Shown: in pieces, positions 1 to 64,000 of the stretch
How positions within the stretch are numbered: position 1 is the first letter of the stretch
Layout: the number at the start of each line of letters is the position of its first letter
From: Bryobacterales bacterium
GTDB lineage: Bacteria; Acidobacteriota; Terriglobia; Bryobacterales; Bryobacteraceae
Direction: 5' to 3'
Assembly (NCBI GenBank): GCA_025350625.1
Contig: JANXXL010000147.1
Span: forward strand, 1,275 to 65,274
DNA: 64,000 bases
The notes under the pieces: generated by a model
Told to the model about the DNA's origin: nothing
Databases searched by the model: none
What the model saw: the letters and a program-made list of their open reading frames with translations, nothing else
Made by a program: the position numbers and the translations under genes

Positions 1-611
1 TGGAGCGAGGGATCGCGCACGATTCCACCTTTGCCGACTTGGCCGCGCTCCACTTCAAACTGGGGTTTCACCAGCAGGATCATATTTCCGTGCGGAGCGA
101 GAAGCGGGATCAGAGCGGGAAGCAGAAGGGTGAGAGAGATGAAACTGACGTCGCCCACCGCCAAGTCGAATTTCTGCGGGAAATCGGTTGCCGCGAGGTA
201 GCGCGCGTTCACGCCCTCCTGAACCACTACGCGCGGGTCGCTGCGTAGTTTCCAATCGATTTGTCCGTGGCCGACATCGAGAGCCCAGACTTTGGCGGCT
301 CCGCGCTGTAGCAGGCAGTCAGTGAAGCCTCCCGTGGACGCTCCGACGTCGACACAGGCGAAACCGGTTACATCGAGGGTCCAATGATCGAGCGCGGCCG
401 CAAGTTTGTATCCTCCACGGCTGACGAAGGGCATTCGCTCCAGCACTTCGACGGGAGATTCCATCGCAACGCTATGGCCTGGCTTGAGAGCCTTCTGTCC
501 ATTCACCAGCACTTGGCCCGCGAGGATGAGAGCCTGGGCTTTTTCGCGCGACTCGGCGAGGCCGCGGTCGACTAAAAGCTGATCGATGCGAATTTTGGCG
601 GCGGATGTCAT
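1..611 (-). CDS. tlyA: TlyA-family rRNA 2'-O-methyltransferase (hemolysin A-like); C-terminal end lies beyond the left window edge
   Basis: Not in the ORF track because it runs off the edge. Own translation of the minus strand from ATG (complement of 609-611): MTSAAKIRIDQLLVDRGLAESREKAQALILAGQVLVNGQ (S4-like), then FACVDVGASTGGFTDCLLQRGAAKVWALDVGHGQ (FtsJ-type SAM motif). Lies directly downstream of ispA, as in many bacteria. Confidence 0.85.
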   Translation of the reverse strand, partial: MTSAAKIRIDQLLVDRGLAESREKAQALILAGQVLVNGQKALKPGHSVAMESPVEVLERMPFVSRGGYKLAAALDHWTLDVTGFACVDVGASTGGFTDCLLQRGAAKVWALDVGHGQIDWKLRSDPRVVVQEGVNARYLAATDFPQKFDLAVGDVSFISLTLLLPALIPLLAPHGNMILLVKPQFEVERGQVGKGGIVRDPSL

Positions 612-622
612 GGTACCGGCCG

Positions 623-1507
623 TCATGCCTGCCGCCGCACAACTAAATCCGCAAGCTGCCTGAGGCGTTGCGCGCGGTCGTCAAAGGGTTGCAGGGCTAA
701 GTGGGCGGCGAGACGTTCCTCTTCGGCCATTTCGCGGGAGCGTTCGATTCCGTAAACGGCGGGGAAAGTGATTTTCTTTTGCGCGGCATCCTTGCCGGCG
801 GTCTTGCCTAGGGCTTCCGACGATTGCTCGACGTCGAGAATGTCGTCCACCATCTGGAACGCCAGTCCCACGTGTTCACCGAAGCTGGTTAGCGCGTCCA
901 ATTGGTCCGCGTTAGCGCCTGCGTAAATGCCGCCCATACGGACGCTGGCGCGCAGGAGCGCTCCGGTTTTCGCACGGTGAATCGATTCGAGCAAGCGGGC
1001 GGTAGGATGCTTCCCCTCCCCTTCAATATCGTTCACCTGGCCGCCGATCATGCCGTCTACGGTACCCGACGCACTGGCGAGTTCGCGCACCAGTTCAATG
1101 CGGCGGGTGGCGTCGGTGTGATCCATTTTCGACAGTACCTCGAAGGCGAGCGTCAGCAGCGCGTCGCCGGCGAGGATCGCCATCGCGTCGCCGAACACCT
1201 TGTGACACGTGGGACGGCCACGGCGCAAATCGTCGTTATCGAGCGCCGGCAGATCGTCATGAATCAGCGAATAGGTGTGAATCATTTCGAGTGCGCAGGC
1301 GCAGGATTCGATGCCGACCGGCGCGTCGGAAACCGCTTGGGCGGCTGCGATGGCGAGCAGCGGGCGAATGCGTTTGCCTCCGGCAAATAGGCTGTAACGC
1401 ATGGCGCGATGAATGGTGGCGGGATTTTGGTCTTCGCGCGGCACCCAACGGTCCAGCGCGGCGTCGACGGCCTTTTGTTCGGCCGCCATGTATTCGGCGA
1501 GTGTCAT
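623..1507 (-). CDS. ispA: (2E,6E)-farnesyl/geranylgeranyl diphosphate synthase (polyprenyl synthetase family)
   Basis: 294 aa. Both Asp-rich polyprenyl synthase motifs are present: LIHDDLPALDNDDLRRGRP and FQMVDDILD. Sits in an xseB-ispA arrangement. Confidence 0.9.
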   Translation of the reverse strand: MTLAEYMAAEQKAVDAALDRWVPREDQNPATIHRAMRYSLFAGGKRIRPLLAIAAAQAVSDAPVGIESCACALEMIHTYSLIHDDLPALDNDDLRRGRPTCHKVFGDAMAILAGDALLTLAFEVLSKMDHTDATRRIELVRELASASGTVDGMIGGQVNDIEGEGKHPTARLLESIHRAKTGALLRASVRMGGIYAGANADQLDALTSFGEHVGLAFQMVDDILDVEQSSEALGKTAGKDAAQKKITFPAVYGIERSREMAEEERLAAHLALQPFDDRAQRLRQLADLVVRRQA

Positions 1508-1510
1508 GCT

Positions 1511-1771
1511 TTATTTCGAACGGAAGGGCTGGGGCTGGACTTCACCGGCGCGCTTCATCAGGATTTCGACGCGGGTTTCAGCCTCCTCGAGTTGTTTGCG
1601 GCAGGCATCGCTCAGTTTCATCCCGCGCTCGAATAGTTCCAGAGCGCGCTCGAGAGGAAGTTCGCCGCTCTCCATCTCTTTGACGATGCTTTCCAACTGG
1701 AGGAGTCCGGTCTCGAAGCTGAGAGGTGCGTCTTTGGGCGGGGGCGCTTGCTCGGGCATGAGTAGATCCAT
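1511..1771 (-). CDS. xseB: exodeoxyribonuclease VII small subunit
   Basis: 86 aa helical protein. Typical XseB core FETGLLQLESIVKEMESGELPLERALELFERGMKLSDACRKQLEEAE. Immediately upstream of ispA. Confidence 0.85.
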   Translation of the reverse strand: MDLLMPEQAPPPKDAPLSFETGLLQLESIVKEMESGELPLERALELFERGMKLSDACRKQLEEAETRVEILMKRAGEVQPQPFRSK

Positions 1772-1898
1772 TCTAGCGAATGCTGCTGAAGAGCTTCGCA
1801 GCCGCGTTTCAAATGCAGGCGCTTCTTTGATAAACTCGGAAGTCAGACGCAGTACCGGTCATCTGCTGCTTTTCTGCTCGTTCTGTTAATGCTTTTTC

Positions 1899-1975
1899 GG
1901 GCGCGTAGCTCAGTTGGTTAGAGCGCCTGCTTCACACGCAGGAGGTCTGGGGTTCGAGTCCCCGCGCGCCCACCA
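1899..1975 (+). tRNA. tRNA-Val (anticodon CAC), CCA encoded
   Basis: Folds by hand into a cloverleaf. Acceptor gggcgcg/cgcgccc, D-arm gctcagttggttagagc, anticodon stem cctgc/gcagg with loop ttCACac, T-arm tgggg-ttcgagt-ccccg, discriminator a, then cca. Confidence 0.9.
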
Positions 1976-1977
1976 TA
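1929..1977 (+). repeat. Direct repeat copy 1 (candidate attL core): 3' part of tRNA-Val from the anticodon stem to CCA plus 2 nt
   Basis: gcttcacacgcaggaggtctggggttcgagtccccgcgcgcccaccata. It recurs at 32163-32209 with a single 2-nt (cc) deletion. Confidence 0.85.
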
Positions 1978-2042
1978 TTTTCAATTGTTACCTATGTCGG
2001 CTCTACGCCAACAACGGGGGAGCAGATCAGTACCCAAGTCGA

Positions 2043-3027
2043 TCATCCACATAATACCTTGACGCGCAGTCTATAGTTTTCGAAGTTACGGAAGCCATAG
2101 GCCTGGCGATTGATGAGTTCCATTTTGTTATGGAAGCCTTCGGTGATGCCGTTGTTGCGGGTGAAGCGCCACATGGCGACGATCTCCTGGCTCCAGGAGG
2201 AGAGGGTTTGGCCGAGCTGCACCAGTGGGGCGAGGCCGGCTTGGCGCAACTGGTCGAGGGCACGGAGGAACCGTGGAATCAAGCGCTCACATTGGCGGCG
2301 CGTGCGATGTTTTTTCAATAGCAGATAGCAGAGCCGCTGCTTAAACCGGTAGATGAGTTCCAAAGCAGGGTATTTTCCCAGATAGGCCATGAGGCGCACC
2401 TGCTGATCGGGGCGCAGATGATGGCGGTGACGGCGCATCAACGACAGCAAACCGCGATGCTTGCTGCTAACGGGATCGATGTCGCGCCAGCAAGCCAGGA
2501 AGTGATGATTGATGATGCGGATCACGTGAAAGCGGTCGGCGACGATGCGCGCGTTGGGGAAGTGCAGGCGCACCAGCGAGCGGTAGCTGGTGGCCAGATC
2601 CATGCACACCACGCGCACTTCGGCTTTGCCTTCGAGCTTCTGAAAATACCACTCTAAGGAAAGTTCTGAGCGGCCCAGCACCACATCATAGACCTTATGA
2701 TGATGCAGATCGCAGAGCGTGGTGGCGAACCTCTTCTTGCGAGTGGCCGTTCGCCGGTAGGAAAATATGCCAAGGACGCGATTGCTCTTGTCGGCCTGGC
2801 TGTCCCTCCCCTTGGGGCTTTCCTCGGGGCCGGCACCAACGCGCTTGACTGCCGCAAGGCCTCGAACCCCCAAATGTCCCGTCCCAGGTCTGATTCCGTC
2901 TACCCGCGCCATTCGAGGGAAAGCCATTTTTCCGCGCGGGCGTGGTACGCAAACACCAGGCTTTCGAATGCAGGCCGTCGAAGTCTTCAAAATGGACCGG
3001 CTGTACAGGTGTGGAAGGGACGGCCAT
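2043..3027 (-). pseudogene. ISL3-family DDE transposase, 5' region degraded or truncated
   Basis: From about aa 113 of the 357-aa ORF (below ~2780) the match to the ISL3 catalytic domain is clear: RVLGIFSYRR..., VVCMDLATSY, IVADRFHVIRIIN, C-terminal NNGITEGFHNKMELINRQAYGFRNFENYRLRV. The upstream part is low-complexity, looks better in a different frame (FEDFDGLHSKA...), lacks the zinc-finger/HTH N-terminus, and abuts the parE-like gene at 3031. Confidence 0.8.
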
Positions 3028-3030
3028 TGG

Positions 3031-3345
3031 TTACTTGACCTCGGAACGCTTGAATTTCTGACGCGCACCGTGCCGGATGTGGAGCAGGTCCACCTGTTTC
3101 GGTTTCTCGGTGACACGGTAGATCACGCGATAGATATGCGGCTTGTTCCCATAGAACAGATTGCGGAGCCGGGTGTTCTCCGGTGTTTCGGGACATCTGT
3201 TTGGTTGCTCTTCGAGGCTCAGGATCGCTTCCTTGAGCCCCCGGTACCATTTAAGGGCGGCGTCGGAGTGTACGGCGTTGATCGCGTCGAAGACGAGTGC
3301 GAGGTCACGCTCCGCGCGGGCCGTGACATTAACGAGGTAGGCCAT
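3031..3345 (-). CDS. type II toxin, ParE/RelE superfamily
   Basis: 104 aa. MAYLVNVTARAERDL...IYRVIYRVTEKPKQVDLLHIRHGARQ is the typical ParE/RelE layout. It overlaps the stop of an upstream Phd-like antitoxin gene. Confidence 0.8.
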   Translation of the reverse strand: MAYLVNVTARAERDLALVFDAINAVHSDAALKWYRGLKEAILSLEEQPNRCPETPENTRLRNLFYGNKPHIYRVIYRVTEKPKQVDLLHIRHGARQKFKRSEVK

Positions 3346-3619
3346 GCTGCGTTTCGAATTCCGCGAAGAACTCCCGCGCCGGCCGGACCCTGCCCTCTCT
3401 TATGTCCTCCAGACCCTGGCGGATTCCCTCACCCGCGTCGGCTTGCGCGGCGATATCGAGCAGCCGTTGATAGGCCTCGGCATCCTGCACGATGGCCGCG
3501 GCCTTGCCCTTAACGGTCAGCACGACGGGGCGCTTGCTTTTCTTGAGCTGCTTCATGAACTCACCCGAACGGCGTCGGAACGTCGTCAGTGACTGGATGT
3601 CTTTAGTGATATCGAGCAT
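3329..3619 (-). CDS. type II antitoxin, Phd/YefM family
   Basis: Start taken at the internal Met (MLDITKDIQSLTTFRRRSGEFMKQLKKSKRPVVLTVKGKAAAIVQDAEAYQRLL), a typical Phd/YefM N-terminal domain. Positioned 5' of the toxin and overlapping it. Confidence 0.75.
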   Translation of the reverse strand: MLDITKDIQSLTTFRRRSGEFMKQLKKSKRPVVLTVKGKAAAIVQDAEAYQRLLDIAAQADAGEGIRQGLEDIREGRVRPAREFFAEFETQHGLPR

Positions 3620-4305
3620 AGGCCTGCTCCTATTTAAGCACCTTTTTAGGTGCTGCCGCTTCTTTGCCGGGCCAAAACTGTGTCCGAACTCCATCGTTTC
3701 ATCCGTGGGAATTGCAGTTTGAGCGAAAGCAGATTCCCCAGATTGTTGTAATTATTAGGAGTTCGTGAAAAACGACGGAGCCCGTGGAAGCCACGAGGCT
3801 CCCTTGGGCACCTGAGCTGCTATTGACATGCCGGGCGTGCTCGCGGCTCTGTACTTCATTCACGAGCGGATCTGGAGCAGGATCCAATGGGGTAGAGGAG
3901 TTGATGACGTTGCTTGAAACCGCTTTAACTAGTAGCTACCAAATCAATTCAGATCGCCAATGCAAGCGATTGGTTGGTAACAGCGCTCACCGAAGCTGGA
4001 TTGAACGTTATTGGACCGATGCTATCCAACCTTCCGCAAAAACAAGCGGCTCCAATTACGATTACGGTTGGGAAAAGCGAGTTATCCCAATTCCGACCTG
4101 TCAAGCCATTCCAAAAGTAACGGGCGCACCTCCGGTATGTTAAGCAGATTGTTCCCGGTGCAACTGCTTCTAGCTCAATGTCCCCTTCTTCTTTCGGCAG
4201 GTGACAAAGATTGCCGGCCTGTCAGCAGGTGACAAAATCGCTGGCCTACAGCACCGACTCGGCTGAGGTTGACATTCAATTGGCGATCGAGCTAAAGTCG
4301 GCGGC

Positions 4306-5352
4306 ATGCGGCGTTACGCAGGAGCTGTGCTCTTGCTTATCTGCATCGTCGAGAACTCGTGCACAGCGCCATTTAAAAACCTCACGGACGCAGCCAGCCG
4401 CGCCGCGGCCATAGTAGCGAGCAGTCAACAGGGCCCGGGCTATTGGCTCACATCCTACACCGGAAGTCCGCGCTTCAAGCAGCCCGCGCGCGAGATGAAT
4501 ACCTATCTCACAGCCGTGATGATTGATGTGCTTGGCCCCATAAGCGGGCAAGCGAGACTCGGGGATAATCTCGATCGGGCGCGCAAACATCTGACTGGTC
4601 AGATAGAAGACACCGGGTTGGTCCGCTATCACGGCAAGCCCGAAGGACCGGCCAGCCACGGCTTGGGCTGCGTGATCTCACCCGACGCAGATGATACGGC
4701 GTTGGTTTGGCGAATCGCGCCGGCAGCGGACCCGCAACTTATGGAAAAGGCGCTCGCAACGCTCGCCGAATACCGTAGCTCGGATCAGCTTTACCTTACC
4801 TGGCTGGCGCCGCGCGATAGCTTTCAGTGTATCGATCCGGGCAAGGATCCAGACCCTGCGGATGTTGCCATCCAGATGCATATTCTTATGTTTCTGGCTC
4901 AGGTGCGGCCGGCAAATGGATGGCTGCTTTGCAAGGCGCTGGACAAAGCGATCGACGACGATCGTATCTGGGTGTACTACAAGATTGCGCCTCTGATTCC
5001 GATACTCCGTCTGGTTGATTTGAAGGCTGCCGGCTGTTCGATTTCTTTACCGCCGGCAAGGCTGAAATCTAATGTTGCAGGCCAGGATATCTGGAACAGG
5101 GCCGGGCTACTGCTGTCCCGGTTGCTAGGATCCAACTCTGCCGTCCCGTCTTCGACAGAGACAAACGAGCTGCTGCAAAAGCTCGCCCAGGATGATTTCG
5201 CGGCAATCCGGCAAAACCCGCCCTTGCTGTACCACAATGATTTGACCGCTTCGACACCGAGATTCTATTGGTCCGCCGACTTCGGTTACGCCCTTTGGTT
5301 AAGACTCTACTTTGCGAACCTGCGCCTGAACCAGCCTCCGATTCTGCAGTGA
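4306..5352 (+). CDS. secreted protein with terpene-cyclase/prenyltransferase-like (alpha/alpha toroid) features, DxDDTA motif
   Basis: 348 aa. N-terminal signal-like segment MRRYAGAVLLLICIV. SPDADDTALVW resembles the DxDDTA motif of class II terpene cyclases (squalene-hopene cyclase has DVDDTAVV). Scattered GYW / W-rich repeats. Function is inferred only from these motifs. Confidence 0.5.
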   Translation: MRRYAGAVLLLICIVENSCTAPFKNLTDAASRAAAIVASSQQGPGYWLTSYTGSPRFKQPAREMNTYLTAVMIDVLGPISGQARLGDNLDRARKHLTGQIEDTGLVRYHGKPEGPASHGLGCVISPDADDTALVWRIAPAADPQLMEKALATLAEYRSSDQLYLTWLAPRDSFQCIDPGKDPDPADVAIQMHILMFLAQVRPANGWLLCKALDKAIDDDRIWVYYKIAPLIPILRLVDLKAAGCSISLPPARLKSNVAGQDIWNRAGLLLSRLLGSNSAVPSSTETNELLQKLAQDDFAAIRQNPPLLYHNDLTASTPRFYWSADFGYALWLRLYFANLRLNQPPILQ

Positions 5353-5774
5353 TTTTCAAATACAATTGGCGTAGAGCCGAGACCTTTGGGGATCATGAGC
5401 GGCGCGTCAACAACAGCCGCTTCTCGAGAAACAGATGGTCGCCGGCCGCGACTTCTTCGGGCGGCGCCGCCGTATTGCTGCGGCGGGAAAACAGGCTGAC
5501 TGCCGCGCCTGCGTTGGGGCGCCCTTGGGGATCTGCTATGGAGCTTTGCCCCCCATCGCCACCCAGGCAGTTCTCCTGACACATAGTGGCCCCGGTTCCC
5601 TTTTCACACACCCGAGAACAACGGAATAGTCTACGAGTACCACAATGGTTTTCCGCGGTCACCGAAATCCTGCCGCCAGTCGCCAGAGGCGCGTTCAAGG
5701 ATTGGCCGAACTTGGCCGAAGAGCAATCCACGGCGGCGCACCACTAGCGCTGGCTGAAGAGAGGGTCTGCGACG

Positions 5775-6749
5775 GTGGATGCGGTCAACAGTGGCACCCT
5801 GACGGTGGCCGCCCCTCGATGGCGAGGATTGGGCCTGATTTCGTGTGTACGTTGGGATGAAGTTCTGCTCCAGCAAGGGACGCCACTTTTTGGCGCCTTG
5901 TTTTCGATCGGCACTTTGACGTCCGCGAAGGCTTGCGCCGTCGCTCTGCTGATCGCGGGCGGTGTTTTTCTGGTGGCCCACATCTTCCTTCTGAATGACT
6001 GCTGTGGAGCCGATGAGGACGTTAAAGTTCCTAACCGTTGCGCGAGTGTGTTTTTGTCGCGGGGCTTCCTGCGCGCCGACGTCGGCTACCTCTGTGTGGT
6101 CTTGCTGGTACTGGCATTTCTGCTGTTAGCGCCGCTTGGCCTGCGCACGCTCCTGATTGCCGCAGGAATCGCCTTTGTAAGCGCGCTTTATTCGGGCCCT
6201 TTACTTTGCGGCAAAGGAATTCCGGTGCTGAGTTCCGCGCTCCACATCGTCGGGGGCATCCTCCACTTTCTGCTTGGGTACTCGCTGTTTTGCTCCCTTG
6301 ATGCAAGAGGTCTTGAAACCGGCGCTTTTTTTGCCCTTTCGTTTGCGGCAGGGCATCTGACCCATGAAGCGCGCGACCGGGAAGGTGACTATGGGTGTGG
6401 GATTCAGACCAATGCAGTTAAATTCGGCGCGCGCCGCGGGTTCTGCGCCGGCCTGACCCTGTTTACCATCGCCTATGCTCTGCTGGTTATATTGGCATGG
6501 CGTGGCTTGGTGCCGCGGCTCCTATTTCTCACGGGCGCCATCTATCCCCTGCATCTGTACTTTTCAATGCGGACGCTTCGAGATGGCCTGACTTTTGAGA
6601 ACATCCGGCGCCTGCAGGCGCACTACCGCGTACTGTATTCCGTAGTGCGGCTCTTCTTGCCATCCTCGGCGCGGTCGTCAAATACACTCTGGTCCCGGTT
6701 TTTGTCGGGGCATCGCTTTACCTGTTTTGGCGGGATCGTTCGCGGTTGA
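5775..6749 (+). CDS. UbiA-family polyprenyl (phospho)transferase; start and C-terminus uncertain
   Basis: About 8 TM helices. First motif LNDCCGADED is a divergent NDxxDxxxD. The second motif DREGDYGCGIQTNAVKFG fits DxxxDxxxGxxTxxxxxG exactly. The last ~30 aa are Arg/Ser-rich and look out of frame (see findings). Confidence 0.65.
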   Translation: MDAVNSGTLTVAAPRWRGLGLISCVRWDEVLLQQGTPLFGALFSIGTLTSAKACAVALLIAGGVFLVAHIFLLNDCCGADEDVKVPNRCASVFLSRGFLRADVGYLCVVLLVLAFLLLAPLGLRTLLIAAGIAFVSALYSGPLLCGKGIPVLSSALHIVGGILHFLLGYSLFCSLDARGLETGAFFALSFAAGHLTHEARDREGDYGCGIQTNAVKFGARRGFCAGLTLFTIAYALLVILAWRGLVPRLLFLTGAIYPLHLYFSMRTLRDGLTFENIRRLQAHYRVLYSVVRLFLPSSARSSNTLWSRFLSGHRFTCFGGIVRG

Positions 6750-7723
6750 AAAGTCTGGGCATTCTTTGGGGACTGGGATTGCTGGTTTTGCTGCTCTTCC
6801 CGGGCCTCTTATATTTGCTCGTGAACAGCGCCTATGGGAAACGCCTTGCGCTTCCCGTCGAGCCGGGAGCATTTTCAAAGGCCGGTTTTGCAATGAATCT
6901 TCTTAATTACACGGCAGCGGGAGCTGCGGGATGGGACACCATACTAACCAAGGCCGACGCTAGGCTGAATCCTCAATTCCACATGCATTTTCCGGTTGCA
7001 ATGGTGATGCTGGTCCCGTCCTTCGTGTTGCTCGTCATTTGGCTTCCGCGCTTCCGCCGGTGGGAACGCGGCCGCACAAGATCCTTCATCATCCTGCTGG
7101 GGATACTGACTGCCGGGTTGTGGGCGATGCTTGCTGCCTCCACCTGGCTTGGGGGCCTGCAGTGGGATTTTAGTGAGGAGAGCCGATTCTACAAGCCCAT
7201 CGTCCTGCTGTGGCTTTTGCCCTGTTCACTTTCCCTCGACAGGTTGTCCTCGAAAGACCTGCGAAAATCGGTGGCCTTCTATTCTGTTGCGCTTCCAATC
7301 GCTCTGGTTGCAATCGGGGAAGTACGACTTGGATTTCTCCGCCAACCGTGGCTGGCTTTGCCCGACAGCGGAATCGCCTGGATTCGGCCTTACGACAACA
7401 ACCACGCGCGCTTTCTGTCGGAATTCGCTTCGCTGCGCTCACACAAGCCGGATCTGCTGATTGGGCCAGACCCCAGGACTATGGTGGAACTCGGTGTGCC
7501 CATCGCATACTGGTGGATCCTGCAGCAACGCAGCGCCGGCTACTGGACCAGCCAAGATCTTGAGATTTGGGCGCTCGTCGAGCCACAGCAGGTGCCATCG
7601 CTGCTGGCCGGTGTCAAAGGCGTTTGCGCCGCCGAGCACGTCGCGGTACCGGCTGGCTACCCCTTTGTCTTTTACATACTGAAGCTGCAGGCTCCGGGCA
7701 AAGCCGCGGACAATTGTCAGTGA
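6746..7723 (+). CDS. polytopic membrane protein of unknown function, with a soluble C-terminal domain
   Basis: 325 aa from a TTG start. Several hydrophobic helices. The same frame stays open and hydrophobic for 49 codons upstream (to the stop at 6596-6598) without a canonical start codon. Confidence 0.5.
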   Translation: MKSLGILWGLGLLVLLLFPGLLYLLVNSAYGKRLALPVEPGAFSKAGFAMNLLNYTAAGAAGWDTILTKADARLNPQFHMHFPVAMVMLVPSFVLLVIWLPRFRRWERGRTRSFIILLGILTAGLWAMLAASTWLGGLQWDFSEESRFYKPIVLLWLLPCSLSLDRLSSKDLRKSVAFYSVALPIALVAIGEVRLGFLRQPWLALPDSGIAWIRPYDNNHARFLSEFASLRSHKPDLLIGPDPRTMVELGVPIAYWWILQQRSAGYWTSQDLEIWALVEPQQVPSLLAGVKGVCAAEHVAVPAGYPFVFYILKLQAPGKAADNCQ

Positions 7724-8593
7724 TTCTGCGGGCAAAACCAGGCTGCCGAGGCACCCCAGTTTGTAAGGCGATGTGAAGATGGTATCCGATCATCTCGGAC
7801 ATTCGGCGAAATTCAACTATAGCGGAATACACGCGGTCGGCCATTGCGCAGATCGTTGACGTGAGACGTGAAGAGAAATCCTTCGTTTGACGTTTCGACG
7901 AATACGGAGCGGGAAGAAATGGAAATGCGGGCGAAACTTATGAGCAGTGTAAGGCTTCCGCATTAGGCGCTCCAGATAGTTTCGACATCATCAATCGGCC
8001 ATTCCCCAGAGGCCCTAGGAAGACGCGAGGGCCACAGAGCAGGCGATTCGCGCGGTACCCATCAATGGTTTCTTCGAAAGCACTTCAGCTACGCACGCTT
8101 CCGCAAGCTCGACACCTGCGTGATCGCGCACCTGTGCCAGGAAATCCTGGGACAGTAGCCCCTTAGGGAGGAATTGCCGGATTAATCTCAAGGTGGATCA
8201 GGTGTTTGTTTACGTGCGCCGATACAAGTTAAAGTCGCAGCCGTACCAACTCCATTGGAGATAAATGAGCCGGGAAAGGCACCAGAGTGAAGTAAGAACT
8301 CGCATCGGCACCTTCCCACAGGGTGCCGCCATGCGCGAGCTACAGTCGCCACTCGAGATGTAAGTCGCTTGCGCCGAATTGGGACGCCCCTCAAACTCTA
8401 GATTTTCGTCTTCTGCGAACGATAAGGGTTCTTGCGGATGGCAGATGTCGAGGAGTTGGCTGACCGATGCACGCCATCTCGAGCCATCCAGAAGCGTTTA
8501 GAGTCGCCCCTAGCCTTGAAAGGTGGATTTGGGACTCAAGGGGCGAAGCATGTTCGGGCAGATTTTCCTTCGTATTGTTAACCGAAGCTCACT

Positions 8594-9544
8594 ATGAAAC
8601 TATTTAGGTTTTCGATGGCCGTGTGGATGCTTTCGCTAGGGCAGGTTTCCCTGCCGGCACAGAACGCTGACGATTATCGTCTCGGTCCAGGCGATCAGAT
8701 CAATGTGCACGTAAGAAACTTGGAGGAGATACCGGACAAGCCCTACGCCGTCGATGAGGGCGGTTTTGTATACCTTCCGGTGACGGGCCAGGTGCAGGTT
8801 GGGGGCATGACGGCAGCCGAGGTGGTAGTCTTGCTTAGCCAAGTCTTGAAGCGTTACCTGGTGGAGCCGGACGTAACCGTCTCGATAACTGCCTTCCACA
8901 GCCAGCCGATCACCATACTAGGCGCGGTGGCCATCCCGGGGACGCGGCAACTGGAAGGCCACAAGACACTATTTGAAATCATTTCCCTGGTAGGAGGCTT
9001 GCGCCCGGATGCGGGATACAAGATCAATATAACGCGCCAGTTGGCGCAGGGGCGAATTCCCTTGCCGGACGCAGCCGACGACCCGACCGGTAAGTTCAGC
9101 ATCGCTTCGGTAACCATTAAGAGCGTGCTCGACGCTTCCGATCCCAACGCAAACATCGAGATCAAGCCCGAAGATGTAATTTCGGTGCCACATGGCGAAC
9201 TGATTTACGTGATTGGGGCGGTAAGAAAGCCGGGGGGTTTTGTCTTGACCGATCATGAATCGCTCAGCACCCTGCAGTTGATGGCTCTGGCGGAAGGATT
9301 GGACCGCTTTGCGGCGCCCCGCAAGGCCCGGTTGCTGCGAGCGGTGGGTCATTCGTCCACGGCGCGCGTCGAGAGGCCGCTCGATCTCAAGCGAATCGTG
9401 GACGGAAAAGACGAAGATATCGAGCTCCGCGCCAACGACGTGCTGATCATCCCCAGTAGCGTACGCAAGGCGGCGACGGTGCGAAGCATGGAAGCGGTAA
9501 TCGGCCTGGGAACCTCGGCCGCTACCGTCGGTATTTACCGCTAG
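8594..9544 (+). CDS. polysaccharide export outer-membrane/periplasmic protein (Wza-like; Poly_export + SLBB)
   Basis: 316 aa. Signal peptide MKLFRFSMAVWMLSLGQVSLPAQ, YRLGPGDQINVHV motif, SLBB-like repeats (ITILGAVAIPG, IYVIGAVRKPG). Confidence 0.85.
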   Translation: MKLFRFSMAVWMLSLGQVSLPAQNADDYRLGPGDQINVHVRNLEEIPDKPYAVDEGGFVYLPVTGQVQVGGMTAAEVVVLLSQVLKRYLVEPDVTVSITAFHSQPITILGAVAIPGTRQLEGHKTLFEIISLVGGLRPDAGYKINITRQLAQGRIPLPDAADDPTGKFSIASVTIKSVLDASDPNANIEIKPEDVISVPHGELIYVIGAVRKPGGFVLTDHESLSTLQLMALAEGLDRFAAPRKARLLRAVGHSSTARVERPLDLKRIVDGKDEDIELRANDVLIIPSSVRKAATVRSMEAVIGLGTSAATVGIYR

Positions 9545-9552
9545 CCGAACCC

Positions 9553-11904
9553 ATGTCGAATATCATTCTCAGCAGCGGCGACCGGGGCGGCGAACGCTCG
9601 CAGCCGCCCAGCCTTGCCGCAGGCCACTTGCATAACGATTGGGCCCCGTCTCAGAGCGCGGGCGAACACGGCGATGTTTCGGGAATCGCTACGCTGAGTG
9701 CGCGGAACGACGGCGCTCAATCGCCGCGCGGACGGAAGTCGCGCTGCTTCCAGACCCTGCGGCGCAACAAGCTTCTCTTAGCGGGGTGCACCGTTTTAGG
9801 CGGCTTGCTGGGCTACGTAGTGGTGCTTCCGCAAGTCCGAATTTATCAGGCTCGTACCACGCTCGAGGTCTCTGGCATCAACGAAAGTTTCCTGAACATG
9901 AAACAGTCCGATCCCGTCGCTTCTGCCGGCACCGGGGGAGACGCCACCGACATTCAGACCCAAATCACGATTCTGAAGAGCGACTCGCTGCGCGACCGCG
10001 TTCTCGCGAAAATGGGCACTCTCGGGCCCGAGCCGGCAACCTTTTGGACCCGCCTGGGATTGACTTATCCGAAAGGAACCGGGAAGGCGGTGGATGCGGC
10101 CGGCATGGCAGCCCAATCCGAGAATATAAGGCCGATTCCGGGCACCCGGGTTATCGAGATCACCATTGACTCCACCCGGCCGGGGGTCGCCGCAACCTTC
10201 GCCAACACTCTGGTAAATGAATTCATCGAACAGAATATTGAAACGCGCTGGCAATCTTCCATGCGCACCGGTGAGTGGCTCAGCCACCAACTGGACGAAA
10301 TGCGGGTGAAGATCGAGAATTCCGAAGGGCGTCTGCAACGCTACGCCAAGAGCGCCGGGCTGGTCTTTACCAGCGATAAATCGTCATTGGGAGAACAGCA
10401 ACTGCGCGAGTTGCAGCTGGCGCGCTCCACCGCAGAAACGGAGAGAATTGCCAAACAATCCCGCTACGAGATGCTGCAACCGGGAGCGGCCGGGGCGCCG
10501 GGTGCGGCAGTGGAGAATCTCACGGACGACGGGCTCCACGTCTACCAAGAGAAAATTGCGGAACTGCAAAGAATGATTGCCGAGTTGAGCGTAATTTATA
10601 CTCCCGAACACGCCAAGACTAAGGGTCTGCAAGCGCAATTGGACGCAGTCCAAAGGTCTTACCGGGCGGCGCGGCTGGCGCTCGCCGGGAAAATTGGAGA
10701 TCAATATCAGGAGGCGCGGCGCAAAGAACGCCTGCTCGAAGCCGGCTACCTGGCCCAAACCGGTCAGGTGGTTTCCGAGCAAGAGAAGACCACCAAATAC
10801 AATCTTCTCAAGGCCGAAGCCGAAAGCGATCGCCACCTTTACGACAGTTTGCAGCAGCAGCTCAAAGAGGCTAGCGTGGCGTCCGCCATGAAGGCCAGCA
10901 ATATCCGCATCGTGGATGCCGCCGCGGTTCCCCTCGATCCCTACAAACCCAATATTCCACAATCTGTTATTTTGGGCACGCTGCTCGGCCTGTTCGGGGC
11001 GGTGGGCATCGCGCTGCTCCGCGAGCGCTCCAATCAAACCATCCGCGAGGTGGGCGAGGTGGTCGACATTTTGGGGGTTCCGGAACTCGGTCTAATCCCC
11101 AACGCGCGGCTGGCGCTTTCCCGCGCGGAGCAAAAACTGATGATCAAGAACGCCCATCTGGGGCTCCCTGCCTCCGCCCAAGCGCATGCCGAGATTGACC
11201 TGGTTACGTGGCGTTCCAGCCGGTCGATCATTGCGGATTCCTTCCGCTCCGCGGTTACTTCGATGCTTTTCGCCACTTTCAGTTCCAAGCGTTGCCGGTG
11301 TTTTGTGATCACCAGCGCGTCCGCGAGCGAGGGCAAATCGACGGTGGCTTCGAATCTAGGCGTAGCCATCGCGGAAATGGGGGACCGGGTGCTGCTGATC
11401 GATGGGGATCTGCGTAATCCGCGGCAACAAAAGATATTCAATTTGGAGTCGGAACCCGGCCTGAGCGCACTCCTCAAGGAATTGCCGGCCGGATGCGAAG
11501 CGCCGAAGATCGAGCAGTGCGTTCGTTCGACCATAGTTCCAAACCTGTTTGTGCTGCCAGCTGGACAACCTACTTCCTCTTCGAGCAGTCTGCTGTCGAG
11601 TGCGCGGTTGCGGGACACCCTCGAAAAGCTCTCTACGCAGTTCGACAAGATTCTAATCGACACACCGCCCATGCTCGCTATTCCGGATGCGCGCATACTG
11701 GCAAAACACGCGGACGCCGTGGTGCTGGTGGTTCGCGCGGGTAAGACCACGCGGGATGCCGCGGTAGCGGCCTACGAACGCCTTTTGGGCGACGGCACGG
11801 AACTGGTGGGCGCCATCATGAACGACTGGGATCCGGCGGCTTCGGCCGGCGGATATTACGGCTACGGATACAAATACGATGCCTACTATCAAGGCCGGGA
11901 ATAA
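9553..11904 (+). CDS. polysaccharide co-polymerase / tyrosine autokinase (Wzc/GumC-like)
   Basis: 783 aa. Two TM segments flank a long coiled-coil region. C-terminal P-loop ITSASASEGKSTVASNLG, LLIDGDLRNP, ILIDTPP, and a Tyr-rich tail GGYYGYGYKYDAYYQ. Confidence 0.85.
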   Translation: MSNIILSSGDRGGERSQPPSLAAGHLHNDWAPSQSAGEHGDVSGIATLSARNDGAQSPRGRKSRCFQTLRRNKLLLAGCTVLGGLLGYVVVLPQVRIYQARTTLEVSGINESFLNMKQSDPVASAGTGGDATDIQTQITILKSDSLRDRVLAKMGTLGPEPATFWTRLGLTYPKGTGKAVDAAGMAAQSENIRPIPGTRVIEITIDSTRPGVAATFANTLVNEFIEQNIETRWQSSMRTGEWLSHQLDEMRVKIENSEGRLQRYAKSAGLVFTSDKSSLGEQQLRELQLARSTAETERIAKQSRYEMLQPGAAGAPGAAVENLTDDGLHVYQEKIAELQRMIAELSVIYTPEHAKTKGLQAQLDAVQRSYRAARLALAGKIGDQYQEARRKERLLEAGYLAQTGQVVSEQEKTTKYNLLKAEAESDRHLYDSLQQQLKEASVASAMKASNIRIVDAAAVPLDPYKPNIPQSVILGTLLGLFGAVGIALLRERSNQTIREVGEVVDILGVPELGLIPNARLALSRAEQKLMIKNAHLGLPASAQAHAEIDLVTWRSSRSIIADSFRSAVTSMLFATFSSKRCRCFVITSASASEGKSTVASNLGVAIAEMGDRVLLIDGDLRNPRQQKIFNLESEPGLSALLKELPAGCEAPKIEQCVRSTIVPNLFVLPAGQPTSSSSSLLSSARLRDTLEKLSTQFDKILIDTPPMLAIPDARILAKHADAVVLVVRAGKTTRDAAVAAYERLLGDGTELVGAIMNDWDPAASAGGYYGYGYKYDAYYQGRE

Positions 11905-13072
11905 CGGCGGGTATGGCTCAAAAAAGGCGGGTCAAGCCGGCCGAATTCGAGTGCTTCATTTCGCGAGCGTTATCAATCGATACGATTTCATCGACACCAT
12001 CGTACGCCATGTAGACCAGACGCGTTTCGCGCCCATGGTTTGCAGATTTTCCGGGAGCAGCAACATTCAGGCGACCGAGTATGACGGGATTATCCCGTCC
12101 TTAACGTTAGACGCGCGCAGCAGGTGGGGTTATCCCGCCGCGAGTCTGCGGCTGGCCGCGATTCTACGAAAACACCAAGTGGATATCCTACATGCCCATC
12201 ATTATTACGAGACTCTGATCGGCGCGGCGGCTGTGACCTTGGTTCCGGGCTGCCGCCTGGTAATCGGCCGGCACTATCACGATTTGATTTATCTGCTGTG
12301 TCGCGGCGTACGGTTGCGAGCGCTATTGACGTTGGAACATCTGGCCAACGCGGTAGCCACCAGGATTGTGGTTCCCTCCGGCGCCATTCGGACTCTGTTG
12401 ATGAACCGGCAGGGCGTTGCGAGCGAGAAGATCGGCGTGATTCCTTACGGTTTTGAGTTCGAAGGCGACAAGTATCAGCGTTCGGAACCGTGCGGCTGCG
12501 CGCAAGTTCGCTCCTCTCTGGGGATCGAGGGCCGGTTTGTGATTGGCAATTTCGGGCAGCATCACCGGTTGAAAGGACAGGAATATTTGTTGCGCGCGTT
12601 CGCAACTTTTGCCGCCCGGCATGCGGAGGCAGTATTGCTCATGGTGGGTGACGGACCATACGGCGCTCGCCTGCGCCAGTTAGCGGAAGAACTGGGACTC
12701 ATGGCGTCCGGCAAGACCATCTTCACGGGCTGGCGTAGGGAGGCCTGGAAGATACTCGAAGCTGTAGATGTTGTGGTGCATCCGACGCTGAGCGAAGCGC
12801 TTCCGCAGCTGATGGTGGAGGCCATGGCTAAAGCCAAGCCGCTGGTTATCACCAACGTCTCCGGGGCTTGCGATCATGTGCGCCATATGGACAACGCCTA
12901 CCTAATCGAACCTCGCAGTGAATCCTCGATCGTCCGTGCGCTCGAATGGATCTACCAGCATCCGGAGGCCGCGCGCGCCTTTGCGGATCGCGCTCGCACC
13001 TATATTCGCCGCGAGCTGTCGATTCAAAAAATCATTCCGCGCTTTGAAGAACTATACCAAGGAATCGCATGA
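11879..13072 (+). CDS. glycosyltransferase family 4 (GT-B)
   Basis: 397 aa. IRVLHFASV N-terminus. C-terminal SEALPQLMVEAMAKAKPLVITNVSG (E-x7-E type motif). Start uncertain; there is a GTG alternative at 11948. Confidence 0.8.
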   Translation: MPTIKAGNNGGYGSKKAGQAGRIRVLHFASVINRYDFIDTIVRHVDQTRFAPMVCRFSGSSNIQATEYDGIIPSLTLDARSRWGYPAASLRLAAILRKHQVDILHAHHYYETLIGAAAVTLVPGCRLVIGRHYHDLIYLLCRGVRLRALLTLEHLANAVATRIVVPSGAIRTLLMNRQGVASEKIGVIPYGFEFEGDKYQRSEPCGCAQVRSSLGIEGRFVIGNFGQHHRLKGQEYLLRAFATFAARHAEAVLLMVGDGPYGARLRQLAEELGLMASGKTIFTGWRREAWKILEAVDVVVHPTLSEALPQLMVEAMAKAKPLVITNVSGACDHVRHMDNAYLIEPRSESSIVRALEWIYQHPEAARAFADRARTYIRRELSIQKIIPRFEELYQGIA

Positions 13073-14100
13073 GCGTCCGAGTCTCGGTGGTGATCCCCGC
13101 GCGCGACGAGCAGGATTCGATCGCTCCATTGCTTGACTCGCTGCTCGAGCAAACCTGGCCAGCGGCTGAGATTGTGGTCGTCGATGCAGGCTCCCTTGAC
13201 GGAACCGCGCAGATGGTGCGGGAATATCGCCCAAAATGCAGCTTCGCCGCGGTTCCAATACGGCTGCTCGCCCTGGGACCGGCGTATCCCGGAATCGCCC
13301 GCAACGCCGGCGTAGAAGCGGCGGTTTCTGCCCACATTGCATTCACCGATGCCGGCATCCGGGTCGACCGCCAATGGCTGGAGCGGCTGTGCGCGCCCCT
13401 GCAGCAGGCGCAGCAAGCGGCCGCTGCGCCGCCGGATGTCGTCTTCGGCAGTTATGAACCCGTCATAACCACCTTCTTCGCTCAATGCGCCGCAACTGCT
13501 TACGTCCCGGCAAGGTCTCCGGATAAGGGCAAGGAGATCCGCGGCCCTTTCATTGCATCGTGTCTGCTTCGGAAATCCGCATTTGAAGCGTCCGGCGGCT
13601 TCCCTCCCTATCGCGCAGCCGAAGATCTGATGTTCTTCGATAAGATTCGCGACCGGAATTGGACCACCGCCTATGCCCCGCACGCGATCGCTCGCTGGGA
13701 AATGGCCAGCGGGTGGCTGTCCACTTTCCGCCGCTTTCGGCTGTACTCCTATCACAACCTAGTGGCTGGTCGTGGAGGATATTGGCACCGGGGCGTGGCT
13801 CGTTGGTATACGCTTGCCATGCCGTTCGTCATTCTCGGATGTGTCCAGCCGGCCGGATGGCTAGCGGTGCCTCTCTTAGGAGCCGGTGCACGCATCGCCA
13901 TCACGATTTGGCGCAAGCGCAAGGAGAATTGGGGATGTCCTCTTAACCCGCTGCACTGGATCGGCGTGGGGCTGGTTTTGATAACGCTCGATGCCGCCAC
14001 TTTTTGGGGAGCAGCTTGGTGGGCTTGGGACAAACTTCGCGGACGCTTGCCGCTCGACACCCCTTATACCGAAGCCGCAGCGGAAGAAACCCCTGCATGA
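13069..14100 (+). CDS. glycosyltransferase family 2 with C-terminal membrane helices
   Basis: VSVVIPARDEQDSIAPLLDSLLEQTW...IVVVDAGSLDGT. ATGA overlap with the preceding gene. Confidence 0.85.
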   Translation: MSVRVSVVIPARDEQDSIAPLLDSLLEQTWPAAEIVVVDAGSLDGTAQMVREYRPKCSFAAVPIRLLALGPAYPGIARNAGVEAAVSAHIAFTDAGIRVDRQWLERLCAPLQQAQQAAAAPPDVVFGSYEPVITTFFAQCAATAYVPARSPDKGKEIRGPFIASCLLRKSAFEASGGFPPYRAAEDLMFFDKIRDRNWTTAYAPHAIARWEMASGWLSTFRRFRLYSYHNLVAGRGGYWHRGVARWYTLAMPFVILGCVQPAGWLAVPLLGAGARIAITIWRKRKENWGCPLNPLHWIGVGLVLITLDAATFWGAAWWAWDKLRGRLPLDTPYTEAAAEETPA

Positions 14101-15284
14101 CCGCGCTCTATATTTGCTATCAAAGCATTCGCGAACCGTTGACGGAGACGCAGGTGGTCGCCTATCTAGAGGGGCTGGCTGCGGCCGGACATACCATGCT
14201 GCTCTTGACCTTTGAGCGCAGCGCGATGAATGCTGCGGAAAGGCGCGCCCAGGCCGGCCGTTTGCGGAGCAAAGGAATCCACTGGCGGTGGCTGCGCTAC
14301 CACCGACACCCGACCGTCCCGGCTACCGCCTGGGATATTTCGATGGGCGTGTTCTATGGCTTATGGCTCGCGCGGCGGCAGAAGATCGATCTGTACCACG
14401 CCCGGGCCCACGTCGCGGGACTCATGGGGCTCATCCTTAAGACTCTGACCGGTGCACGATTGTTGTTCGACGTACGTGGATTGCTGGCCGAGGAGTATGC
14501 CGACGCCGGCGTCTGGCCCCGTGGCGGCAAGCTGTTTCGTTGGACCAAGGCTTTCGAACGGCTGATCCTCCAACACGCGGACGGGATCATTGTCCTTACT
14601 CACCGCGGCCGGAGCCTGCTCTATGAATGGTACCCGCGGGAAATCGCTGGGACCCCGCTCGCCGTCATCCCCTGCTGTGTGGATCGGGAGCGGGCGCCGC
14701 TATCGCCGGTTCACGCGGCACGGCCGCTGACTCTGGCCTATGCCGGCAAGCTGGGCGGCCTGTATATGATAACCGCTATCCTGCAGTTTTTTAGCTTGGT
14801 GAAGAAGACGGTCCCGGAAAGCCGCTTCGAGATCTGGACGCAGAGCGACCCTGGTCTGCTCACGAAAGGCCTCGAAGATCATGGGCTCCGGGAAGACACG
14901 CTGGTCGGATGCTCCTCTCCGGCCGAGTTACTGACGCATCTGGGGAGCCAGTGCGACGCCGCGGTATCCTTCATCCGGCCGTGTATATCCAAACTCGCGT
15001 CGTCTCCGACCAAGATCCCCGAATATTTGGCTGCGGGACTGCCGGTGGTTGCCAATAGGGGTATCGGTGATATGGACGAATTGATCGCCCGGGAGGGCGT
15101 GGGAGTCATCGTGGCGGACTTTAGCGATGAAGCGTTGCGCCGGGGCGTCGAACAACTGCTTCATCTGCTTGGCGACCGGGAAGTACGCGGGCGCTGCCGC
15201 TACACCGCTGAAAAATATTTTGATCTAGAAAGAGTGGGATGGTCCCGATATCGCGGTATCTACCGGCAACTCGATCCCGCCTAA
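14097..15284 (+). CDS. glycosyltransferase family 4
   Basis: Start placed at MTALYICYQS (ATGA overlap with the upstream stop). C-terminal SPTKIPEYLAAGLPVVANRGIGD motif. Confidence 0.8.
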   Translation: MTALYICYQSIREPLTETQVVAYLEGLAAAGHTMLLLTFERSAMNAAERRAQAGRLRSKGIHWRWLRYHRHPTVPATAWDISMGVFYGLWLARRQKIDLYHARAHVAGLMGLILKTLTGARLLFDVRGLLAEEYADAGVWPRGGKLFRWTKAFERLILQHADGIIVLTHRGRSLLYEWYPREIAGTPLAVIPCCVDRERAPLSPVHAARPLTLAYAGKLGGLYMITAILQFFSLVKKTVPESRFEIWTQSDPGLLTKGLEDHGLREDTLVGCSSPAELLTHLGSQCDAAVSFIRPCISKLASSPTKIPEYLAAGLPVVANRGIGDMDELIAREGVGVIVADFSDEALRRGVEQLLHLLGDREVRGRCRYTAEKYFDLERVGWSRYRGIYRQLDPA

Positions 15285-15379
15285 CTCGCGGCCGTAGGGC
15301 GAAGCCCCGGCCGGGATTGGAGCGGGTGTTCTCTGAGACGGCCCTCGCCGGGCAGGTGGTAGCCGCGGAATACGAAGAC

Positions 15380-16615
15380 ATGCGCCGGCTGTATTTGTGG
15401 GCTCTGGCAGTTCGCTTTAGCGCCGGCATGCTGGGATGGCTGCTTACGCTGATGATCAATATCCCGTTTCTGCAGGATGCCTTTTATTACGAAGAAACCG
15501 GGGCTGGAATCGCCCGCGATTGGCTGGCAGGAAGATCCTCGGAATGGCTCGCCTATGCGATGACCGCGGACCGGGTGTCCTGGTTCCTGCCGACCGTAAT
15601 AGGCGGATTTTATTGGCTCAGCGGAGGCATTCGGCTCATTCCGCTGTTGCTGCTCGGTATCTGCTTGATTACTGCGCTGACACCGGTGGTCACTTATCTG
15701 ATCGCGCGCGAAACTGGACTTTCGCGATCCGGCGCAAACTTCGCCGGAGGCTTAGTCGCTCTCTCGCCGGCGTTCGCCTTCTGGTCTGGGGGCTTTTACA
15801 AGGAAGGATTCATCCTGCTGCTGCTCAACCTGAGCATCTATCAAGTATTTCGGCTGCAACGAGCGTGGCGGTGGGATTCAATGCTGATCTTGGCGGCGTG
15901 TTTATTCGGCTTATTCGGCCTGCGTTTTTATTTGGCGGCTATGCTCGCGGGGATCGTTCTATTGGGACTGCTGCTGGGCCATAGCGAGGCGGGAGAAGGG
16001 GCATTGACGATGCTGCGGCAAGTTCTCATCCTGGCTGGATTTGTTGGCTTGCTGTTCGGGCTTGGATTGACGGAGCGGATGCGCCGGATCCTGCCCGGCG
16101 ATTTCTCGGAAGCTTTAGGCACCATTGAAGGCTCAAGGCATGACTTGGCGAATTCGGCGGGCTCGGGATTTGCGCGCGACCTCCATATCACCAGTCCTGT
16201 CGAAGCACTGGAATTTCTCCCCATCGGCATGGGTTACTTCATGCTTTCTCCGCTGCCTTGGCAATGGGGGGCGGTACGCCAGAACCTGGTGATTCCGGAA
16301 ACCGCCTTTTGGATCGGCCTGTACCCCTTGATCGTGTGGGGCATGGTACGCGGACTCAAAAGAAATTTCCAATCGAGCGCACTGCTGCTGGCCGCGGTGA
16401 TTCCCGTCAGTTGTCTCTATGCGCTGTTTTGCGGAAACATCGGCACGGCTTACCGTATGCGAATACAAGTATGGCTGCTGCTCGCCATCTTCGCCGGCTG
16501 GGGGTGGGAAGCCTGGCAGGCGCGAGCGGGCGCGCCAGGCCAACGGGGAGTCCGGCGCTGGGACCGAGCAAGGAAACGTGAAGATACTGGTTCTGACGCC
16601 GTCGCGCTACGATAG
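15380..16615 (+). CDS. polytopic membrane protein, candidate polymerase or GT-C-type transferase
   Basis: At least 10 hydrophobic helices with no soluble catalytic domain, embedded among the glycosyltransferases. Start uncertain: ORF opens at 15239, GTG at 15326, ATG at 15380. Confidence 0.55.
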   Translation: MRRLYLWALAVRFSAGMLGWLLTLMINIPFLQDAFYYEETGAGIARDWLAGRSSEWLAYAMTADRVSWFLPTVIGGFYWLSGGIRLIPLLLLGICLITALTPVVTYLIARETGLSRSGANFAGGLVALSPAFAFWSGGFYKEGFILLLLNLSIYQVFRLQRAWRWDSMLILAACLFGLFGLRFYLAAMLAGIVLLGLLLGHSEAGEGALTMLRQVLILAGFVGLLFGLGLTERMRRILPGDFSEALGTIEGSRHDLANSAGSGFARDLHITSPVEALEFLPIGMGYFMLSPLPWQWGAVRQNLVIPETAFWIGLYPLIVWGMVRGLKRNFQSSALLLAAVIPVSCLYALFCGNIGTAYRMRIQVWLLLAIFAGWGWEAWQARAGAPGQRGVRRWDRARKREDTGSDAVALR

Positions 16616-17675
16616 TGCCCCGGGCATGCGCTTTCGCATGGAGCAATGGGCGCGGCACCTGACGCGGTCGGGCTTCACATTCTGTTTTGAGCCCTTCGCG
16701 GATGAGGCGCTGCACCGGATCTTGTATCAACCGGGACAGTTCCTCCGAAAGTCGGCGCTGGTGATGGCCGCTCTCGCGCGGCGCTTCAGAGCGATCGCGC
16801 ACGCCTTCGACTATGACGCCATCTTCCTGCACCGGGAGGCGGCGCTGCTGGGCCCGGCCGTGCTTGAACGTCTAGTTGCCAGGTGCCGGGTACCCCTCAT
16901 CTATGACTTCGACGATCCGGTGTGGATGCCCTACCGTAGTCCGCGGAATCCGTTCTTCGCCGCCCTCAAGTTTCACGGGAAAACGGCCGGCATCTGCCGC
17001 TTGGCGGGCAGCGTGGTCGTGGGGAACCGGCTGCTGGCGGAGTATGCTTCGCGATTTTCGAGTAACGTTCATATCGTTCCCAGCACCGTGGATCTGGAGC
17101 AGTATCCCCAAGCCGAGCGGCCGCTGAAGCGAGGCGTCGTCACCTTAGGCTGGACCGGCAGCCATAGCACCTTGCCGTTCTTCGAACCGCTGCTGGAGAC
17201 TCTGCAGATCTTGGCCCGGCGGCGCAACTTTCGGCTGGTTGTGATCTCGGACACCGATACCTATCGTGCGCCCTCCCTCGCGGCCGAGGTTATTTCGCGA
17301 AAGTGGCAGGCCGCAACCGAGGCCGCCGATCTGGCGGATATCGATATCGGCCTGGCGCCATTTCCCGATTCCGGCTGGACTCCCTGGCGCTGTCACGGGA
17401 AAGTTCTGCAGTACATGGCCGCCGGAATACCGGCTATAGCCTCCAACATCGGAATTCTACCCGACTATATCGAAGATGGGGTCAGCGGATACCTGCCGAG
17501 GGAACGGGCCGAATGGGTGGAGCGTCTGGAACAACTTGTCGATCGTCCCGAATTGCGCATTGCACTCGGAAACGAGGCGCGCAAGCGCGTCGAGCAACGA
17601 TATTCCGCGCAGGTATGGGCGCCGCGGGTGGGTGAAATCCTGCGGTCGGCGGTAGGGGCGTCTCGAAACGCATGA
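16578..17675 (+). CDS. glycosyltransferase family 4
   Basis: Start placed at the GTG preceded by aagga (VKILVLTPSRYDS). C-terminal HGKVLQYMAAGIPAIASNIG motif. Confidence 0.75.
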   Translation: MKILVLTPSRYDSAPGMRFRMEQWARHLTRSGFTFCFEPFADEALHRILYQPGQFLRKSALVMAALARRFRAIAHAFDYDAIFLHREAALLGPAVLERLVARCRVPLIYDFDDPVWMPYRSPRNPFFAALKFHGKTAGICRLAGSVVVGNRLLAEYASRFSSNVHIVPSTVDLEQYPQAERPLKRGVVTLGWTGSHSTLPFFEPLLETLQILARRRNFRLVVISDTDTYRAPSLAAEVISRKWQAATEAADLADIDIGLAPFPDSGWTPWRCHGKVLQYMAAGIPAIASNIGILPDYIEDGVSGYLPRERAEWVERLEQLVDRPELRIALGNEARKRVEQRYSAQVWAPRVGEILRSAVGASRNA

Positions 17676-18439
17676 CGAAACTCCGTGTCGTCCTGGCCGC
17701 GTGCGTCGCCGTTCTGCCCAATTGGTTGAAAATCCTGGTGCTCAGACACGGGTTTGGATTTAACATCGGGCGCCGCGTTTCCATTGGATTTTCGCTCTTC
17801 GCGGGCGTCCAACGTTGCCACATTGCCGACGATGTGCGGATCGGACACTGGAACGCTTTTATGAACATTCGCGAACTGGAGATCGAGGACCACGTGAAGA
17901 TCGGTTTTCTCAACCTATTCCGCGGCGGCGATCGCATTCACATTGGGCGCTACGCCACTATCTTGCGGTTGAACGTAATGAATTCGCGGCCCTCCACCGA
18001 AGCCGTCAATCCAACCGTTCCGGAGTTGCAACTGGGGGAGGGAGCTGTCATCACCAACGGTCACTGGCTGGATTTCACGGACCGCATTGAGCTGGGCGAT
18101 CACGCCATCATCGGCGGCCGAAATTCATCCTTGTGGACTCACAACCGGCAGCGTACCCGGCCGGTCAGCATTGGGGCGCACTCCTATTTAGGCTCGGAAA
18201 TTCGCATGGCGCCGGGCGCGGCGGTGGCGAGCTGCAGTATTGTTTCGCTGGGTTCGGTCTTAACGCAACGGTTTGAGGAAGACCGAGTCTTGATCGCGGG
18301 CAATCCCGCGCGCGTCGAGCGGCCGATTCGAGACCGCGACTTTTTTCTGATTACCCGCAAAACCCGCAGCGATATCCCGGATGAAATCGCGGCCCGGTCG
18401 CTGCCCGAAGATATCATCGCCTATAGAGCCGAACGATGA
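17672..18439 (+). CDS. hexapeptide-repeat (left-handed beta-helix) O-acetyltransferase
   Basis: 255 aa. Imperfect hexapeptide repeats (IADDVRIGHWNAF..., IELGDHAIIGGRNS, IGAHSYLGSEIRMAPGAAVASCSIVSLGSVL). ATGA overlap with the upstream gene. Confidence 0.75.
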   Translation: MTKLRVVLAACVAVLPNWLKILVLRHGFGFNIGRRVSIGFSLFAGVQRCHIADDVRIGHWNAFMNIRELEIEDHVKIGFLNLFRGGDRIHIGRYATILRLNVMNSRPSTEAVNPTVPELQLGEGAVITNGHWLDFTDRIELGDHAIIGGRNSSLWTHNRQRTRPVSIGAHSYLGSEIRMAPGAAVASCSIVSLGSVLTQRFEEDRVLIAGNPARVERPIRDRDFFLITRKTRSDIPDEIAARSLPEDIIAYRAER

Positions 18440-18452
18440 CGGGCGGACTCTT

Positions 18453-20350
18453 ATGTGCGGAATAGCCGGGTCGCTCGACCTGCGCGGGAATCCATCCGAT
18501 CGCGCCGCCGTTATCGCCATGACCAACCGGATGCTTCACCGCGGACCGGACGCGTGCGGATACTACTCGGATGGCCCGCTGAGCCTGGGACATCGCCGCC
18601 TTTCGATCATTGACCTCGAAGGGGGCGCGCAGCCCATGCAGGACGACGGCGGAAATCTGTCCATCACTTATAACGGCGAGCTTTACAACTTTCTGGCGTT
18701 GCGACAAACGCTGGAGGCTGCCGGTCACCGCTTTATCACCGAAAGCGATACCGAGGTGATTCTCAAGGCATATCTCGAATATGGCGAATCCGCGCTGGAA
18801 CATTTTCGCGGAATGTTCGCGTTCGCGATTTGGGACCGCCGCCGGCAACGTCTATTCCTGGCCCGCGACCGGGTTGGCAAGAAGCCGTTGTTCTACAGCC
18901 AAACAGCGGGGCATTTTGTCTTTGCCTCTGAATTGCATGCTCTGCTGGCGCATCCTGGCATTTCACGCGAAATCGATCCGTCCGCATTGGACGAGTACTT
19001 GACCTACGGCTATATTCCGGCGCCGCGCACTATTTTCAAGAGCGTGCGTAAGCTGGAGCCGGCCCATCATCTCACCGGAACATTCGGGCCGGATGGCGGT
19101 CCCTTTGAAACCGTCATCAAACGCTACTGGAGACTTAGTTATGCCGACAAATGGGTTTGCGACGAACAGGAAGCCGCCGAACGATTGCTCGCGGAGCTGA
19201 CCGAGGCAGTGCGCTTGAGGCTGGTGGCCGACGTTCCGATTGGCGCGCCTTGAGCGGAGGCGTGGATTCAAGCGTCGTGGTGGCGTTGATGAGCCGCCTC
19301 TCGGGCCGGCAGGTGAAGACGTTTTCGATTGGTTTTGAAGAGGAAGATTTCAATGAGCTGCCGTTTGCCCGGTTGGTGGCCGAGCGTTATGCGACGGATC
19401 ACCATGAGCTGGTGGTGCGCCCGCAATTTATGGACATCTTGCCGACCCTGGTCCGGCACTATGGCGAGCCCTATGCCGATTCCTCGGCCCTCCCCACGTA
19501 TTTCGTAGCCCAGCTTACACGCCAGCACGTCACGGTCGCGCTCAATGGAGATGGCGCGGACGAGTCGCTGGCCGGCTATGAGCGCTACTTAGGAGTGCTA
19601 CTGGCGGAAAGCTACCGCAAGGTGCCCAGTCTGCTGCGAAAAGGAGTCATTGAACCGGCCGCCTCCCTGATCCCCGGCAGGCTCCCGCGGCGCTCGCGCC
19701 TGCGTCAAGCCAAGAACTTCTTGCAGAGCGCCTGTCGGAGTGCCCCGCATCAGTATTTGCGCTGGAATACTTTTTTCGGGCCGGCCGAAAAAACTCAGTT
19801 GTATACGGAAGAATTCACGCAGCGCCTGGACCAATCGACCGCCGAAGCCTGGTTTCTCCAAAAGCTGGAGCCGGTGAATGGCCGCCCGACCTTGGACGCG
19901 CTGCTGGCTACCGATGTCGAATCTTATCTGCCCTACGATCTATTGGTGAAGATGGACGTCGCGACCATGGCCAATTCGATGGAGGCCCGCTCCCCCTTTC
20001 TGGATCACAAGGTCATGGAGTTTTGCGCCCGCCTGCCGGTCGAATATAAAATTCGCGGCCGTACTCTCAAGTATCTGCTTAAGAAAGTGGCCGGCGATTT
20101 GATTCCCGCGGCAAATATCAAGCGCCGTAAAATGGGCTTCGGAGTACCGGTCGGGCGCTGGATGAAGGACGGCCAGCTCGATTTTGTTAAACAAACCCTG
20201 TTATCCCCTCGCGCGTTGAAGCGGGGCTATTTTCGCCCCCAGACATTGCGCGCGTTGGTCACAGGCCACACCGGCCCCGGTGAGGACTACTCGCAACAAC
20301 TATGGGCTCTGGTCTGGCTTGAAATGTGGCACCAGATGTTTGTGGATTGA
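18453..20350 (+). pseudogene. asparagine synthase (glutamine-hydrolysing)-like amidotransferase, reading frame broken at ~19246-19250
   Basis: The N-terminal piece starts MCGIAG (Ntn GATase) and ends ...RLVADVPIGAP*. The second ORF continues in another frame with ALSGGVDSSVVVALM (PP-loop SGGxDS). Intact homologues read VPxGAxLSGGxDSS, so one nucleotide appears to be missing. Confidence 0.8.
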
Positions 20351-20380
20351 TTTCGCCCGCGATTGCCATTCAGGACTGTC

Positions 20381-21553
20381 ATGGACCGGGTTCTTATTGT
20401 CGCCAGTTGGGATTGGGTGCTCTATAACTTTCGCCTGCCGCTCGCGGCTGCGTTGGTCAAGGCCGGTTATGAAGTAATCCTGGTCTGCCCCCAGGGAATT
20501 TACGTCGAGCGGATCCGGGCAAGGGGGTACCGGGTAGAGTTGTGGCCGCTCTCTCGTCGCAGCACCAACCCGCTGAGGGAAATGCGGGCGGTCTGGCGTC
20601 TGCGTTCGCTCTATGCCCGCCTCATGCCCGCCATCGCGCATCATTTCTGTTTGAAGCCGAATTTCTATGGGTCGCTCGCCGCCCTTACACTGGGGCCACG
20701 CAAGCCAGCGGTGATTAATACCTTTACCGGACTGGGGTTTCTATTTTCGCGCCATCCCCTGGCTGGGTTCTTGCGTGCCTGCATGATGCCGGTATTACGG
20801 CCGAGCCTGCTGCAGAAATCGAATTGGACAATTTTTCAAAATGGCTCGGATCGCGAAAACTTCCTGAAGGCCGCCCTGGCTCTGCCCCTAACGTCGAGGG
20901 TGATTGCGGGAAGTGGCGTCAATGTGACACATTTTCGCGAGAAAATACGCGGGCGTCAAAGCGGGACTTCGCAGGTCCCGGTTATTTTCACGGCCGCGCG
21001 GCTCTTGTGGGACAAGGGGATTAGTGAAATCGTTCAGGCAGCGGAAATTCTCAGAAGGCGCGGCGTGGGCGTGGAGTTTTGGATCGCAGGCGCGGTGGAC
21101 GCAGGAAACCTGGCGGCGATTCCGCAGGCGACGATTGCTCTATGGGAGCAGCAAGGCTCGGTGCAGTTCCTGGGTCATCGAGAGGACATTCGCGAGCTCC
21201 TCGAAAAAGCCGACATCGCGCTTTTGGCAAGCGAGCATGAAGGCTTGCCACGTTTTCTACTGGAGGCAGCTGCCTGCGGACTGCCCCTGATCGGAACGGA
21301 TATTCCCGGCTGCCGCATGATTGTGCGCGACGGACTGAACGGCATGCTGGTTCCCATCAAATCGCCGGACGCGATCGCCGGCGCCGTCACGGCGCTGCTA
21401 TCCGACCCTGCACGGATGCGGCGCTATGCAGCCGCCAGCCGGCAAATCGCAGAAATCGAGTACTCCGAAGAAACCATCATGGCTGAATATTTAAATCTCT
21501 ATGCTGCGATTGGTTTGCAGCGGGAAATTCCGCGAGGAGCCCCGGTACATTAA
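20381..21553 (+). CDS. glycosyltransferase family 4
   Basis: MDRVLIVASWDW N-terminus. EHEGLPRFLLEAAACGLPLIGTDIPG motif. Confidence 0.8.
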   Translation: MDRVLIVASWDWVLYNFRLPLAAALVKAGYEVILVCPQGIYVERIRARGYRVELWPLSRRSTNPLREMRAVWRLRSLYARLMPAIAHHFCLKPNFYGSLAALTLGPRKPAVINTFTGLGFLFSRHPLAGFLRACMMPVLRPSLLQKSNWTIFQNGSDRENFLKAALALPLTSRVIAGSGVNVTHFREKIRGRQSGTSQVPVIFTAARLLWDKGISEIVQAAEILRRRGVGVEFWIAGAVDAGNLAAIPQATIALWEQQGSVQFLGHREDIRELLEKADIALLASEHEGLPRFLLEAAACGLPLIGTDIPGCRMIVRDGLNGMLVPIKSPDAIAGAVTALLSDPARMRRYAAASRQIAEIEYSEETIMAEYLNLYAAIGLQREIPRGAPVH

Positions 21554-23427
21554 TGGGGGGCCTGGCTGGCTTGCTCGGTTTGGCGCTGCTGGTCAGCTTG
21601 TCATTGACTGGTTTGCTGGTCCGGTTCGCACATCGCCTTCCGTTTTCGAAGGGACCGGCGCACGACAGGTGGCATGCGGGCTCGATTCCGGATAGCGGAG
21701 GCATCGCCATCTTCGGCGCCATGGCCATAACCTATCTGGTTGGATTTTTAAGTTTTGCCGCTCCCCACGGCATGACGGGGCTTTCGAGTGCGGCGGGCTT
21801 GCCGGGCCGTCAATCGGCGGCCGCACTGGGTACCCTGGCAATGTGGATCCTGGGAATCCTCGACGACCGCCTGCGGTTGGACGCCGCCGCAAAGTTCGCT
21901 TTCCAGGCGGTTATCGTAACCGCCGCGGTCGCGAGCGGAATTGTTGTGGATGTGACGTATTGGGGAGCGGTCAACTTTGCGCTTAGTTGGCTGTGGCTCA
22001 TGGGAATCACCAACGCCTTTAATTTGATCGATAACATGGACGGCCTGGCGGCCGGGGTGGTGGTTATTGTGGCGTTCTTTCGGAGCGGCTTACTCTATGT
22101 AAACGGATTCACTGACGATGCGCTATTGTGCACCGTGATCGGGGTCTCGTTTCTGGGTTTTCTGGTTTTCAATTTCAAGCCGGCCAAGATATTCATGGGC
22201 GATAGCGGGAGCATGATGGCGGGATTCGCGCTGGCCGCTCTGACCATTCACAGTCCCCTGTCGCACGCCCGCAGCATGATGGCGGGCCTGTTCTATCCGG
22301 CGTTGACGTTCGCCTATCCGATCTTCGACACGGCTCTGGTATCGGTGTTGCGCAGGATAGCGGGGCGTCCGATTTCGGTCGGGGGCCGGGATCACAGCTC
22401 CCACCGTCTCGCTTCGCTCGGAATGCGGGACTCGACCATCGTATGGATTTTATGGGCTTTCACCGCCATCGGTTCGGCCTCAGGCCTGCTGTTCTACGAT
22501 TTGCCGGCCTCAACCGGGGTAGCAATAGCTTTGTTGGTAGTGTTTGCAACCATGTTTGCCTTGTTCCTCGCCACACTGCCTTCTTACCAGGCGCTATCCG
22601 GGCCGGCCATCGGCCGCCTGCGGACTCTTCAGCGATGGATACCTTCCTTGCGTGCGGGTGTCACTGTTTTGCTCGATTCCATGATCGCCGTGATCGCCCT
22701 GATGGCCGCGTTCGCGATCCGCTTTGATTTGACGATACCCCCCTCGCAATATCGCAATGCGCTGCTTTCCGTGCCGGTAATCATGCTCAGCCACGCTTTG
22801 GGCGGCGTGTTATTTCGAACCTATGAGTGGTCCTGGGAATTCTTTGGACTTCACGAATTACTTCCGCTGGCCGGATCCACCGCGGTGAGCGCCTTGGCCT
22901 GTGCGGTGCTGTATTTTTCCGCCAGCGAATACTCGCGCGGAGTGCTGTTGCTATATGTGGCCTTGAGCTTCGGCCTCACGGCGATGGTGCGGTCGTCCCT
23001 GCGCCTGTTCAGACAGACAATCCAGGGGCCGCCGCCCGGTCCCTGCCGGCGCATCGCCATTTTTCGGGCGGACCTAGAAGGCGAAGCTTTAGCCCGCTTC
23101 CTGCTGGGTTCGGCCGTATTGGCGCTGCGTCCAGTGGTATTTTTCGACGACCGCCCTTTGCGCGACGGAGTCCGGGTGTGCGGCCTTCCGGTGCGGAATA
23201 TCGATGCCGATCTTCAGAAGCTACAAATTGAATGGAAGCTCGATGCGGTGCTGTTGCCCCCGCAGGAAGGCGGCCTGGATGCGCGCGCGGCGTTGGGCAG
23301 CAGGTTCCGCGAAATCGGGCTCGAGATGTGCACGCTCGATCTGAATATGAGGCTCTGGACCCATCCGGAGGCTATGCTGGCACGTCTGGGAGCCGCTGGA
23401 GAGCCGGTGCCGACGCGGCCTCTCTGA
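21553..23427 (+). CDS. WecA/MraY-family polyprenyl-phosphate sugar-1-phosphate transferase fused to a CapD/WbaP-N-terminal-like membrane + Rossmann-like module
   Basis: 624 aa. N-terminal ~330 aa carry IPDSGGIAIF and ITNAFNLIDNMDGLAAG (Glycos_transf_4). C-terminal ~290 aa have four helices (LLDSMIAVIALMAAFAIRFDL...) followed by RRIAIFRADLEGEALARFLL...VVFFDDRPLRDGVRVCGLPV. Confidence 0.8.
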   Translation: MGGLAGLLGLALLVSLSLTGLLVRFAHRLPFSKGPAHDRWHAGSIPDSGGIAIFGAMAITYLVGFLSFAAPHGMTGLSSAAGLPGRQSAAALGTLAMWILGILDDRLRLDAAAKFAFQAVIVTAAVASGIVVDVTYWGAVNFALSWLWLMGITNAFNLIDNMDGLAAGVVVIVAFFRSGLLYVNGFTDDALLCTVIGVSFLGFLVFNFKPAKIFMGDSGSMMAGFALAALTIHSPLSHARSMMAGLFYPALTFAYPIFDTALVSVLRRIAGRPISVGGRDHSSHRLASLGMRDSTIVWILWAFTAIGSASGLLFYDLPASTGVAIALLVVFATMFALFLATLPSYQALSGPAIGRLRTLQRWIPSLRAGVTVLLDSMIAVIALMAAFAIRFDLTIPPSQYRNALLSVPVIMLSHALGGVLFRTYEWSWEFFGLHELLPLAGSTAVSALACAVLYFSASEYSRGVLLLYVALSFGLTAMVRSSLRLFRQTIQGPPPGPCRRIAIFRADLEGEALARFLLGSAVLALRPVVFFDDRPLRDGVRVCGLPVRNIDADLQKLQIEWKLDAVLLPPQEGGLDARAALGSRFREIGLEMCTLDLNMRLWTHPEAMLARLGAAGEPVPTRPL

Positions 23428-23459
23428 ATAGCGTCTGCCCGTTTAAATCCTTACCGCCT

Positions 23460-24521
23460 ATGCCGCAAACACAATCGGCACTGCCCTACGGAGCTCCATC
23501 CCGGCTTCCCTCCCTGGATGGTATTCGAGCCCTTTCCATTCTTGCCGTTCTATTTGGCCATCTGGCGGGAACCCGCGGCGCCTTTCCACACTTGCGCTTC
23601 ATGGGATCGATAGGATTCCTGGGCGTGCGAGTTTTCTTCGTCCTGTCGGGCTTCTTGATCACGTTCCTGCTTCTCGAGGAACGCGAGCGAACGGGCGTTA
23701 TCTCCCTGCGCGGATTTTATCGACGGCGGATGCTGCGGATCTTCCCCGCATTCTATTTCTATCTCCTGACGATCACCCTGTTGAAGATTTCCGGCGTCCT
23801 GCACCTCCCCTGGGGCGATCTCGCCATATCCGCGGGATTTCTTACCGACTTGCGGCTCACGGACTGGAATGTGGGACATTTCTGGTCCCTTTCGACGGTG
23901 GAGCAATTTTACCTTTTGTGGCCTGCTCTGCTATTCGCCAGATGCACTCACGCCGTGACCACTGCGGTGGTGGCAATGCTCATGTCCCCGCTGCTTTCGG
24001 CGGTCTTATGGAAACTGAACTTCCCACGTTTGGGAATGTTCTTCCTAAGTGTGAATGCGATTGCAACCGGATGCGTGCTCGCGGCATTGCGAAAGCGTTT
24101 TCATGCAAACACGGTCTATATGAGCGTTCTAAGCTCGCGGTGGATCGGACTGGTCCCTGTAATTACGGTGCCGCTCGCCTGCTGGGAGGGTCACGGAGCG
24201 GTACTGTTCTATGGAGTCACCGCAGCAGGCATTGCGCTTCTTATCGACCGCGTCATCACCATACCCTGTGGGGTTGCTGCGTTTCTCAATTGGCAGCCTA
24301 TGGTCTGGCTGGGCGCGATGAGCTACTCGCTATATGTCTGGCAGCAGTTGTTCTTAAACCGTTACGTGGATAACGTGTTCACCACTTTCCCGCTGAATCT
24401 GGCCCTCAGCACGATCTGCGCGCTGCTGTCGTTCTACTTCATCGAACGCCCCTTGCAATCTTTAAAGAAGCCATCAGCAAGGCCCGCCATCGAAACAGCC
24501 CGCGCGCTGCTTCTCGATTGA
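23460..24521 (+). CDS. acyltransferase family 3 (membrane O-acyltransferase)
   Basis: Start at MPQTQSALPYG. LPSLDGIRALSILAVLFGH signature, about 10 TM helices. Confidence 0.85.
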   Translation: MPQTQSALPYGAPSRLPSLDGIRALSILAVLFGHLAGTRGAFPHLRFMGSIGFLGVRVFFVLSGFLITFLLLEERERTGVISLRGFYRRRMLRIFPAFYFYLLTITLLKISGVLHLPWGDLAISAGFLTDLRLTDWNVGHFWSLSTVEQFYLLWPALLFARCTHAVTTAVVAMLMSPLLSAVLWKLNFPRLGMFFLSVNAIATGCVLAALRKRFHANTVYMSVLSSRWIGLVPVITVPLACWEGHGAVLFYGVTAAGIALLIDRVITIPCGVAAFLNWQPMVWLGAMSYSLYVWQQLFLNRYVDNVFTTFPLNLALSTICALLSFYFIERPLQSLKKPSARPAIETARALLLD

Positions 24522-24625
24522 AAACTGTCCTGAAATCCTTTCTCGGCACCCTGCCGGCCAATTTTGGGGGGAGCAGCAGTGCTGACTTCTTTTGGCCGCG
24601 GCAAACGGCCTTAGAACTCTTCTCC

Positions 24626-25627
24626 ATGAATAACTCCAACCGCCAGTCCGTAACCGTCGTGGTCCCCACCTTCAGTCGCGGGGAGGCGCTGCGCACCACT
24701 TTAAACGCCCTCTTGGCAAGCACCAGCGACGGGCTTGAATTTGTAGAAATCTTAGTCGTGGATGATGGATCGCCCCTGCCGGCCGCTCCGCTCGTGAACT
24801 CCTTAGAAGCGGCATCACCCTTCTCCCTCCGCTGCATCCGGCAGCCGAATCGGGGCCCGGGAGCGGCGCGCAATACCGGCTTTCGGGAAGCCCAGGGGCG
24901 CATCGTCATCTTCGTCGACGACGATATCATCGCCCCCCCGAACCTCATACAACAACACCTTCGCGCGCATGCCTCTCTTCCGCAAAGCGTCATCTGCGGC
25001 CTCACTACTCTGATCCAGCCCACCCCGCCAACACCGCTCTTCCGTTTCATTAGTTCTTTATCCGGAGACGAGCCGCTTCTCGCTTCGGAACAGGAGTTCC
25101 TCGAAACCGACCAGCCGAACAGTCAGCATATTTCTGTCGAACGAGGAATGTTCGACGCAGCCTCTGCCATTTACCACGACGATCTTTTTACGCCGGCCGC
25201 GGAAGAGTTCGGGTTGGCGTATCGCTTGCGACAGGCGGGAATCAGGCTGGTATTCGCTCTGCGCATTACCGCCCGGCACGATCAGCCACTCGACCTCGCA
25301 GGCGTCTGCCGGCAACAGTACAAACATGCGCTGGGCGCGGCTGAAGTCGTTAAGAAGTACCCTGCCGCCAGGAGTCTCCCGGCGCTCGAACGTATCCTGC
25401 AAGCCAATCTGGAGAAAACGCAGGGTCTCACACTAAAGACTTTGAAGCGCGGCGTGCTGCGCTGGCTCGCGAGCGCTCCGTTGCGTAAGGGCGGTCTCCG
25501 GACCATCGAAATGTTGCAAGACTTTGTTCCTCTGCCAAGCGCGATCCTGCCACCCGTTTATCGGGCTATTGTCTCCGCGCACTATCACGCGGGTCTGAGG
25601 GACGGCTCGCGGCGGGAGTGGAGATGA
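24626..25627 (+). CDS. glycosyltransferase family 2
   Basis: Start at MNNSNRQSVTVVVPTFSRGEALRTTLNALL. ILVVDDGS, GPGAARNTG, FVDDD motifs. Confidence 0.8.
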   Translation: MNNSNRQSVTVVVPTFSRGEALRTTLNALLASTSDGLEFVEILVVDDGSPLPAAPLVNSLEAASPFSLRCIRQPNRGPGAARNTGFREAQGRIVIFVDDDIIAPPNLIQQHLRAHASLPQSVICGLTTLIQPTPPTPLFRFISSLSGDEPLLASEQEFLETDQPNSQHISVERGMFDAASAIYHDDLFTPAAEEFGLAYRLRQAGIRLVFALRITARHDQPLDLAGVCRQQYKHALGAAEVVKKYPAARSLPALERILQANLEKTQGLTLKTLKRGVLRWLASAPLRKGGLRTIEMLQDFVPLPSAILPPVYRAIVSAHYHAGLRDGSRREWR

Positions 25628-25687
25628 CGACGGCACCGGCACTCGAACAGCCGCGAACCCAGCCAACCGCGGCTTACCCGGGGTGCG

Positions 25688-25732
25688 AGTGATCGGTGGG
25701 CAAGTGATCGGTGGACAAGTGATCGGTGGGCG
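25688..25732. repeat. 15-bp tandem repeat x3 (agtgatcggtggRcN) in the intergenic gap upstream of the flippase gene
   Basis: agtgatcggtgggca / agtgatcggtggaca / agtgatcggtgggcg, read directly from the sequence. Confidence 0.9.
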
Positions 25733-25748
25733 ACGGGTTCGGACATAG

Positions 25749-27374
25749 ATGCGGCCCAGCGTCAGCTACGTTTCGATGAAAACCCGGCTCGCAGCTTTTC
25801 GCGGCCGCCGGCCGACACAGCCCACGACCAGTGGGCATCGCCTGGCGTCGAATATCTTCTACCAGCTTGGGAGCCAGTCCCTGTTGTTGGTGCTCTCGTT
25901 TGTATTCTCACCTTACGTCGTCCATCGTCTGGGTGTCGAGCTCTACGGGCTGCTTATCCTGGCGGGCATCACCACAAACTACTTTGCCATCGTCGAACTG
26001 GGACTGGGGCAAGCTAGCGTAAAGTTCCTGGCGGATGCCTACGCACGCCGGGACTGGACCGGGCTCCGGCTCATGCTGTGGACCTCGGTTCTGACGTACT
26101 TTGCTCTCAGCGCAGTGGGGGCGTTGGGATTGGTGGCGCTCACGCCGTGGCTGACGCACCTTCTGCGAGTGCCGCAAGCTTCAATCATTCTCACTAAGCA
26201 GGTTTTAAATCTCTGCGCCCTGGGATTGGCGGTATCGATGATGGGCAGTATCTTCTCTTCCGTGCCGCGCGCGCTGGAGAGGTTCGATATCGTGAGTTAC
26301 CTGAGCGTCCCCGCCGGCGTGGGTCAGCTCGTCCTGAACCTGCTGTTGCTCTATTTCGGGTATTCGATACGCGCCCTGGTAGTCGGCGGCGTAGTGATCC
26401 AGACCCTGGTACTGGTGGCTTACATTGGTGTCGCTCGTCACTTGCTTCACCCGTTGGGACGCCCCATATTTGACCGGCCGGCGCTGCGGCAGCTCTTGGG
26501 TTTCGGCGGCCTGGTCTCGGTTTCGCAAGTGGTTGTGCCGGTCCTTGCGCATCTGGAGAAATTTATCATCGGGCGCGTCCTGACATTGAGTGCAGTGGCG
26601 TTCTATAGCGTGCCCTACAATCTGGTGTGGGCACTTACCTATATTCCAGGCAGCGTTTCCGGCGTATTGTTTCCGGCTTTCTCGCGCCTGACTGTCGAGG
26701 GTGACCATGGCCGCAGATCTTATTTGCTGGTGCGCGGCACGAAATATGTGCTGGCCGCTATTCTGCCCGTAGCCGTAGTTCTGTCGATATTCAGCCACAG
26801 ATTTCTGGCTGCATGGATGGGGCCGCAGTTCGCGCTGCGCAGCACGGAGGTTCTCCAGGTGCTGGCATTTGCGGTTGTGATCAACAGCGTGTCAGATCCT
26901 GCCTACCAGGCGCTGCAAGCCATGGGGAGGCCGGGTATCCCGGCGGCGTTTAATGTTCTCGAAGTTTGCATCCACATTCCGCTGTGCTTTGTTTTGATTG
27001 GTCGTTATGGAGTGCTGGGCGGCGCAATCGCTTGGGCGGTTCGAGTCAGCCTGAACTCTCTGCTATTGACGGTAGCCTTTACGCGGGTGACAGGGATGTC
27101 CTATCGAAGCTTCGTGTCGAGCGCGCTATTGCGCCCGGCCGTAGCCGCTGCCGCGTTGCTGCCTCTGGTCTGCGCAGCCGCCTACTGGTTTCCTGACCTA
27201 AGCCGCGTCGCGACTATTCTTGGGATGATGGCAGTCGGCCTCACCTATTGGACGGGCGTTTTCGCGCTCGCACTGGATCAGGAAGACCGCCATCATTTCA
27301 GAATGTTCACCGGCCGCTGGATTCATTGGCCGGGGCTGATGCCGGCGGCCCCGCCCCCGGTGAAGATCACTTGA
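25749..27374 (+). CDS. Wzx-like oligosaccharide flippase (MOP/polysaccharide biosynthesis protein family)
   Basis: 541 aa, about 14 hydrophobic helices with the typical MOP layout. Located inside the polysaccharide locus. An alternative start at MKTRLAAF is possible. Confidence 0.8.
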   Translation: MRPSVSYVSMKTRLAAFRGRRPTQPTTSGHRLASNIFYQLGSQSLLLVLSFVFSPYVVHRLGVELYGLLILAGITTNYFAIVELGLGQASVKFLADAYARRDWTGLRLMLWTSVLTYFALSAVGALGLVALTPWLTHLLRVPQASIILTKQVLNLCALGLAVSMMGSIFSSVPRALERFDIVSYLSVPAGVGQLVLNLLLLYFGYSIRALVVGGVVIQTLVLVAYIGVARHLLHPLGRPIFDRPALRQLLGFGGLVSVSQVVVPVLAHLEKFIIGRVLTLSAVAFYSVPYNLVWALTYIPGSVSGVLFPAFSRLTVEGDHGRRSYLLVRGTKYVLAAILPVAVVLSIFSHRFLAAWMGPQFALRSTEVLQVLAFAVVINSVSDPAYQALQAMGRPGIPAAFNVLEVCIHIPLCFVLIGRYGVLGGAIAWAVRVSLNSLLLTVAFTRVTGMSYRSFVSSALLRPAVAAAALLPLVCAAAYWFPDLSRVATILGMMAVGLTYWTGVFALALDQEDRHHFRMFTGRWIHWPGLMPAAPPPVKIT

Positions 27375-28159
27375 CCGGCAGCCAGCCCGCCAACCGCCGC
27401 CGCAGCCGCGACGCCCGTGCCGATCGCCACTGGTTTCACCCAACCAGCCACCGGCCTGCATGCCTCGCCCGGCAGGTCCGTCAGCACGGCTTCGCGGATC
27501 AATCGCGTGGCGCCAGCGACTGGCGGTGTTGCGGTGTCCACTACACCCGTGATCTTCACCCGGCGATTAAGATGACTCGCGATATCCGGGCCTTTTACTT
27601 CAACCAGCATCTTAGTGATTTGATCCCGAATCAGAAAATGAGACCTGGCCTCTCCGAGGCATCCGGATACCACCGAGACCTCCCGCGTTTGTCCTTCCGG
27701 AATCTGCGCGACTGGCGCTCCCGCGGCAGTCTGGGCGGCCGCCATTCCCGAGACCGCAGTCACGCTAATGGTCATTTCGTCCAGGCGCCATACCCGGAAA
27801 TTCGAGGCCGCGGCAAGGGAGTCCATGCGCAGTCCATTCGCTTCCACTGCGAAGCCGTCTGCCGGCCAAACCTGCGCCCTGCCCTTCTTGAGAACCAGGC
27901 GATCCGAAAAGATCTGTCCCTGCGCTTCCGGCGCGAGATCGAAGCGAGTGCGATTGGTGAGGCTCACATGCGTGGGACTCTTGAGATCGTCAACCGTGGT
28001 GCCGCTCATCAACGATCCGTTGCCGCGGGCGCGCGACCCGTCAATCTGAAAGTCGCCCGGCGAAACCACCAAGCCTATTGCCGGGTTGGAAATATCAGAC
28101 GCAGCAGCCACTCCGATCCACAACATTGCAGCATAGCCGAATACAACTTTTGAATTCAT
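27323..28159 (-). CDS. secreted/anchored protein of unknown function
   Basis: 278 aa. N-terminal signal-like helix, beta-rich body, C-terminal Ala/Gly-rich hydrophobic segment. Preferred over the Arg-rich antisense ORF 27248-28153. Confidence 0.5.
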   Translation of the reverse strand: MNSKVVFGYAAMLWIGVAAASDISNPAIGLVVSPGDFQIDGSRARGNGSLMSGTTVDDLKSPTHVSLTNRTRFDLAPEAQGQIFSDRLVLKKGRAQVWPADGFAVEANGLRMDSLAAASNFRVWRLDEMTISVTAVSGMAAAQTAAGAPVAQIPEGQTREVSVVSGCLGEARSHFLIRDQITKMLVEVKGPDIASHLNRRVKITGVVDTATPPVAGATRLIREAVLTDLPGEACRPVAGWVKPVAIGTGVAAAAAVGGLAAGQVIFTGGGAAGISPGQ

Positions 28160-28214
28160 GAAAGATCACCTGCCTTGAGTCTACGGCCAACGCCGCACAT
28201 TTCCACCATAAATA

Positions 28215-29459
28215 ATGCCTCATCCGCGAAATCAAGCGATCTATTTTGTTGTACTCCCGAGCCTTATTCTGCTTAGTGCCGCCGGGGTATATATTTCGCT
28301 GCGAATGGCGGCGGCGTCCTACAACTCGCTTACTCCGAGCCTTGCTGAACGCAATGCCGCAGCGTCGCAGTTTCCAGGGAGCGCCGAATATCAAGTGCGG
28401 CTGGCTGACCTGCGAAGGGCGTCCGGCCTGTCATTTACAAGCAATCTTGCAGATGCGGTAAGAGACAGCCCGCGCGATAGCCGCTTGTGGATTCAACTTG
28501 GGTTGGCAGAGGAGCAAGATGGCGATTTAAAGCGTGCGCAAGCCAGCTTGCTGCGCGCCGGAACACTAGGGAAGGATTACGACACACTTTGGACGCTGAC
28601 AAATTTTTACTTCCGTAGAGCAAATCGCGAGCAGACGGTATCGTGGGCCTGTGCGGTCCTATCTATCCCTGGAGTAGACGGCGGACCCGTCTTCTCCCTA
28701 CTGAGCAACTTCCCGGCAAGACCGGATTGCATTCTGCACAGCGATTTTAGCGGGCCGCGAAATGTGCGCCGGGACTACTTGCAATGGGTGATCTCCAAAG
28801 CGGATTTGGATGCAGCGGATCGAGTCGCAGACATCCTGATTCGGGAGCCGGACCCGGAGTCGACGCCGTTGCTTCTCGATTATTGCGACCGCCTGTTGCT
28901 TGCGCGGAGAACCGGGGCGGCAGTCCAGCTATGGAACGCGCTGGCGGGAAAAGGGCGAGTTTCAGCACCGGTTGCCGCCACGGGCGAACTGATTGACGGC
29001 GATCTGAAACTTGCGGATCCTCCGCACGGCTTCGCGTGGCGAATGCCTCCGATTACGGGCGTAGAACTGACATCGCTTAACCCGGGTTTGCAAATTTCGC
29101 TTTCCGGCACGCAGCCCGATAGATGCGAACTACTCTCGCAGTGGGTACTGATTGGCTCCACTTCCGCGCACATGCTGCGCTTCCGTTCGGTCGTGTCGGG
29201 ATTAGGCGCCGGCTCCGGAGTGCACTGGCGAGTGACGACTCCCGACGGCGTTAATTTTTTGGACCCCGCGCGCCTTGAACCCGGTGCCGACATTTACGAT
29301 GGGAGCCCCGCCGAATCCTTACTTCCCTTACTCGGGCCCCCCCATGGCAGCCTGATTCGTGGCGGGCTCATTCACGTAGCGCTGGTCTATGACCGTGTGC
29401 CCGGAGCTGTCCCGGCCCGCGGTTGGATTCGACTGGAAAAAATATGGTTCACCAAATAA
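28215..29459 (+). CDS. membrane-anchored protein with TPR-like N-terminal part and beta-rich C-terminal domain, unknown function
   Basis: 414 aa. One N-terminal TM helix (IYFVVLPSLILLSAAGVYISL), then helical repeats (RLWIQLGLAEEQDGDLKRAQASLLRA). Its end overlaps the start of the ligase-like gene. Confidence 0.5.
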   Translation: MPHPRNQAIYFVVLPSLILLSAAGVYISLRMAAASYNSLTPSLAERNAAASQFPGSAEYQVRLADLRRASGLSFTSNLADAVRDSPRDSRLWIQLGLAEEQDGDLKRAQASLLRAGTLGKDYDTLWTLTNFYFRRANREQTVSWACAVLSIPGVDGGPVFSLLSNFPARPDCILHSDFSGPRNVRRDYLQWVISKADLDAADRVADILIREPDPESTPLLLDYCDRLLLARRTGAAVQLWNALAGKGRVSAPVAATGELIDGDLKLADPPHGFAWRMPPITGVELTSLNPGLQISLSGTQPDRCELLSQWVLIGSTSAHMLRFRSVVSGLGAGSGVHWRVTTPDGVNFLDPARLEPGADIYDGSPAESLLPLLGPPHGSLIRGGLIHVALVYDRVPGAVPARGWIRLEKIWFTK

Positions 29460-30763
29460 CCGGCTGGGCACGAGCGATCCTGACCAACGTCCCGCCGCTC
29501 AGTGCGTCTCTGTTACTCTTCGCCGCCCTGCTGTTCTCGCTAGGTATGGCCTGGAACACTGGCGGCTGGCCCGTCGCGCTTGCCGAGGCCATGATTTTTG
29601 CACTCACCGGCATTACCGCGGCGCACGCGCTTTTCGCCCGCGGGATTCACTTTCCATGGACTGCTACGGTGCTCTTCGCCGCTTGCATCTGGATCGCTGC
29701 GCAGTTGTATGCCGGGCGGTCTGTGTACCGGTTTGGCACCTTACAGTCGTTGCTGATATTCCTCTCTGTCGCGGGCGCGTTCTGGAGCATTCCGCAGCTA
29801 TTTGAAAGTGATAGGGCCGTGCGCGTGATTCGTAAGCTGCTGGTTGCGATTGGATCCGCTACGGCCGCCTTTTCCATCCTTTATCTCCTCACCAGCAATG
29901 GGCGCGTCTACTGGGTGATCGACACTCTCGATTCCTGGCGGCCGATGGGACCTTTCTTAAATGCCAACCACAATGCGGTGTTCATGGAACTGCTGCTGCC
30001 GCTCGCGCTTTGGGAGGCGTTCCACGACGCACGCCTGGGCTACCTGTACGGAGCCGCGGCGGTCTTGATGTATAGCAGCGTGATTTTCGCCGCTTCCCGC
30101 GCTGGCATTATTCTTGCCACTTTGGAGATCGGGGCTCTGGTGCTCTGCTGGCTGGTGCAGACGCGCTTTTCCCGGCGCACCACCCTGGTGGGTTGCGCGC
30201 TGCTCGCGAGCTTAGCTGGCGGAGCGTTTCTCTCCGATTGGCACACCCTTCTGCGGCGTTTCGAAACCAAAGATATTTTCCAGCAGCGTAGGGAACTGCT
30301 AGAGTCAACCGCACTCATGATCCGCGAGCATCCCTTGATGGGTTCCGGCCTGGGGACTTGGGCCATCGCGTATCCAAGATTTGCTGTATTCGAGCCCGGC
30401 CTTGCGGTTTACCACGCACACGACGACTGGGCCGAATGGACGGCGGAGGGCGGCGTTCCTTTCGTGGCGCTGTTGGGTGCCGTCGTACTTCGCTCGATAT
30501 TACTGACTCGCAGATTTGCCTGGGGGATAGGCGTCGCCTCCGCGGCCGCTCATGCCTTTGTGGACTTTCCGTTTCACGTGTATGCGGATCTTTTATGCTT
30601 CTTCCTGATTGCCGCCCTGATGGAAGCCTCCGCCACAAATCAGCAGCTTGTGTACCAATCTCCGGCGACCGGTATCCGACCTGCTACATCGAGAGCGCAT
30701 GTACTGGCACTGACACCGGACGATCCTGCCGCGAGCGCTCGAAAAGAATGGTTTTACGAATGA
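29423..30763 (+). CDS. O-antigen ligase/Wzy_C-domain membrane protein
   Basis: 446 aa, at least 10 TM helices. Large loop with HPLMGSGLGTWAIAYPRF...YHAHDDWAEWTAEGG, typical of the Wzy_C/O-antigen ligase family. Start may be 29441. Confidence 0.8.
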   Translation: MDSTGKNMVHQITGWARAILTNVPPLSASLLLFAALLFSLGMAWNTGGWPVALAEAMIFALTGITAAHALFARGIHFPWTATVLFAACIWIAAQLYAGRSVYRFGTLQSLLIFLSVAGAFWSIPQLFESDRAVRVIRKLLVAIGSATAAFSILYLLTSNGRVYWVIDTLDSWRPMGPFLNANHNAVFMELLLPLALWEAFHDARLGYLYGAAAVLMYSSVIFAASRAGIILATLEIGALVLCWLVQTRFSRRTTLVGCALLASLAGGAFLSDWHTLLRRFETKDIFQQRRELLESTALMIREHPLMGSGLGTWAIAYPRFAVFEPGLAVYHAHDDWAEWTAEGGVPFVALLGAVVLRSILLTRRFAWGIGVASAAAHAFVDFPFHVYADLLCFFLIAALMEASATNQQLVYQSPATGIRPATSRAHVLALTPDDPAASARKEWFYE

Positions 30764-31691
30764 TGCCTTCCAAATTGGTGGTGGGCCTCCAGCCGGTGTG
30801 CGCTTCGATCCGGCAGATGCAGGGGACGCGCCGCCGCATGTCCTCGAAGCCGCCTTCCGGGTAGGCTTCTTCATACGGAACCAGGATGATGCGCGAAGAG
30901 GAATCCGCAGCCTGCTTGACCCGCTCTGCCAACTCGAAGATCGACACCTCTTCGTCGCTGCCTATATTAAAGATCTTACCGGTGACATTCGAACCGCGCA
31001 GCAGGCGCATCACGGCGCCGATGCAATCATCTATATAGGTAAAATTGCGCCTTTGGGCCCCATCGCCAAAAACCCGGATCGGCTGATTGGCCAAGGCGGC
31101 ACGCACAAACGCAGGAAGTACCATGCCATATCGCGCCGACTGCCGCGGTCCCGCGATATTGAAAAAGCGGGTAATGGTTACCGGCAGGTCGTGACTTGCA
31201 TGGTAGGCAAGCCCCATGAATTCATCCAACTTTTTCGAGGTGGCGTAGGACCAACGCTCGATCGAAGACGAACCCAGTATTGAATCGGCATCTTCGCACA
31301 GAGAGTTCGCATCATTCTTGCCATAAGTTTCCGACGTACTTGCCAGCAGAATTGGCCGGCGGAATTCGGCGCAGGCGCTAAGCACACTTTCGGTTCCCTC
31401 CACATTGGTTTTGAGCGATGCCAGCGGCCGTTCCAAAATGGTGTGTACACCCACCGCGGCCGCTAGATGAACCACCCGGTCGCAAATCGAGACTTGAGCG
31501 CGTATCAATTCGCGGTTTAGAATCGAGTCCTGTATGAACCGCAATCGTGGGTGATCCGCCAGCGCCGTCAAGTTGTCCAGCGATCCGGTACTGAGATCGT
31601 CCACTACCGTCACCGAGTGGCCGTCGGCGACCAGGTTTTCCGTAAGATGGGACCCAATGAACCCCGCGCCGCCGGTGATCAGGAAGTGCAT
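30684..31691 (-). CDS. NAD-dependent epimerase/dehydratase (extended SDR, UDP-sugar type)
   Basis: MHFLITGGAGFIGSHL (GxxGxxG); catalytic YATSK (YxxxK); 335 aa. Confidence 0.9.
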   Translation of the reverse strand: MHFLITGGAGFIGSHLTENLVADGHSVTVVDDLSTGSLDNLTALADHPRLRFIQDSILNRELIRAQVSICDRVVHLAAAVGVHTILERPLASLKTNVEGTESVLSACAEFRRPILLASTSETYGKNDANSLCEDADSILGSSSIERWSYATSKKLDEFMGLAYHASHDLPVTITRFFNIAGPRQSARYGMVLPAFVRAALANQPIRVFGDGAQRRNFTYIDDCIGAVMRLLRGSNVTGKIFNIGSDEEVSIFELAERVKQAADSSSRIILVPYEEAYPEGGFEDMRRRVPCICRIEAHTGWRPTTNLEGIIRKTILFERSRQDRPVSVPVHALSM

Positions 31692-31849
31692 ACTTGCGTT
31701 TCCTTAGATCCGCGCGTGAGGCCGGGAAACTCAGGCCGAAAGATATGCCATTGAGGGGGTTTCACCTTGCACTCATCGGTACGCGCTGCGAGAGTATGAG
31801 CTTCCCTTTCTTCGGTGTTTTCCTGCAAAATATCTCTTCAGTTTCGTGT

Positions 31850-32130
31850 ATGGCGTGCTGGCCCTGACACACGTGACAGCGCGTCAAGCCGACGCTCTCC
31901 GCTGCACGGAGGACCAAATCCTCGCAATGGTTGTAAAGCGGTTTGTTGCGAATGAGGCCCTGGTGACATACCTAGGATTAAATCGCGAGCAGATATTCGG
32001 TGGGGATGACGCCCGCCCAGCCCTATTCTTGATAGCCGCCGTCGTAGCTGATTCCCCAAGTCTTCACGTTTGCGCAGTTCACAAAATCTGCGCGTCGACA
32101 CGCAGCCGTCTTGCAAGAAGGACAGGATAG
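31850..32130 (-). pseudogene. remnant of a Zn-dependent alcohol dehydrogenase (MDR)-like gene, N-terminally cut and with in-frame stops
   Basis: Own minus-strand translation: LSCPSCKTAACRRADFVNCANVKTWGISYDGGYQE*GWAGVIPTEYLLAI*. The Cys cluster followed by DGGYxE resembles the structural-zinc loop region of MDR dehydrogenases. Stop at complement of 32023-32025. Weak call. Confidence 0.3.
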
Positions 32131-32162
32131 ACCGCTAGGAGATCAAAGAAGCAACACCCCTC

Positions 32163-32209
32163 GCTTCACACGCAGGAGGTCTGGGGTTCGAGTCCGCGCG
32201 CCCACCATA
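32163..32209 (+). repeat. Direct repeat copy 2 (candidate attR): orphan 3' fragment of tRNA-Val
   Basis: gcttcacacgcaggaggtctggggttcgagtccgcgcgcccaccata. Upstream sequence (…gaagcaacacccctc) has no matching tRNA 5' half, so it is not a second tRNA gene. Confidence 0.85.
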
Positions 32210-32232
32210 CGTCCAGTGCCGCCCACAATTTG

Positions 32233-33984
32233 TCAAGCCAGCTTTCCCGGGTTTTTCAGGTAGCGATTAATCATCGCATCGGCGGCCCAATAGGTCAGCG
32301 CCAGCACCGTGAGTGTCGGATTATGCGACGCGTTTTGCGGGAACGCCGACGCGCCGATCACCCATAAGTTGGGTACGTTCCAATGTTGCAGGTGCGGATT
32401 GACCACGCTTGAATCTGGGTTGACGCCCATGATCGCTCCGCCTTGAATGTGGGTGCTTTGGTAATTAATCACGTTGTACTTGCCGCGCGCCGGCGGAGTG
32501 TCATCGACAGTCGCCCCCATGACTCGCGCGATTTTCCTCGCCACTTCATCGGAGAAGGCGCGCTGGCGGTGTTCATGCTCGGTCCAATCCAGCGTAAAGC
32601 GGAGTAGCGGATCGCCGAACTTGTCCTTATAAGTGGGGTCCAGGTCCATGAAATTCTGACGGTAGGAAAGATGTTCGCCGGAAAGACTGATTCCCGAGTT
32701 GCGGTCGCGCCACTTGATCGCGGCCGCTTTCCACTCCGAGCCCCAATTGGTCTTCGAAGATCCGCGCGGCGCTGCATCGAAGGAGCCGATGGGGCGGTTG
32801 CCGAAACTGTAGGCGCAGATCATTCCGCCGCGCAGCAGGCCTTCCGATCCGGTAAGCCCGTGGTCGCCGTCGAAATCCGAAATGCGCATGCTGAGCGCTC
32901 CGGTGCCCATGAACTGGTTCAGAGGTTTGTCAAAAAAGAGGCGCGTAGTGCCCTCGGCTTGATGCGTTAGGTTACGTCCCAGGGTGCCTTTTCCTGTGGC
33001 GAAATCGTAGGGGACGCCGATTTTCGACAAGTACAGCAAGCGCGTGTTGTTCAATGTGAAGGTGGCGAGCACCACGATTCCGGCGGGCTGGAAAAACTCT
33101 TCCCCATTGGCTCCGATGTATTCGACACCGGTCGCCTGGCCGTCTTTATGCACGATGCGCCGCACCCACGACCCCGTGCGCAATTCGAAATTCTTGCGCT
33201 GCGCCAGCACCGGCATCAACGTATTCGAAGGCTGCGCTTTCGCGCCGATCATGCAGCCGAAACGCTCGCAATAACCGCAATAGCCGCAAGCGGGTCGCGT
33301 AATCCCGTCGGGATTCTTATAAGTTTGGCTGAGGTTACAGGCGGGTTGGCTATGCGGATGGTAGCCGAGCTTCTTGGTGGCGTCGGCAAAAATAGTCGCC
33401 AAATAGGAATTCTTGAGGGGCGGAGTCGGAAATTCATGTTGCCTGGGGCCCTCGACCGGGTTTCCGCCCTCGATGATCTTGCCGCGCAAGTTGCCGGCTT
33501 TTCCGCTGACGCCCAACATCTGCTCGCCGTACCAATAATGCGGTTCGAGCTGATCGTAAGTGACACCCCAGTCCTGAACGGCGAGATCGGCCGGGAGTTT
33601 CGCGGCTCCGTGTTTCTGGGTGAGGTGCGAGCGCAATGTGAACAAGTCCGGCAGGAAGCGCCAGGCGGCTCCATTCCAATGTTCGCCCGCGCCGCCGACG
33701 CCGGAGCCGGGCAGGAACGACCCGTACTGCCGCACCGGCACGGCGTTGCCCGTGGGGGTGTGGCGATGCGTGATGGTTTCTTCGGCGATATTCTGCATCA
33801 TGCGCAGGCGAACGGCGTAGTCGAGTTCGTCCATGTCAAGCGCGTAGTCGGCGGTTTTGCGGGCGATGCCGCGCTCGAGCACCACAACGCTTTGCGCGGT
33901 GCGGGTGGTGAGCTCCTTGGCCATCGCAAGGCCGCTCCATCCTCCGCCGACAATAGCAACGTCAACAGGCTTCAGGTTTGTCAT
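32233..33984 (-). CDS. GMC-family FAD-dependent oxidoreductase
   Basis: 583 aa. N-terminal VDVAIVGGGWSGLAMAKEL dinucleotide-binding fold. C-terminal GMC region with HIQGGAIMG. Confidence 0.85.
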   Translation of the reverse strand: MTNLKPVDVAIVGGGWSGLAMAKELTTRTAQSVVVLERGIARKTADYALDMDELDYAVRLRMMQNIAEETITHRHTPTGNAVPVRQYGSFLPGSGVGGAGEHWNGAAWRFLPDLFTLRSHLTQKHGAAKLPADLAVQDWGVTYDQLEPHYWYGEQMLGVSGKAGNLRGKIIEGGNPVEGPRQHEFPTPPLKNSYLATIFADATKKLGYHPHSQPACNLSQTYKNPDGITRPACGYCGYCERFGCMIGAKAQPSNTLMPVLAQRKNFELRTGSWVRRIVHKDGQATGVEYIGANGEEFFQPAGIVVLATFTLNNTRLLYLSKIGVPYDFATGKGTLGRNLTHQAEGTTRLFFDKPLNQFMGTGALSMRISDFDGDHGLTGSEGLLRGGMICAYSFGNRPIGSFDAAPRGSSKTNWGSEWKAAAIKWRDRNSGISLSGEHLSYRQNFMDLDPTYKDKFGDPLLRFTLDWTEHEHRQRAFSDEVARKIARVMGATVDDTPPARGKYNVINYQSTHIQGGAIMGVNPDSSVVNPHLQHWNVPNLWVIGASAFPQNASHNPTLTVLALTYWAADAMINRYLKNPGKLA

Positions 33985-33996
33985 AAATGGATCTTC

Positions 33997-34767
33997 TTAG
34001 TATGGGTCCAAACCTTTGGCCTTGAGCGAGGCCATGGCGCTCGGCCCGGCGAGATACGAAATCACGGCCTTGGCTGCAGCCGCATGTTTGCTCTTGGCGC
34101 TGATGCCGGCTGAAAACCGAATGTGGTATTGGAATTCCCCCGGCAATGGACCCACAAGTTCGACACCCGGGACCGGCACGATTTCGCTGTATAAAGTAAT
34201 CACCATTTCCGCTTTACCCGCCGCAATACTATGGGTGGAGGCCCCGGAGCTGGGCGCCAGGATGATCTTCGGCTGCACCTGCGAGGCAATCCCCATCCGT
34301 TCAAATATTTTCTCGACATAGCCTCTGCCGGCGCCGTCTTCGGGATAGGTGATGGATTTGGTCGCGAGCAAGGTCTGCTTCAACGCCGCAACCGTCCGGA
34401 TATCGGGCCTGGGGGCGCCTTTGCGGATTCCGATGCCGAGCTCGGACCTTACCAGGTTGGCTTTTGAGTCTCCTGACAGCTTGCCCCGTTTAATTAAATC
34501 GTCGATGGCTTCCGAGGTAATGAGCGTGAGATCGAATTCTTCGCCCGCTTCGATCTGTTTTTTAACGCCAGCCGAGGAATTGAACTTCAACTCTACCGGG
34601 CGGCCGGAAGCGTGCTCCAATCCCGGCTGCAGCTCCTCGATGGCCGCTTTCATGCCGTTTGAAACCAGCACTCGAAGCGCTTCTTCGCCTTTCGCTTCGC
34701 GCAACGGGAGTAAAAACAGCCCCACTGCGGTCGCGGCGATGGCCGCGGCCTTCCGGCGTATAATCAT
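33997..34767 (-). CDS. periplasmic substrate-binding protein, ModA/molybdate-binding-like fold
   Basis: 256 aa. Signal peptide, then LRVLVSNGMKAAIEEL...GKAEMVITLYSEI, typical of ModA-like type II binding proteins. No ABC permease or ATPase gene adjacent. Confidence 0.65.
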   Translation of the reverse strand: MIIRRKAAAIAATAVGLFLLPLREAKGEEALRVLVSNGMKAAIEELQPGLEHASGRPVELKFNSSAGVKKQIEAGEEFDLTLITSEAIDDLIKRGKLSGDSKANLVRSELGIGIRKGAPRPDIRTVAALKQTLLATKSITYPEDGAGRGYVEKIFERMGIASQVQPKIILAPSSGASTHSIAAGKAEMVITLYSEIVPVPGVELVGPLPGEFQYHIRFSAGISAKSKHAAAAKAVISYLAGPSAMASLKAKGLDPY

Positions 34768-34835
34768 TGGTAAATCTTATCAAATACTGCTATTAGCGGC
34801 CGAACACGGGGGCCGCACGGAGGTAAACTCAAGGC

Positions 34836-35528
34836 ATGAGGATTCTGGTCGTCGAGGATGAAAAACGGATTGCGGACTTTTTGTCGCGCGGCCTCGAGAG
34901 TGGCGGCTATACAGTGGATGTCGCTGCCGATGGCGCAGCGGCGGTCGAAATGGTGCACGCCACCGAATACGATCTCATCATCCTCGATCTGGGCTTGCCG
35001 GATATGGATGGCATGGCGGTGCTGAAAAAAATCCGCACCCGCAAGACCAGCCCTGCGGTTTTGATTCTGAGCGCTCGCGACGCCGTCGACGACCGCGTGA
35101 AAGGTCTGGAGGGCGGGGCCGACGACTACCTCGTGAAGCCTTTCGCGTTCGTGGAGCTGCTGGCGCGGGTGCGGGTCCTGCTGCGCCGCGGCCAGCCCAC
35201 TCCGGAGCGCCTGCAGGTAGGCGATCTCTCGCTCGACTGCATCCGCCGCAAAGTCACGCGCGCCGGGGAAAATATCGAACTGGCGCCCAAGGAATTCAGC
35301 ATCCTCGAATATCTGATGCGGAATCGCGGCCGCCCGCTCAGCCGCACCATGATCGTCGAGCATGTCTGGGACATGGATTACGACGGGCTTACCAACATCG
35401 TCGACGTCTATATCCGCCATTTGCGTAGTAAGATTGACGAGAAGTGGCCGGATAAAATGATCCAGACCGTGCGCGGCATCGGCTACATGCTGGATTCGCA
35501 GGAACGTCCCGTGGAGAAAGGAATTTAG
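34836..35528 (+). CDS. OmpR-family response regulator (CusR/CopR-like)
   Basis: MRILVVEDEKRIADFL, DLIILDLGLPDMDG receiver; C-terminal winged-helix LAPKEFSILEYLMRN...VRGIGY. Confidence 0.9.
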   Translation: MRILVVEDEKRIADFLSRGLESGGYTVDVAADGAAAVEMVHATEYDLIILDLGLPDMDGMAVLKKIRTRKTSPAVLILSARDAVDDRVKGLEGGADDYLVKPFAFVELLARVRVLLRRGQPTPERLQVGDLSLDCIRRKVTRAGENIELAPKEFSILEYLMRNRGRPLSRTMIVEHVWDMDYDGLTNIVDVYIRHLRSKIDEKWPDKMIQTVRGIGYMLDSQERPVEKGI

Positions 35529-35530
35529 GC

Positions 35531-37030
35531 ATGCCGTCCCGGTCGCGCTGGTTGCGGATTCCCAAGCTGCGGACCAGCTTCCTTCGCGGCCTGCGTTTCC
35601 GGCTTACCCTGAGTTACGTTTTGCTTTTTGGCGTGCTCCTGATTGCAGTCGGGATGCTGTTCCAAAAAACTCTGCGCCTGCAGATGGACGACGAATCGCG
35701 CGCTACTCTCGAAGAAGAATGGGGCGCCGCCAAGGGCTACCTGCATGTGGAAGGCGGAAGGCCCGTGTGGATTGCCGACGCGACCGACCCGGAAGAAGCT
35801 TACATCGTCGAGCGCCTGCGCCACGTCTATATCCTGGCCGACTCCAACGGCAAAGTCTTGGAGCATTCGCAGACCTATGATTCGATCGGCGTCGATTCGC
35901 CGCAAGAGATCGCCCGCATTCTGAATCTGCCGCAGCCGGAGATTCATGTGCGCCGGGACGCCGACGGCATCCCTTATATGATCAAAGCCGGGTCCATTCA
36001 CGGCGATAAGGGACGCTTGTACTTTTTTGCGTTGGGCCGCTCCATTTATAACAACGAGCGGACCGTCGATAACTTCATGCGCCGGTACTTCCTGCTGCTG
36101 CCCGGCATGATTTTCATTACCGGATTGCTCGGCTGGGCATTGGCGGGACGCGCAATCCGGCCGCTGAACCTAGTGGCGGCGACTGCGCAGGAAATCACCG
36201 GCGCAAATCTTTCGCTAAGTATTCCGCGGCGCAACGCCAACGACGAACTGGATAACCTGATTGACAGCTTTAACCGCATGACCCTGCGGCTAAGCCATTC
36301 TTTCGACCAGATCCGCCAATTCTCAACCGATGTCTCACACGAATTACGCACGCCGCTCACGGCCATCCGCGGCCAGCTCGAAGTGGCGCTCTTTACCGCA
36401 GAAACGCCGGATCAGTTCCGTGACGCCATGGTCAACGCGCTAGAGGACGTAGAGAAACTTTCGAGCATCGTGCGCGCGCTGCTGCTCTTATCGCAGGCCG
36501 AATCCGGGCAACTGGTGTTGCAAAAAACGCCGCTCGATCTCGGCGAAGTGGTGGCCGACGTCGTCGACCAGTTCCAGATACCTGCCGACGAGAAGAACGT
36601 CAAACTTACTGCCACGCTCGATCCCGGGTGGCTCACCAACGCGGATCGCACGCAAGTGGAACGGATGATTTCGAACCTGCTCTCTAACGCAGTGAAGTAC
36701 ACTCCACGTGGCGGAAGGGTGCACGTCCGCGTCTGCCGCGACCAAGAGGACGGGTGGATCCGTCTGGAGGTGGAAGATACCGGCGTGGGAATCCCCGCGG
36801 AAAACCTCCCGCATATCTTTGACCGGTTTTATAGGGTGCGCAACGCCCAGACTCATTACACCCAAGGGCTGGGGTTGGGTCTGAGTTTCGTGGCATGGAT
36901 TGTTTCCGCGCACGACGGCACCATTCATGTAGAGAGCAAACCCGGCGCGGGTACCCGATTTGAGATCCGCCTACCGGCCGTTATGGCAGCCCAGGAGACC
37001 CATCCTCAGCCCGTCGCTACAACTACCTAA
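35531..37030 (+). CDS. sensor histidine kinase (two TM, HAMP, HisKA, HATPase_c)
   Basis: H-box FSTDVSHELRTPLTAIRG, N-box LLSNAVKYTP, G-boxes VEDTGVGIP and GLGLGLSF. Starts 3 nt after the regulator gene. Confidence 0.9.
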   Translation: MPSRSRWLRIPKLRTSFLRGLRFRLTLSYVLLFGVLLIAVGMLFQKTLRLQMDDESRATLEEEWGAAKGYLHVEGGRPVWIADATDPEEAYIVERLRHVYILADSNGKVLEHSQTYDSIGVDSPQEIARILNLPQPEIHVRRDADGIPYMIKAGSIHGDKGRLYFFALGRSIYNNERTVDNFMRRYFLLLPGMIFITGLLGWALAGRAIRPLNLVAATAQEITGANLSLSIPRRNANDELDNLIDSFNRMTLRLSHSFDQIRQFSTDVSHELRTPLTAIRGQLEVALFTAETPDQFRDAMVNALEDVEKLSSIVRALLLLSQAESGQLVLQKTPLDLGEVVADVVDQFQIPADEKNVKLTATLDPGWLTNADRTQVERMISNLLSNAVKYTPRGGRVHVRVCRDQEDGWIRLEVEDTGVGIPAENLPHIFDRFYRVRNAQTHYTQGLGLGLSFVAWIVSAHDGTIHVESKPGAGTRFEIRLPAVMAAQETHPQPVATTT

Positions 37031-37075
37031 ATTCCGCAAGAAGATAATCGCCGGCAATCCATATAAACTGGATTT

Positions 37076-37483
37076 ATGGCATTAGAGTTCAGTGAACACG
37101 AGCGCGAGGGAGTAACCATCCTCGCCCTGAAGGGGCGCATTACCGTGGGGGAAGTCACCCCCGTGCGGGATAAGATCACTGAACTGGTGGCGGCCGGCCA
37201 CAACCAGGTTGTGCTCGACCTCCAGCACGTCGATTACATCGATTCGACGGGCCTGGGCAATCTTGTGATCAGTTATACACAGGTAAAGAATGCAGGCGGC
37301 GCCCTGAAGCTGCTGCACTTGAACAAGCGCAACGTGGAGCTACTGGCGCTTACCCGGCTGCACACCATCTTCGAGGTATTCGCGGAAGAGACCGACGCCG
37401 TCAATAGCTTTTTCCCCGGCCGGGAAATTAAGCATTTCGACATTCTCAGCTTCGTTCAAGAAGCGGAGAAAGCCGAATCATAG
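37076..37483 (+). CDS. STAS-domain protein (anti-sigma-factor antagonist, SpoIIAA-like)
   Basis: 135 aa. ILALKGRITVGE...VVLDLQHVDYIDSTGLGNLV, with the conserved DSTG phospho-site region. Confidence 0.85.
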   Translation: MALEFSEHEREGVTILALKGRITVGEVTPVRDKITELVAAGHNQVVLDLQHVDYIDSTGLGNLVISYTQVKNAGGALKLLHLNKRNVELLALTRLHTIFEVFAEETDAVNSFFPGREIKHFDILSFVQEAEKAES

Positions 37484-37490
37484 CTCGGGC

Positions 37491-38327
37491 GGGAAAGCCA
37501 ACTTCGAACGCAGCGCGGCGGCGGCGGGCGAACTCCTTACCAGCGCCGGTGAACTCCTGGGCTGCGTAGTGACGCTGACGGATATTTCAGAGCGGAAAAA
37601 GTCCGAGCTGGCGCTGGCGCTGCAAGCGCAGGCACTCGATCGCTCCAACGGCGATTTGAGGCAGTTCACCTATGCCGTCAGCCACGATTTGCGGGAGCCT
37701 GCCCGCATTTTGGCGATCTACAGCCAACTGCTGGAAAAACACTAAAAAGGCAAGCTGGACCGTCACGCCGACGAGTTCATCCAGCATACAGTGCACGCCG
37801 CGCACCGGCTGGAAGGGTTATTGGACGACCTGGTGACATACACCCAGACCGCTGAGTCGCCTCAAACGGAGAATTCCCGGGTCGCCGCAAATGTGGCGCT
37901 GTCCCTGACCCTCAAGATGTTCGAGACGCGCCTCGAAGAAACCGGCGCTCGCGTGACCAACGATCCTTTGCCGGTATTGCGGATGCACGAGGTCCACGTT
38001 CAACAGCTCTTTCAGAACCTGATCGGCAACAGCCTCAAGTACCGGCGCGAAGAGGCGCTGAAGATCCACGTTTCAGCGCGTGAAGAGAAAGGCATGTGGA
38101 TTCTGGGCGTGGCGGACAACGGAATTGGGATCGACCCGCAATACGGCCAGCAAATTTTCGGTCTCTTTAAGCGCCTGCACGGCGGCGGTAAATATGCCGG
38201 CAGCGGAATCGGTTTGGCCATTTGTCATAAAATCGTAGAACGTTACGGCGGCCGCATCTGGGTTGAATCGGAACTTGGCAAGGGATCTACGTTCTTTTTT
38301 ACGCTGCCTGGAGAGGAAGCGGTATGA
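37491..38327 (+). pseudogene. histidine kinase remnant: no start or sensor domain, in-frame TAA at 37743-37745
   Basis: Own translation in the frame of ORF 37791-38327: ...GELLGCVVTLTDISERKKSELALALQAQALDRSNGDLRQFTYAVSHDLREPARILAIYSQLLEKH*KGKLDRHADEFIQHTVHAAHRLEGLL... followed by an intact HATPase_c (NLIGNSLKY, DNGIGID, GSGIGLAI). The paralogue at 38392-39309 reads LLVKRYRGKLG at the equivalent position. Confidence 0.7.
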
Positions 38328-38391
38328 AGGAAACCGATGCAGCTCCTGTGACTGTTGCTACGGACCGGGGCGCCATCGTTTAGAGCCGCGA

Positions 38392-41300
38392 TCAGTTGAC
38401 GCCTTCGGGGATGGTGAACTTAAAGATCGATCCCCCCGGCGGATTCGGTTCCACCCAGATCCGGCCTCCATAGCGTTCGACGATCTTCTGGCAAATTGCC
38501 AAGCCGATACCGGTACCCGGATACTTGCTGCGCGAGTGGAGTCTCTTGAACACGCGAAAGATCTCCGCAGCATATTTGGGATCGATTCCCAGGCCGTTGT
38601 CTGCAATCGAAAAAACCCATGCAGAGGGGCTTTTCGCAGCCGAAACATGAATCCGAGGCGATTGATCGGACCGGTATTTAATCGCGTTGGCGATGACGTT
38701 TTGAAACACTTGCAGCAGCGGCGTCGGCGACGCCTTTACCGATGGCAGCGAATCTGCAACGATCTCCGCACCGCTTTCGGTAATGGATTTCTCCAGATTG
38801 AGCAGAACTGATTGGAGAACCTCATTACAATCGACCGGGGTTGGGTGTTGCTCCACCCGCTCGCTCACCTCCCAAAACTCACGCAATCCGGCGATGAGCG
38901 CCTCCAGCCGCTGGGCGCCCTCGACGGCGTAGTTGATGAACACATCGCCTTCCGCCCCGAGTTTGCCGCGGTATCTTTTTACCAGGAGATCCGTGTAGGT
39001 GACAATCATGCGTATGGGTTCCTGCAGATCGTGCGAAGCGGCAAAAATAAACTGCTTGAGATCCTCATTGGTTTTGCGCAGTTCTTCGGTGAATTGCCGG
39101 AGCTCGGTAATGTCATCGATCGCCAATAAAATAAGACGCTCGCGATCGCCGTGGCGGATTTCACGAGCATGCAGCAGCATGGTTTTCGCGCCGATCCCCA
39201 TGTAGTTCTGCTCCAGCTGGAAATCCATCATCGAACTGTGTTTCGGAAGGATATCCTCCAAAAGCTGCCTCAATTTTGGGGATATTCCATTGCCCTCCCG
39301 CGATCTCATAAATCAGGCGGCCTTCGGTAGCTTGGGCTTCCAGTTGAAAAACCTCATAAAATGACCGGTTGGCGTTTCTGACCCGCAACGCCGAGTCGAG
39401 AACAATCAGCGGCTCCCTGACGACGCCAACCACGGCTTCCGCAAAATCGCGTGCCCGCCTGAGATCGTCGATATCGACCAAGGTCGCGATGGCGCCGTCA
39501 ATCGAATTCGTTATCCCGTGGTAGGGCAAGATTCTGAGAGAGTGCCAACGGCCTGCGGGGTTTTGAATTTCGAGGTTTTGGCTCTCTTCGCCCGCCAGAG
39601 CCGCCATGAGCAGTTCCCGAAAATTAGGAATAACGGAGGACCGGAGATCCGTCACCGGCCGTCCCTGATCGGTGGGAAGCAGGTTCAACAGCGGCTCCAT
39701 GGCCGGCGTGAACCAGCGTATGCGCAAATCCTTGCCGACCATTACCAGAGGAACATTTATACTCTCAAGCAATTTGCGCAGGTCGCTGTTCAAGGTGCTT
39801 TGTTCGAGGTTCCGGGATCGCAGCTCGTCATTGACGGTATTCAATTCTTCGTTGGAAGCCTGCAATTCCTCTTTGGCCGTATCCAGTTCCTCATTGGTGG
39901 CCTGCGCTTCTTCGTTAGCGGACCGCAATTCCTCCGACGCGGCTTCCTGGGATTCAATGATGGATTGCAAGTAATCCCGCGTGGCTCTTAACTCCTCTTC
40001 CAACCTCTGCACTTCATCCTGGGCGTGCTGAACGGAGGAAGCAGACGTTTTCCCGCGGCCACGGGGTGAAGCGGGAGTCTTCCGGCCCCGGCTTGGCTCA
40101 TCAAACAGGATCAGGAAGCATGGTTCTTTGCTGTTGGGGTCGCGGATCGGCGAAACCCGCAAGTCGATATTGCGCATCTCGTCGCCGCTCTTGACGCGAA
40201 GGCCGGGCACCTTTACTTGAACCCCCTGCAGACGGGACTTTTGAATCGCCGACCTGACCCCCGCGAGTAAGCCGGGCTTCAACAGGCGGGTTAAATCGGT
40301 GGTGAGCTCTCCGGGAGGAATTTGGAGATAGTGACCGGTTTCTCCGCGGACTTGAAGAACATGCATGTCATCGTCGATAATCACGCCGGCCGGCGCGTAC
40401 TCGGCGAGCAGCATCCGGTCCACATACCTTTGCACGTTCTTTAACGGGCTGGCGCTTTCTAAGGGAGCGCTGTAAGGCGCCGCGATGCGTTGCTCGGCCG
40501 GAAAGCCTGAATTCTTCTGCGCCACGCTCCCGTGTTTGGAAAAGATCCGGTGCTTACGGTCCACGATTTGAAACGATTCTGCAAGCGAGCCCAGGGATTC
40601 CGAGCTTCCCAGCACCAGAAAACCGCCCGGCTTCAAGGCGTAATGGAACACGGATAGAGCTTTCTTTTGAAGAACCGGACCTAGATAGATGAGTAAATTA
40701 CAGCAACTAATCAGATCTAATTTCGAAAATGGAGGGTCTTTGGTTAAATCCTGTTTCGCGAAAACACATATATTACGGATGGTTTGACTGATTTGATAGA
40801 CCCGGTCCCGCTTAACGAAGAAGCGCTGCAGCCGATCGGGAGAAACGCCGTGGAGTGCGTTCTCCAGATAGAAACCGGCGCGGGCCTTTTCAATGACCGC
40901 ATCGCTTAAATCGGTGGCGAAGATCTGAATCCCAATCGAGGAATCGTGGGCCTCGAGAAATTCGGTCAGCGTCATGGCCAGGGAGTATGCCTCCTCTCCG
41001 GTGGAGCACCCGGGGATCCAGACCCGGATTGGATCGTCGTCCGGGCGGTTCTCGATCAGCGCAGGAAAGGCCCGCTCGCGCAAAGACTCCAAGGCTTCCG
41101 GCTCCCTGAAAAACGATGTAACATTAATCAGAAATTCTTGGGCCAGGATCTTGGCTTCGGCGCGGTCGTGGCGAAGTTTCCGCGAGTATTCCTTCAAATC
41201 GTCTATGCCATGCAAAGCCATCCGTCGTTCGATGCGCCGCAGAATCGTGTTGTGCTTGTAATATGTAAAATCGATCCCGGTTATAGTCCGTAATACTCCG

Positions 41301-42061
41301 AAAATAGGGGTTAAATCTCCCTTGGATACGGCGGAAATCGCGGACTCTGCCTCCTCTGGGGGGACTGGCGTTAGATAGGGGTGATTCGAGAGCGCCACTA
41401 ATTGCTGGGCGATGTCTTCCGGCGGGAGCACGAAATCGACAGCGCCCGCTGCAATGGCGCTGCTCGGCATGCCGTCGAATTTCGCGGAACTGGGTTCCTG
41501 CGCAAAGGTGATGCCGCCTTCGGCTTTGATGGCCTTCAGCCCGATGGTTCCGTCGGAAGCGGTTCCCGATAGTACGATGCCGAATGCCAGGTTGCCGCGG
41601 TCCTTCGCGAGCGCTTGCAGGAACTTGTCGATGGCCATGTTTGGCGCGCTGGATCCGACGGGGCGCGGCACGGTCCGCAAGATTCCCTTTTCAATTCCGA
41701 GGTTTTCGCTCGCCGGAATCACATAAACGTGGTCGGGCTCGATGGGCGTGTCTCCCTGTACCTCACGAACCGGCATCGGAGATTTTCTGGACAGAATTTC
41801 GGGCAACTGGCTGGCGTGAGTGGGATCGAGGTGCTGAATCAGCACGAATGCCATTCCTGTAGTCGGGGGCAGATGTTCGAGGAGCTGCGTGAAAGCCTCT
41901 AAGCCGCCCGCCGACGCACCGACTCCAACAATCGGGAAGGATTTCCCCGCTGCAAAAGTTTTCTCTGCTGGAGCGGAAGGGCCGGTATTGCCGGGCCTTC
42001 CGGTAGCACCCGGAGTTGGGGATGTCTTCTTAGCTGGTTTGCCGCCTGTCTTTTTGGCCAT
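38392..42061 (-). pseudogene. CheB methylesterase - CheR methyltransferase - PAS - HisKA - HATPase_c fusion (~1220 aa), split by a frameshift at the T4G4 run 39274-39281
   Basis: ORF 39161-42061 carries CheB-like (FPIVGVGASAGG, LSGTASDG) and CheR-like (IRVWIPGCSTGEEAYSLAM) domains, a coiled coil and a PAS domain, and ends ...GGQWNIPKIEAAFGG. ORF 38392-39309 reads GNGISPKLRQLLEDILPKHSS... then H-box AASHDLQEP and HATPase_c. Removing one base gives the continuous reading GGQWNIPKLRQLLEDILPK. Confidence 0.8.
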
Positions 42062-42168
42062 CCGATCCTTGTAGCAAGCCGGAACTATTCAATGATTACC
42101 CGTGCACACATTCCAGCGTTACGCTCTATCGTATATCTTGTTCCATCATACTTTGCTACGGACGGAAG

Positions 42169-45100
42169 TTAGCGAAACCTACGCTTGTAAAAGAAATCGA
42201 CGCCGAAAAGCCCATTCTCTTCGCGCGTTGCAATCAGGGACCATTGCGGGTTCAAGGCCCACTCGACGCGCACAATTTGCGAGTCGGACCGGGTCAAATT
42301 GGTGATATATGTAAACGTCAAGCCGCTCGCAATCTGCTGTTGCAAGGTTAAACGCGCCTGCGGAAGTTCCGAGCCACTGGTAAATGTGGGATCGATTTTG
42401 AGCTGGCTCACGCCAAACACGCGCTGCAATTGACCCGATATCGGATTCGATACCGCTTGGCTCAGCAGGGCCGATTCCCCCATTTGCTGAAAGTTCTGCG
42501 GCGGAGTGGCAGGCTGTTGCGCCAGCAGGACGGCGTCGGAGGTGGGGGTTTTTCCGGCGGCTAACAGCCCTACAATTTCCGAAAATGGCAGGGGCGGATC
42601 GGATTGATAGGCCAAGTTCATATTGTTGACGGGTCCGGAGACGTTTAGCGTGACTTCCACTCCGCGGGCCTTCGTGACCATGCTGAGATTCAAGACCGGC
42701 TCGACCTTATTGGGGTTGTAAAAGGAAACCGTAGCGTCGTTCACCGTATACTTGGTCCCAAAGAATACCAGGACTCCCTCGGTCACCACGATGCGGCCCA
42801 GGACCCCGGGGTTAGCCAGCGTTCCCCTAACTGTTAAATTCGCCTGAGCATGCAAGTCTTCGGCCAGGCTGGTCTGAAAGTTTGCGCCGGCAGCAGTTCG
42901 GACATCGAGATTCAGTTTCACGCCGGCGAGTGCTCCGCCATCCGTGTCGGTTTCCGCGGGTGGCGTCGAACTGGCGAGAATAGAGCCGAAATCGGTCTGC
43001 GGATTAAATTTGACGCTGCGAATAGTCACATCGCCCGAGAGCAGGCTGCTTTCGCTGGTCCCCGTCAGTTTCACATTGGCGTTTCCGACGACGCTCACGC
43101 CCGATGCCTGCCGGACGCGCATCTGGATGGCGCGAGCCGTGAGCCCGTAGTTGAACGTATAGCCATTTCTTCCCACGAATCCGGTGACGGTGATTTTGCC
43201 CCCGCCCGATTCGGCGGTGAGCGATTCGATCCGAGCGATATCGCCATTAAACTGAATCGCGCCGTTAGCTTTGGATATTCCGTTGGACATGTCCGTGGTT
43301 TGAAAGGCAGCGTCTTTCAATTGCAGCCTGCCATTTATAGAAGGCTTCGTAAGCGGACCTTTGATCCCGGCATTCAGTGTGAGCTTTCCATCGGAGCTGA
43401 TGTTCGAATCGAGTTCATGCAGTAGGGCCAGATTCGCGTCGCCGTTCACCGTCAGATCGAAGTTGGTGGCGGGGGAGAGGGCGACACTTCCCGTTAGAGC
43501 GATGCGAGTCGAGTTCCCGGCCAGAATCGCCCTCTGTACATAAATGGCGGACTGGCTGGCCGTAAACTCTATAGGGCCCTCATTGCGCAACGCCAGCTTG
43601 GTGGTGGTGCTCGCGCCCATTCGCGGCCCGCCTAGTGCCGGCTTGGGTTTGGCCGCGATTTCCAGCTTAGAAAGCTGAGCGGTGCCGGTGAGGTTGGCCG
43701 GCTTAAGAATGGCTAACGAAGCGTTTAGGGCGCCGTCGGCGACTGCGTCGAAACTTTGGGTGCTTCCCGAACTGCCGAGGCCGAGCACAGCGCTCCAATC
43801 GGAATAACTTACATTTTTGAATGTGAGTTGGCCTGACGTTTGGTAATCGCCGGCAAGTTGTGTCTGTAGCTTGCCGTTAATGAGCGATTGGGCAAGATTC
43901 GAATCCAGGTTTACATTGAGCGTAGAGCCGGTTTGCTCCGCGCTGGCGTGGAAATCGCCGTAATCGCGGCCGTTCATCCGCAGGCCCGTAACCGCGGTAT
44001 TTCCTTTTAAGCCGGAAAGCAAGACTTTCGGCCCGGCAGCACTGATCGTACCGGTGGTGTCGATGTTCAGGCTGAGTGCTCCCGAGAGTCCTGGCCTGCG
44101 TTGCTGCAAATACTTGATTTGCGCAAGCTGGATGGAATTTCCTGCCACATGCAGACGCACGTTCCCGGTGGAAAAGTCCCGGACAGGGTGGGAGAACGAG
44201 CCCGACACCCAAACGCGATTCGGTCCGGAGGCGAGGTTGATAGAGGGCAGATCCAGCAACGCGTTCGAGTAATTAACATGACCTTCTATGCGATCAAACG
44301 GCTGCTCATAAACCACGACTTTGGTGAGATCCATATCCAGATTCGCGCGCGGATCGCGCAGGGTTCCGGACAACTCTCCTTTCGCGGAGAGCAAGCCGCG
44401 CGCGGGAAGGTCATCCTCACCGGCCAGCGTGAGCGCCTGCTCGAGGGGAAGGTTTTGAATCGACACGCTGGCTGTAGTGGGGTATTCCGGGGTTAGCGTG
44501 GTGGAGCCGTCAGCGCGGATCGCGGAGCCGGCGAAGTTCGAATCGATTCGATAGGAGAGTTGGTTGCCGGTGGTGCGCGCATCGGCTGTGAAATCGCCCA
44601 AGCTGCGTCCGCGTGCCCTTAAGCCCCGAACGGTTATTTTACCGTTCACCGCGGCGATCTGCAGAGTGGAATTCCCCCCGCTCGAAAGTAAGTTTGCCTC
44701 GGCATCAACATTCGTCTGCGCGAGACCTCCCACATCCGGCCTGCGCTTTTGAAGGGCCGGCAGCAGATTCAGAGCAACCTGGTTGGTGTCCAGATGCAGG
44801 TGCAAGCGTCCGGCGGAGAAGTCATTCAAGGGATGATCGAAGGAAGCAGTCAGATTCGCTACCGCGCCGCCCGCTGTTGCCTGCATTGATGGGACGGTGA
44901 CCAATTGGCCGGCGTAATTCACTTTTCCCTGGATGCGGTCGAATGGTTCGCCATAAGCGACGCCGTTCACAATCGCAAGATCCGCGCTGCCGCGAGGGTC
45001 GCCAATGGTTCCCGAAGCCTGTGCGGAAAGCGTGAGATCGCCGCGGACCGGAACCTGGCTCTGACCTGTGAGTGCGAGGATATCCTGCACATCGGCGTTG

Positions 45101-47073
45101 CGCACCAAAACGTTGGCCTGCATCGGCTCTGACGCCCTCAGTTCCCATTGGTTCAGGCCGACCGATCCGCTTAACTGCGCCTGCAAAACACCGCGAGTAA
45201 GGGTTGCGTTTTGAACGGAGACGCCGCCCTGGGCTGCTGTCACGTCCGCTACCAGCTGATCGAAATGACGCTGTTCGACGGTAAAGCGGCGGGCCGTTAG
45301 GTGCCCGATAATCTGGGGTGACCGCGCGTTCCCTTTCAGGTGTGCATCGAAGGCGATCGATCCTCCCGGATCAACCTTCATGGGTAACTCTGACGGCGGG
45401 TGAGTGGAGACCAAAGTTAAGCCCGGCAGCAAGTCGTTCAGATTCGTTGACGTGAGGTGGACGTCCATTCCCGCTTTGAGGGAGCCGGAAAATTCCATAC
45501 GGCTGGCGGGAAAGGCGAGATACGATCGTCCTACTTCTAGCGAATCGGTTCGGGCGTCGTAATCCGCGTCCAAGCGGCCGCTAACCGGAACGCCTCGCCT
45601 TCCGGGGTTTACGGATAAACGTGCGTGAGCTTGCAGAGTATTCGGACCAGGCGAAGCGAGGTTGCCTTGGGCTTCGAGCGGACCGGAAATAGACCCGCTC
45701 CAAGCGGGCCGTCTGCCGGTGAGAATGGCAGCGAGGTCTTCGATAGCGAAGTTATTTAGTTTCCCTTGCACCTTATACTGCGCAGCATTCTCCAAGCCGG
45801 CCCTGCCGTCAAAATCGCCGCCGGCAATGGCGACACGAAGTGGATTCGCCGTGACGGTATTCGGTTTAGCCCGGACCTTGGCCGTGAGGCTAGCCCCAGA
45901 CAGACTGATATTTCCCTGACGCATGGCCAACTGCTTTCCATCCACGCTGGCTTCGACCGAATAATCTGAGGCGCCGTTAGTGGTCGCAGTGCCCTGCATT
46001 TGAACTTTGCCGCTGGCTCGGCCGGAAAATTGTGAGAGCTCGGCGATCTCTGTGACGTCCAGGGCCGCGGCGAATTGCAGCGATCCTTTTTCGAGCGCCA
46101 AGTTTTGCATGCTGCCGAATGCCTGCAGTGTCGAGTGTCCCAGCGTCAATTTTGCGGTCTGGATCTGGACGTTGTTTTGGTCGCTCTTCAGTTCAACGTC
46201 TGCATAAAGAGTTTTAAGGCTGGGATTGCGCACTGAGGCGGGAAGAGACACGCCCAGCGTTCTCTTGATCTCCGGCACGTCGAGCTGAGCATTAAGGCCC
46301 CCCGAAATGACCGGCGCGTTCATGTGTTCCATGACGGCGCTCATGGTGACCTTGGAAGCAGCCGTGACCAAGGTTCCGGCAGTAAGTTGAATGCGGTCTT
46401 TTTCGATGACCACCGGGAGATTTAGAGCTATGTCCAGCCGCGGGTTTTGTCCCGACTGAAAGTGCAGTGGACTCATTGTGATCTGCCCGCGGTATCGCTG
46501 GCCGGCGGTCTCATAAACCAGCCGCGCCTGAAGATTTTCACCGGTAGCTTGAAAATTCGCCTTCTGGTGGGCGAAATCGATGGTTCCTTTATTTATCTCG
46601 AAGCGGCCTACGGCTAAATCAACTAATGTTTGAAGGCCATTCTGATCGTTGCCGCGCTGGATTCGTGGGTTGGGCACATTCGTTCGCCCATCCGGATATA
46701 CCGTCACATTGACGCGCGGTTGATCCACGGTCAGTGACGAAATATCGACCTTTCGTGTTCTGATGAGAGACGCGATTCTCAATTCCACATTGAGATGAGA
46801 TACGCGCAGTAGCGGGTCGGCACTCGCCGGTTCGGTTCCATGCAAGGTGAATTGTCCGACGTCGGCCCGCAGGCGCCGCCAGTCGAATGCGAAGGAAGCC
46901 ATCTCGGCTTTGCCGCCGGTAGAATCCTCCACCGTGCGAATGATCTTCGCCCGAACGAATTCCCGGAACCATTCACTCTGCGCAATGAAGATGCCTGCCG
47001 CGACACCAGCCACCATGAGCCCCGTGACCGATGCCAAAGCGATCCCCAATACTTTTCGACGGCGCGGATTCAC
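42169..47073 (-). CDS. tamB: translocation and assembly module protein TamB-like (AsmA/DUF490 family)
   Basis: 1634 aa. N-terminal membrane anchor (VLGIALASVTGLMVAGVAAGIFI), very long beta-rich repetitive body, conserved C-terminal region ending ...WALNPQWSLIATREENGLFGVDFFYKRRFR. Its ORF overlaps the end of the upstream SurA_N-like ORF by 4 nt. Confidence 0.8.
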   Translation of the reverse strand: MNPRRRKVLGIALASVTGLMVAGVAAGIFIAQSEWFREFVRAKIIRTVEDSTGGKAEMASFAFDWRRLRADVGQFTLHGTEPASADPLLRVSHLNVELRIASLIRTRKVDISSLTVDQPRVNVTVYPDGRTNVPNPRIQRGNDQNGLQTLVDLAVGRFEINKGTIDFAHQKANFQATGENLQARLVYETAGQRYRGQITMSPLHFQSGQNPRLDIALNLPVVIEKDRIQLTAGTLVTAASKVTMSAVMEHMNAPVISGGLNAQLDVPEIKRTLGVSLPASVRNPSLKTLYADVELKSDQNNVQIQTAKLTLGHSTLQAFGSMQNLALEKGSLQFAAALDVTEIAELSQFSGRASGKVQMQGTATTNGASDYSVEASVDGKQLAMRQGNISLSGASLTAKVRAKPNTVTANPLRVAIAGGDFDGRAGLENAAQYKVQGKLNNFAIEDLAAILTGRRPAWSGSISGPLEAQGNLASPGPNTLQAHARLSVNPGRRGVPVSGRLDADYDARTDSLEVGRSYLAFPASRMEFSGSLKAGMDVHLTSTNLNDLLPGLTLVSTHPPSELPMKVDPGGSIAFDAHLKGNARSPQIIGHLTARRFTVEQRHFDQLVADVTAAQGGVSVQNATLTRGVLQAQLSGSVGLNQWELRASEPMQANVLVRNADVQDILALTGQSQVPVRGDLTLSAQASGTIGDPRGSADLAIVNGVAYGEPFDRIQGKVNYAGQLVTVPSMQATAGGAVANLTASFDHPLNDFSAGRLHLHLDTNQVALNLLPALQKRRPDVGGLAQTNVDAEANLLSSGGNSTLQIAAVNGKITVRGLRARGRSLGDFTADARTTGNQLSYRIDSNFAGSAIRADGSTTLTPEYPTTASVSIQNLPLEQALTLAGEDDLPARGLLSAKGELSGTLRDPRANLDMDLTKVVVYEQPFDRIEGHVNYSNALLDLPSINLASGPNRVWVSGSFSHPVRDFSTGNVRLHVAGNSIQLAQIKYLQQRRPGLSGALSLNIDTTGTISAAGPKVLLSGLKGNTAVTGLRMNGRDYGDFHASAEQTGSTLNVNLDSNLAQSLINGKLQTQLAGDYQTSGQLTFKNVSYSDWSAVLGLGSSGSTQSFDAVADGALNASLAILKPANLTGTAQLSKLEIAAKPKPALGGPRMGASTTTKLALRNEGPIEFTASQSAIYVQRAILAGNSTRIALTGSVALSPATNFDLTVNGDANLALLHELDSNISSDGKLTLNAGIKGPLTKPSINGRLQLKDAAFQTTDMSNGISKANGAIQFNGDIARIESLTAESGGGKITVTGFVGRNGYTFNYGLTARAIQMRVRQASGVSVVGNANVKLTGTSESSLLSGDVTIRSVKFNPQTDFGSILASSTPPAETDTDGGALAGVKLNLDVRTAAGANFQTSLAEDLHAQANLTVRGTLANPGVLGRIVVTEGVLVFFGTKYTVNDATVSFYNPNKVEPVLNLSMVTKARGVEVTLNVSGPVNNMNLAYQSDPPLPFSEIVGLLAAGKTPTSDAVLLAQQPATPPQNFQQMGESALLSQAVSNPISGQLQRVFGVSQLKIDPTFTSGSELPQARLTLQQQIASGLTFTYITNLTRSDSQIVRVEWALNPQWSLIATREENGLFGVDFFYKRRFR

Positions 47074-47705
47074 TTGAGAGCCTCCTCGTTATAAGTCACG
47101 GGCGTTTTCTTTTCCGACTCATCCAGCCACGCGAAGAATTGCTGGTTGACGCGTTCACCGGCAATCGCTTGCTCGATCTCTACACGCAAAGATTCCAAGT
47201 CAAGCTTGGGCTTTCCGGCGCGCCTGAAATCCGGCAGATGTTGCCGGTAATAGGCGCTCACCTCGTCCTCCGGAATTTGGCCGCCGCTTGCGAAACGGAC
47301 GTTGATGAAGCGGAGAACGGTAAGCTGCCAGGTTAAGTGGTTCCGCAAGTCCTCTTCACTCAGCCCGTAAGATTTCAGAGCGTCCCGATAGGCGGCGTTC
47401 GGCCCGAAGCTCTGCTTGAGCTGCTGCAGTAACGCATCGACCTCAGATGGTTCAGGACTAGAATATAGCCCGGCTTGCAGTTCCTTGCGAATCAAGGCTT
47501 GATCGATCAATCGCGCTAATGCCTTTTTTCGCTCACTTACGCCGAAGGACGGCGTGTCATGGTTGAGCAGACCTGTAAGGCGGATGTCCTTGATTATGTC
47601 GCTCTGTTTGATAATGTGGCCGTCGATGATAACGGAGATCCGGTCCACAATCTCGGCGCTGGCGGACGCCATACAGACCATCAAAGCTAAGCAATACGTT
47701 CTCAT
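47070..47705 (-). CDS. SurA N-terminal-domain-like periplasmic chaperone (no PPIase domain)
   Basis: 211 aa. Signal peptide, then VDRISVIIDGHIIKQSDI...ALARLIDQALI pattern typical of the SurA_N domain. Sandwiched between bamA and tamB with overlapping stop and start codons. Confidence 0.6.
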   Translation of the reverse strand: MRTYCLALMVCMASASAEIVDRISVIIDGHIIKQSDIIKDIRLTGLLNHDTPSFGVSERKKALARLIDQALIRKELQAGLYSSPEPSEVDALLQQLKQSFGPNAAYRDALKSYGLSEEDLRNHLTWQLTVLRFINVRFASGGQIPEDEVSAYYRQHLPDFRRAGKPKLDLESLRVEIEQAIAGERVNQQFFAWLDESEKKTPVTYNEEALK

Positions 47706-50700
47706 CAGAAGGTTTGCCCGATCGAAAAGAAAAACTGAAAGTGACTAATTTGATTGCGCACGCTTTGGCAAACCCCGGTATTATTCCCCGGGCCACACGC
47801 CAACAGTTGTTGAGTCGTCCCTTTGAACCCAAGATAAGCCGGTGGATTGATGCTGTACGCCAAGTCTCCGCGAACCGGACCGAGCGGCGTCTTATAACGA
47901 ATGCCGAAACCGACCGCATGGACCATGTAATCGAAATCGGAAAGGTCACGCTGACTGGCGCGAAATGAAATGCTTTTGAAGTTTTTGTAGACATTGCCGG
48001 CGTCGTGGAAAACCACGCCTCCAATGTTGTCGCCTAGGAGGGGAAAGCGGAGCTCGACAGTGTTGAACAACTGAGCGTTCCCGCCTAAAGGAAAGCCGGT
48101 CGGAGACGTAGCGTTGCCGCCCGGACCAGCCGGCCTTCCCAGGTCGCGCGGGCCCGCTTGATTCTCGGGAAATCCGCGATGGGTGACGCTTCCGCCACCG
48201 AAAAATCGCTCTGGAAGGGGAATGGAGTCGGCTGCGTCCAGTCCCGCGGCAACGTGAAACGGAACGATCACTCCCAGACTGGTCTGCCGGGCCAGAATGA
48301 TGTTGGGCGTTAGCCGATGGTAGGTGGCATTGCGGACCAAAGTCCGTCCGAAGCTTCTTTGTGAACCGAAAATGCTCGAAGCGACGCCCGCGTCTATAGT
48401 GTTGTAAATACCCCGATGCGTATCGGCAGGGTTGTCGCGCCGATCCTGCACATAGTTGGCGGACAATATTCCAATACGCACGGGCTGCAGGAGCTGGGGC
48501 ACCAGCAGCGACGGGATCGCGACATCGCCGGTGGTCACACGGCGGTAGGCGAATCTCATCAGCAAATTACTGGGCTTGGAAAGCTTCTGTGAAATCTGGA
48601 CCGATGCCTCTTCGCGCCGCGATGAGAAAGTGCGGACATCGCGCGAGAAATCGTAGAGCGTGGTGAAGGTTATGTTCCGTCCTTCCACATTAAGAAAGCG
48701 GGGAGCCAGGTAATTAATAGAGGCCAGTTGCTCCAGGTTAGAAATTCGCCCTCGCAGGGACACTGAGTGTCCAGTTCCAAAAAGGTTTAGCCGGCTGAGA
48801 TCCGCCGAGAAGCGGGGACTAAACCCGGCGGAGCCTGCCGGCGTGGAAAGATCGCTGGTGGTTCCTCCTAACCGTGCGATCTCAGCGCCGATTCCGACCG
48901 CCACGCTATAGCGGCTGGATTCCTGAAAATCGTAGAGGACATGCTTATGCTCGGTATTGCCGTCGGGATTTTGAATCGCCATGTCGATTTTAGAGAACAG
49001 CCCCAGCTGATACAGTTTGCGCTGCGCGTCGGAAAGCGCCATCAGCGAAAGCGGTTCGCCGGGTGTAAATTGCAATTGACGGTCCAAGACCCGCTGGCGA
49101 GTGGTTTGGATCCCGGTGGTGATCACATCACGAATAAATTGGCGTCTGCCTTCGACGATGCTATAAACCAAATCCAGTTGGTTTGAAGTGGCAGATGCAG
49201 TGGAACTCCACCGAAACGAGGCATCCGGAAACCCTCTGCGGTAGTATTCCGCGATGATGGCATTTTGATCCGCCGCAATGGTGGTTGCGCTGAACGGCTG
49301 ACCTTTTGTGGAACCCACTTGGGCCAGCAAGTCCCCGGCGTCGACGCTATGCGCGCCTTCGAGCGTCAGCGATGAGACATAATATTGCGGTCCCTCCTCA
49401 ATCCGCATCCGAACCGCAACGGCGCCGGTTTTGCCTTCGTAATCGTCCGTGACTACCGGCGTAACCCTCACATCCCGGTAGCCGTTGGATTTATATAGAT
49501 TCGCGATAGATTCCACATCCCTTTTGACAAAATCTTCGCTATAACGGCCGTGGCGCAGGCGGAACGAACTGGGCTGCAAAAACATGCGCTCGCGAATATC
49601 CTCAGTAGAGAAATATCGGTTTCCCTCGATATCGACACGCACGATCTTGTGCCGTAACCCGCGAACCACCACGTACTCGACCAAGGTGAGTTCCGGGTCC
49701 TGATCGCGGGTCCGAAAATCGACCTGGGTTTCAAAATAACCCTGGTTTTGAAAGTAATCCCGCAGATTTCGAGCGCCTTCTACCAGCAGATCGCGATCCA
49801 GCGTTTGTTCCTGGTATACGGGCACATACCGCTTCAACGTTCTTTTCGAAACTTTTGTCTCTACCGCGCGGATATCTACCTGGGGCCCGGCTTGTAGCTC
49901 CAGCTTGGGCTGGAGCCGGCGTGTCGCTGCGCGGTATTCGGGCTGCCGTATCCCGACCTTTGCGGTAAGGCGGTCCTGCTGCTGATATTTCCTGAGGATA
50001 CCGTTGACACCGCTGCGGGTTCGATCCTGCGTGACCTTTCTCCACCATCCGATAAACCGCAGTCTCCACCCGGTAGCTCGCACAATCGTTTCGTCAGGAA
50101 GTTTAGTGTCGCCGCTGATAACGGGCATCTCGTATTTCGCCCGGGGACCCATTTTTACGATAAATTTCACGTTACGTTGTTGGATATCCGTCCGGTCGTC
50201 CGTCTCTACGCGAATAGAATGCTCATAGAAACCGTTTCTCTGCAGCAGGCGATGAAGGTTCTCTTCGGCGGTTGCCACGTCTTCCTGGCGAAAAGGCGTT
50301 CCAAGATTAAGCCGGGTGGCATCTGTCAATTCTTCGCGGCTGGGAGGCCTAACCATCTTGCCTTCAACAGCAACGTGCCCTACAAACCAGTTGTTCCCGG
50401 TGATAATGCGAATGGCAACGCCGTTGCCTGCCCGAGTCGCGTCGATTTGAACATCGCGAAAGCGCCCGGTGGCGAAAAGGCTATCGATTAATTTGCCAGC
50501 ATCGGCGCCACGGTATGGGGCGCCGGCTTTAAAGACTTCCACTCGCGCCAGGTCGGCGGGATCCAGGGACTGGACGGGAGGGTCGTAGGTAATACTGACT
50601 ATCGGAAGATTCTCAAGTTCGGCGAACTGCGCAAGTCCCGGCAGAGGTAGAAAGCCGGCGACGAGAAACGTCAGCCCAAGCTGTCTTCCAAAGCCCTGAG

Positions 50701-50710
50701 ATCGCTTCAC
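47705..50710 (-). CDS. bamA: outer membrane protein assembly factor BamA (Omp85 family, POTRA repeats + beta-barrel), unusually long
   Basis: 1001 aa. Signal peptide, repeated POTRA-like modules, C-terminal barrel with terminal ...FFFSIGQTF (aromatic C-terminal residue). Confidence 0.85.
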   Translation of the reverse strand: MKRSQGFGRQLGLTFLVAGFLPLPGLAQFAELENLPIVSITYDPPVQSLDPADLARVEVFKAGAPYRGADAGKLIDSLFATGRFRDVQIDATRAGNGVAIRIITGNNWFVGHVAVEGKMVRPPSREELTDATRLNLGTPFRQEDVATAEENLHRLLQRNGFYEHSIRVETDDRTDIQQRNVKFIVKMGPRAKYEMPVISGDTKLPDETIVRATGWRLRFIGWWRKVTQDRTRSGVNGILRKYQQQDRLTAKVGIRQPEYRAATRRLQPKLELQAGPQVDIRAVETKVSKRTLKRYVPVYQEQTLDRDLLVEGARNLRDYFQNQGYFETQVDFRTRDQDPELTLVEYVVVRGLRHKIVRVDIEGNRYFSTEDIRERMFLQPSSFRLRHGRYSEDFVKRDVESIANLYKSNGYRDVRVTPVVTDDYEGKTGAVAVRMRIEEGPQYYVSSLTLEGAHSVDAGDLLAQVGSTKGQPFSATTIAADQNAIIAEYYRRGFPDASFRWSSTASATSNQLDLVYSIVEGRRQFIRDVITTGIQTTRQRVLDRQLQFTPGEPLSLMALSDAQRKLYQLGLFSKIDMAIQNPDGNTEHKHVLYDFQESSRYSVAVGIGAEIARLGGTTSDLSTPAGSAGFSPRFSADLSRLNLFGTGHSVSLRGRISNLEQLASINYLAPRFLNVEGRNITFTTLYDFSRDVRTFSSRREEASVQISQKLSKPSNLLMRFAYRRVTTGDVAIPSLLVPQLLQPVRIGILSANYVQDRRDNPADTHRGIYNTIDAGVASSIFGSQRSFGRTLVRNATYHRLTPNIILARQTSLGVIVPFHVAAGLDAADSIPLPERFFGGGSVTHRGFPENQAGPRDLGRPAGPGGNATSPTGFPLGGNAQLFNTVELRFPLLGDNIGGVVFHDAGNVYKNFKSISFRASQRDLSDFDYMVHAVGFGIRYKTPLGPVRGDLAYSINPPAYLGFKGTTQQLLACGPGNNTGVCQSVRNQISHFQFFFSIGQTF

Positions 50711-50777
50711 TTATAGGAGACTCATATCGCACCCCTACTGTTTCCCAATAGCCGTAACTAGGCCTCTGAATTGCTCG

Positions 50778-51713
50778 GTGACGTGCGTGGCGATTCATTC
50801 CCACCTGTCCGCAACCGGCCGCTTCTTGAAGCACCTTTATTGCCAGTGGGACACCTTGAATGTTCCCAAGATGGCAGCAAGTCTTACTTACTACACTACC
50901 GTGGCGTTAGCGCCTCTAATGGGTGTATTCCTGGCGGGTGTGGGGTTGGCATTCGGCTCGGCGACGGCCCGGGATCATTTGATCGAGGCGATCCGGTTAG
51001 AAGTCGGAGATACCGGAGCAAATGTAATCAAGGCTGTGATCGCACATGTTGCGAGCCCTAAACTCAGCATTCTCGGCACATTCATTGGGGGTCTAGCTCT
51101 GTTCTTTGGAGTCACCGGGGCCTTCATCGACCTTAAAAATTCGCTGAGGATCATCTGGAGCGTGCCCGAGACGGGCTCCGGCGGATTCGGAAGTTTCCTG
51201 GTCGCGCGTGTGATCTCGTTCGCGATGGTGCTGATCACCGGCGCGATCATCGTAATCTCGATTTCTGTCAGTGTCAGCCTCTCTACTCTGCATCATTATT
51301 TCGGTGGCTGGATGCCTGTGAACGGGGGGGAAGAGGTTGCGGATGTGGTTCTCTCGTTTGCGGTCACCACCGCTCTTTTCGCGATCATTTACCGCGTGGT
51401 GCCGCCCGAATGTATGCCCTGGCGGCACATTGCCTTTGGAGCGGGGGTAACCGCTATTCTTTTTACCGCTGGGAAGGCCGCCATCGCAGCCTTTATTGGA
51501 AGTGTCAGCATCGGTTCACCTTACGGAGCCGCCGGCTCATTATTTGCGTTTCTGATATGGCTTTACTATTCTTCCCAGGTGTTCTTTATCGGAGCGATTA
51601 TCACCAGGTCCAGGACGCGAGTGGATCGGGTTGGAGAAGCGCGACGAAATGACGGCGAATTGACCGGCTCTATCTTAGGTCTGCGATCCGCGGACAAAAT
51701 CCCTCACGGATAG
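50778..51713 (+). CDS. YihY/BrkB-family inner membrane protein
   Basis: MAASLTYYTTVALAPLM signature near the N-terminus, about 6 TM helices, 311 aa. Confidence 0.75.
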   Translation: MTCVAIHSHLSATGRFLKHLYCQWDTLNVPKMAASLTYYTTVALAPLMGVFLAGVGLAFGSATARDHLIEAIRLEVGDTGANVIKAVIAHVASPKLSILGTFIGGLALFFGVTGAFIDLKNSLRIIWSVPETGSGGFGSFLVARVISFAMVLITGAIIVISISVSVSLSTLHHYFGGWMPVNGGEEVADVVLSFAVTTALFAIIYRVVPPECMPWRHIAFGAGVTAILFTAGKAAIAAFIGSVSIGSPYGAAGSLFAFLIWLYYSSQVFFIGAIITRSRTRVDRVGEARRNDGELTGSILGLRSADKIPHG

Positions 51714-51717
51714 CTCG

Positions 51718-52680
51718 CTACCGGGACCGGACGAGAGTTATACCCGAGAGCGGGACGAGACCGCCGAGCGTGGTCTTCGCGGAACTGAAGCCCAGGCGAA
51801 AATCTTCTTCCGTATAGTTCTCGTAATTGTCCGTCGGCTCATGATGGTTGGGATTTGAACCGCGGATAATGCCCGTTACCCTCTCGTTTTCGCGCAAACT
51901 GACGGAAGGAACCAGATCCTGAAACTGAATGGAGTCGGTGCCCGCCATATTCGAACCGATGATGGCAGGATAGTCCGGCGACTGCGTCCGGTTCGCTTCC
52001 TGCAGCGCCGCCGCCAGTTTAGCGGACTCGGCCGCCATTTTGGAGTTGGCCTGATACTCAATATTGATGTCCGCATTGGGACGCTGTTTAGGTCCCGGGG
52101 GCATGCCGTGGTCGTACATCATCATGTCGTGCTGAATCACGCCGAGCACTTTGGGTTCGGCTGAAGACGCCTGCGAGACCCTTTCGAGTGCATAGGTTCC
52201 GCTGCCATCCATCCCGAATTCTTCGTTATTCCAAAAAATAAAGCGGACCGAGCGACTCGTACGCACATCCGGCATCGCCAGCACGCGAGCTAACTCCAGC
52301 ACTACCGCGCAGCCGGATGCGTCGTCGTCCGCTGCCTCGCCTCCGCCGCGACCATCCATGTGCGCGGAGACGATGTACATCTCTTTCGGAGTGCCAGTGC
52401 CGGTCTTGGTGGCGTAGATGTTTTCGAGCGGTCCATCGGTCGACATGAACCGGTGCCGTTCAACATTCGAATATCCGAAGCTACGCAATTGCTTTTCCAG
52501 CCAGTCAATCGCGTCGCGGTTGCGTTGTGTGCCTTGCACGCGATCCCCGAACTGCGCCAATCCCTTGATATGCGCCTTGTATTTTTCGAGATCCAGTCGC
52601 GCAAGGATGCGAGTCGAGTCAGAAGGCGCAGTTTGGGCCGAAAGCGTTAATGTTACTAATATCCCAACCAAAAAACGCAT
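51718..52680 (-). CDS. M28-family metallo-aminopeptidase
   Basis: 320 aa, signal peptide. SAHMDGRGGGEAADDDASGCAVVLELAR and FIFWNNEEFGMDGS zinc-ligand motifs. Confidence 0.8.
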   Translation of the reverse strand: MRFLVGILVTLTLSAQTAPSDSTRILARLDLEKYKAHIKGLAQFGDRVQGTQRNRDAIDWLEKQLRSFGYSNVERHRFMSTDGPLENIYATKTGTGTPKEMYIVSAHMDGRGGGEAADDDASGCAVVLELARVLAMPDVRTSRSVRFIFWNNEEFGMDGSGTYALERVSQASSAEPKVLGVIQHDMMMYDHGMPPGPKQRPNADINIEYQANSKMAAESAKLAAALQEANRTQSPDYPAIIGSNMAGTDSIQFQDLVPSVSLRENERVTGIIRGSNPNHHEPTDNYENYTEEDFRLGFSSAKTTLGGLVPLSGITLVRSR

Positions 52681-52734
52681 AAGAGTTCCTTAACGATGAT
52701 ACTCGGAACTCAGCGTGAAGATCGGGTTCTCGGG

Positions 52735-53346
52735 CTAGAAACCAATTCCCAGCATTACCGCCGCTTGATTACGGTTGGACTGAAGCAATGTGCCGGGACT
52801 ATCGAAGTGCCGCGAGGTCCACCCGGTGTAGCGAATTTCCGGCGTTATGTGAAGGAAACCCAGTTTGAAGTCCACGCCGCCGCCCACGACCAATCCCCAG
52901 GTATTGCGGTCGTGCAATTCCGGGACCTGATTGATACTCAAATGGCTAAACGCGCCACCGGCCTCGATATAGGGTTTTACATGTCCCGGCAAGAAGCGCC
53001 ATTTGACCAGGAGCGGGAATTCCCATGCGTGCGAGTTTTGGTCCCGTATAGGCGAGGGAACCACCTGGCGATATTCATAAGTCTTATAAAGCGCGTCGAG
53101 TTCCACTCCGAATCCTGCAGGCAGACGCACCTCCGCATAAGGCCCAAAGATATAACGATGGGTATCGGCGACGTATCGAATCGGATTACTGGAGTTGGTA
53201 ACGAAGGCATCCATCAAAGGCACCCCGCCTTTGACTCCTATGCCAAACGGCTGCCCAAAAGCGGAAACAGCCAAAAATGTAGCAAAAACCACACCCAAAT
53301 ATAGTCTGCGCATGCGCGAACTGCCCCCTTGTAGTGGGACGCTCAA
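52735..53346 (-). CDS. small outer-membrane beta-barrel protein
   Basis: 203 aa. Signal peptide, alternating hydrophobic beta-strand pattern, C-terminal ...AAVMLGIGF. Confidence 0.6.
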   Translation of the reverse strand: MSVPLQGGSSRMRRLYLGVVFATFLAVSAFGQPFGIGVKGGVPLMDAFVTNSSNPIRYVADTHRYIFGPYAEVRLPAGFGVELDALYKTYEYRQVVPSPIRDQNSHAWEFPLLVKWRFLPGHVKPYIEAGGAFSHLSINQVPELHDRNTWGLVVGGGVDFKLGFLHITPEIRYTGWTSRHFDSPGTLLQSNRNQAAVMLGIGF

Positions 53347-53373
53347 ACGGCTAAAATGTTTCGATTAGGAGGT

Positions 53374-53817
53374 CTAACCAGGAGAGGTTTGATCGCGCGC
53401 CGCGCTGGTAGCGAGCTCGTCACACCGGTTATTGTCCTCGTGTAAGGCGTGGCCTTTAGTCCATGTCCACCGGATTTCATGGCCGTCCGTCGCCTGTTCC
53501 AGCGCCATCCAAAGATCCTGGTTCACAACTGGTTTTTTCGCCGCGGTCTTCCAACCATTGCGCTTCCAGCTATGAATCCAGGTGGTGATGCCGTTTTTCA
53601 GGTACTCGGAATCTGTGACCACCTCCAGCTTGCACGGCTCGTTCAGCGAACGCAGACCCTCAATGGCGGCGGTCAGCTCCATGCGGTTATTGGTGGTATG
53701 CGGGTCGGATCCGAACATTTCGCGGGTGTGTTTGCCGAAACGCAGTATATACGCCCAGCCGCCCGGCCCGGGATTGCCCAAGCAGGCGCCATCCGTAATT
53801 AATTGCACTTGTTTCAT
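53374..53817 (-). CDS. rnhA: ribonuclease HI
   Basis: ITDGACLGNPGPGGWA, TNNRMEL, VVTDSEY, WTWTKGHALHEDNNRCDELA: the complete RNase H catalytic motif set. Confidence 0.9.
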   Translation of the reverse strand: MKQVQLITDGACLGNPGPGGWAYILRFGKHTREMFGSDPHTTNNRMELTAAIEGLRSLNEPCKLEVVTDSEYLKNGITTWIHSWKRNGWKTAAKKPVVNQDLWMALEQATDGHEIRWTWTKGHALHEDNNRCDELATSAARDQTSPG

Positions 53818-53837
53818 GTTCCTTTATCATAGGAGTA

Positions 53838-54641
53838 GTGAACCACCCCGATATCAAATCGGCACGCAGGGAATCGGGGGATGCAGGCGGCAAACCGCTG
53901 GTGTTGATTCCGGTGACCGCGGCGGATATAGAGCGGCAGCAACGCCGCAAAATCCTGAGGTGGTTCGCGATCGCCTTGTTTGTTTTCCTGGCCGGCGGGA
54001 TTGTCTACAAGCTGATCAGCAATCCCCGTAATGCACGCGAGGCCTTCGATGCGGGTATGCGGCTGATGAAAGCCACCCGCTACGATCAAGCCATTCTTAA
54101 TTTCAATCGCGCGGTGGAGTTGGATCCGGGTTTTGCCGAAGCTTTCCGGATGCGCGCCCGCGCCTACGTGGCGCAATCGAATCCCGAAGAGGCTATTCGC
54201 AACTTCACACGTCTCTCAGAGCTCCGCCCGCGCGACGCCCTTGCACTGACAGAGCGTGGCTTCGCTTATATCGATAAGAAAGATTACGTCAATGCCATTG
54301 CGGATGCCGATCGCGCACTTGCCCTCAATCCCAAGCTGGCAAGAGCTTTTAATCTTCGCGGCATTGCGCATCGATCGGCCGGAGATCCCCGGAAAGCGGT
54401 GGAGGATTTCACCAAGGCGTTAGAGCAGGAGCCGAACCTGGATAACTATTTTCAGAGGGCCACCACGTACCAGGATCTCGGTGAACATCAGTTGGCCGTG
54501 GCAGACTTCACCAAAGCCGTGGCAGAAGATCCTCAGGAACCCCACATTTATTTTGCCCGGGCGAAGTCGCGGTTCGCGATTGGAGATGGCGCAGGAGCCC
54601 GCGAGGATATTGCCGCCGGCAGGAAGATAGACGGCTGGTAG
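53838..54641 (+). CDS. membrane-anchored TPR-repeat protein
   Basis: 267 aa. One TM helix, then at least 5 TPR units (AILNFNRAVELDPGFAEAF, AIADADRALALNPKLARAF, etc.). Confidence 0.8.
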   Translation: MNHPDIKSARRESGDAGGKPLVLIPVTAADIERQQRRKILRWFAIALFVFLAGGIVYKLISNPRNAREAFDAGMRLMKATRYDQAILNFNRAVELDPGFAEAFRMRARAYVAQSNPEEAIRNFTRLSELRPRDALALTERGFAYIDKKDYVNAIADADRALALNPKLARAFNLRGIAHRSAGDPRKAVEDFTKALEQEPNLDNYFQRATTYQDLGEHQLAVADFTKAVAEDPQEPHIYFARAKSRFAIGDGAGAREDIAAGRKIDGW

Positions 54642-54667
54642 ATGCGGCTAAGCGGGCGTCGCCTGGG

Positions 54668-55573
54668 TCAGGACGTTCGCATCAGCCAAATACTTCCGCC
54701 CTCGTTCTCGAGACAGAGGGGCATCTGCCGGGCCAGATCCTCGCGCAAGCGGTGCCAGGCGAAATTGTTCCAGTAAACAATCTCAAAGGCTGAATTGTAC
54801 TGCAGGAAGGCGCGAATCAAATACGCCTCATTCCAGCTGCGTTTCTCTTTCAGAACCCATTCCTCGAGATATTCGAAAGCGTAGAAGATATCGTGAATGT
54901 GGACCAGCACGCCCGGCTTCAAAACCGGCAGGATTTCGAAAACGAAATAGTTCACGTCGCTGCCGGTTTTGCTGATGTGAGACGAATCAAGGAAAAGAAT
55001 GTCGTTCTTCGAGAGTTGTTCGAATGTGGCCAGCGGAATATCCTGCGCGGGAGTGCAAATCCGGCGTGCCTTTAGCGATTCCAGCCCGCTGTCGAGCGAG
55101 GGATCGATGAACGTCAGTTCCGTCGCGCCTTTAAAAAACCGCTCGTTTGTGTCCAAAAGCAAACGCGAACTGTGACCGCATCCTATTTCAATCACCCGAC
55201 GGGGCCTGAATTCCAAAAGCATGGAGAACAAAATACTGGCATCGTGGCAGCCGAAAAACGGGTTTTCGAAGTAAAAGCGATAGTCCGTTTGCTGATGGCG
55301 CGGAAACGAGAAATGGCGATGCTGCTCCGCCAGCCGCGTCATCATGGCCTTCATTTTTCCGGCGTCGATGGCGACTCCGGCAGGCAAAGGTGCGCTGGCA
55401 CGGCTACGAACGGCGTCGATGACGTGCGGTTCGTGTACATCTACGATGGGAGAATAGAAATGGCCGGGCGGATAACTGATGTTGGCGAGAAGCGCTTCCA
55501 AATGCTCGCAATGCCGCTTTAGTCGGTCGCGTTCCGCAAGGACGTCTTGAAGCACGCTCGGTTCTGCATCCAC
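54668..55573 (-). CDS. class I SAM-dependent methyltransferase-like protein
   Basis: 301 aa. VIEIGCGHSSRLLLD (motif I-like) and ILFLDSSH...VLVHIHDI pattern. Function otherwise unknown. Confidence 0.55.
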   Translation of the reverse strand: MDAEPSVLQDVLAERDRLKRHCEHLEALLANISYPPGHFYSPIVDVHEPHVIDAVRSRASAPLPAGVAIDAGKMKAMMTRLAEQHRHFSFPRHQQTDYRFYFENPFFGCHDASILFSMLLEFRPRRVIEIGCGHSSRLLLDTNERFFKGATELTFIDPSLDSGLESLKARRICTPAQDIPLATFEQLSKNDILFLDSSHISKTGSDVNYFVFEILPVLKPGVLVHIHDIFYAFEYLEEWVLKEKRSWNEAYLIRAFLQYNSAFEIVYWNNFAWHRLREDLARQMPLCLENEGGSIWLMRTS

Positions 55574-55582
55574 GTTGTCTCG

Positions 55583-56605
55583 TTAGCCCAAAACCGGAGC
55601 TGCCGCCAACTCGCGCTCGAAGAAAGCATCCACCAATCCCAGGATCTGAGCGGTATCGTGCGCATGATAAATGCTGGCCCGGAGTTGAGCGCCGTTGCGC
55701 ACGCCGTGCGTGAAATAGGTGGCGAACTGCTTCATCTTGCCCACAGCATCCATAGCCCGATAGTCTTCGAGCATCCCGTAATAGCGCCGCATGATTTCGT
55801 AGCGGGCCTTTTCCGGAGGCGTTTCGTAACGCCCGGTTAAAGCATAGTCTTCGATCTGGCGGAAGATCCAGGGATTCGAGGAGGCGGTGCGGCCCACCAT
55901 TACGGCGTCGCATCCAGTCTCACGAACCATTCGAACTGCATCCTCCGGAGTGACAATATCGCCGTTGCCGATCACCGGAATCTTGATGGCCGCTTTCACC
56001 TCGGCGATGCGGGTCCAATCCGCGTGGCCGCTATAGCCTTGCTCCCGCGTGCGCGGATGCAGCGCGATGGCCTGTAGCCCGCAATCTTCGGCGAGCTGGG
56101 CCATGCGAACCGTCACCAGCTCGCGGTCATTCCAGCCGGCTCGGAACTTCATCGTGAGGGGGATGGAGATGGCGGCACGCACGTTGCGCAGGATTTTTTC
56201 GACCAACGGAAGATCGCGAAGCAGACCCGAACCGCCATTGCAGGTCACCACTTTCTTGACCGGACAGCCAAAGTTGATATCGACGATATCGAAGCCCATG
56301 TCCTCGCAGTGCCGCGCCGCGTCCGCCATCACCCCCGGGTCGGAGCCAAATAACTGCGCGGAGATAGGATGCTCTTCGGGATCGAAGTACAGATAACGGA
56401 ACGTGCGCGTGGGTTTAGTCGCGCGCGCAGCGGCCACCACGCCATGCGAACTCGTGAACTCGGTCATGATGAGACCGCATCCGCCCTGATTGCGAATCAG
56501 ACGGCGGAAAACCGTGTCCGTGACTCCGGCCATGGGCGCGAGTACCGTAGCCGGAGCAATCTTGACCGGACCAATCTGGAGTGTGCGCGGAACCACTTCT
56601 ACCAT
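55583..56605 (-). CDS. dusB: tRNA-dihydrouridine synthase
   Basis: Start taken at MVEVVPRTLQIGPVKIAPATVLAPMAGVTD. INFGCP, catalytic-region and KIPVIGNGDI motifs. The ORF-track start at 56824 would overlap fabD. Confidence 0.85.
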   Translation of the reverse strand: MVEVVPRTLQIGPVKIAPATVLAPMAGVTDTVFRRLIRNQGGCGLIMTEFTSSHGVVAAARATKPTRTFRYLYFDPEEHPISAQLFGSDPGVMADAARHCEDMGFDIVDINFGCPVKKVVTCNGGSGLLRDLPLVEKILRNVRAAISIPLTMKFRAGWNDRELVTVRMAQLAEDCGLQAIALHPRTREQGYSGHADWTRIAEVKAAIKIPVIGNGDIVTPEDAVRMVRETGCDAVMVGRTASSNPWIFRQIEDYALTGRYETPPEKARYEIMRRYYGMLEDYRAMDAVGKMKQFATYFTHGVRNGAQLRASIYHAHDTAQILGLVDAFFERELAAAPVLG

Positions 56606-56606
56606 T

Positions 56607-57542
56607 TTAGACGGAAGCGGCCGCCGAGAGCTTTCCCCAATCCGCAGCTTCACCGAATTTAAAACCCACCAGCGACGGATCAATGTTACGCAGCAGTCCG
56701 GTGAGCACTCCACCGGCGCCCACTTCGATAAATCGTGTGACGCCGGCGGCCGCCAGAGTCCGCACGGAATCACCCCAAAGCACCGGGTTAGGCACCTGTT
56801 GATAGAGTCCCTCACGGGCTTCATCGCCCAACCAGATTTCGCGAGCCTGCCAGTTATTAATAAGGGGCACGGAAAGATCGCGGAATTCGGTGGCGTCGAG
56901 ATCGGCTTTCAGCCTCTTCTGCGCGGGTTCCATCAGGAGGCAATGGAAAGGGGCGCTGACTGGCAATATGACGGCGCGGCGGGCCCCCGCGGCTCTCGCG
57001 AGCTCGGCCGCACGTTCCACCGCCCCTGCATGACCTGCGATGGCGATCTGGTCGGGCGAATTGAGATTGGCGGCCGCGACTACTTGGCCTTGTCTGGCTT
57101 CGGCGAGAATCTGGTCGAGCTTCCCCTCGGGTAGCTTCAGCAGAGCCGCCATTGCACCCACGCCGTCCGGTACCGCCTCCTGCATATAGCGGCCGCGCTT
57201 TTGAACCAGTCGCAGAGCATCCTCGAATTTAAGTGAGCCGGCCGCCACTAACGCGGAGTACTCGCCTAAACTGTGCCCCGCCACATAATCGGGAGTCATC
57301 CCTTTGCTCCGCAGCACAGCCAGCGCCGCGACGCTCACTGTGAGTAGCGCAGGCTGCGTAATTTCGGTCCGCTTTAACTCCTCTTCGGGACCTTCAAAAC
57401 ACAACTCTGAAATAGAGATTCCGAGCGCGGAGTCGGCCTCTTCAAAGATGGGGGAAGCTTCGGGATAGGCCTCGGCCAGCGATTTGCCCATACCGGCAAA
57501 CTGGGATCCCTGGCCTGGAAAAAGGAAAGCGGTTTTGAACAT
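56607..57542 (-). CDS. fabD: malonyl CoA-acyl carrier protein transacylase
   Basis: MFKTAFLFPGQGSQFAGMG, active site VAGHSLGEYSALVAAG, 311 aa. Confidence 0.9.
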   Translation of the reverse strand: MFKTAFLFPGQGSQFAGMGKSLAEAYPEASPIFEEADSALGISISELCFEGPEEELKRTEITQPALLTVSVAALAVLRSKGMTPDYVAGHSLGEYSALVAAGSLKFEDALRLVQKRGRYMQEAVPDGVGAMAALLKLPEGKLDQILAEARQGQVVAAANLNSPDQIAIAGHAGAVERAAELARAAGARRAVILPVSAPFHCLLMEPAQKRLKADLDATEFRDLSVPLINNWQAREIWLGDEAREGLYQQVPNPVLWGDSVRTLAAAGVTRFIEVGAGGVLTGLLRNIDPSLVGFKFGEAADWGKLSAAASV

Positions 57543-57550
57543 GGATAAGC

Positions 57551-57847
57551 TTGGGACGCGCCTCCTGCAATGTTACAACGTCCTTCGTCAACTGTTATAG
57601 TGGAGGGGTGAGACGCAAACGCCCAGCAGTCCCGGTGGCCGATCCCGAGGTTTCAGTCATTCCGCAGGCTCTGATTGAAGAAGCCAAGCGGGCGATTGAG
57701 TCTGACCGGATGAAGCAGACTGCTCGCTGCAGCGTGTGCAGCGAAGAATGCGCTCCAAACTCCACCGAAGGTTTGTGCTGGGTCTGCCGCCGCCTGAAAC
57801 TGAGCGCATGGCGCGATTCCGACACCCAAATGCCGGTGCAGGAATAG
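57551..57847 (+). CDS. small Cys-rich hypothetical protein (possible zinc ribbon)
   Basis: Contains CSVCSEEC...CWVC. Start ambiguous (TTG 57551 or GTG 57608). No family recognised. Confidence 0.3.
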   Translation: MGRASCNVTTSFVNCYSGGVRRKRPAVPVADPEVSVIPQALIEEAKRAIESDRMKQTARCSVCSEECAPNSTEGLCWVCRRLKLSAWRDSDTQMPVQE

Positions 57848-57851
57848 CGAT

Positions 57852-58742
57852 CTAGGCTAGCCTCTCATAAACGTAGGCCGCAGCAGCGACGTCTTCCACC
57901 CCCAAACCGCACGATTTGAAAATAGTGACCGGCGCACCCGCAGGACGGTGTTCGATCTTGGCGAGATCGACGATGCGGCGATCGTTCCAGTCGACTGGCG
58001 CGAGAATAAAATCTCCCGCTTCAATTTTGGCCACCTCGATCGAATCGACAGCGAGCAGGTCCGCGCGGTGCACCAGACGCGAAGGCAACTCGCGGCGCTG
58101 TTCCCGATTGGACCCCATAGCGTTAATGTGGACTCCGCTTTCGCCCGCCACAATCCAGGCGTCCTCGATCACCGGGTCTTTCGCATAGGTCGCCGTAACC
58201 ACAATATCTGCGCCCCGCACGGCCTCCTCTGCGGAAGCGGCGGCGCGAGCTTGGTTGGCGGCAGCGAACGCGTCGCGCTTTTCCTGGCTGCGGCTCCATA
58301 CTCGAATTTCTTTCAAATCCCGCACGCAACGAATGGCGTCGATCTGCGACTGTGCTTGAAAGCCGCTACCGATCACGGCCAGCGTGGAGGCTTCCGGCGC
58401 CGCGAGAACATCCGTGGCGTAGCCGGAGGCCGCACCCGTTCGAATCTGCCCCAGGTAATTGGCCTCGAACTGCGCCAGAGGCCTCGCGGTTTCACCGTCA
58501 AACAGAAAGAAAAAGAAATGCGAGCCGTATTTGGGATTGGTCGAATAGAACTTGGTACCAAAGTATTTGCCAAAGACTCCGCCCAGGCTGTGCAGCGTCG
58601 AGCCGTTGTCCAAAACGATGCGGCGGCGCGGCTGGTTCGAAGCCTTGCCATTTCGCAGCGCCAGGAACGTCTGGCGCATGATACGGACGCATTCCTCCAT
58701 CGAAAGATGTTCACGAACCTGTTCTTCGGTGACGTGGAGCAT
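57852..58742 (-). CDS. ornithine cyclodeaminase / mu-crystallin family protein
   Basis: 296 aa. LGQIRTGAASGYATDVLA and VIGSGFQAQSQIDA (Rossmann) motifs. Confidence 0.8.
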   Translation of the reverse strand: MLHVTEEQVREHLSMEECVRIMRQTFLALRNGKASNQPRRRIVLDNGSTLHSLGGVFGKYFGTKFYSTNPKYGSHFFFFLFDGETARPLAQFEANYLGQIRTGAASGYATDVLAAPEASTLAVIGSGFQAQSQIDAIRCVRDLKEIRVWSRSQEKRDAFAAANQARAAASAEEAVRGADIVVTATYAKDPVIEDAWIVAGESGVHINAMGSNREQRRELPSRLVHRADLLAVDSIEVAKIEAGDFILAPVDWNDRRIVDLAKIEHRPAGAPVTIFKSCGLGVEDVAAAAYVYERLA

Positions 58743-58792
58743 AAAGGACAGTGTACACGCTCATCTGCCACCTGCCATTGCATAATGAAAAC

Positions 58793-59764
58793 ATGCCTTT
58801 TCCGGTCCACCGCCCCCGCCGCCTGCGCGTGACCGAGTCCATGCGCCGCCTGGTGCGCGAGACCCACCTCGAACCCGACCAATTGGTGTTGCCCCTTTTC
58901 GTGCGTCCCGGCGAAGGCGTGCGCAATGCGATCTCATCCATGCCCGGCCAGTCGCAGCTTTCGATCGATCAACTGGTGCGCGAATGCGAATCGGTTCACG
59001 CTCTGGGCGTCGGTGGCGTCATTCTATTCGGAATCCCGGAGACGAAAGACGAGCAGGCTTCCGGCGCTTACGCCAACGACGGCATCACCCAACAGGCCGT
59101 GCGAGCGGTCAAAAAAGCCGTGCCTGATCTTATTGTCATGACGGACGTCTGCAATTGCGAATACACCAGCCACGGCCATTGCGGAAAGGTTGTCGGTCAC
59201 GACGTCGATAACGATGCAACTCTAGAGTGGCTGGCGAAAACCGCCGTCTCGCACGCCCGCGCCGGAGCCGATATGGTAGCGCCCTCCGATATGATGGACG
59301 GGCGCGTCGCCGCTATCCGCACCGCGCTAGACGCTGAAGGCTTCTCGAATACCCCGATCTTCGCCTACGCTGCAAAATTCGCTTCGGTTTTCTACGGCCC
59401 GTTTCGCGAAGCGGCCGAATCCACGCCGCAGTTTGGCGATCGCCGCAGCTACCAGATGGACCCCGCTAACGGCCGCGAAGCCCTGCACGAAATGCAACTC
59501 GACCTCGAAGAGGGCGCCGACCTGCTCATGGTAAAGCCGGCAGGCCCCTACCTCGACCTGATCCGCCAGGCGCGCGACCGCTTCGATGTTCCCATCGGCG
59601 CCTATCAGGTTTCGGGCGAGTACAGCATAATCCACGCCGCCGCGCAAAACGGCTGGCTCGATCTCGATCGGGCCATGCTCGAATCCCTAACCTCCATCCG
59701 CCGCGCCGGCGCCGGCGTGATCCTTACCTACTTTGCCCCCGATGTCGCGCGGGCCCTCGCTTAG
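58793..59764 (+). CDS. hemB: porphobilinogen synthase (delta-aminolevulinate dehydratase), Zn-type
   Basis: Start at [23 protein letters not shown]. Cys-rich zinc site [14 protein letters not shown]. Active-site region with [10 protein letters not shown]. Confidence 0.9.
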
Positions 59765-59841
59765 CGGGAAAGGCCGACATATACTAAACGGCAGGGCCGA
59801 AGCCTTTGGTTCCGTTGCCGGCCTATTGGAGGAGGTAGAAC

Positions 59842-60894
59842 ATGAGAACCGTCGTCCTGGTAATCCTACTGTCCGCGCCGGTCACTTTCTTGAATGCGCA
59901 GTGGCTGAATCGTCCAACCGCAGGCATTCCGCGCACTACGGGCGGCAAACCAAACCTCACGGCTCCCACTCCGCGGACATCCGACGGCAAACCCGACCTT
60001 TCCGGCGTCTGGGATAGAATTTCGGCGAAGTATGGAGCCAACATCGCCGCCGACTTGAAGCCTGAGGAGATCCAGCCTTCCGCGCAGGCTCTAGTCAAGC
60101 AGCGCGTGGAGGACTTGGGTAAGGACCACATGGCCATCCTTTGTCTCCCCCTCGGCCCGGGCTACAGCACTGCTCAGCGGTTTGTGAAGATTATCCAGAC
60201 TCCCTCGGTCATCGTCCTGCTCGATGAAGATCTCACCTATCGCCAGATCTACCTCGACGGCCGCACGTTAGAAACCGACCCGCAGCCCACTTGGATGGGA
60301 TACTCAGTGGGCCATTGGGATGGCGACACGCTTGTGGTCGAGAGCAATGGATTCAATGATCGGACTTGGCTCGATACCATGGGCCATCCTCACACGGAGG
60401 CACTACGCACCATCGAACGCTACCGCCGGCCGGATTTCGGTCACCTCGAAATGCAGATGACGTTCGAGGACCGGGCCGTCTACGCCAAACCGTGGACAGT
60501 GAAAATCAATTCGCTGCTCGCTCCGGATACCGAGTTAATCGAAGCGGTTTGCAAGGATAATGCCAAGAGCCTGGAGCATTGGGTAGGAAAAGCCTCCGAT
60601 GAACAGAAAACCGAAGTAAAGGTCGCCCCCGCGATCTTAGCGAAATACGCCGGCACGTATGTGGAGCAGCCCAAATTCTGGCGCACCCTGCCCAGAACCA
60701 TCGAGATTTCGGTTTCCGGCGACACCTTATTCGGCGATCTCGATGGCAGAGGGAAAGTGCGGCTCAGCGCGCAATCGCAAACCAATTTCACCGGCATTCA
60801 GGGCGGTATCGATTTCGTACAGAAAGATCCGGCGGCGCCCGTGGACCTCTTCGTGAAGCACGTCTCAGGCAATTACAGATTTGCCAAGAAATAG
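59842..60894 (+). CDS. secreted hypothetical protein
   Basis: 350 aa. Strong RBS ggaggagg, signal peptide MRTVVLVILLSAPVTFLNAQ. No family recognised. Confidence 0.5.
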   Translation: MRTVVLVILLSAPVTFLNAQWLNRPTAGIPRTTGGKPNLTAPTPRTSDGKPDLSGVWDRISAKYGANIAADLKPEEIQPSAQALVKQRVEDLGKDHMAILCLPLGPGYSTAQRFVKIIQTPSVIVLLDEDLTYRQIYLDGRTLETDPQPTWMGYSVGHWDGDTLVVESNGFNDRTWLDTMGHPHTEALRTIERYRRPDFGHLEMQMTFEDRAVYAKPWTVKINSLLAPDTELIEAVCKDNAKSLEHWVGKASDEQKTEVKVAPAILAKYAGTYVEQPKFWRTLPRTIEISVSGDTLFGDLDGRGKVRLSAQSQTNFTGIQGGIDFVQKDPAAPVDLFVKHVSGNYRFAKK

Positions 60895-60974
60895 TTTGTT
60901 TTCCCCTGCGAGCTCCGTGCCGACTGGTCGCAGCGCTTGGAAAAAAGTGGTAGTCTAACCACGAAACGAAGGAG

Positions 60975-62522
60975 ATGCACATGAAAAATGCGTTATCGAT
61001 TTCCGCATTGCTGCTGGCGATGAGCCAACAGCATCCGGTGCTGGCCCAAGGAAGCGCCGATGCCCTCATCAAGCAGGCCGTCGCCGCGCAAGGGGGCGCC
61101 GAGCTGCGTGGATTGAAGAGCCTCGCAATCAAGGGCGACGCCAAGTTCTGGGAACCGGGACAGTCCTTCGCGCCCGGCGGTGAGCCACGCTTCCTGGGCG
61201 ATGCGACCTTCGACGTTACCTGGGATATAGCCCAGGCGCGGGCGCGCACCGTTTGGGATCGCGATCAGAAATACCCGGAGCCGGTGAAACTAAAATACAC
61301 GGAAAGCGTGCTGCCAACCCTCGGCTTCGTCACCGATGAGAAGGGCAGCCAGCCGATGTCCAGCATCCGCATCGCCGCGCACCAGCGCGAGCTCGAGCGC
61401 GCTTCGCCCTGGCTGCTGGTCAAAGCCATGGACGATTCGGCTAATGTCCGTGCGGCGGGGACTCAACGGCTCGGCCAGCAGTCGCTGCCCGCTGTATCCT
61501 ATACCGAAGGCGGCAACACGTTCACCATCTTGTTCGATCGCAAGACGCATCTGCCCGCCGCCATCCGCACCCGCGATGACGATAACATCAGCGGCGATTC
61601 GAACTACGATCTGATCCTGGCGGACTGGAAAACGGTCAGCGGCGCGCAGATCGCCCAATCGCTTTCTTACCGGATCAACGGCATTGAGGTGGCAAAACTC
61701 AGTTACCGCGAGATCAGCGCGAATCCCGCAATCTCAGCCAGCATGTTTGCCGTCCCCCCGGCCGTGCAGGCATCGGCCAAGCCGCCCGCGACCGCAAATG
61801 TGCCATATCAATGGGTATTGCGGCGGATTTTCCTGAGCCGGTTCCTCGACAGCGATAACATTATTTTCCCCAATGGCGGCGGTCTCAAACTGGTGGAGCT
61901 AGCGCCCAATGTGCAACATGTCGAGGGTGGAACAGCCACCAACCTGATCGTCGCGATGAAGGACCATCTGGTCATCTTCGATGCCCCGTATGGCGAGTTG
62001 CAATCGCGCTGGGTGATCGACGCGGCGAAGGCCAAGTATCCTGGCAAACCGATTCGCTATCTAGTCCTGACCCATCACCACATGGATCATACCGGCGGTA
62101 TACGGACGTTTGTGGCTGAAGGCGCGAAGCTGATCGTTCCGGTTGGGGACAAGGCGTACTTCGAAAAGGATCTCAAGTCGCCTCACACGATCGTTCCCGA
62201 CGATCTACAGAAGAAGCCTCGGACCACCGAGATCGTAGAGCTAAAGGATCAGATGACGCTTAAGGACGACACCAGCGAAATTCGGCTCTACATCGTTCCT
62301 AATCCACACGTCCAGACCATGATGATCGGCCACATTGTGACGGGTAATGTTCTATTTGTCACCGATCTCATTTCACCCCGCGGTCCGATCGAGCGGTCGG
62401 AAGCCACCGTCGCGGTAGGCCAAGTCCTGCGGAAATACGGCATAACGGGTACTACGATTGCCGGTGGCCATGGAACCACCGCCAAGCAATCCGATATCGA
62501 GCAGACCCTGGCGGCGAATTAG
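60975..62522 (+). CDS. secreted MBL-fold metallo-hydrolase with an N-terminal extra domain
   Basis: 515 aa, signal peptide. LVLTHHHMDHTGG (HxHxDH motif), later GGHG. Confidence 0.7.
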   Translation: MHMKNALSISALLLAMSQQHPVLAQGSADALIKQAVAAQGGAELRGLKSLAIKGDAKFWEPGQSFAPGGEPRFLGDATFDVTWDIAQARARTVWDRDQKYPEPVKLKYTESVLPTLGFVTDEKGSQPMSSIRIAAHQRELERASPWLLVKAMDDSANVRAAGTQRLGQQSLPAVSYTEGGNTFTILFDRKTHLPAAIRTRDDDNISGDSNYDLILADWKTVSGAQIAQSLSYRINGIEVAKLSYREISANPAISASMFAVPPAVQASAKPPATANVPYQWVLRRIFLSRFLDSDNIIFPNGGGLKLVELAPNVQHVEGGTATNLIVAMKDHLVIFDAPYGELQSRWVIDAAKAKYPGKPIRYLVLTHHHMDHTGGIRTFVAEGAKLIVPVGDKAYFEKDLKSPHTIVPDDLQKKPRTTEIVELKDQMTLKDDTSEIRLYIVPNPHVQTMMIGHIVTGNVLFVTDLISPRGPIERSEATVAVGQVLRKYGITGTTIAGGHGTTAKQSDIEQTLAAN

Positions 62523-62569
62523 TCGCCAATTCACAGTCAGCTAGCGCGGGCGCCATCGTTACACTAATC

Positions 62570-63259
62570 GTGATGGCACTCAACCTACGAACGCAGCAGC
62601 GGATCGCCCGCGCGCTGGCCGCCTGGTGCCTGGTGTTCCTCGTCGTACTGGCCGGCCGGCCCTCTTTCACCAACGCTTCACTGCCGGTTCGCGGAGTAGC
62701 CGATTCCGTGATCGCGCTCCAAATGGCCCGCAACACCGATGAAGTGGAAGCCATACTCGGTGAGACTCCCAGCGCCGACCGTGAAGTGATGCGCGTCAAG
62801 CAATACGTCGATTTCTCCTTGATCGCAGGTTATTTCGCCCTCGCTATGCTGATTGCGGCGGCACTCAAGCGAAGTGGACGACGGCGGATCGCTCCCATAA
62901 TCAATCTCCTGGCAATCGTAGCGGCCGCGCTCGATATTCGCGAAAATTTCGCCACATTGCGCGTGGTGAATCTTAGTTTGAGCCAGCTCACCCCTGCCCT
63001 GCTGGACTCACTTCGCTTCACCAGCATTGCCAAGTGGATAGCGTTAACCGCCGCCATGGCGCTGCTTGCAACCGTCGCCGTCACGCGCCGGCGCTGGTAT
63101 CCACGGGCCGCCGGGCTCCTCAGCCTAGCCGGTTGCGTATTCACCGCCGCAGGCCTGTTTTATAACGCGCTTCTGGCATGGGGCGGGCTCTTTATGTTGC
63201 TCGGCCTCCTGCTGACGGCTGTTACGCTGAAAGAACTAACGTATGAATCCGCTACTTGA
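62570..63259 (+). CDS. integral membrane protein, unknown function
   Basis: 229 aa, about 6 hydrophobic helices. No motif recognised. Confidence 0.45.
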   Translation: MMALNLRTQQRIARALAAWCLVFLVVLAGRPSFTNASLPVRGVADSVIALQMARNTDEVEAILGETPSADREVMRVKQYVDFSLIAGYFALAMLIAAALKRSGRRRIAPIINLLAIVAAALDIRENFATLRVVNLSLSQLTPALLDSLRFTSIAKWIALTAAMALLATVAVTRRRWYPRAAGLLSLAGCVFTAAGLFYNALLAWGGLFMLLGLLLTAVTLKELTYESAT

Positions 63260-64000
63260 AATTTCCTTCCGTGTACCCTTCGACAAGATCCACCCCTCCG
63301 ACGTAGAGCCGGCCATCGGTGAACTGCTGGCCGACGCCGCACGCCGTCTTACGGAGACCATAGCCAGTCCGCAACCGGTTCATGCGCTCGACACCATGAC
63401 CGAGCGTCTCGAATACGCCATGAGCGTCGTGCGCCATCTCGAAAGCGTAGCCACCACCCCGGAGTTGCGCGCCGCATTCAATGCCGTCCAGCCGAAGGTC
63501 AGCGCGTTCTACTCCAGCCTTCCCCTGAATCAGGAATTGTGGAACGCCGTCAAGCGTTATGCCGCTACCTCTGAAGCCCAGGTTTTGACCGGCGCCATGA
63601 AGCGCTATCTGACCAAGACCGTCGATTCATTCAAACGTCACGGCGCAGATCTTCCGCCCGCCGGCAAAGTGCGTCTCAAAGAAATCGACGTCGCGCTGAC
63701 CGAGGCCACCACGAAATTTTCCGAGAATGTGCTGGACTCGACCAACGCCTACGAATTGCTGCTCACTGACGAGAAGCAGCTCGCAGGATTGCCGCCCACC
63801 GCCGTTTCCGCGGCGCGCGCGGCGGCAGAATCCAAAGGTAAGCCCGGATGGCGCTTCACGCTGCACGGCCCCAGCTACGTCGCTCTTATGACATACCTCG
63901 ACGATGCAGCCATTCGCGAACAGGTATGGCGTGCCTATAATACTCGCGCTGCCGCCGAGCCCCATGACAATCGCCAACTCCTGATAAAGATTCTGGAACT
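63243..64000 (+). CDS. M3-family oligopeptidase (oligopeptidase A/Dcp-like), N-terminal part; continues beyond the right edge
   Basis: Not in the ORF track (no stop in the window). Own translation from ATG 63243: MNPLLEISFRVPFDKIHPSDVEPAIGELLADA...KRYLTKTVDSFKRHGADLPPAGKVRLKEIDVALTEATTKFSENVLDSTNAYELLL, the typical N-terminal helical region of M3 peptidases. The HExxH site lies outside the window. Confidence 0.7.
   Translation, partial: MNPLLEISFRVPFDKIHPSDVEPAIGELLADAARRLTETIASPQPVHALDTMTERLEYAMSVVRHLESVATTPELRAAFNAVQPKVSAFYSSLPLNQELWNAVKRYAATSEAQVLTGAMKRYLTKTVDSFKRHGADLPPAGKVRLKEIDVALTEATTKFSENVLDSTNAYELLLTDEKQLAGLPPTAVSAARAAAESKGKPGWRFTLHGPSYVALMTYLDDAAIREQVWRAYNTRAAAEPHDNRQLLIKILE

Follow-up and report, generated by a model that had tools for sequence, protein, structure and literature searches.

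The window analysed here, a stretch of 64,000 nucleotides from the metagenome-assembled genome of a Bryobacterales bacterium, contains an intact tRNA-Val(CAC) gene (1899-1975, + strand) and, at the far end of a 30.2-kb segment bracketed by the two, an orphan 47-nt copy of the 3′ part of that gene (32163-32209, + strand). Between them lies a surface-polysaccharide locus, which raises the question of whether this DNA arrived as the cargo of a single element inserted into the tRNA gene, as the initial annotation proposed. The tRNA gene was called by ARAGORN and by Rfam (RF00005, 71.3 bits), each of which found it to be the only tRNA in the whole 64 kb. The repeated core (1929-1977, + strand), on what would be the attL side, starts with the final 2 nt of the anticodon stem's 5′ strand (tRNA position 31), ends 2 nt past the CCA and aligns with the orphan in direct orientation at 47 of 49 positions, as first described; the sole difference is a 2-nt CC deletion in the second copy (GAGTCCCCGCGCG in copy 1 vs GAGTCCGCGCG in copy 2). 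This deletion falls in the 3′ strand of the T-stem, outside the 33-nt exact match with which the repeat begins, and the orphan carries zero substitutions. The 33-nt block is present at these two places only, no match of any kind was obtained from 100 dinucleotide-preserving shuffles, and the repeat is the top direct repeat of the window. The 30 nt upstream of copy 2 bear no resemblance to the tRNA 5′ half, copy 2 is called as a tRNA by neither ARAGORN nor Rfam, and Smith-Waterman searches of the interval and the right flank returned no third or degenerate tRNA-Val copy, the best scores (13-16) being at shuffle background.

Such a pair might arise in assembly if metagenomic contigs were wrongly fused at the 33-nt repeat, and both the metagenomic source of the genome and a short-k Logan contig that stops exactly 30 nt into the repeat would be consistent with this. 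On the other side, the orphan and the junction leading from the epimerase/dehydratase gene through the scar to the GMC oxidoreductase gene are identical in the window and in an independent public NCBI assembly (L161/L258), which confirms the right junction only. Flanked on either side by unique sequence and marked by a 2-nt deletion of its own, the orphan is also present however the contigs are joined, and the intact tRNA retains a proper T-stem as assembled. We regard an assembly artefact as scarcely credible.

The position of the orphan's ends bears on how it arose. Both boundaries of the repeat are landmarks used by integrases, the anticodon stem-loop and the CCA plus 2 nt, and 33 orphan tRNA-Val(CAC) fragments in IMG/VR viral contigs start no more than 3 nt from the start of the orphan. 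By the standards of the Islander survey, the fragment has its boundary at one of the recognised crossover sublocations, the anticodon loop, and an intact tDNA and its cognate displaced fragment lie on the same replicon in direct orientation. In relatives, a tyrosine integrase is encoded directly beside the same xseB-linked tRNA-Val in L019 (Phage_integrase, 2.2e-16), L024 (1.6e-17) and L046 (83% identical to that of L024), and a 32-aa C-terminal integrase relic sits there in L018; the islands that carry these integrases hold variable cargo and no polysaccharide genes. These comparisons of gene neighbourhoods mark tRNA-Val(CAC) beside xseB as an integration hot spot in the Bryobacteraceae. Given the att-like start of the repeat in the anticodon stem-loop and the integrases found beside this tRNA-Val in relatives, the most likely identity of the orphan is a scar of the attR type, left by site-specific integration, and the attL/attR geometry recognised at the outset is upheld. 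The orphan could instead have been left by the decay of a duplicated tRNA-Val gene, or mark the junction of a segmental duplication, a reading that fits the absence of a recombinase from the interval and the title of PMC9897764, which describes tRNA gene fragments as common in prokaryotic genomes. Decay of that kind would be expected to give substitutions and not a clean truncation at two integrase landmarks, residual similarity to the 5′ half is absent, and no relative has a second tRNA-Val gene at this locus. A duplication relic is thus very improbable.

Core genes border both copies, as was first reported. On the left are ispA (623-1507, − strand; Pfam polyprenyl_synt, 2.3e-60) and xseB (1511-1771, − strand; Pfam Exonuc_VII_S, 1.7e-19), which are conserved and syntenic in 80 Bryobacterales genomes; of 80 related genomes, 19 have tRNA-Val(CAC) adjoining xseB, as does L165. 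The right flank begins with a GMC oxidoreductase gene (32233-33984, − strand), whose stop codon lies 23 nt from the scar, and continues, by Pfam and gene calls, with genes for an SBP, a response regulator and histidine kinase, STAS, CheB/CheR, TamB, TamA and Dus. Orthologues of this GMC oxidoreductase in L081-L087 are 88-90% identical at the amino acid level and have conserved upstream synteny, with homology stopping about 10 nt past the stop codon; downstream of it the relatives have an antitoxin gene and a second GMC gene, and no tRNA. Compared with about 20 relatives on the left flank and 8 close ones on the right, both repeat copies sit at synteny breakpoints. The empty site that the initial annotation had expected, xseB and tRNA-Val followed directly by the GMC gene, was found in none of 80 genome loci, 80 metagenome loci and the contigs encoding an identical GMC oxidoreductase, a search in which all relatives were at least 7% diverged and a strain-level empty site was beyond reach. 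The ancestral adjacency of tRNA-Val and the GMC gene, implied by any integration model, is accordingly unconfirmed.

What is specific to this genome within the brackets is confined to 1976-8370 and 31801-32209. The first begins with a 3.4-kb ISL3-type unit (1997-5380) whose two ends form a perfect 15-bp inverted repeat (1997-2011 and 5366-5380), so the ISL3 remnant initially noted beside the tRNA is indeed there but forms one end of a larger unit. It consists of the C-terminal DDE part of a transposase (ORF 2043-3116, − strand; domain at about 2043-2744; Pfam DDE_Tnp_ISL3, 3e-52, profile positions 9-240 only), with no N-terminal ISL3 domain in any minus frame, and the unit further encloses genes for ParE (3031-3345, − strand; Pfam, 4e-10) and Phd/YefM (3329-3694, − strand; Pfam, 1.8e-09) and a 348-aa ORF without assigned function (4306-5352, + strand). 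An ISL3-family insertion sequence has a complete transposase, inverted repeats and a target duplication; here the inverted repeats lie 3.4 kb apart with passenger genes between them, and no target-site duplication surrounds the unit, the flanking 8-mers being different. By its sequence features the unit reads as a remnant or a rearranged unit, and its place beside the tRNA without a target duplication fits an adjacent deletion. It is followed by a UbiA-family prenyltransferase gene (5775-6749, + strand; Pfam UbiA, 9.5e-16) and a 325-aa ORF without assigned function (6746-7723, + strand), and 5775-7723 has no homology in L165 or any other locus.

The remainder is a 23.4-kb Wzx/Wzy-type polysaccharide locus common to relatives (8371-31800, + strand; Pfam and public-assembly gene calls). 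It encodes, on the + strand unless stated, Wza (8594-9544; Pfam Poly_export/SLBB), Wzc (9553-11904; Pfam Wzz, GNVR and AAA_31), six glycosyltransferases recognised by Pfam (four GT4 and two GT2; 11879-13072, 13069-14100, 14004-15284, 16419-17675, 20381-21553 and 24518-25627), a membrane protein (15239-16615), a hexapeptide transferase (17672-18439; Pfam), an asnB-like gene split into two ORFs (18381-20350; Pfam), a PF00953 initiating transferase (21553-23427), an acyltransferase (23460-24521; Pfam), Wzx (25749-27374; Pfam Polysacc_synt), two ORFs without assigned function (27323-28159 on the − strand and 28215-29459), Wzy (29444-30763; Pfam Wzy_C) and an NAD-dependent epimerase/dehydratase (30684-31691, − strand; Pfam). 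Exporter, co-polymerase/kinase, initiating transferase, glycosyltransferases, flippase and polymerase thus lie in one cluster, as a Wzx/Wzy-dependent locus requires. The initial gene inventory (ISL3 remnant, ParE/Phd pair, UbiA gene, Wzx/Wzy locus) is borne out apart from its "dehydrogenase remnant", which is this intact 335-aa epimerase/dehydratase, equally long in every relative and conserved as the final gene of the locus. The expected compositional difference from the flanks was found only near the tRNA, where 1976-8593 is mildly deviant (GC 0.569, tetranucleotide r 0.87-0.89); the polysaccharide part (8594-31691) has the same composition as its surroundings, with a GC of 0.593 vs 0.587-0.602 in the flanks and a tetranucleotide r of 0.95-0.97 with the right flank. 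Between the locus and the scar is a genome-specific spacer (31801-32162) with no recognisable gene, negative in Pfam in six frames and, for its small ORFs, in Pfam and PHROGs; it is a candidate remnant of the element-side (P) arm.

No recombinase or excisionase was detected inside the interval, which bears out the initial annotation on this point. Pfam searches of the 27 main ORFs gave no integrase, resolvase or Xis, and Pfam scans of the main gaps (six frames of 7650-8650 and 31600-32240 and three minus frames of 1976-3130, with the gaps 3650-4400 and 5300-5850 outside the frame-by-frame scan) gave no recombinase. Neither tblastn with the relatives' integrases nor PHROGs and Pfam at lax thresholds revealed an integrase relic in the window.

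Comparison with relatives that carry the same locus separated the age of the content from the age of the ends. The locus is 76-81% identical at the nucleotide level to those of L165/L164, L163 and L257, and 92.6% identical to that of L256. Homology stops between 31800 and 31862 in all of them; even L256, the closest relative at the right end, already departs from the window at 31862. In one contig (ERZ25039595_51519, comprising L165 and L164), tlyA, ispA, xseB and tRNA-Val are followed after 1.8 kb by the same locus, spanning Wza to the epimerase, and neither scar nor integrase is present. L165 is the second closest left-flank relative (78.8% nucleotide identity vs 79.8% for the best), so that of the two closest relatives one has the locus at the same xseB-tRNA-Val, and it is the sole relative in which the left flank of the locus is seen at tRNA-Val. 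Third-position identity between the window and L165 is 0.50-0.62 for tlyA, ispA and xseB and 0.53-0.66 for the genes of the locus. Since the locus co-diverged with the core at the same tRNA in L165, it is not demonstrable as the cargo of one insertion event. The scar gives a different date. A neutral 47-mer dating back to the divergence from L165 would be expected to have about 10 substitutions on this branch, whereas 0 were observed (chance about 1e-5), an estimate that assumes neutrality and no homogenisation by gene conversion. The lack of substitutions indicates that the scar is far younger than the linkage of tRNA and locus. Judged by these divergences, the polysaccharide locus appears to be an old resident, older than the scar that now bounds it, and the 30-kb segment is composite and not one recent arrival. 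Of the single 30-kb island with polysaccharide cargo first proposed, the att-like scar is upheld, and a joint arrival of scar and cargo is not supported.

A single recent insertion would require that a polysaccharide island from a Bryobacteraceae donor entered an empty tRNA-Val-GMC site and later lost its integrase to an IS, with L165 holding, at the same att site, an older member of that island family that was acquired independently and has lost its attR. The geometry and the pristine scar fit such an event, integrases target this tRNA-Val in relatives, and a donor from the same family would account for the native-like composition. The right-hand neighbour of the locus differs in every relative sampled, and L166 (Wza 77%) has the locus at another place, with a different left flank, as in a mobile cassette. 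However, the locus-L165 divergence equals that of the adjacent core, a coincidence under this model, and L165 has the locus at the same tRNA without scar or integrase. Moreover, the integrase-bearing islands of the relatives hold other cargo, the searched relatives yielded no empty site, and those sharing the GMC gene have an antitoxin gene and second GMC gene downstream of it instead of a tRNA. We consider this account rather unlikely.

At the other extreme, the locus may be plain chromosomal DNA that was never mobile, with the scar left by a separate small element at its far end, of which nearly all has been deleted but 31801-32162 and the att core. The target of that element may have been a second copy of tRNA-Val or some secondary site, or an unrecombined attP may have been brought by another route. 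The co-divergence with the core and the native composition favour this view, as do the unique 0.3-0.36 kb directly before the scar and the signs that rearrangements concentrate at the right end of the locus, where L256 has an IS6 element, the P0006 contig has an IS21 relic and every relative has a different flank. On the other hand, no tRNA or tRNA fragment is found at the right end of the locus in L163, L164, L256 or L257. The orphan lies in direct orientation 23 nt from an intact core gene and has T49, like the tRNA-Val of its own genome, whereas the tRNA of the nearest relatives has C49, all as expected of a true attR. An extra tRNA-Val gene or an unusual integration route is also required, and neither has left a trace. 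This explanation, too, seems unlikely to us.

The reading that we favour, at about even chances, is that the region is a composite, decayed, integrase-less and att-flanked island, similar to a CIME, at an integration hot spot. A tyrosine integrase crossing over in the anticodon loop of tRNA-Val(CAC) would have joined a circular element to the gene, regenerating the tRNA at one end (attL) and leaving the displaced 3′ part at the other. We infer that the starting state was a long-standing island or hot-spot region, that integrase-bearing elements subsequently accreted at its att sites, renewing the distal one, and that the integrase module was then lost, probably through a deletion beside the IS at the tRNA-proximal end. 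The proposed renewal has left no direct trace in the form of a third att copy. So understood, the region brings no new mechanism and is an ordinary decayed genomic island. It nevertheless documents a working integration hot spot in almost unstudied, uncultured soil Acidobacteria, and a case of island decay into an anchored, integrase-less segment. Setting it beside its relatives split an old resident polysaccharide locus from young ends, and a tRNA fragment is accordingly good evidence for an integrase event, not for the joint or recent arrival of the DNA that it brackets.

Both CIMEs and their growth by accretion of further elements at the att sites have been described elsewhere, and the likeness is close: attL and attR are retained here, integrase, excisionase and transfer genes are gone, and integrase-bearing elements exist at the same site in the family. 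Accretion at att sites would also explain a young distal site beside old content. The region differs from described CIMEs in its phylum, Acidobacteriota, in its target, a tRNA anticodon loop, and in having no cognate integrase in the window, and its mobilisation is putative; the 2-nt deletion may have disabled the distal att site. That the 30-kb segment is still a mobilisable integrase-less cassette, excised and re-inserted in trans by the tRNA-Val integrases of other islands, is in our estimate quite improbable. If this were true, soil Acidobacteria would exchange entire Wzx/Wzy loci through site-specific recombination, and both the well-preserved distal att and the differing right-hand neighbours of the locus would be explained.

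Among the tRNA islands catalogued by Islander, an anticodon-centred attP is the commonest class and a 3′ fragment likewise the majority class. The region resembles these islands in its ends, an intact tRNA and a direct 3′ fragment from the anticodon stem-loop, in its size of about 30 kb, and in the accessory genes, IS and toxin-antitoxin genes that it contains. It departs from them in having no integrase gene, for which Islander's own filter would reject it, in being compositionally inconspicuous for most of its extent, in having no empty site among the loci searched, and in that most of its content is common to, and co-diverged with, a relative without the fragment. Tools that need an integrase, such as Islander, or a compositional signal would miss it.

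A polysaccharide locus in a tRNA island, thought unusual in the initial annotation, has a precedent in SPI-7 of Salmonella Typhi, in which the Vi polysaccharide viaB locus lies in an island of 134 kb that has pheU at one end and a partial copy of it at the other. Both are mosaics with a complete locus for surface-polysaccharide biosynthesis and export between a tRNA gene and its partial direct copy. SPI-7 retains integrase and conjugation-type genes, excises precisely and has a deviant G+C; the present region has no recombinase or transfer genes, and its polysaccharide locus looks native. O-antigen and capsule loci are exchanged between conserved flanks at fixed chromosomal positions. The present locus differs from these in that its right flank is conserved in no relative and an att-type scar bounds it here. 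It resembles them in occupying the same place behind xseB-tRNA-Val in L165, in the different Wza/Wzc/Wzy locus found behind the same tRNA-Val in L073, and in the glycosyltransferase cassettes that relatives have exchanged within it.

ARAGORN and Rfam each returned a single tRNA in the 64-kb window, tRNA-Val(CAC) at 1899-1975 on the + strand, and its last 49 nt, including 2 nt past the CCA (1929-1977), are repeated in direct orientation at 32163-32209. The two copies agree at 47 of 49 positions; the second differs solely in having lost CC from the T-stem 3' strand. The first 33 nt of the repeat are exact and present at these two sites only; this exact repeat was matched in none of 100 dinucleotide-preserving shuffles, and the tRNA-Val repeat ranks top among the direct repeats of the window. 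Alignment of the bases upstream of the second copy revealed no resemblance to a tRNA 5' half, and neither a mismatch search nor Smith-Waterman alignment detected a third or degenerate copy in the interval between the repeats, the right flank or the regions of relatives. The direct repeat with an orphan second copy, as described in the initial annotation, is therefore real. Misassembly is extremely improbable as its source, since the right junction is confirmed by an independent public contig. At 99.99% identity the window matches contig JAYSNN010000027 (assembly GCA_043723765.1), and the genomes nearest to it are MAGs of the Bryobacteraceae/Bryobacterales (Acidobacteriota), in which IspA reaches 91% identity. 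Differences from JAYSNN010000027 include two substitutions (35632 and 35647) and one extra T in a T-run at 39277, which splits a 1150-aa CheB/CheR-PAS-kinase gene into ORFs 38392-39309 and 39161-42061.

Three lines of sequence evidence, namely its boundaries, the use of tRNA-Val as a target in the family and the position of synteny breakpoints, identify the orphan as, most likely, an att site. The orphan extends from the anticodon stem-loop to 2 nt beyond the CCA, both of them tRNA landmarks used by integrases, and 33 orphan tRNA-Val(CAC) fragments in IMG/VR viral contigs from unrelated hosts begin no more than 3 nt from the same position. In Islander, anticodon-centred attP sites and 3' fragments are the majority classes. 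A relic of tRNA duplication, either a decayed duplicate or a duplication junction, would need breaks at both landmarks by chance and is very unlikely. The viral contigs searched did not contain this genome's exact att core, and a degenerate att pattern matched unrelated phages only. One 37-kb IMG/VR contig, 3300045988_009904, carries a tRNA-Val(CAC) 3' block near both ends (13771-13802 of its region L228 and 317-348 of its region L245) and is a provirus of an unrelated host, flanked by att repeats of this kind.

Full tyrosine integrases lie directly beside the xseB-adjacent tRNA-Val in two relatives' regions, L019 and L024, with the C-terminus facing the tRNA, and a homologue of the L024 integrase (83%) is present in a third, L046. 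The cargo of these integrase-bearing relatives differs, with a hydrolase in one and Cas3-like genes in another. In relatives the integrase lies within 70-130 nt of tRNA-Val; in the window, ~22 nt separate the tRNA from an IS end. Of an L019-type integrase, a further relative (L018) retains just the 32 C-terminal codons (9425-9520), 60 nt from tRNA-Val, with a sigma-70 gene coming next; this remnant captures one stage of integrase decay at that tRNA. A TTCAA..ACTTAC-like motif follows the tRNA in the window and several relatives; it occurs with and without integrases and is too short to show which flank is native. The geometry is mirrored in relative L014, where a 42-nt 5' fragment of tRNA-Val (positions 1-42; 8590-8631) adjoins xseB and the intact tRNA lies 4.4 kb away (4102-4178), corresponding to the rare 5'-fragment class of Islander; no integrase-sized ORF was found between them. 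No tRNA-Val was present within the 0.9 kb of contig available near xseB in L001, the closest left-flank relative, which has a ~75-nt tandem direct repeat (at ~700-870) upstream of xseB, or within 9.7 kb of xseB in L002 and L003.

Both repeat copies lie exactly at synteny breakpoints. Beyond tRNA-Val the window was matched by none of ~20 relatives, and past the stop codon of the GMC oxidoreductase gene in the right core flank, homology to relatives that are 88-90% identical stops within ~10 nt. Just downstream of this stop in close relatives (L081-L088 and L151), TGTACA palindromes lead into a Phd-like antitoxin gene, beyond which comes another GMC paralogue sharing 72% identity with the first; the window has neither gene.

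Gene order was derived from Pfam and the gene calls of the public assembly. From the left, ispA and xseB precede tRNA-Val, followed by an ISL3 transposase remnant, ParE/Phd and an unknown ORF, then UbiA with another unknown ORF, a 0.87-kb gap, a complete Wzx/Wzy-type polysaccharide locus from Wza through an epimerase (8371-31800), a gene-free stretch of 0.47 kb, the orphan fragment and, 23 nt on, the GMC stop codon. What had been called a dehydrogenase remnant is this intact 335-aa epimerase, the conserved final locus gene in all relatives. The ISL3 remnant is present as first described, and forms one end of a 3.4-kb unit bounded by a perfect 15-bp inverted repeat, TCGGCTCTACGCCAA, at 1997-2011 and 5366-5380. 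The unit contains the transposase C-terminal remnant, the ParE/Phd toxin-antitoxin pair and two unknown ORFs; it could represent either one rearranged IS that carries passenger genes or the termini of two IS copies. Also differing from the initial account, an asnB-like amidotransferase gene in the locus (18381-20350) is broken into two ORFs that overlap, one (18381-19253) holding the GATase part and the other (19151-20350) the Asn_synthase part. Its orthologue in relative region L164 (307-2205) is one 632-aa gene, and the split is a frameshift or sequencing error. To 57 kb, the right flank encodes ordinary core functions (a two-component system, STAS, CheB/CheR, TamB, TamA, BrkB, an M28 peptidase and Dus); its GC of 0.55 at 38-55 kb raised the candidate of a second island, which was rejected given the TamA/TamB, Dus, peptidase and chemotaxis genes encoded there.

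The reported lack of a recombinase in the interval was borne out by every scan. Pfam detected none in the 27 main ORFs, in six frames of 7650-8650 and 31600-32240, or in the three minus frames of 1976-3130, the frame-by-frame scan covering these three main gaps. Small ORFs searched with PHROGs and lax Pfam thresholds contained no recombinase, and tblastn with two integrase types from relatives found no relic; a weak match at 40850-41206 (E 0.029) was discarded, as it lies inside the CheB/CheR gene and outside the interval. The IS unit beside the tRNA lacks both the transposase N-terminus and a target duplication (the flanking 8-mers differ), and loss of the integrase through an IS-associated deletion is plausible.

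Empty sites were sought by an IspA scan of genome contigs, a GMC scan of metagenomes and exact-protein look-ups. In the IspA scan, tRNA-Val stood beside xseB in 19 of 80 genome loci and was followed by GMC in none of the 19. The closest of the 80 loci in the GMC scan had the antitoxin gene and second GMC downstream, with no tRNA there. The xseB look-up gave no matches, and that of GMC returned the occupied arrangement only.

The polysaccharide locus carries no compositional signal: its GC is 0.593, its tetranucleotide correlation with the right flank is 0.95-0.97, and a slight deviation is limited to the 6.6 kb beside the tRNA. Contig ERZ25039595_51519 (regions L165 and L164), the second closest left-flank relative (78.8% nt, the best being 79.8%), begins with tlyA-ispA-xseB-tRNA-Val; next come 1.8 kb containing a histidine-kinase gene and, after these, a locus from Wza to epimerase homologous to window 8371-31800 (76-81%). 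It lacks both an integrase and a tRNA fragment in the 9 kb after the locus. Third-codon-position identity to L165/L164 is 0.50-0.62 in tlyA/ispA/xseB and 0.53-0.66 in the locus genes, indicating a similar divergence time for core flank and locus. In L073, a more distant relative, Wzy, Wza and Wzc genes lie directly behind the same tRNA-Val. The parts specific to this genome are 1976-8370 and 31801-32209. The single recent insertion originally proposed would need a donor whose divergence from L165 equals that of the host, loss of attR in the L165 lineage and, in the ancestor, a tRNA-Val/GMC adjacency absent from every sampled genome, and we consider it unlikely. Of the proposed polysaccharide island at tRNA-Val, the att scar is supported, whereas recent arrival of the locus as cargo is not supported, given its native composition and its co-divergence with L165/L164. 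A native locus beside the scar of a separate, deleted element is, in our estimate, marginally less probable still.

The scar itself appears recent. At L165 divergence, a neutral 47-mer predating the L165 split would be expected to have gained ~10 substitutions on this branch, with a chance of ~1e-5 of none, and the scar has no substitutions and one 2-nt indel. It carries T49, as does this genome's own tRNA, where L165 and four other relatives (L005, L010, L011 and L017) have C49. The closest relative at the right end, L256 (92.6% nt, third positions 0.85-0.88 identical), already parts from the window at 31862, where an IS6-type transposase gene follows; positions 1-170 of L256 hold the N-terminus of this IS6/IS26-like transposase (FKGRHFDRQIIILCVSWY), and the contig ends there. 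From these sequence comparisons, the distal junction is young and the tRNA-locus linkage old, which excludes one simple ancient insertion.

With moderate confidence, we read the region as a composite, integrase-less, att-flanked island at a hot spot, similar to a CIME, in which the locus is an old resident. Accretion and then deletion would have renewed the distal site, left a short element arm (31801-32162) and removed the integrase. In streptococcal CIMEs, a decayed element keeps its attL and attR, at which newcomers can insert; the region has their structure, but its mobilisation is only putative. It also resembles the tRNA-integrated genomic islands of Islander, from which it differs in having neither an integrase nor an empty site among relatives. 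The tRNA-Val-bounded feature is real and of a kind already known. In SPI-7, a well-known precedent, the Vi polysaccharide locus lies between a tRNA gene and a partial copy of that gene, so the argument that such cargo is unusual fails.

The right-hand neighbour of the locus differs in every relative compared: L164 has flagellar genes there, L163 a fucosidase, L257 a PQQ dehydrogenase, the P0006 contig histidine kinases together with an IS21 relic, and L256 the IS6 gene. The left neighbour is also different in L166. These differing neighbours allow the more interesting possibility of a cassette moved by integrases acting in trans. Within the locus, otherwise collinear with L165/L164, the relative has an acyltransferase gene where the window has a GT4 gene (11906-13064), and a GT2 gene region at 24471-25835 does not align; these glycosyltransferase differences are cassette-like variation. 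Four independent metagenome contigs with Wzy homologues (76-78%; L167-L170) end inside or right after the epimerase gene; in natural populations, the right end of the locus may thus be heterogeneous among strains or contain repeats.
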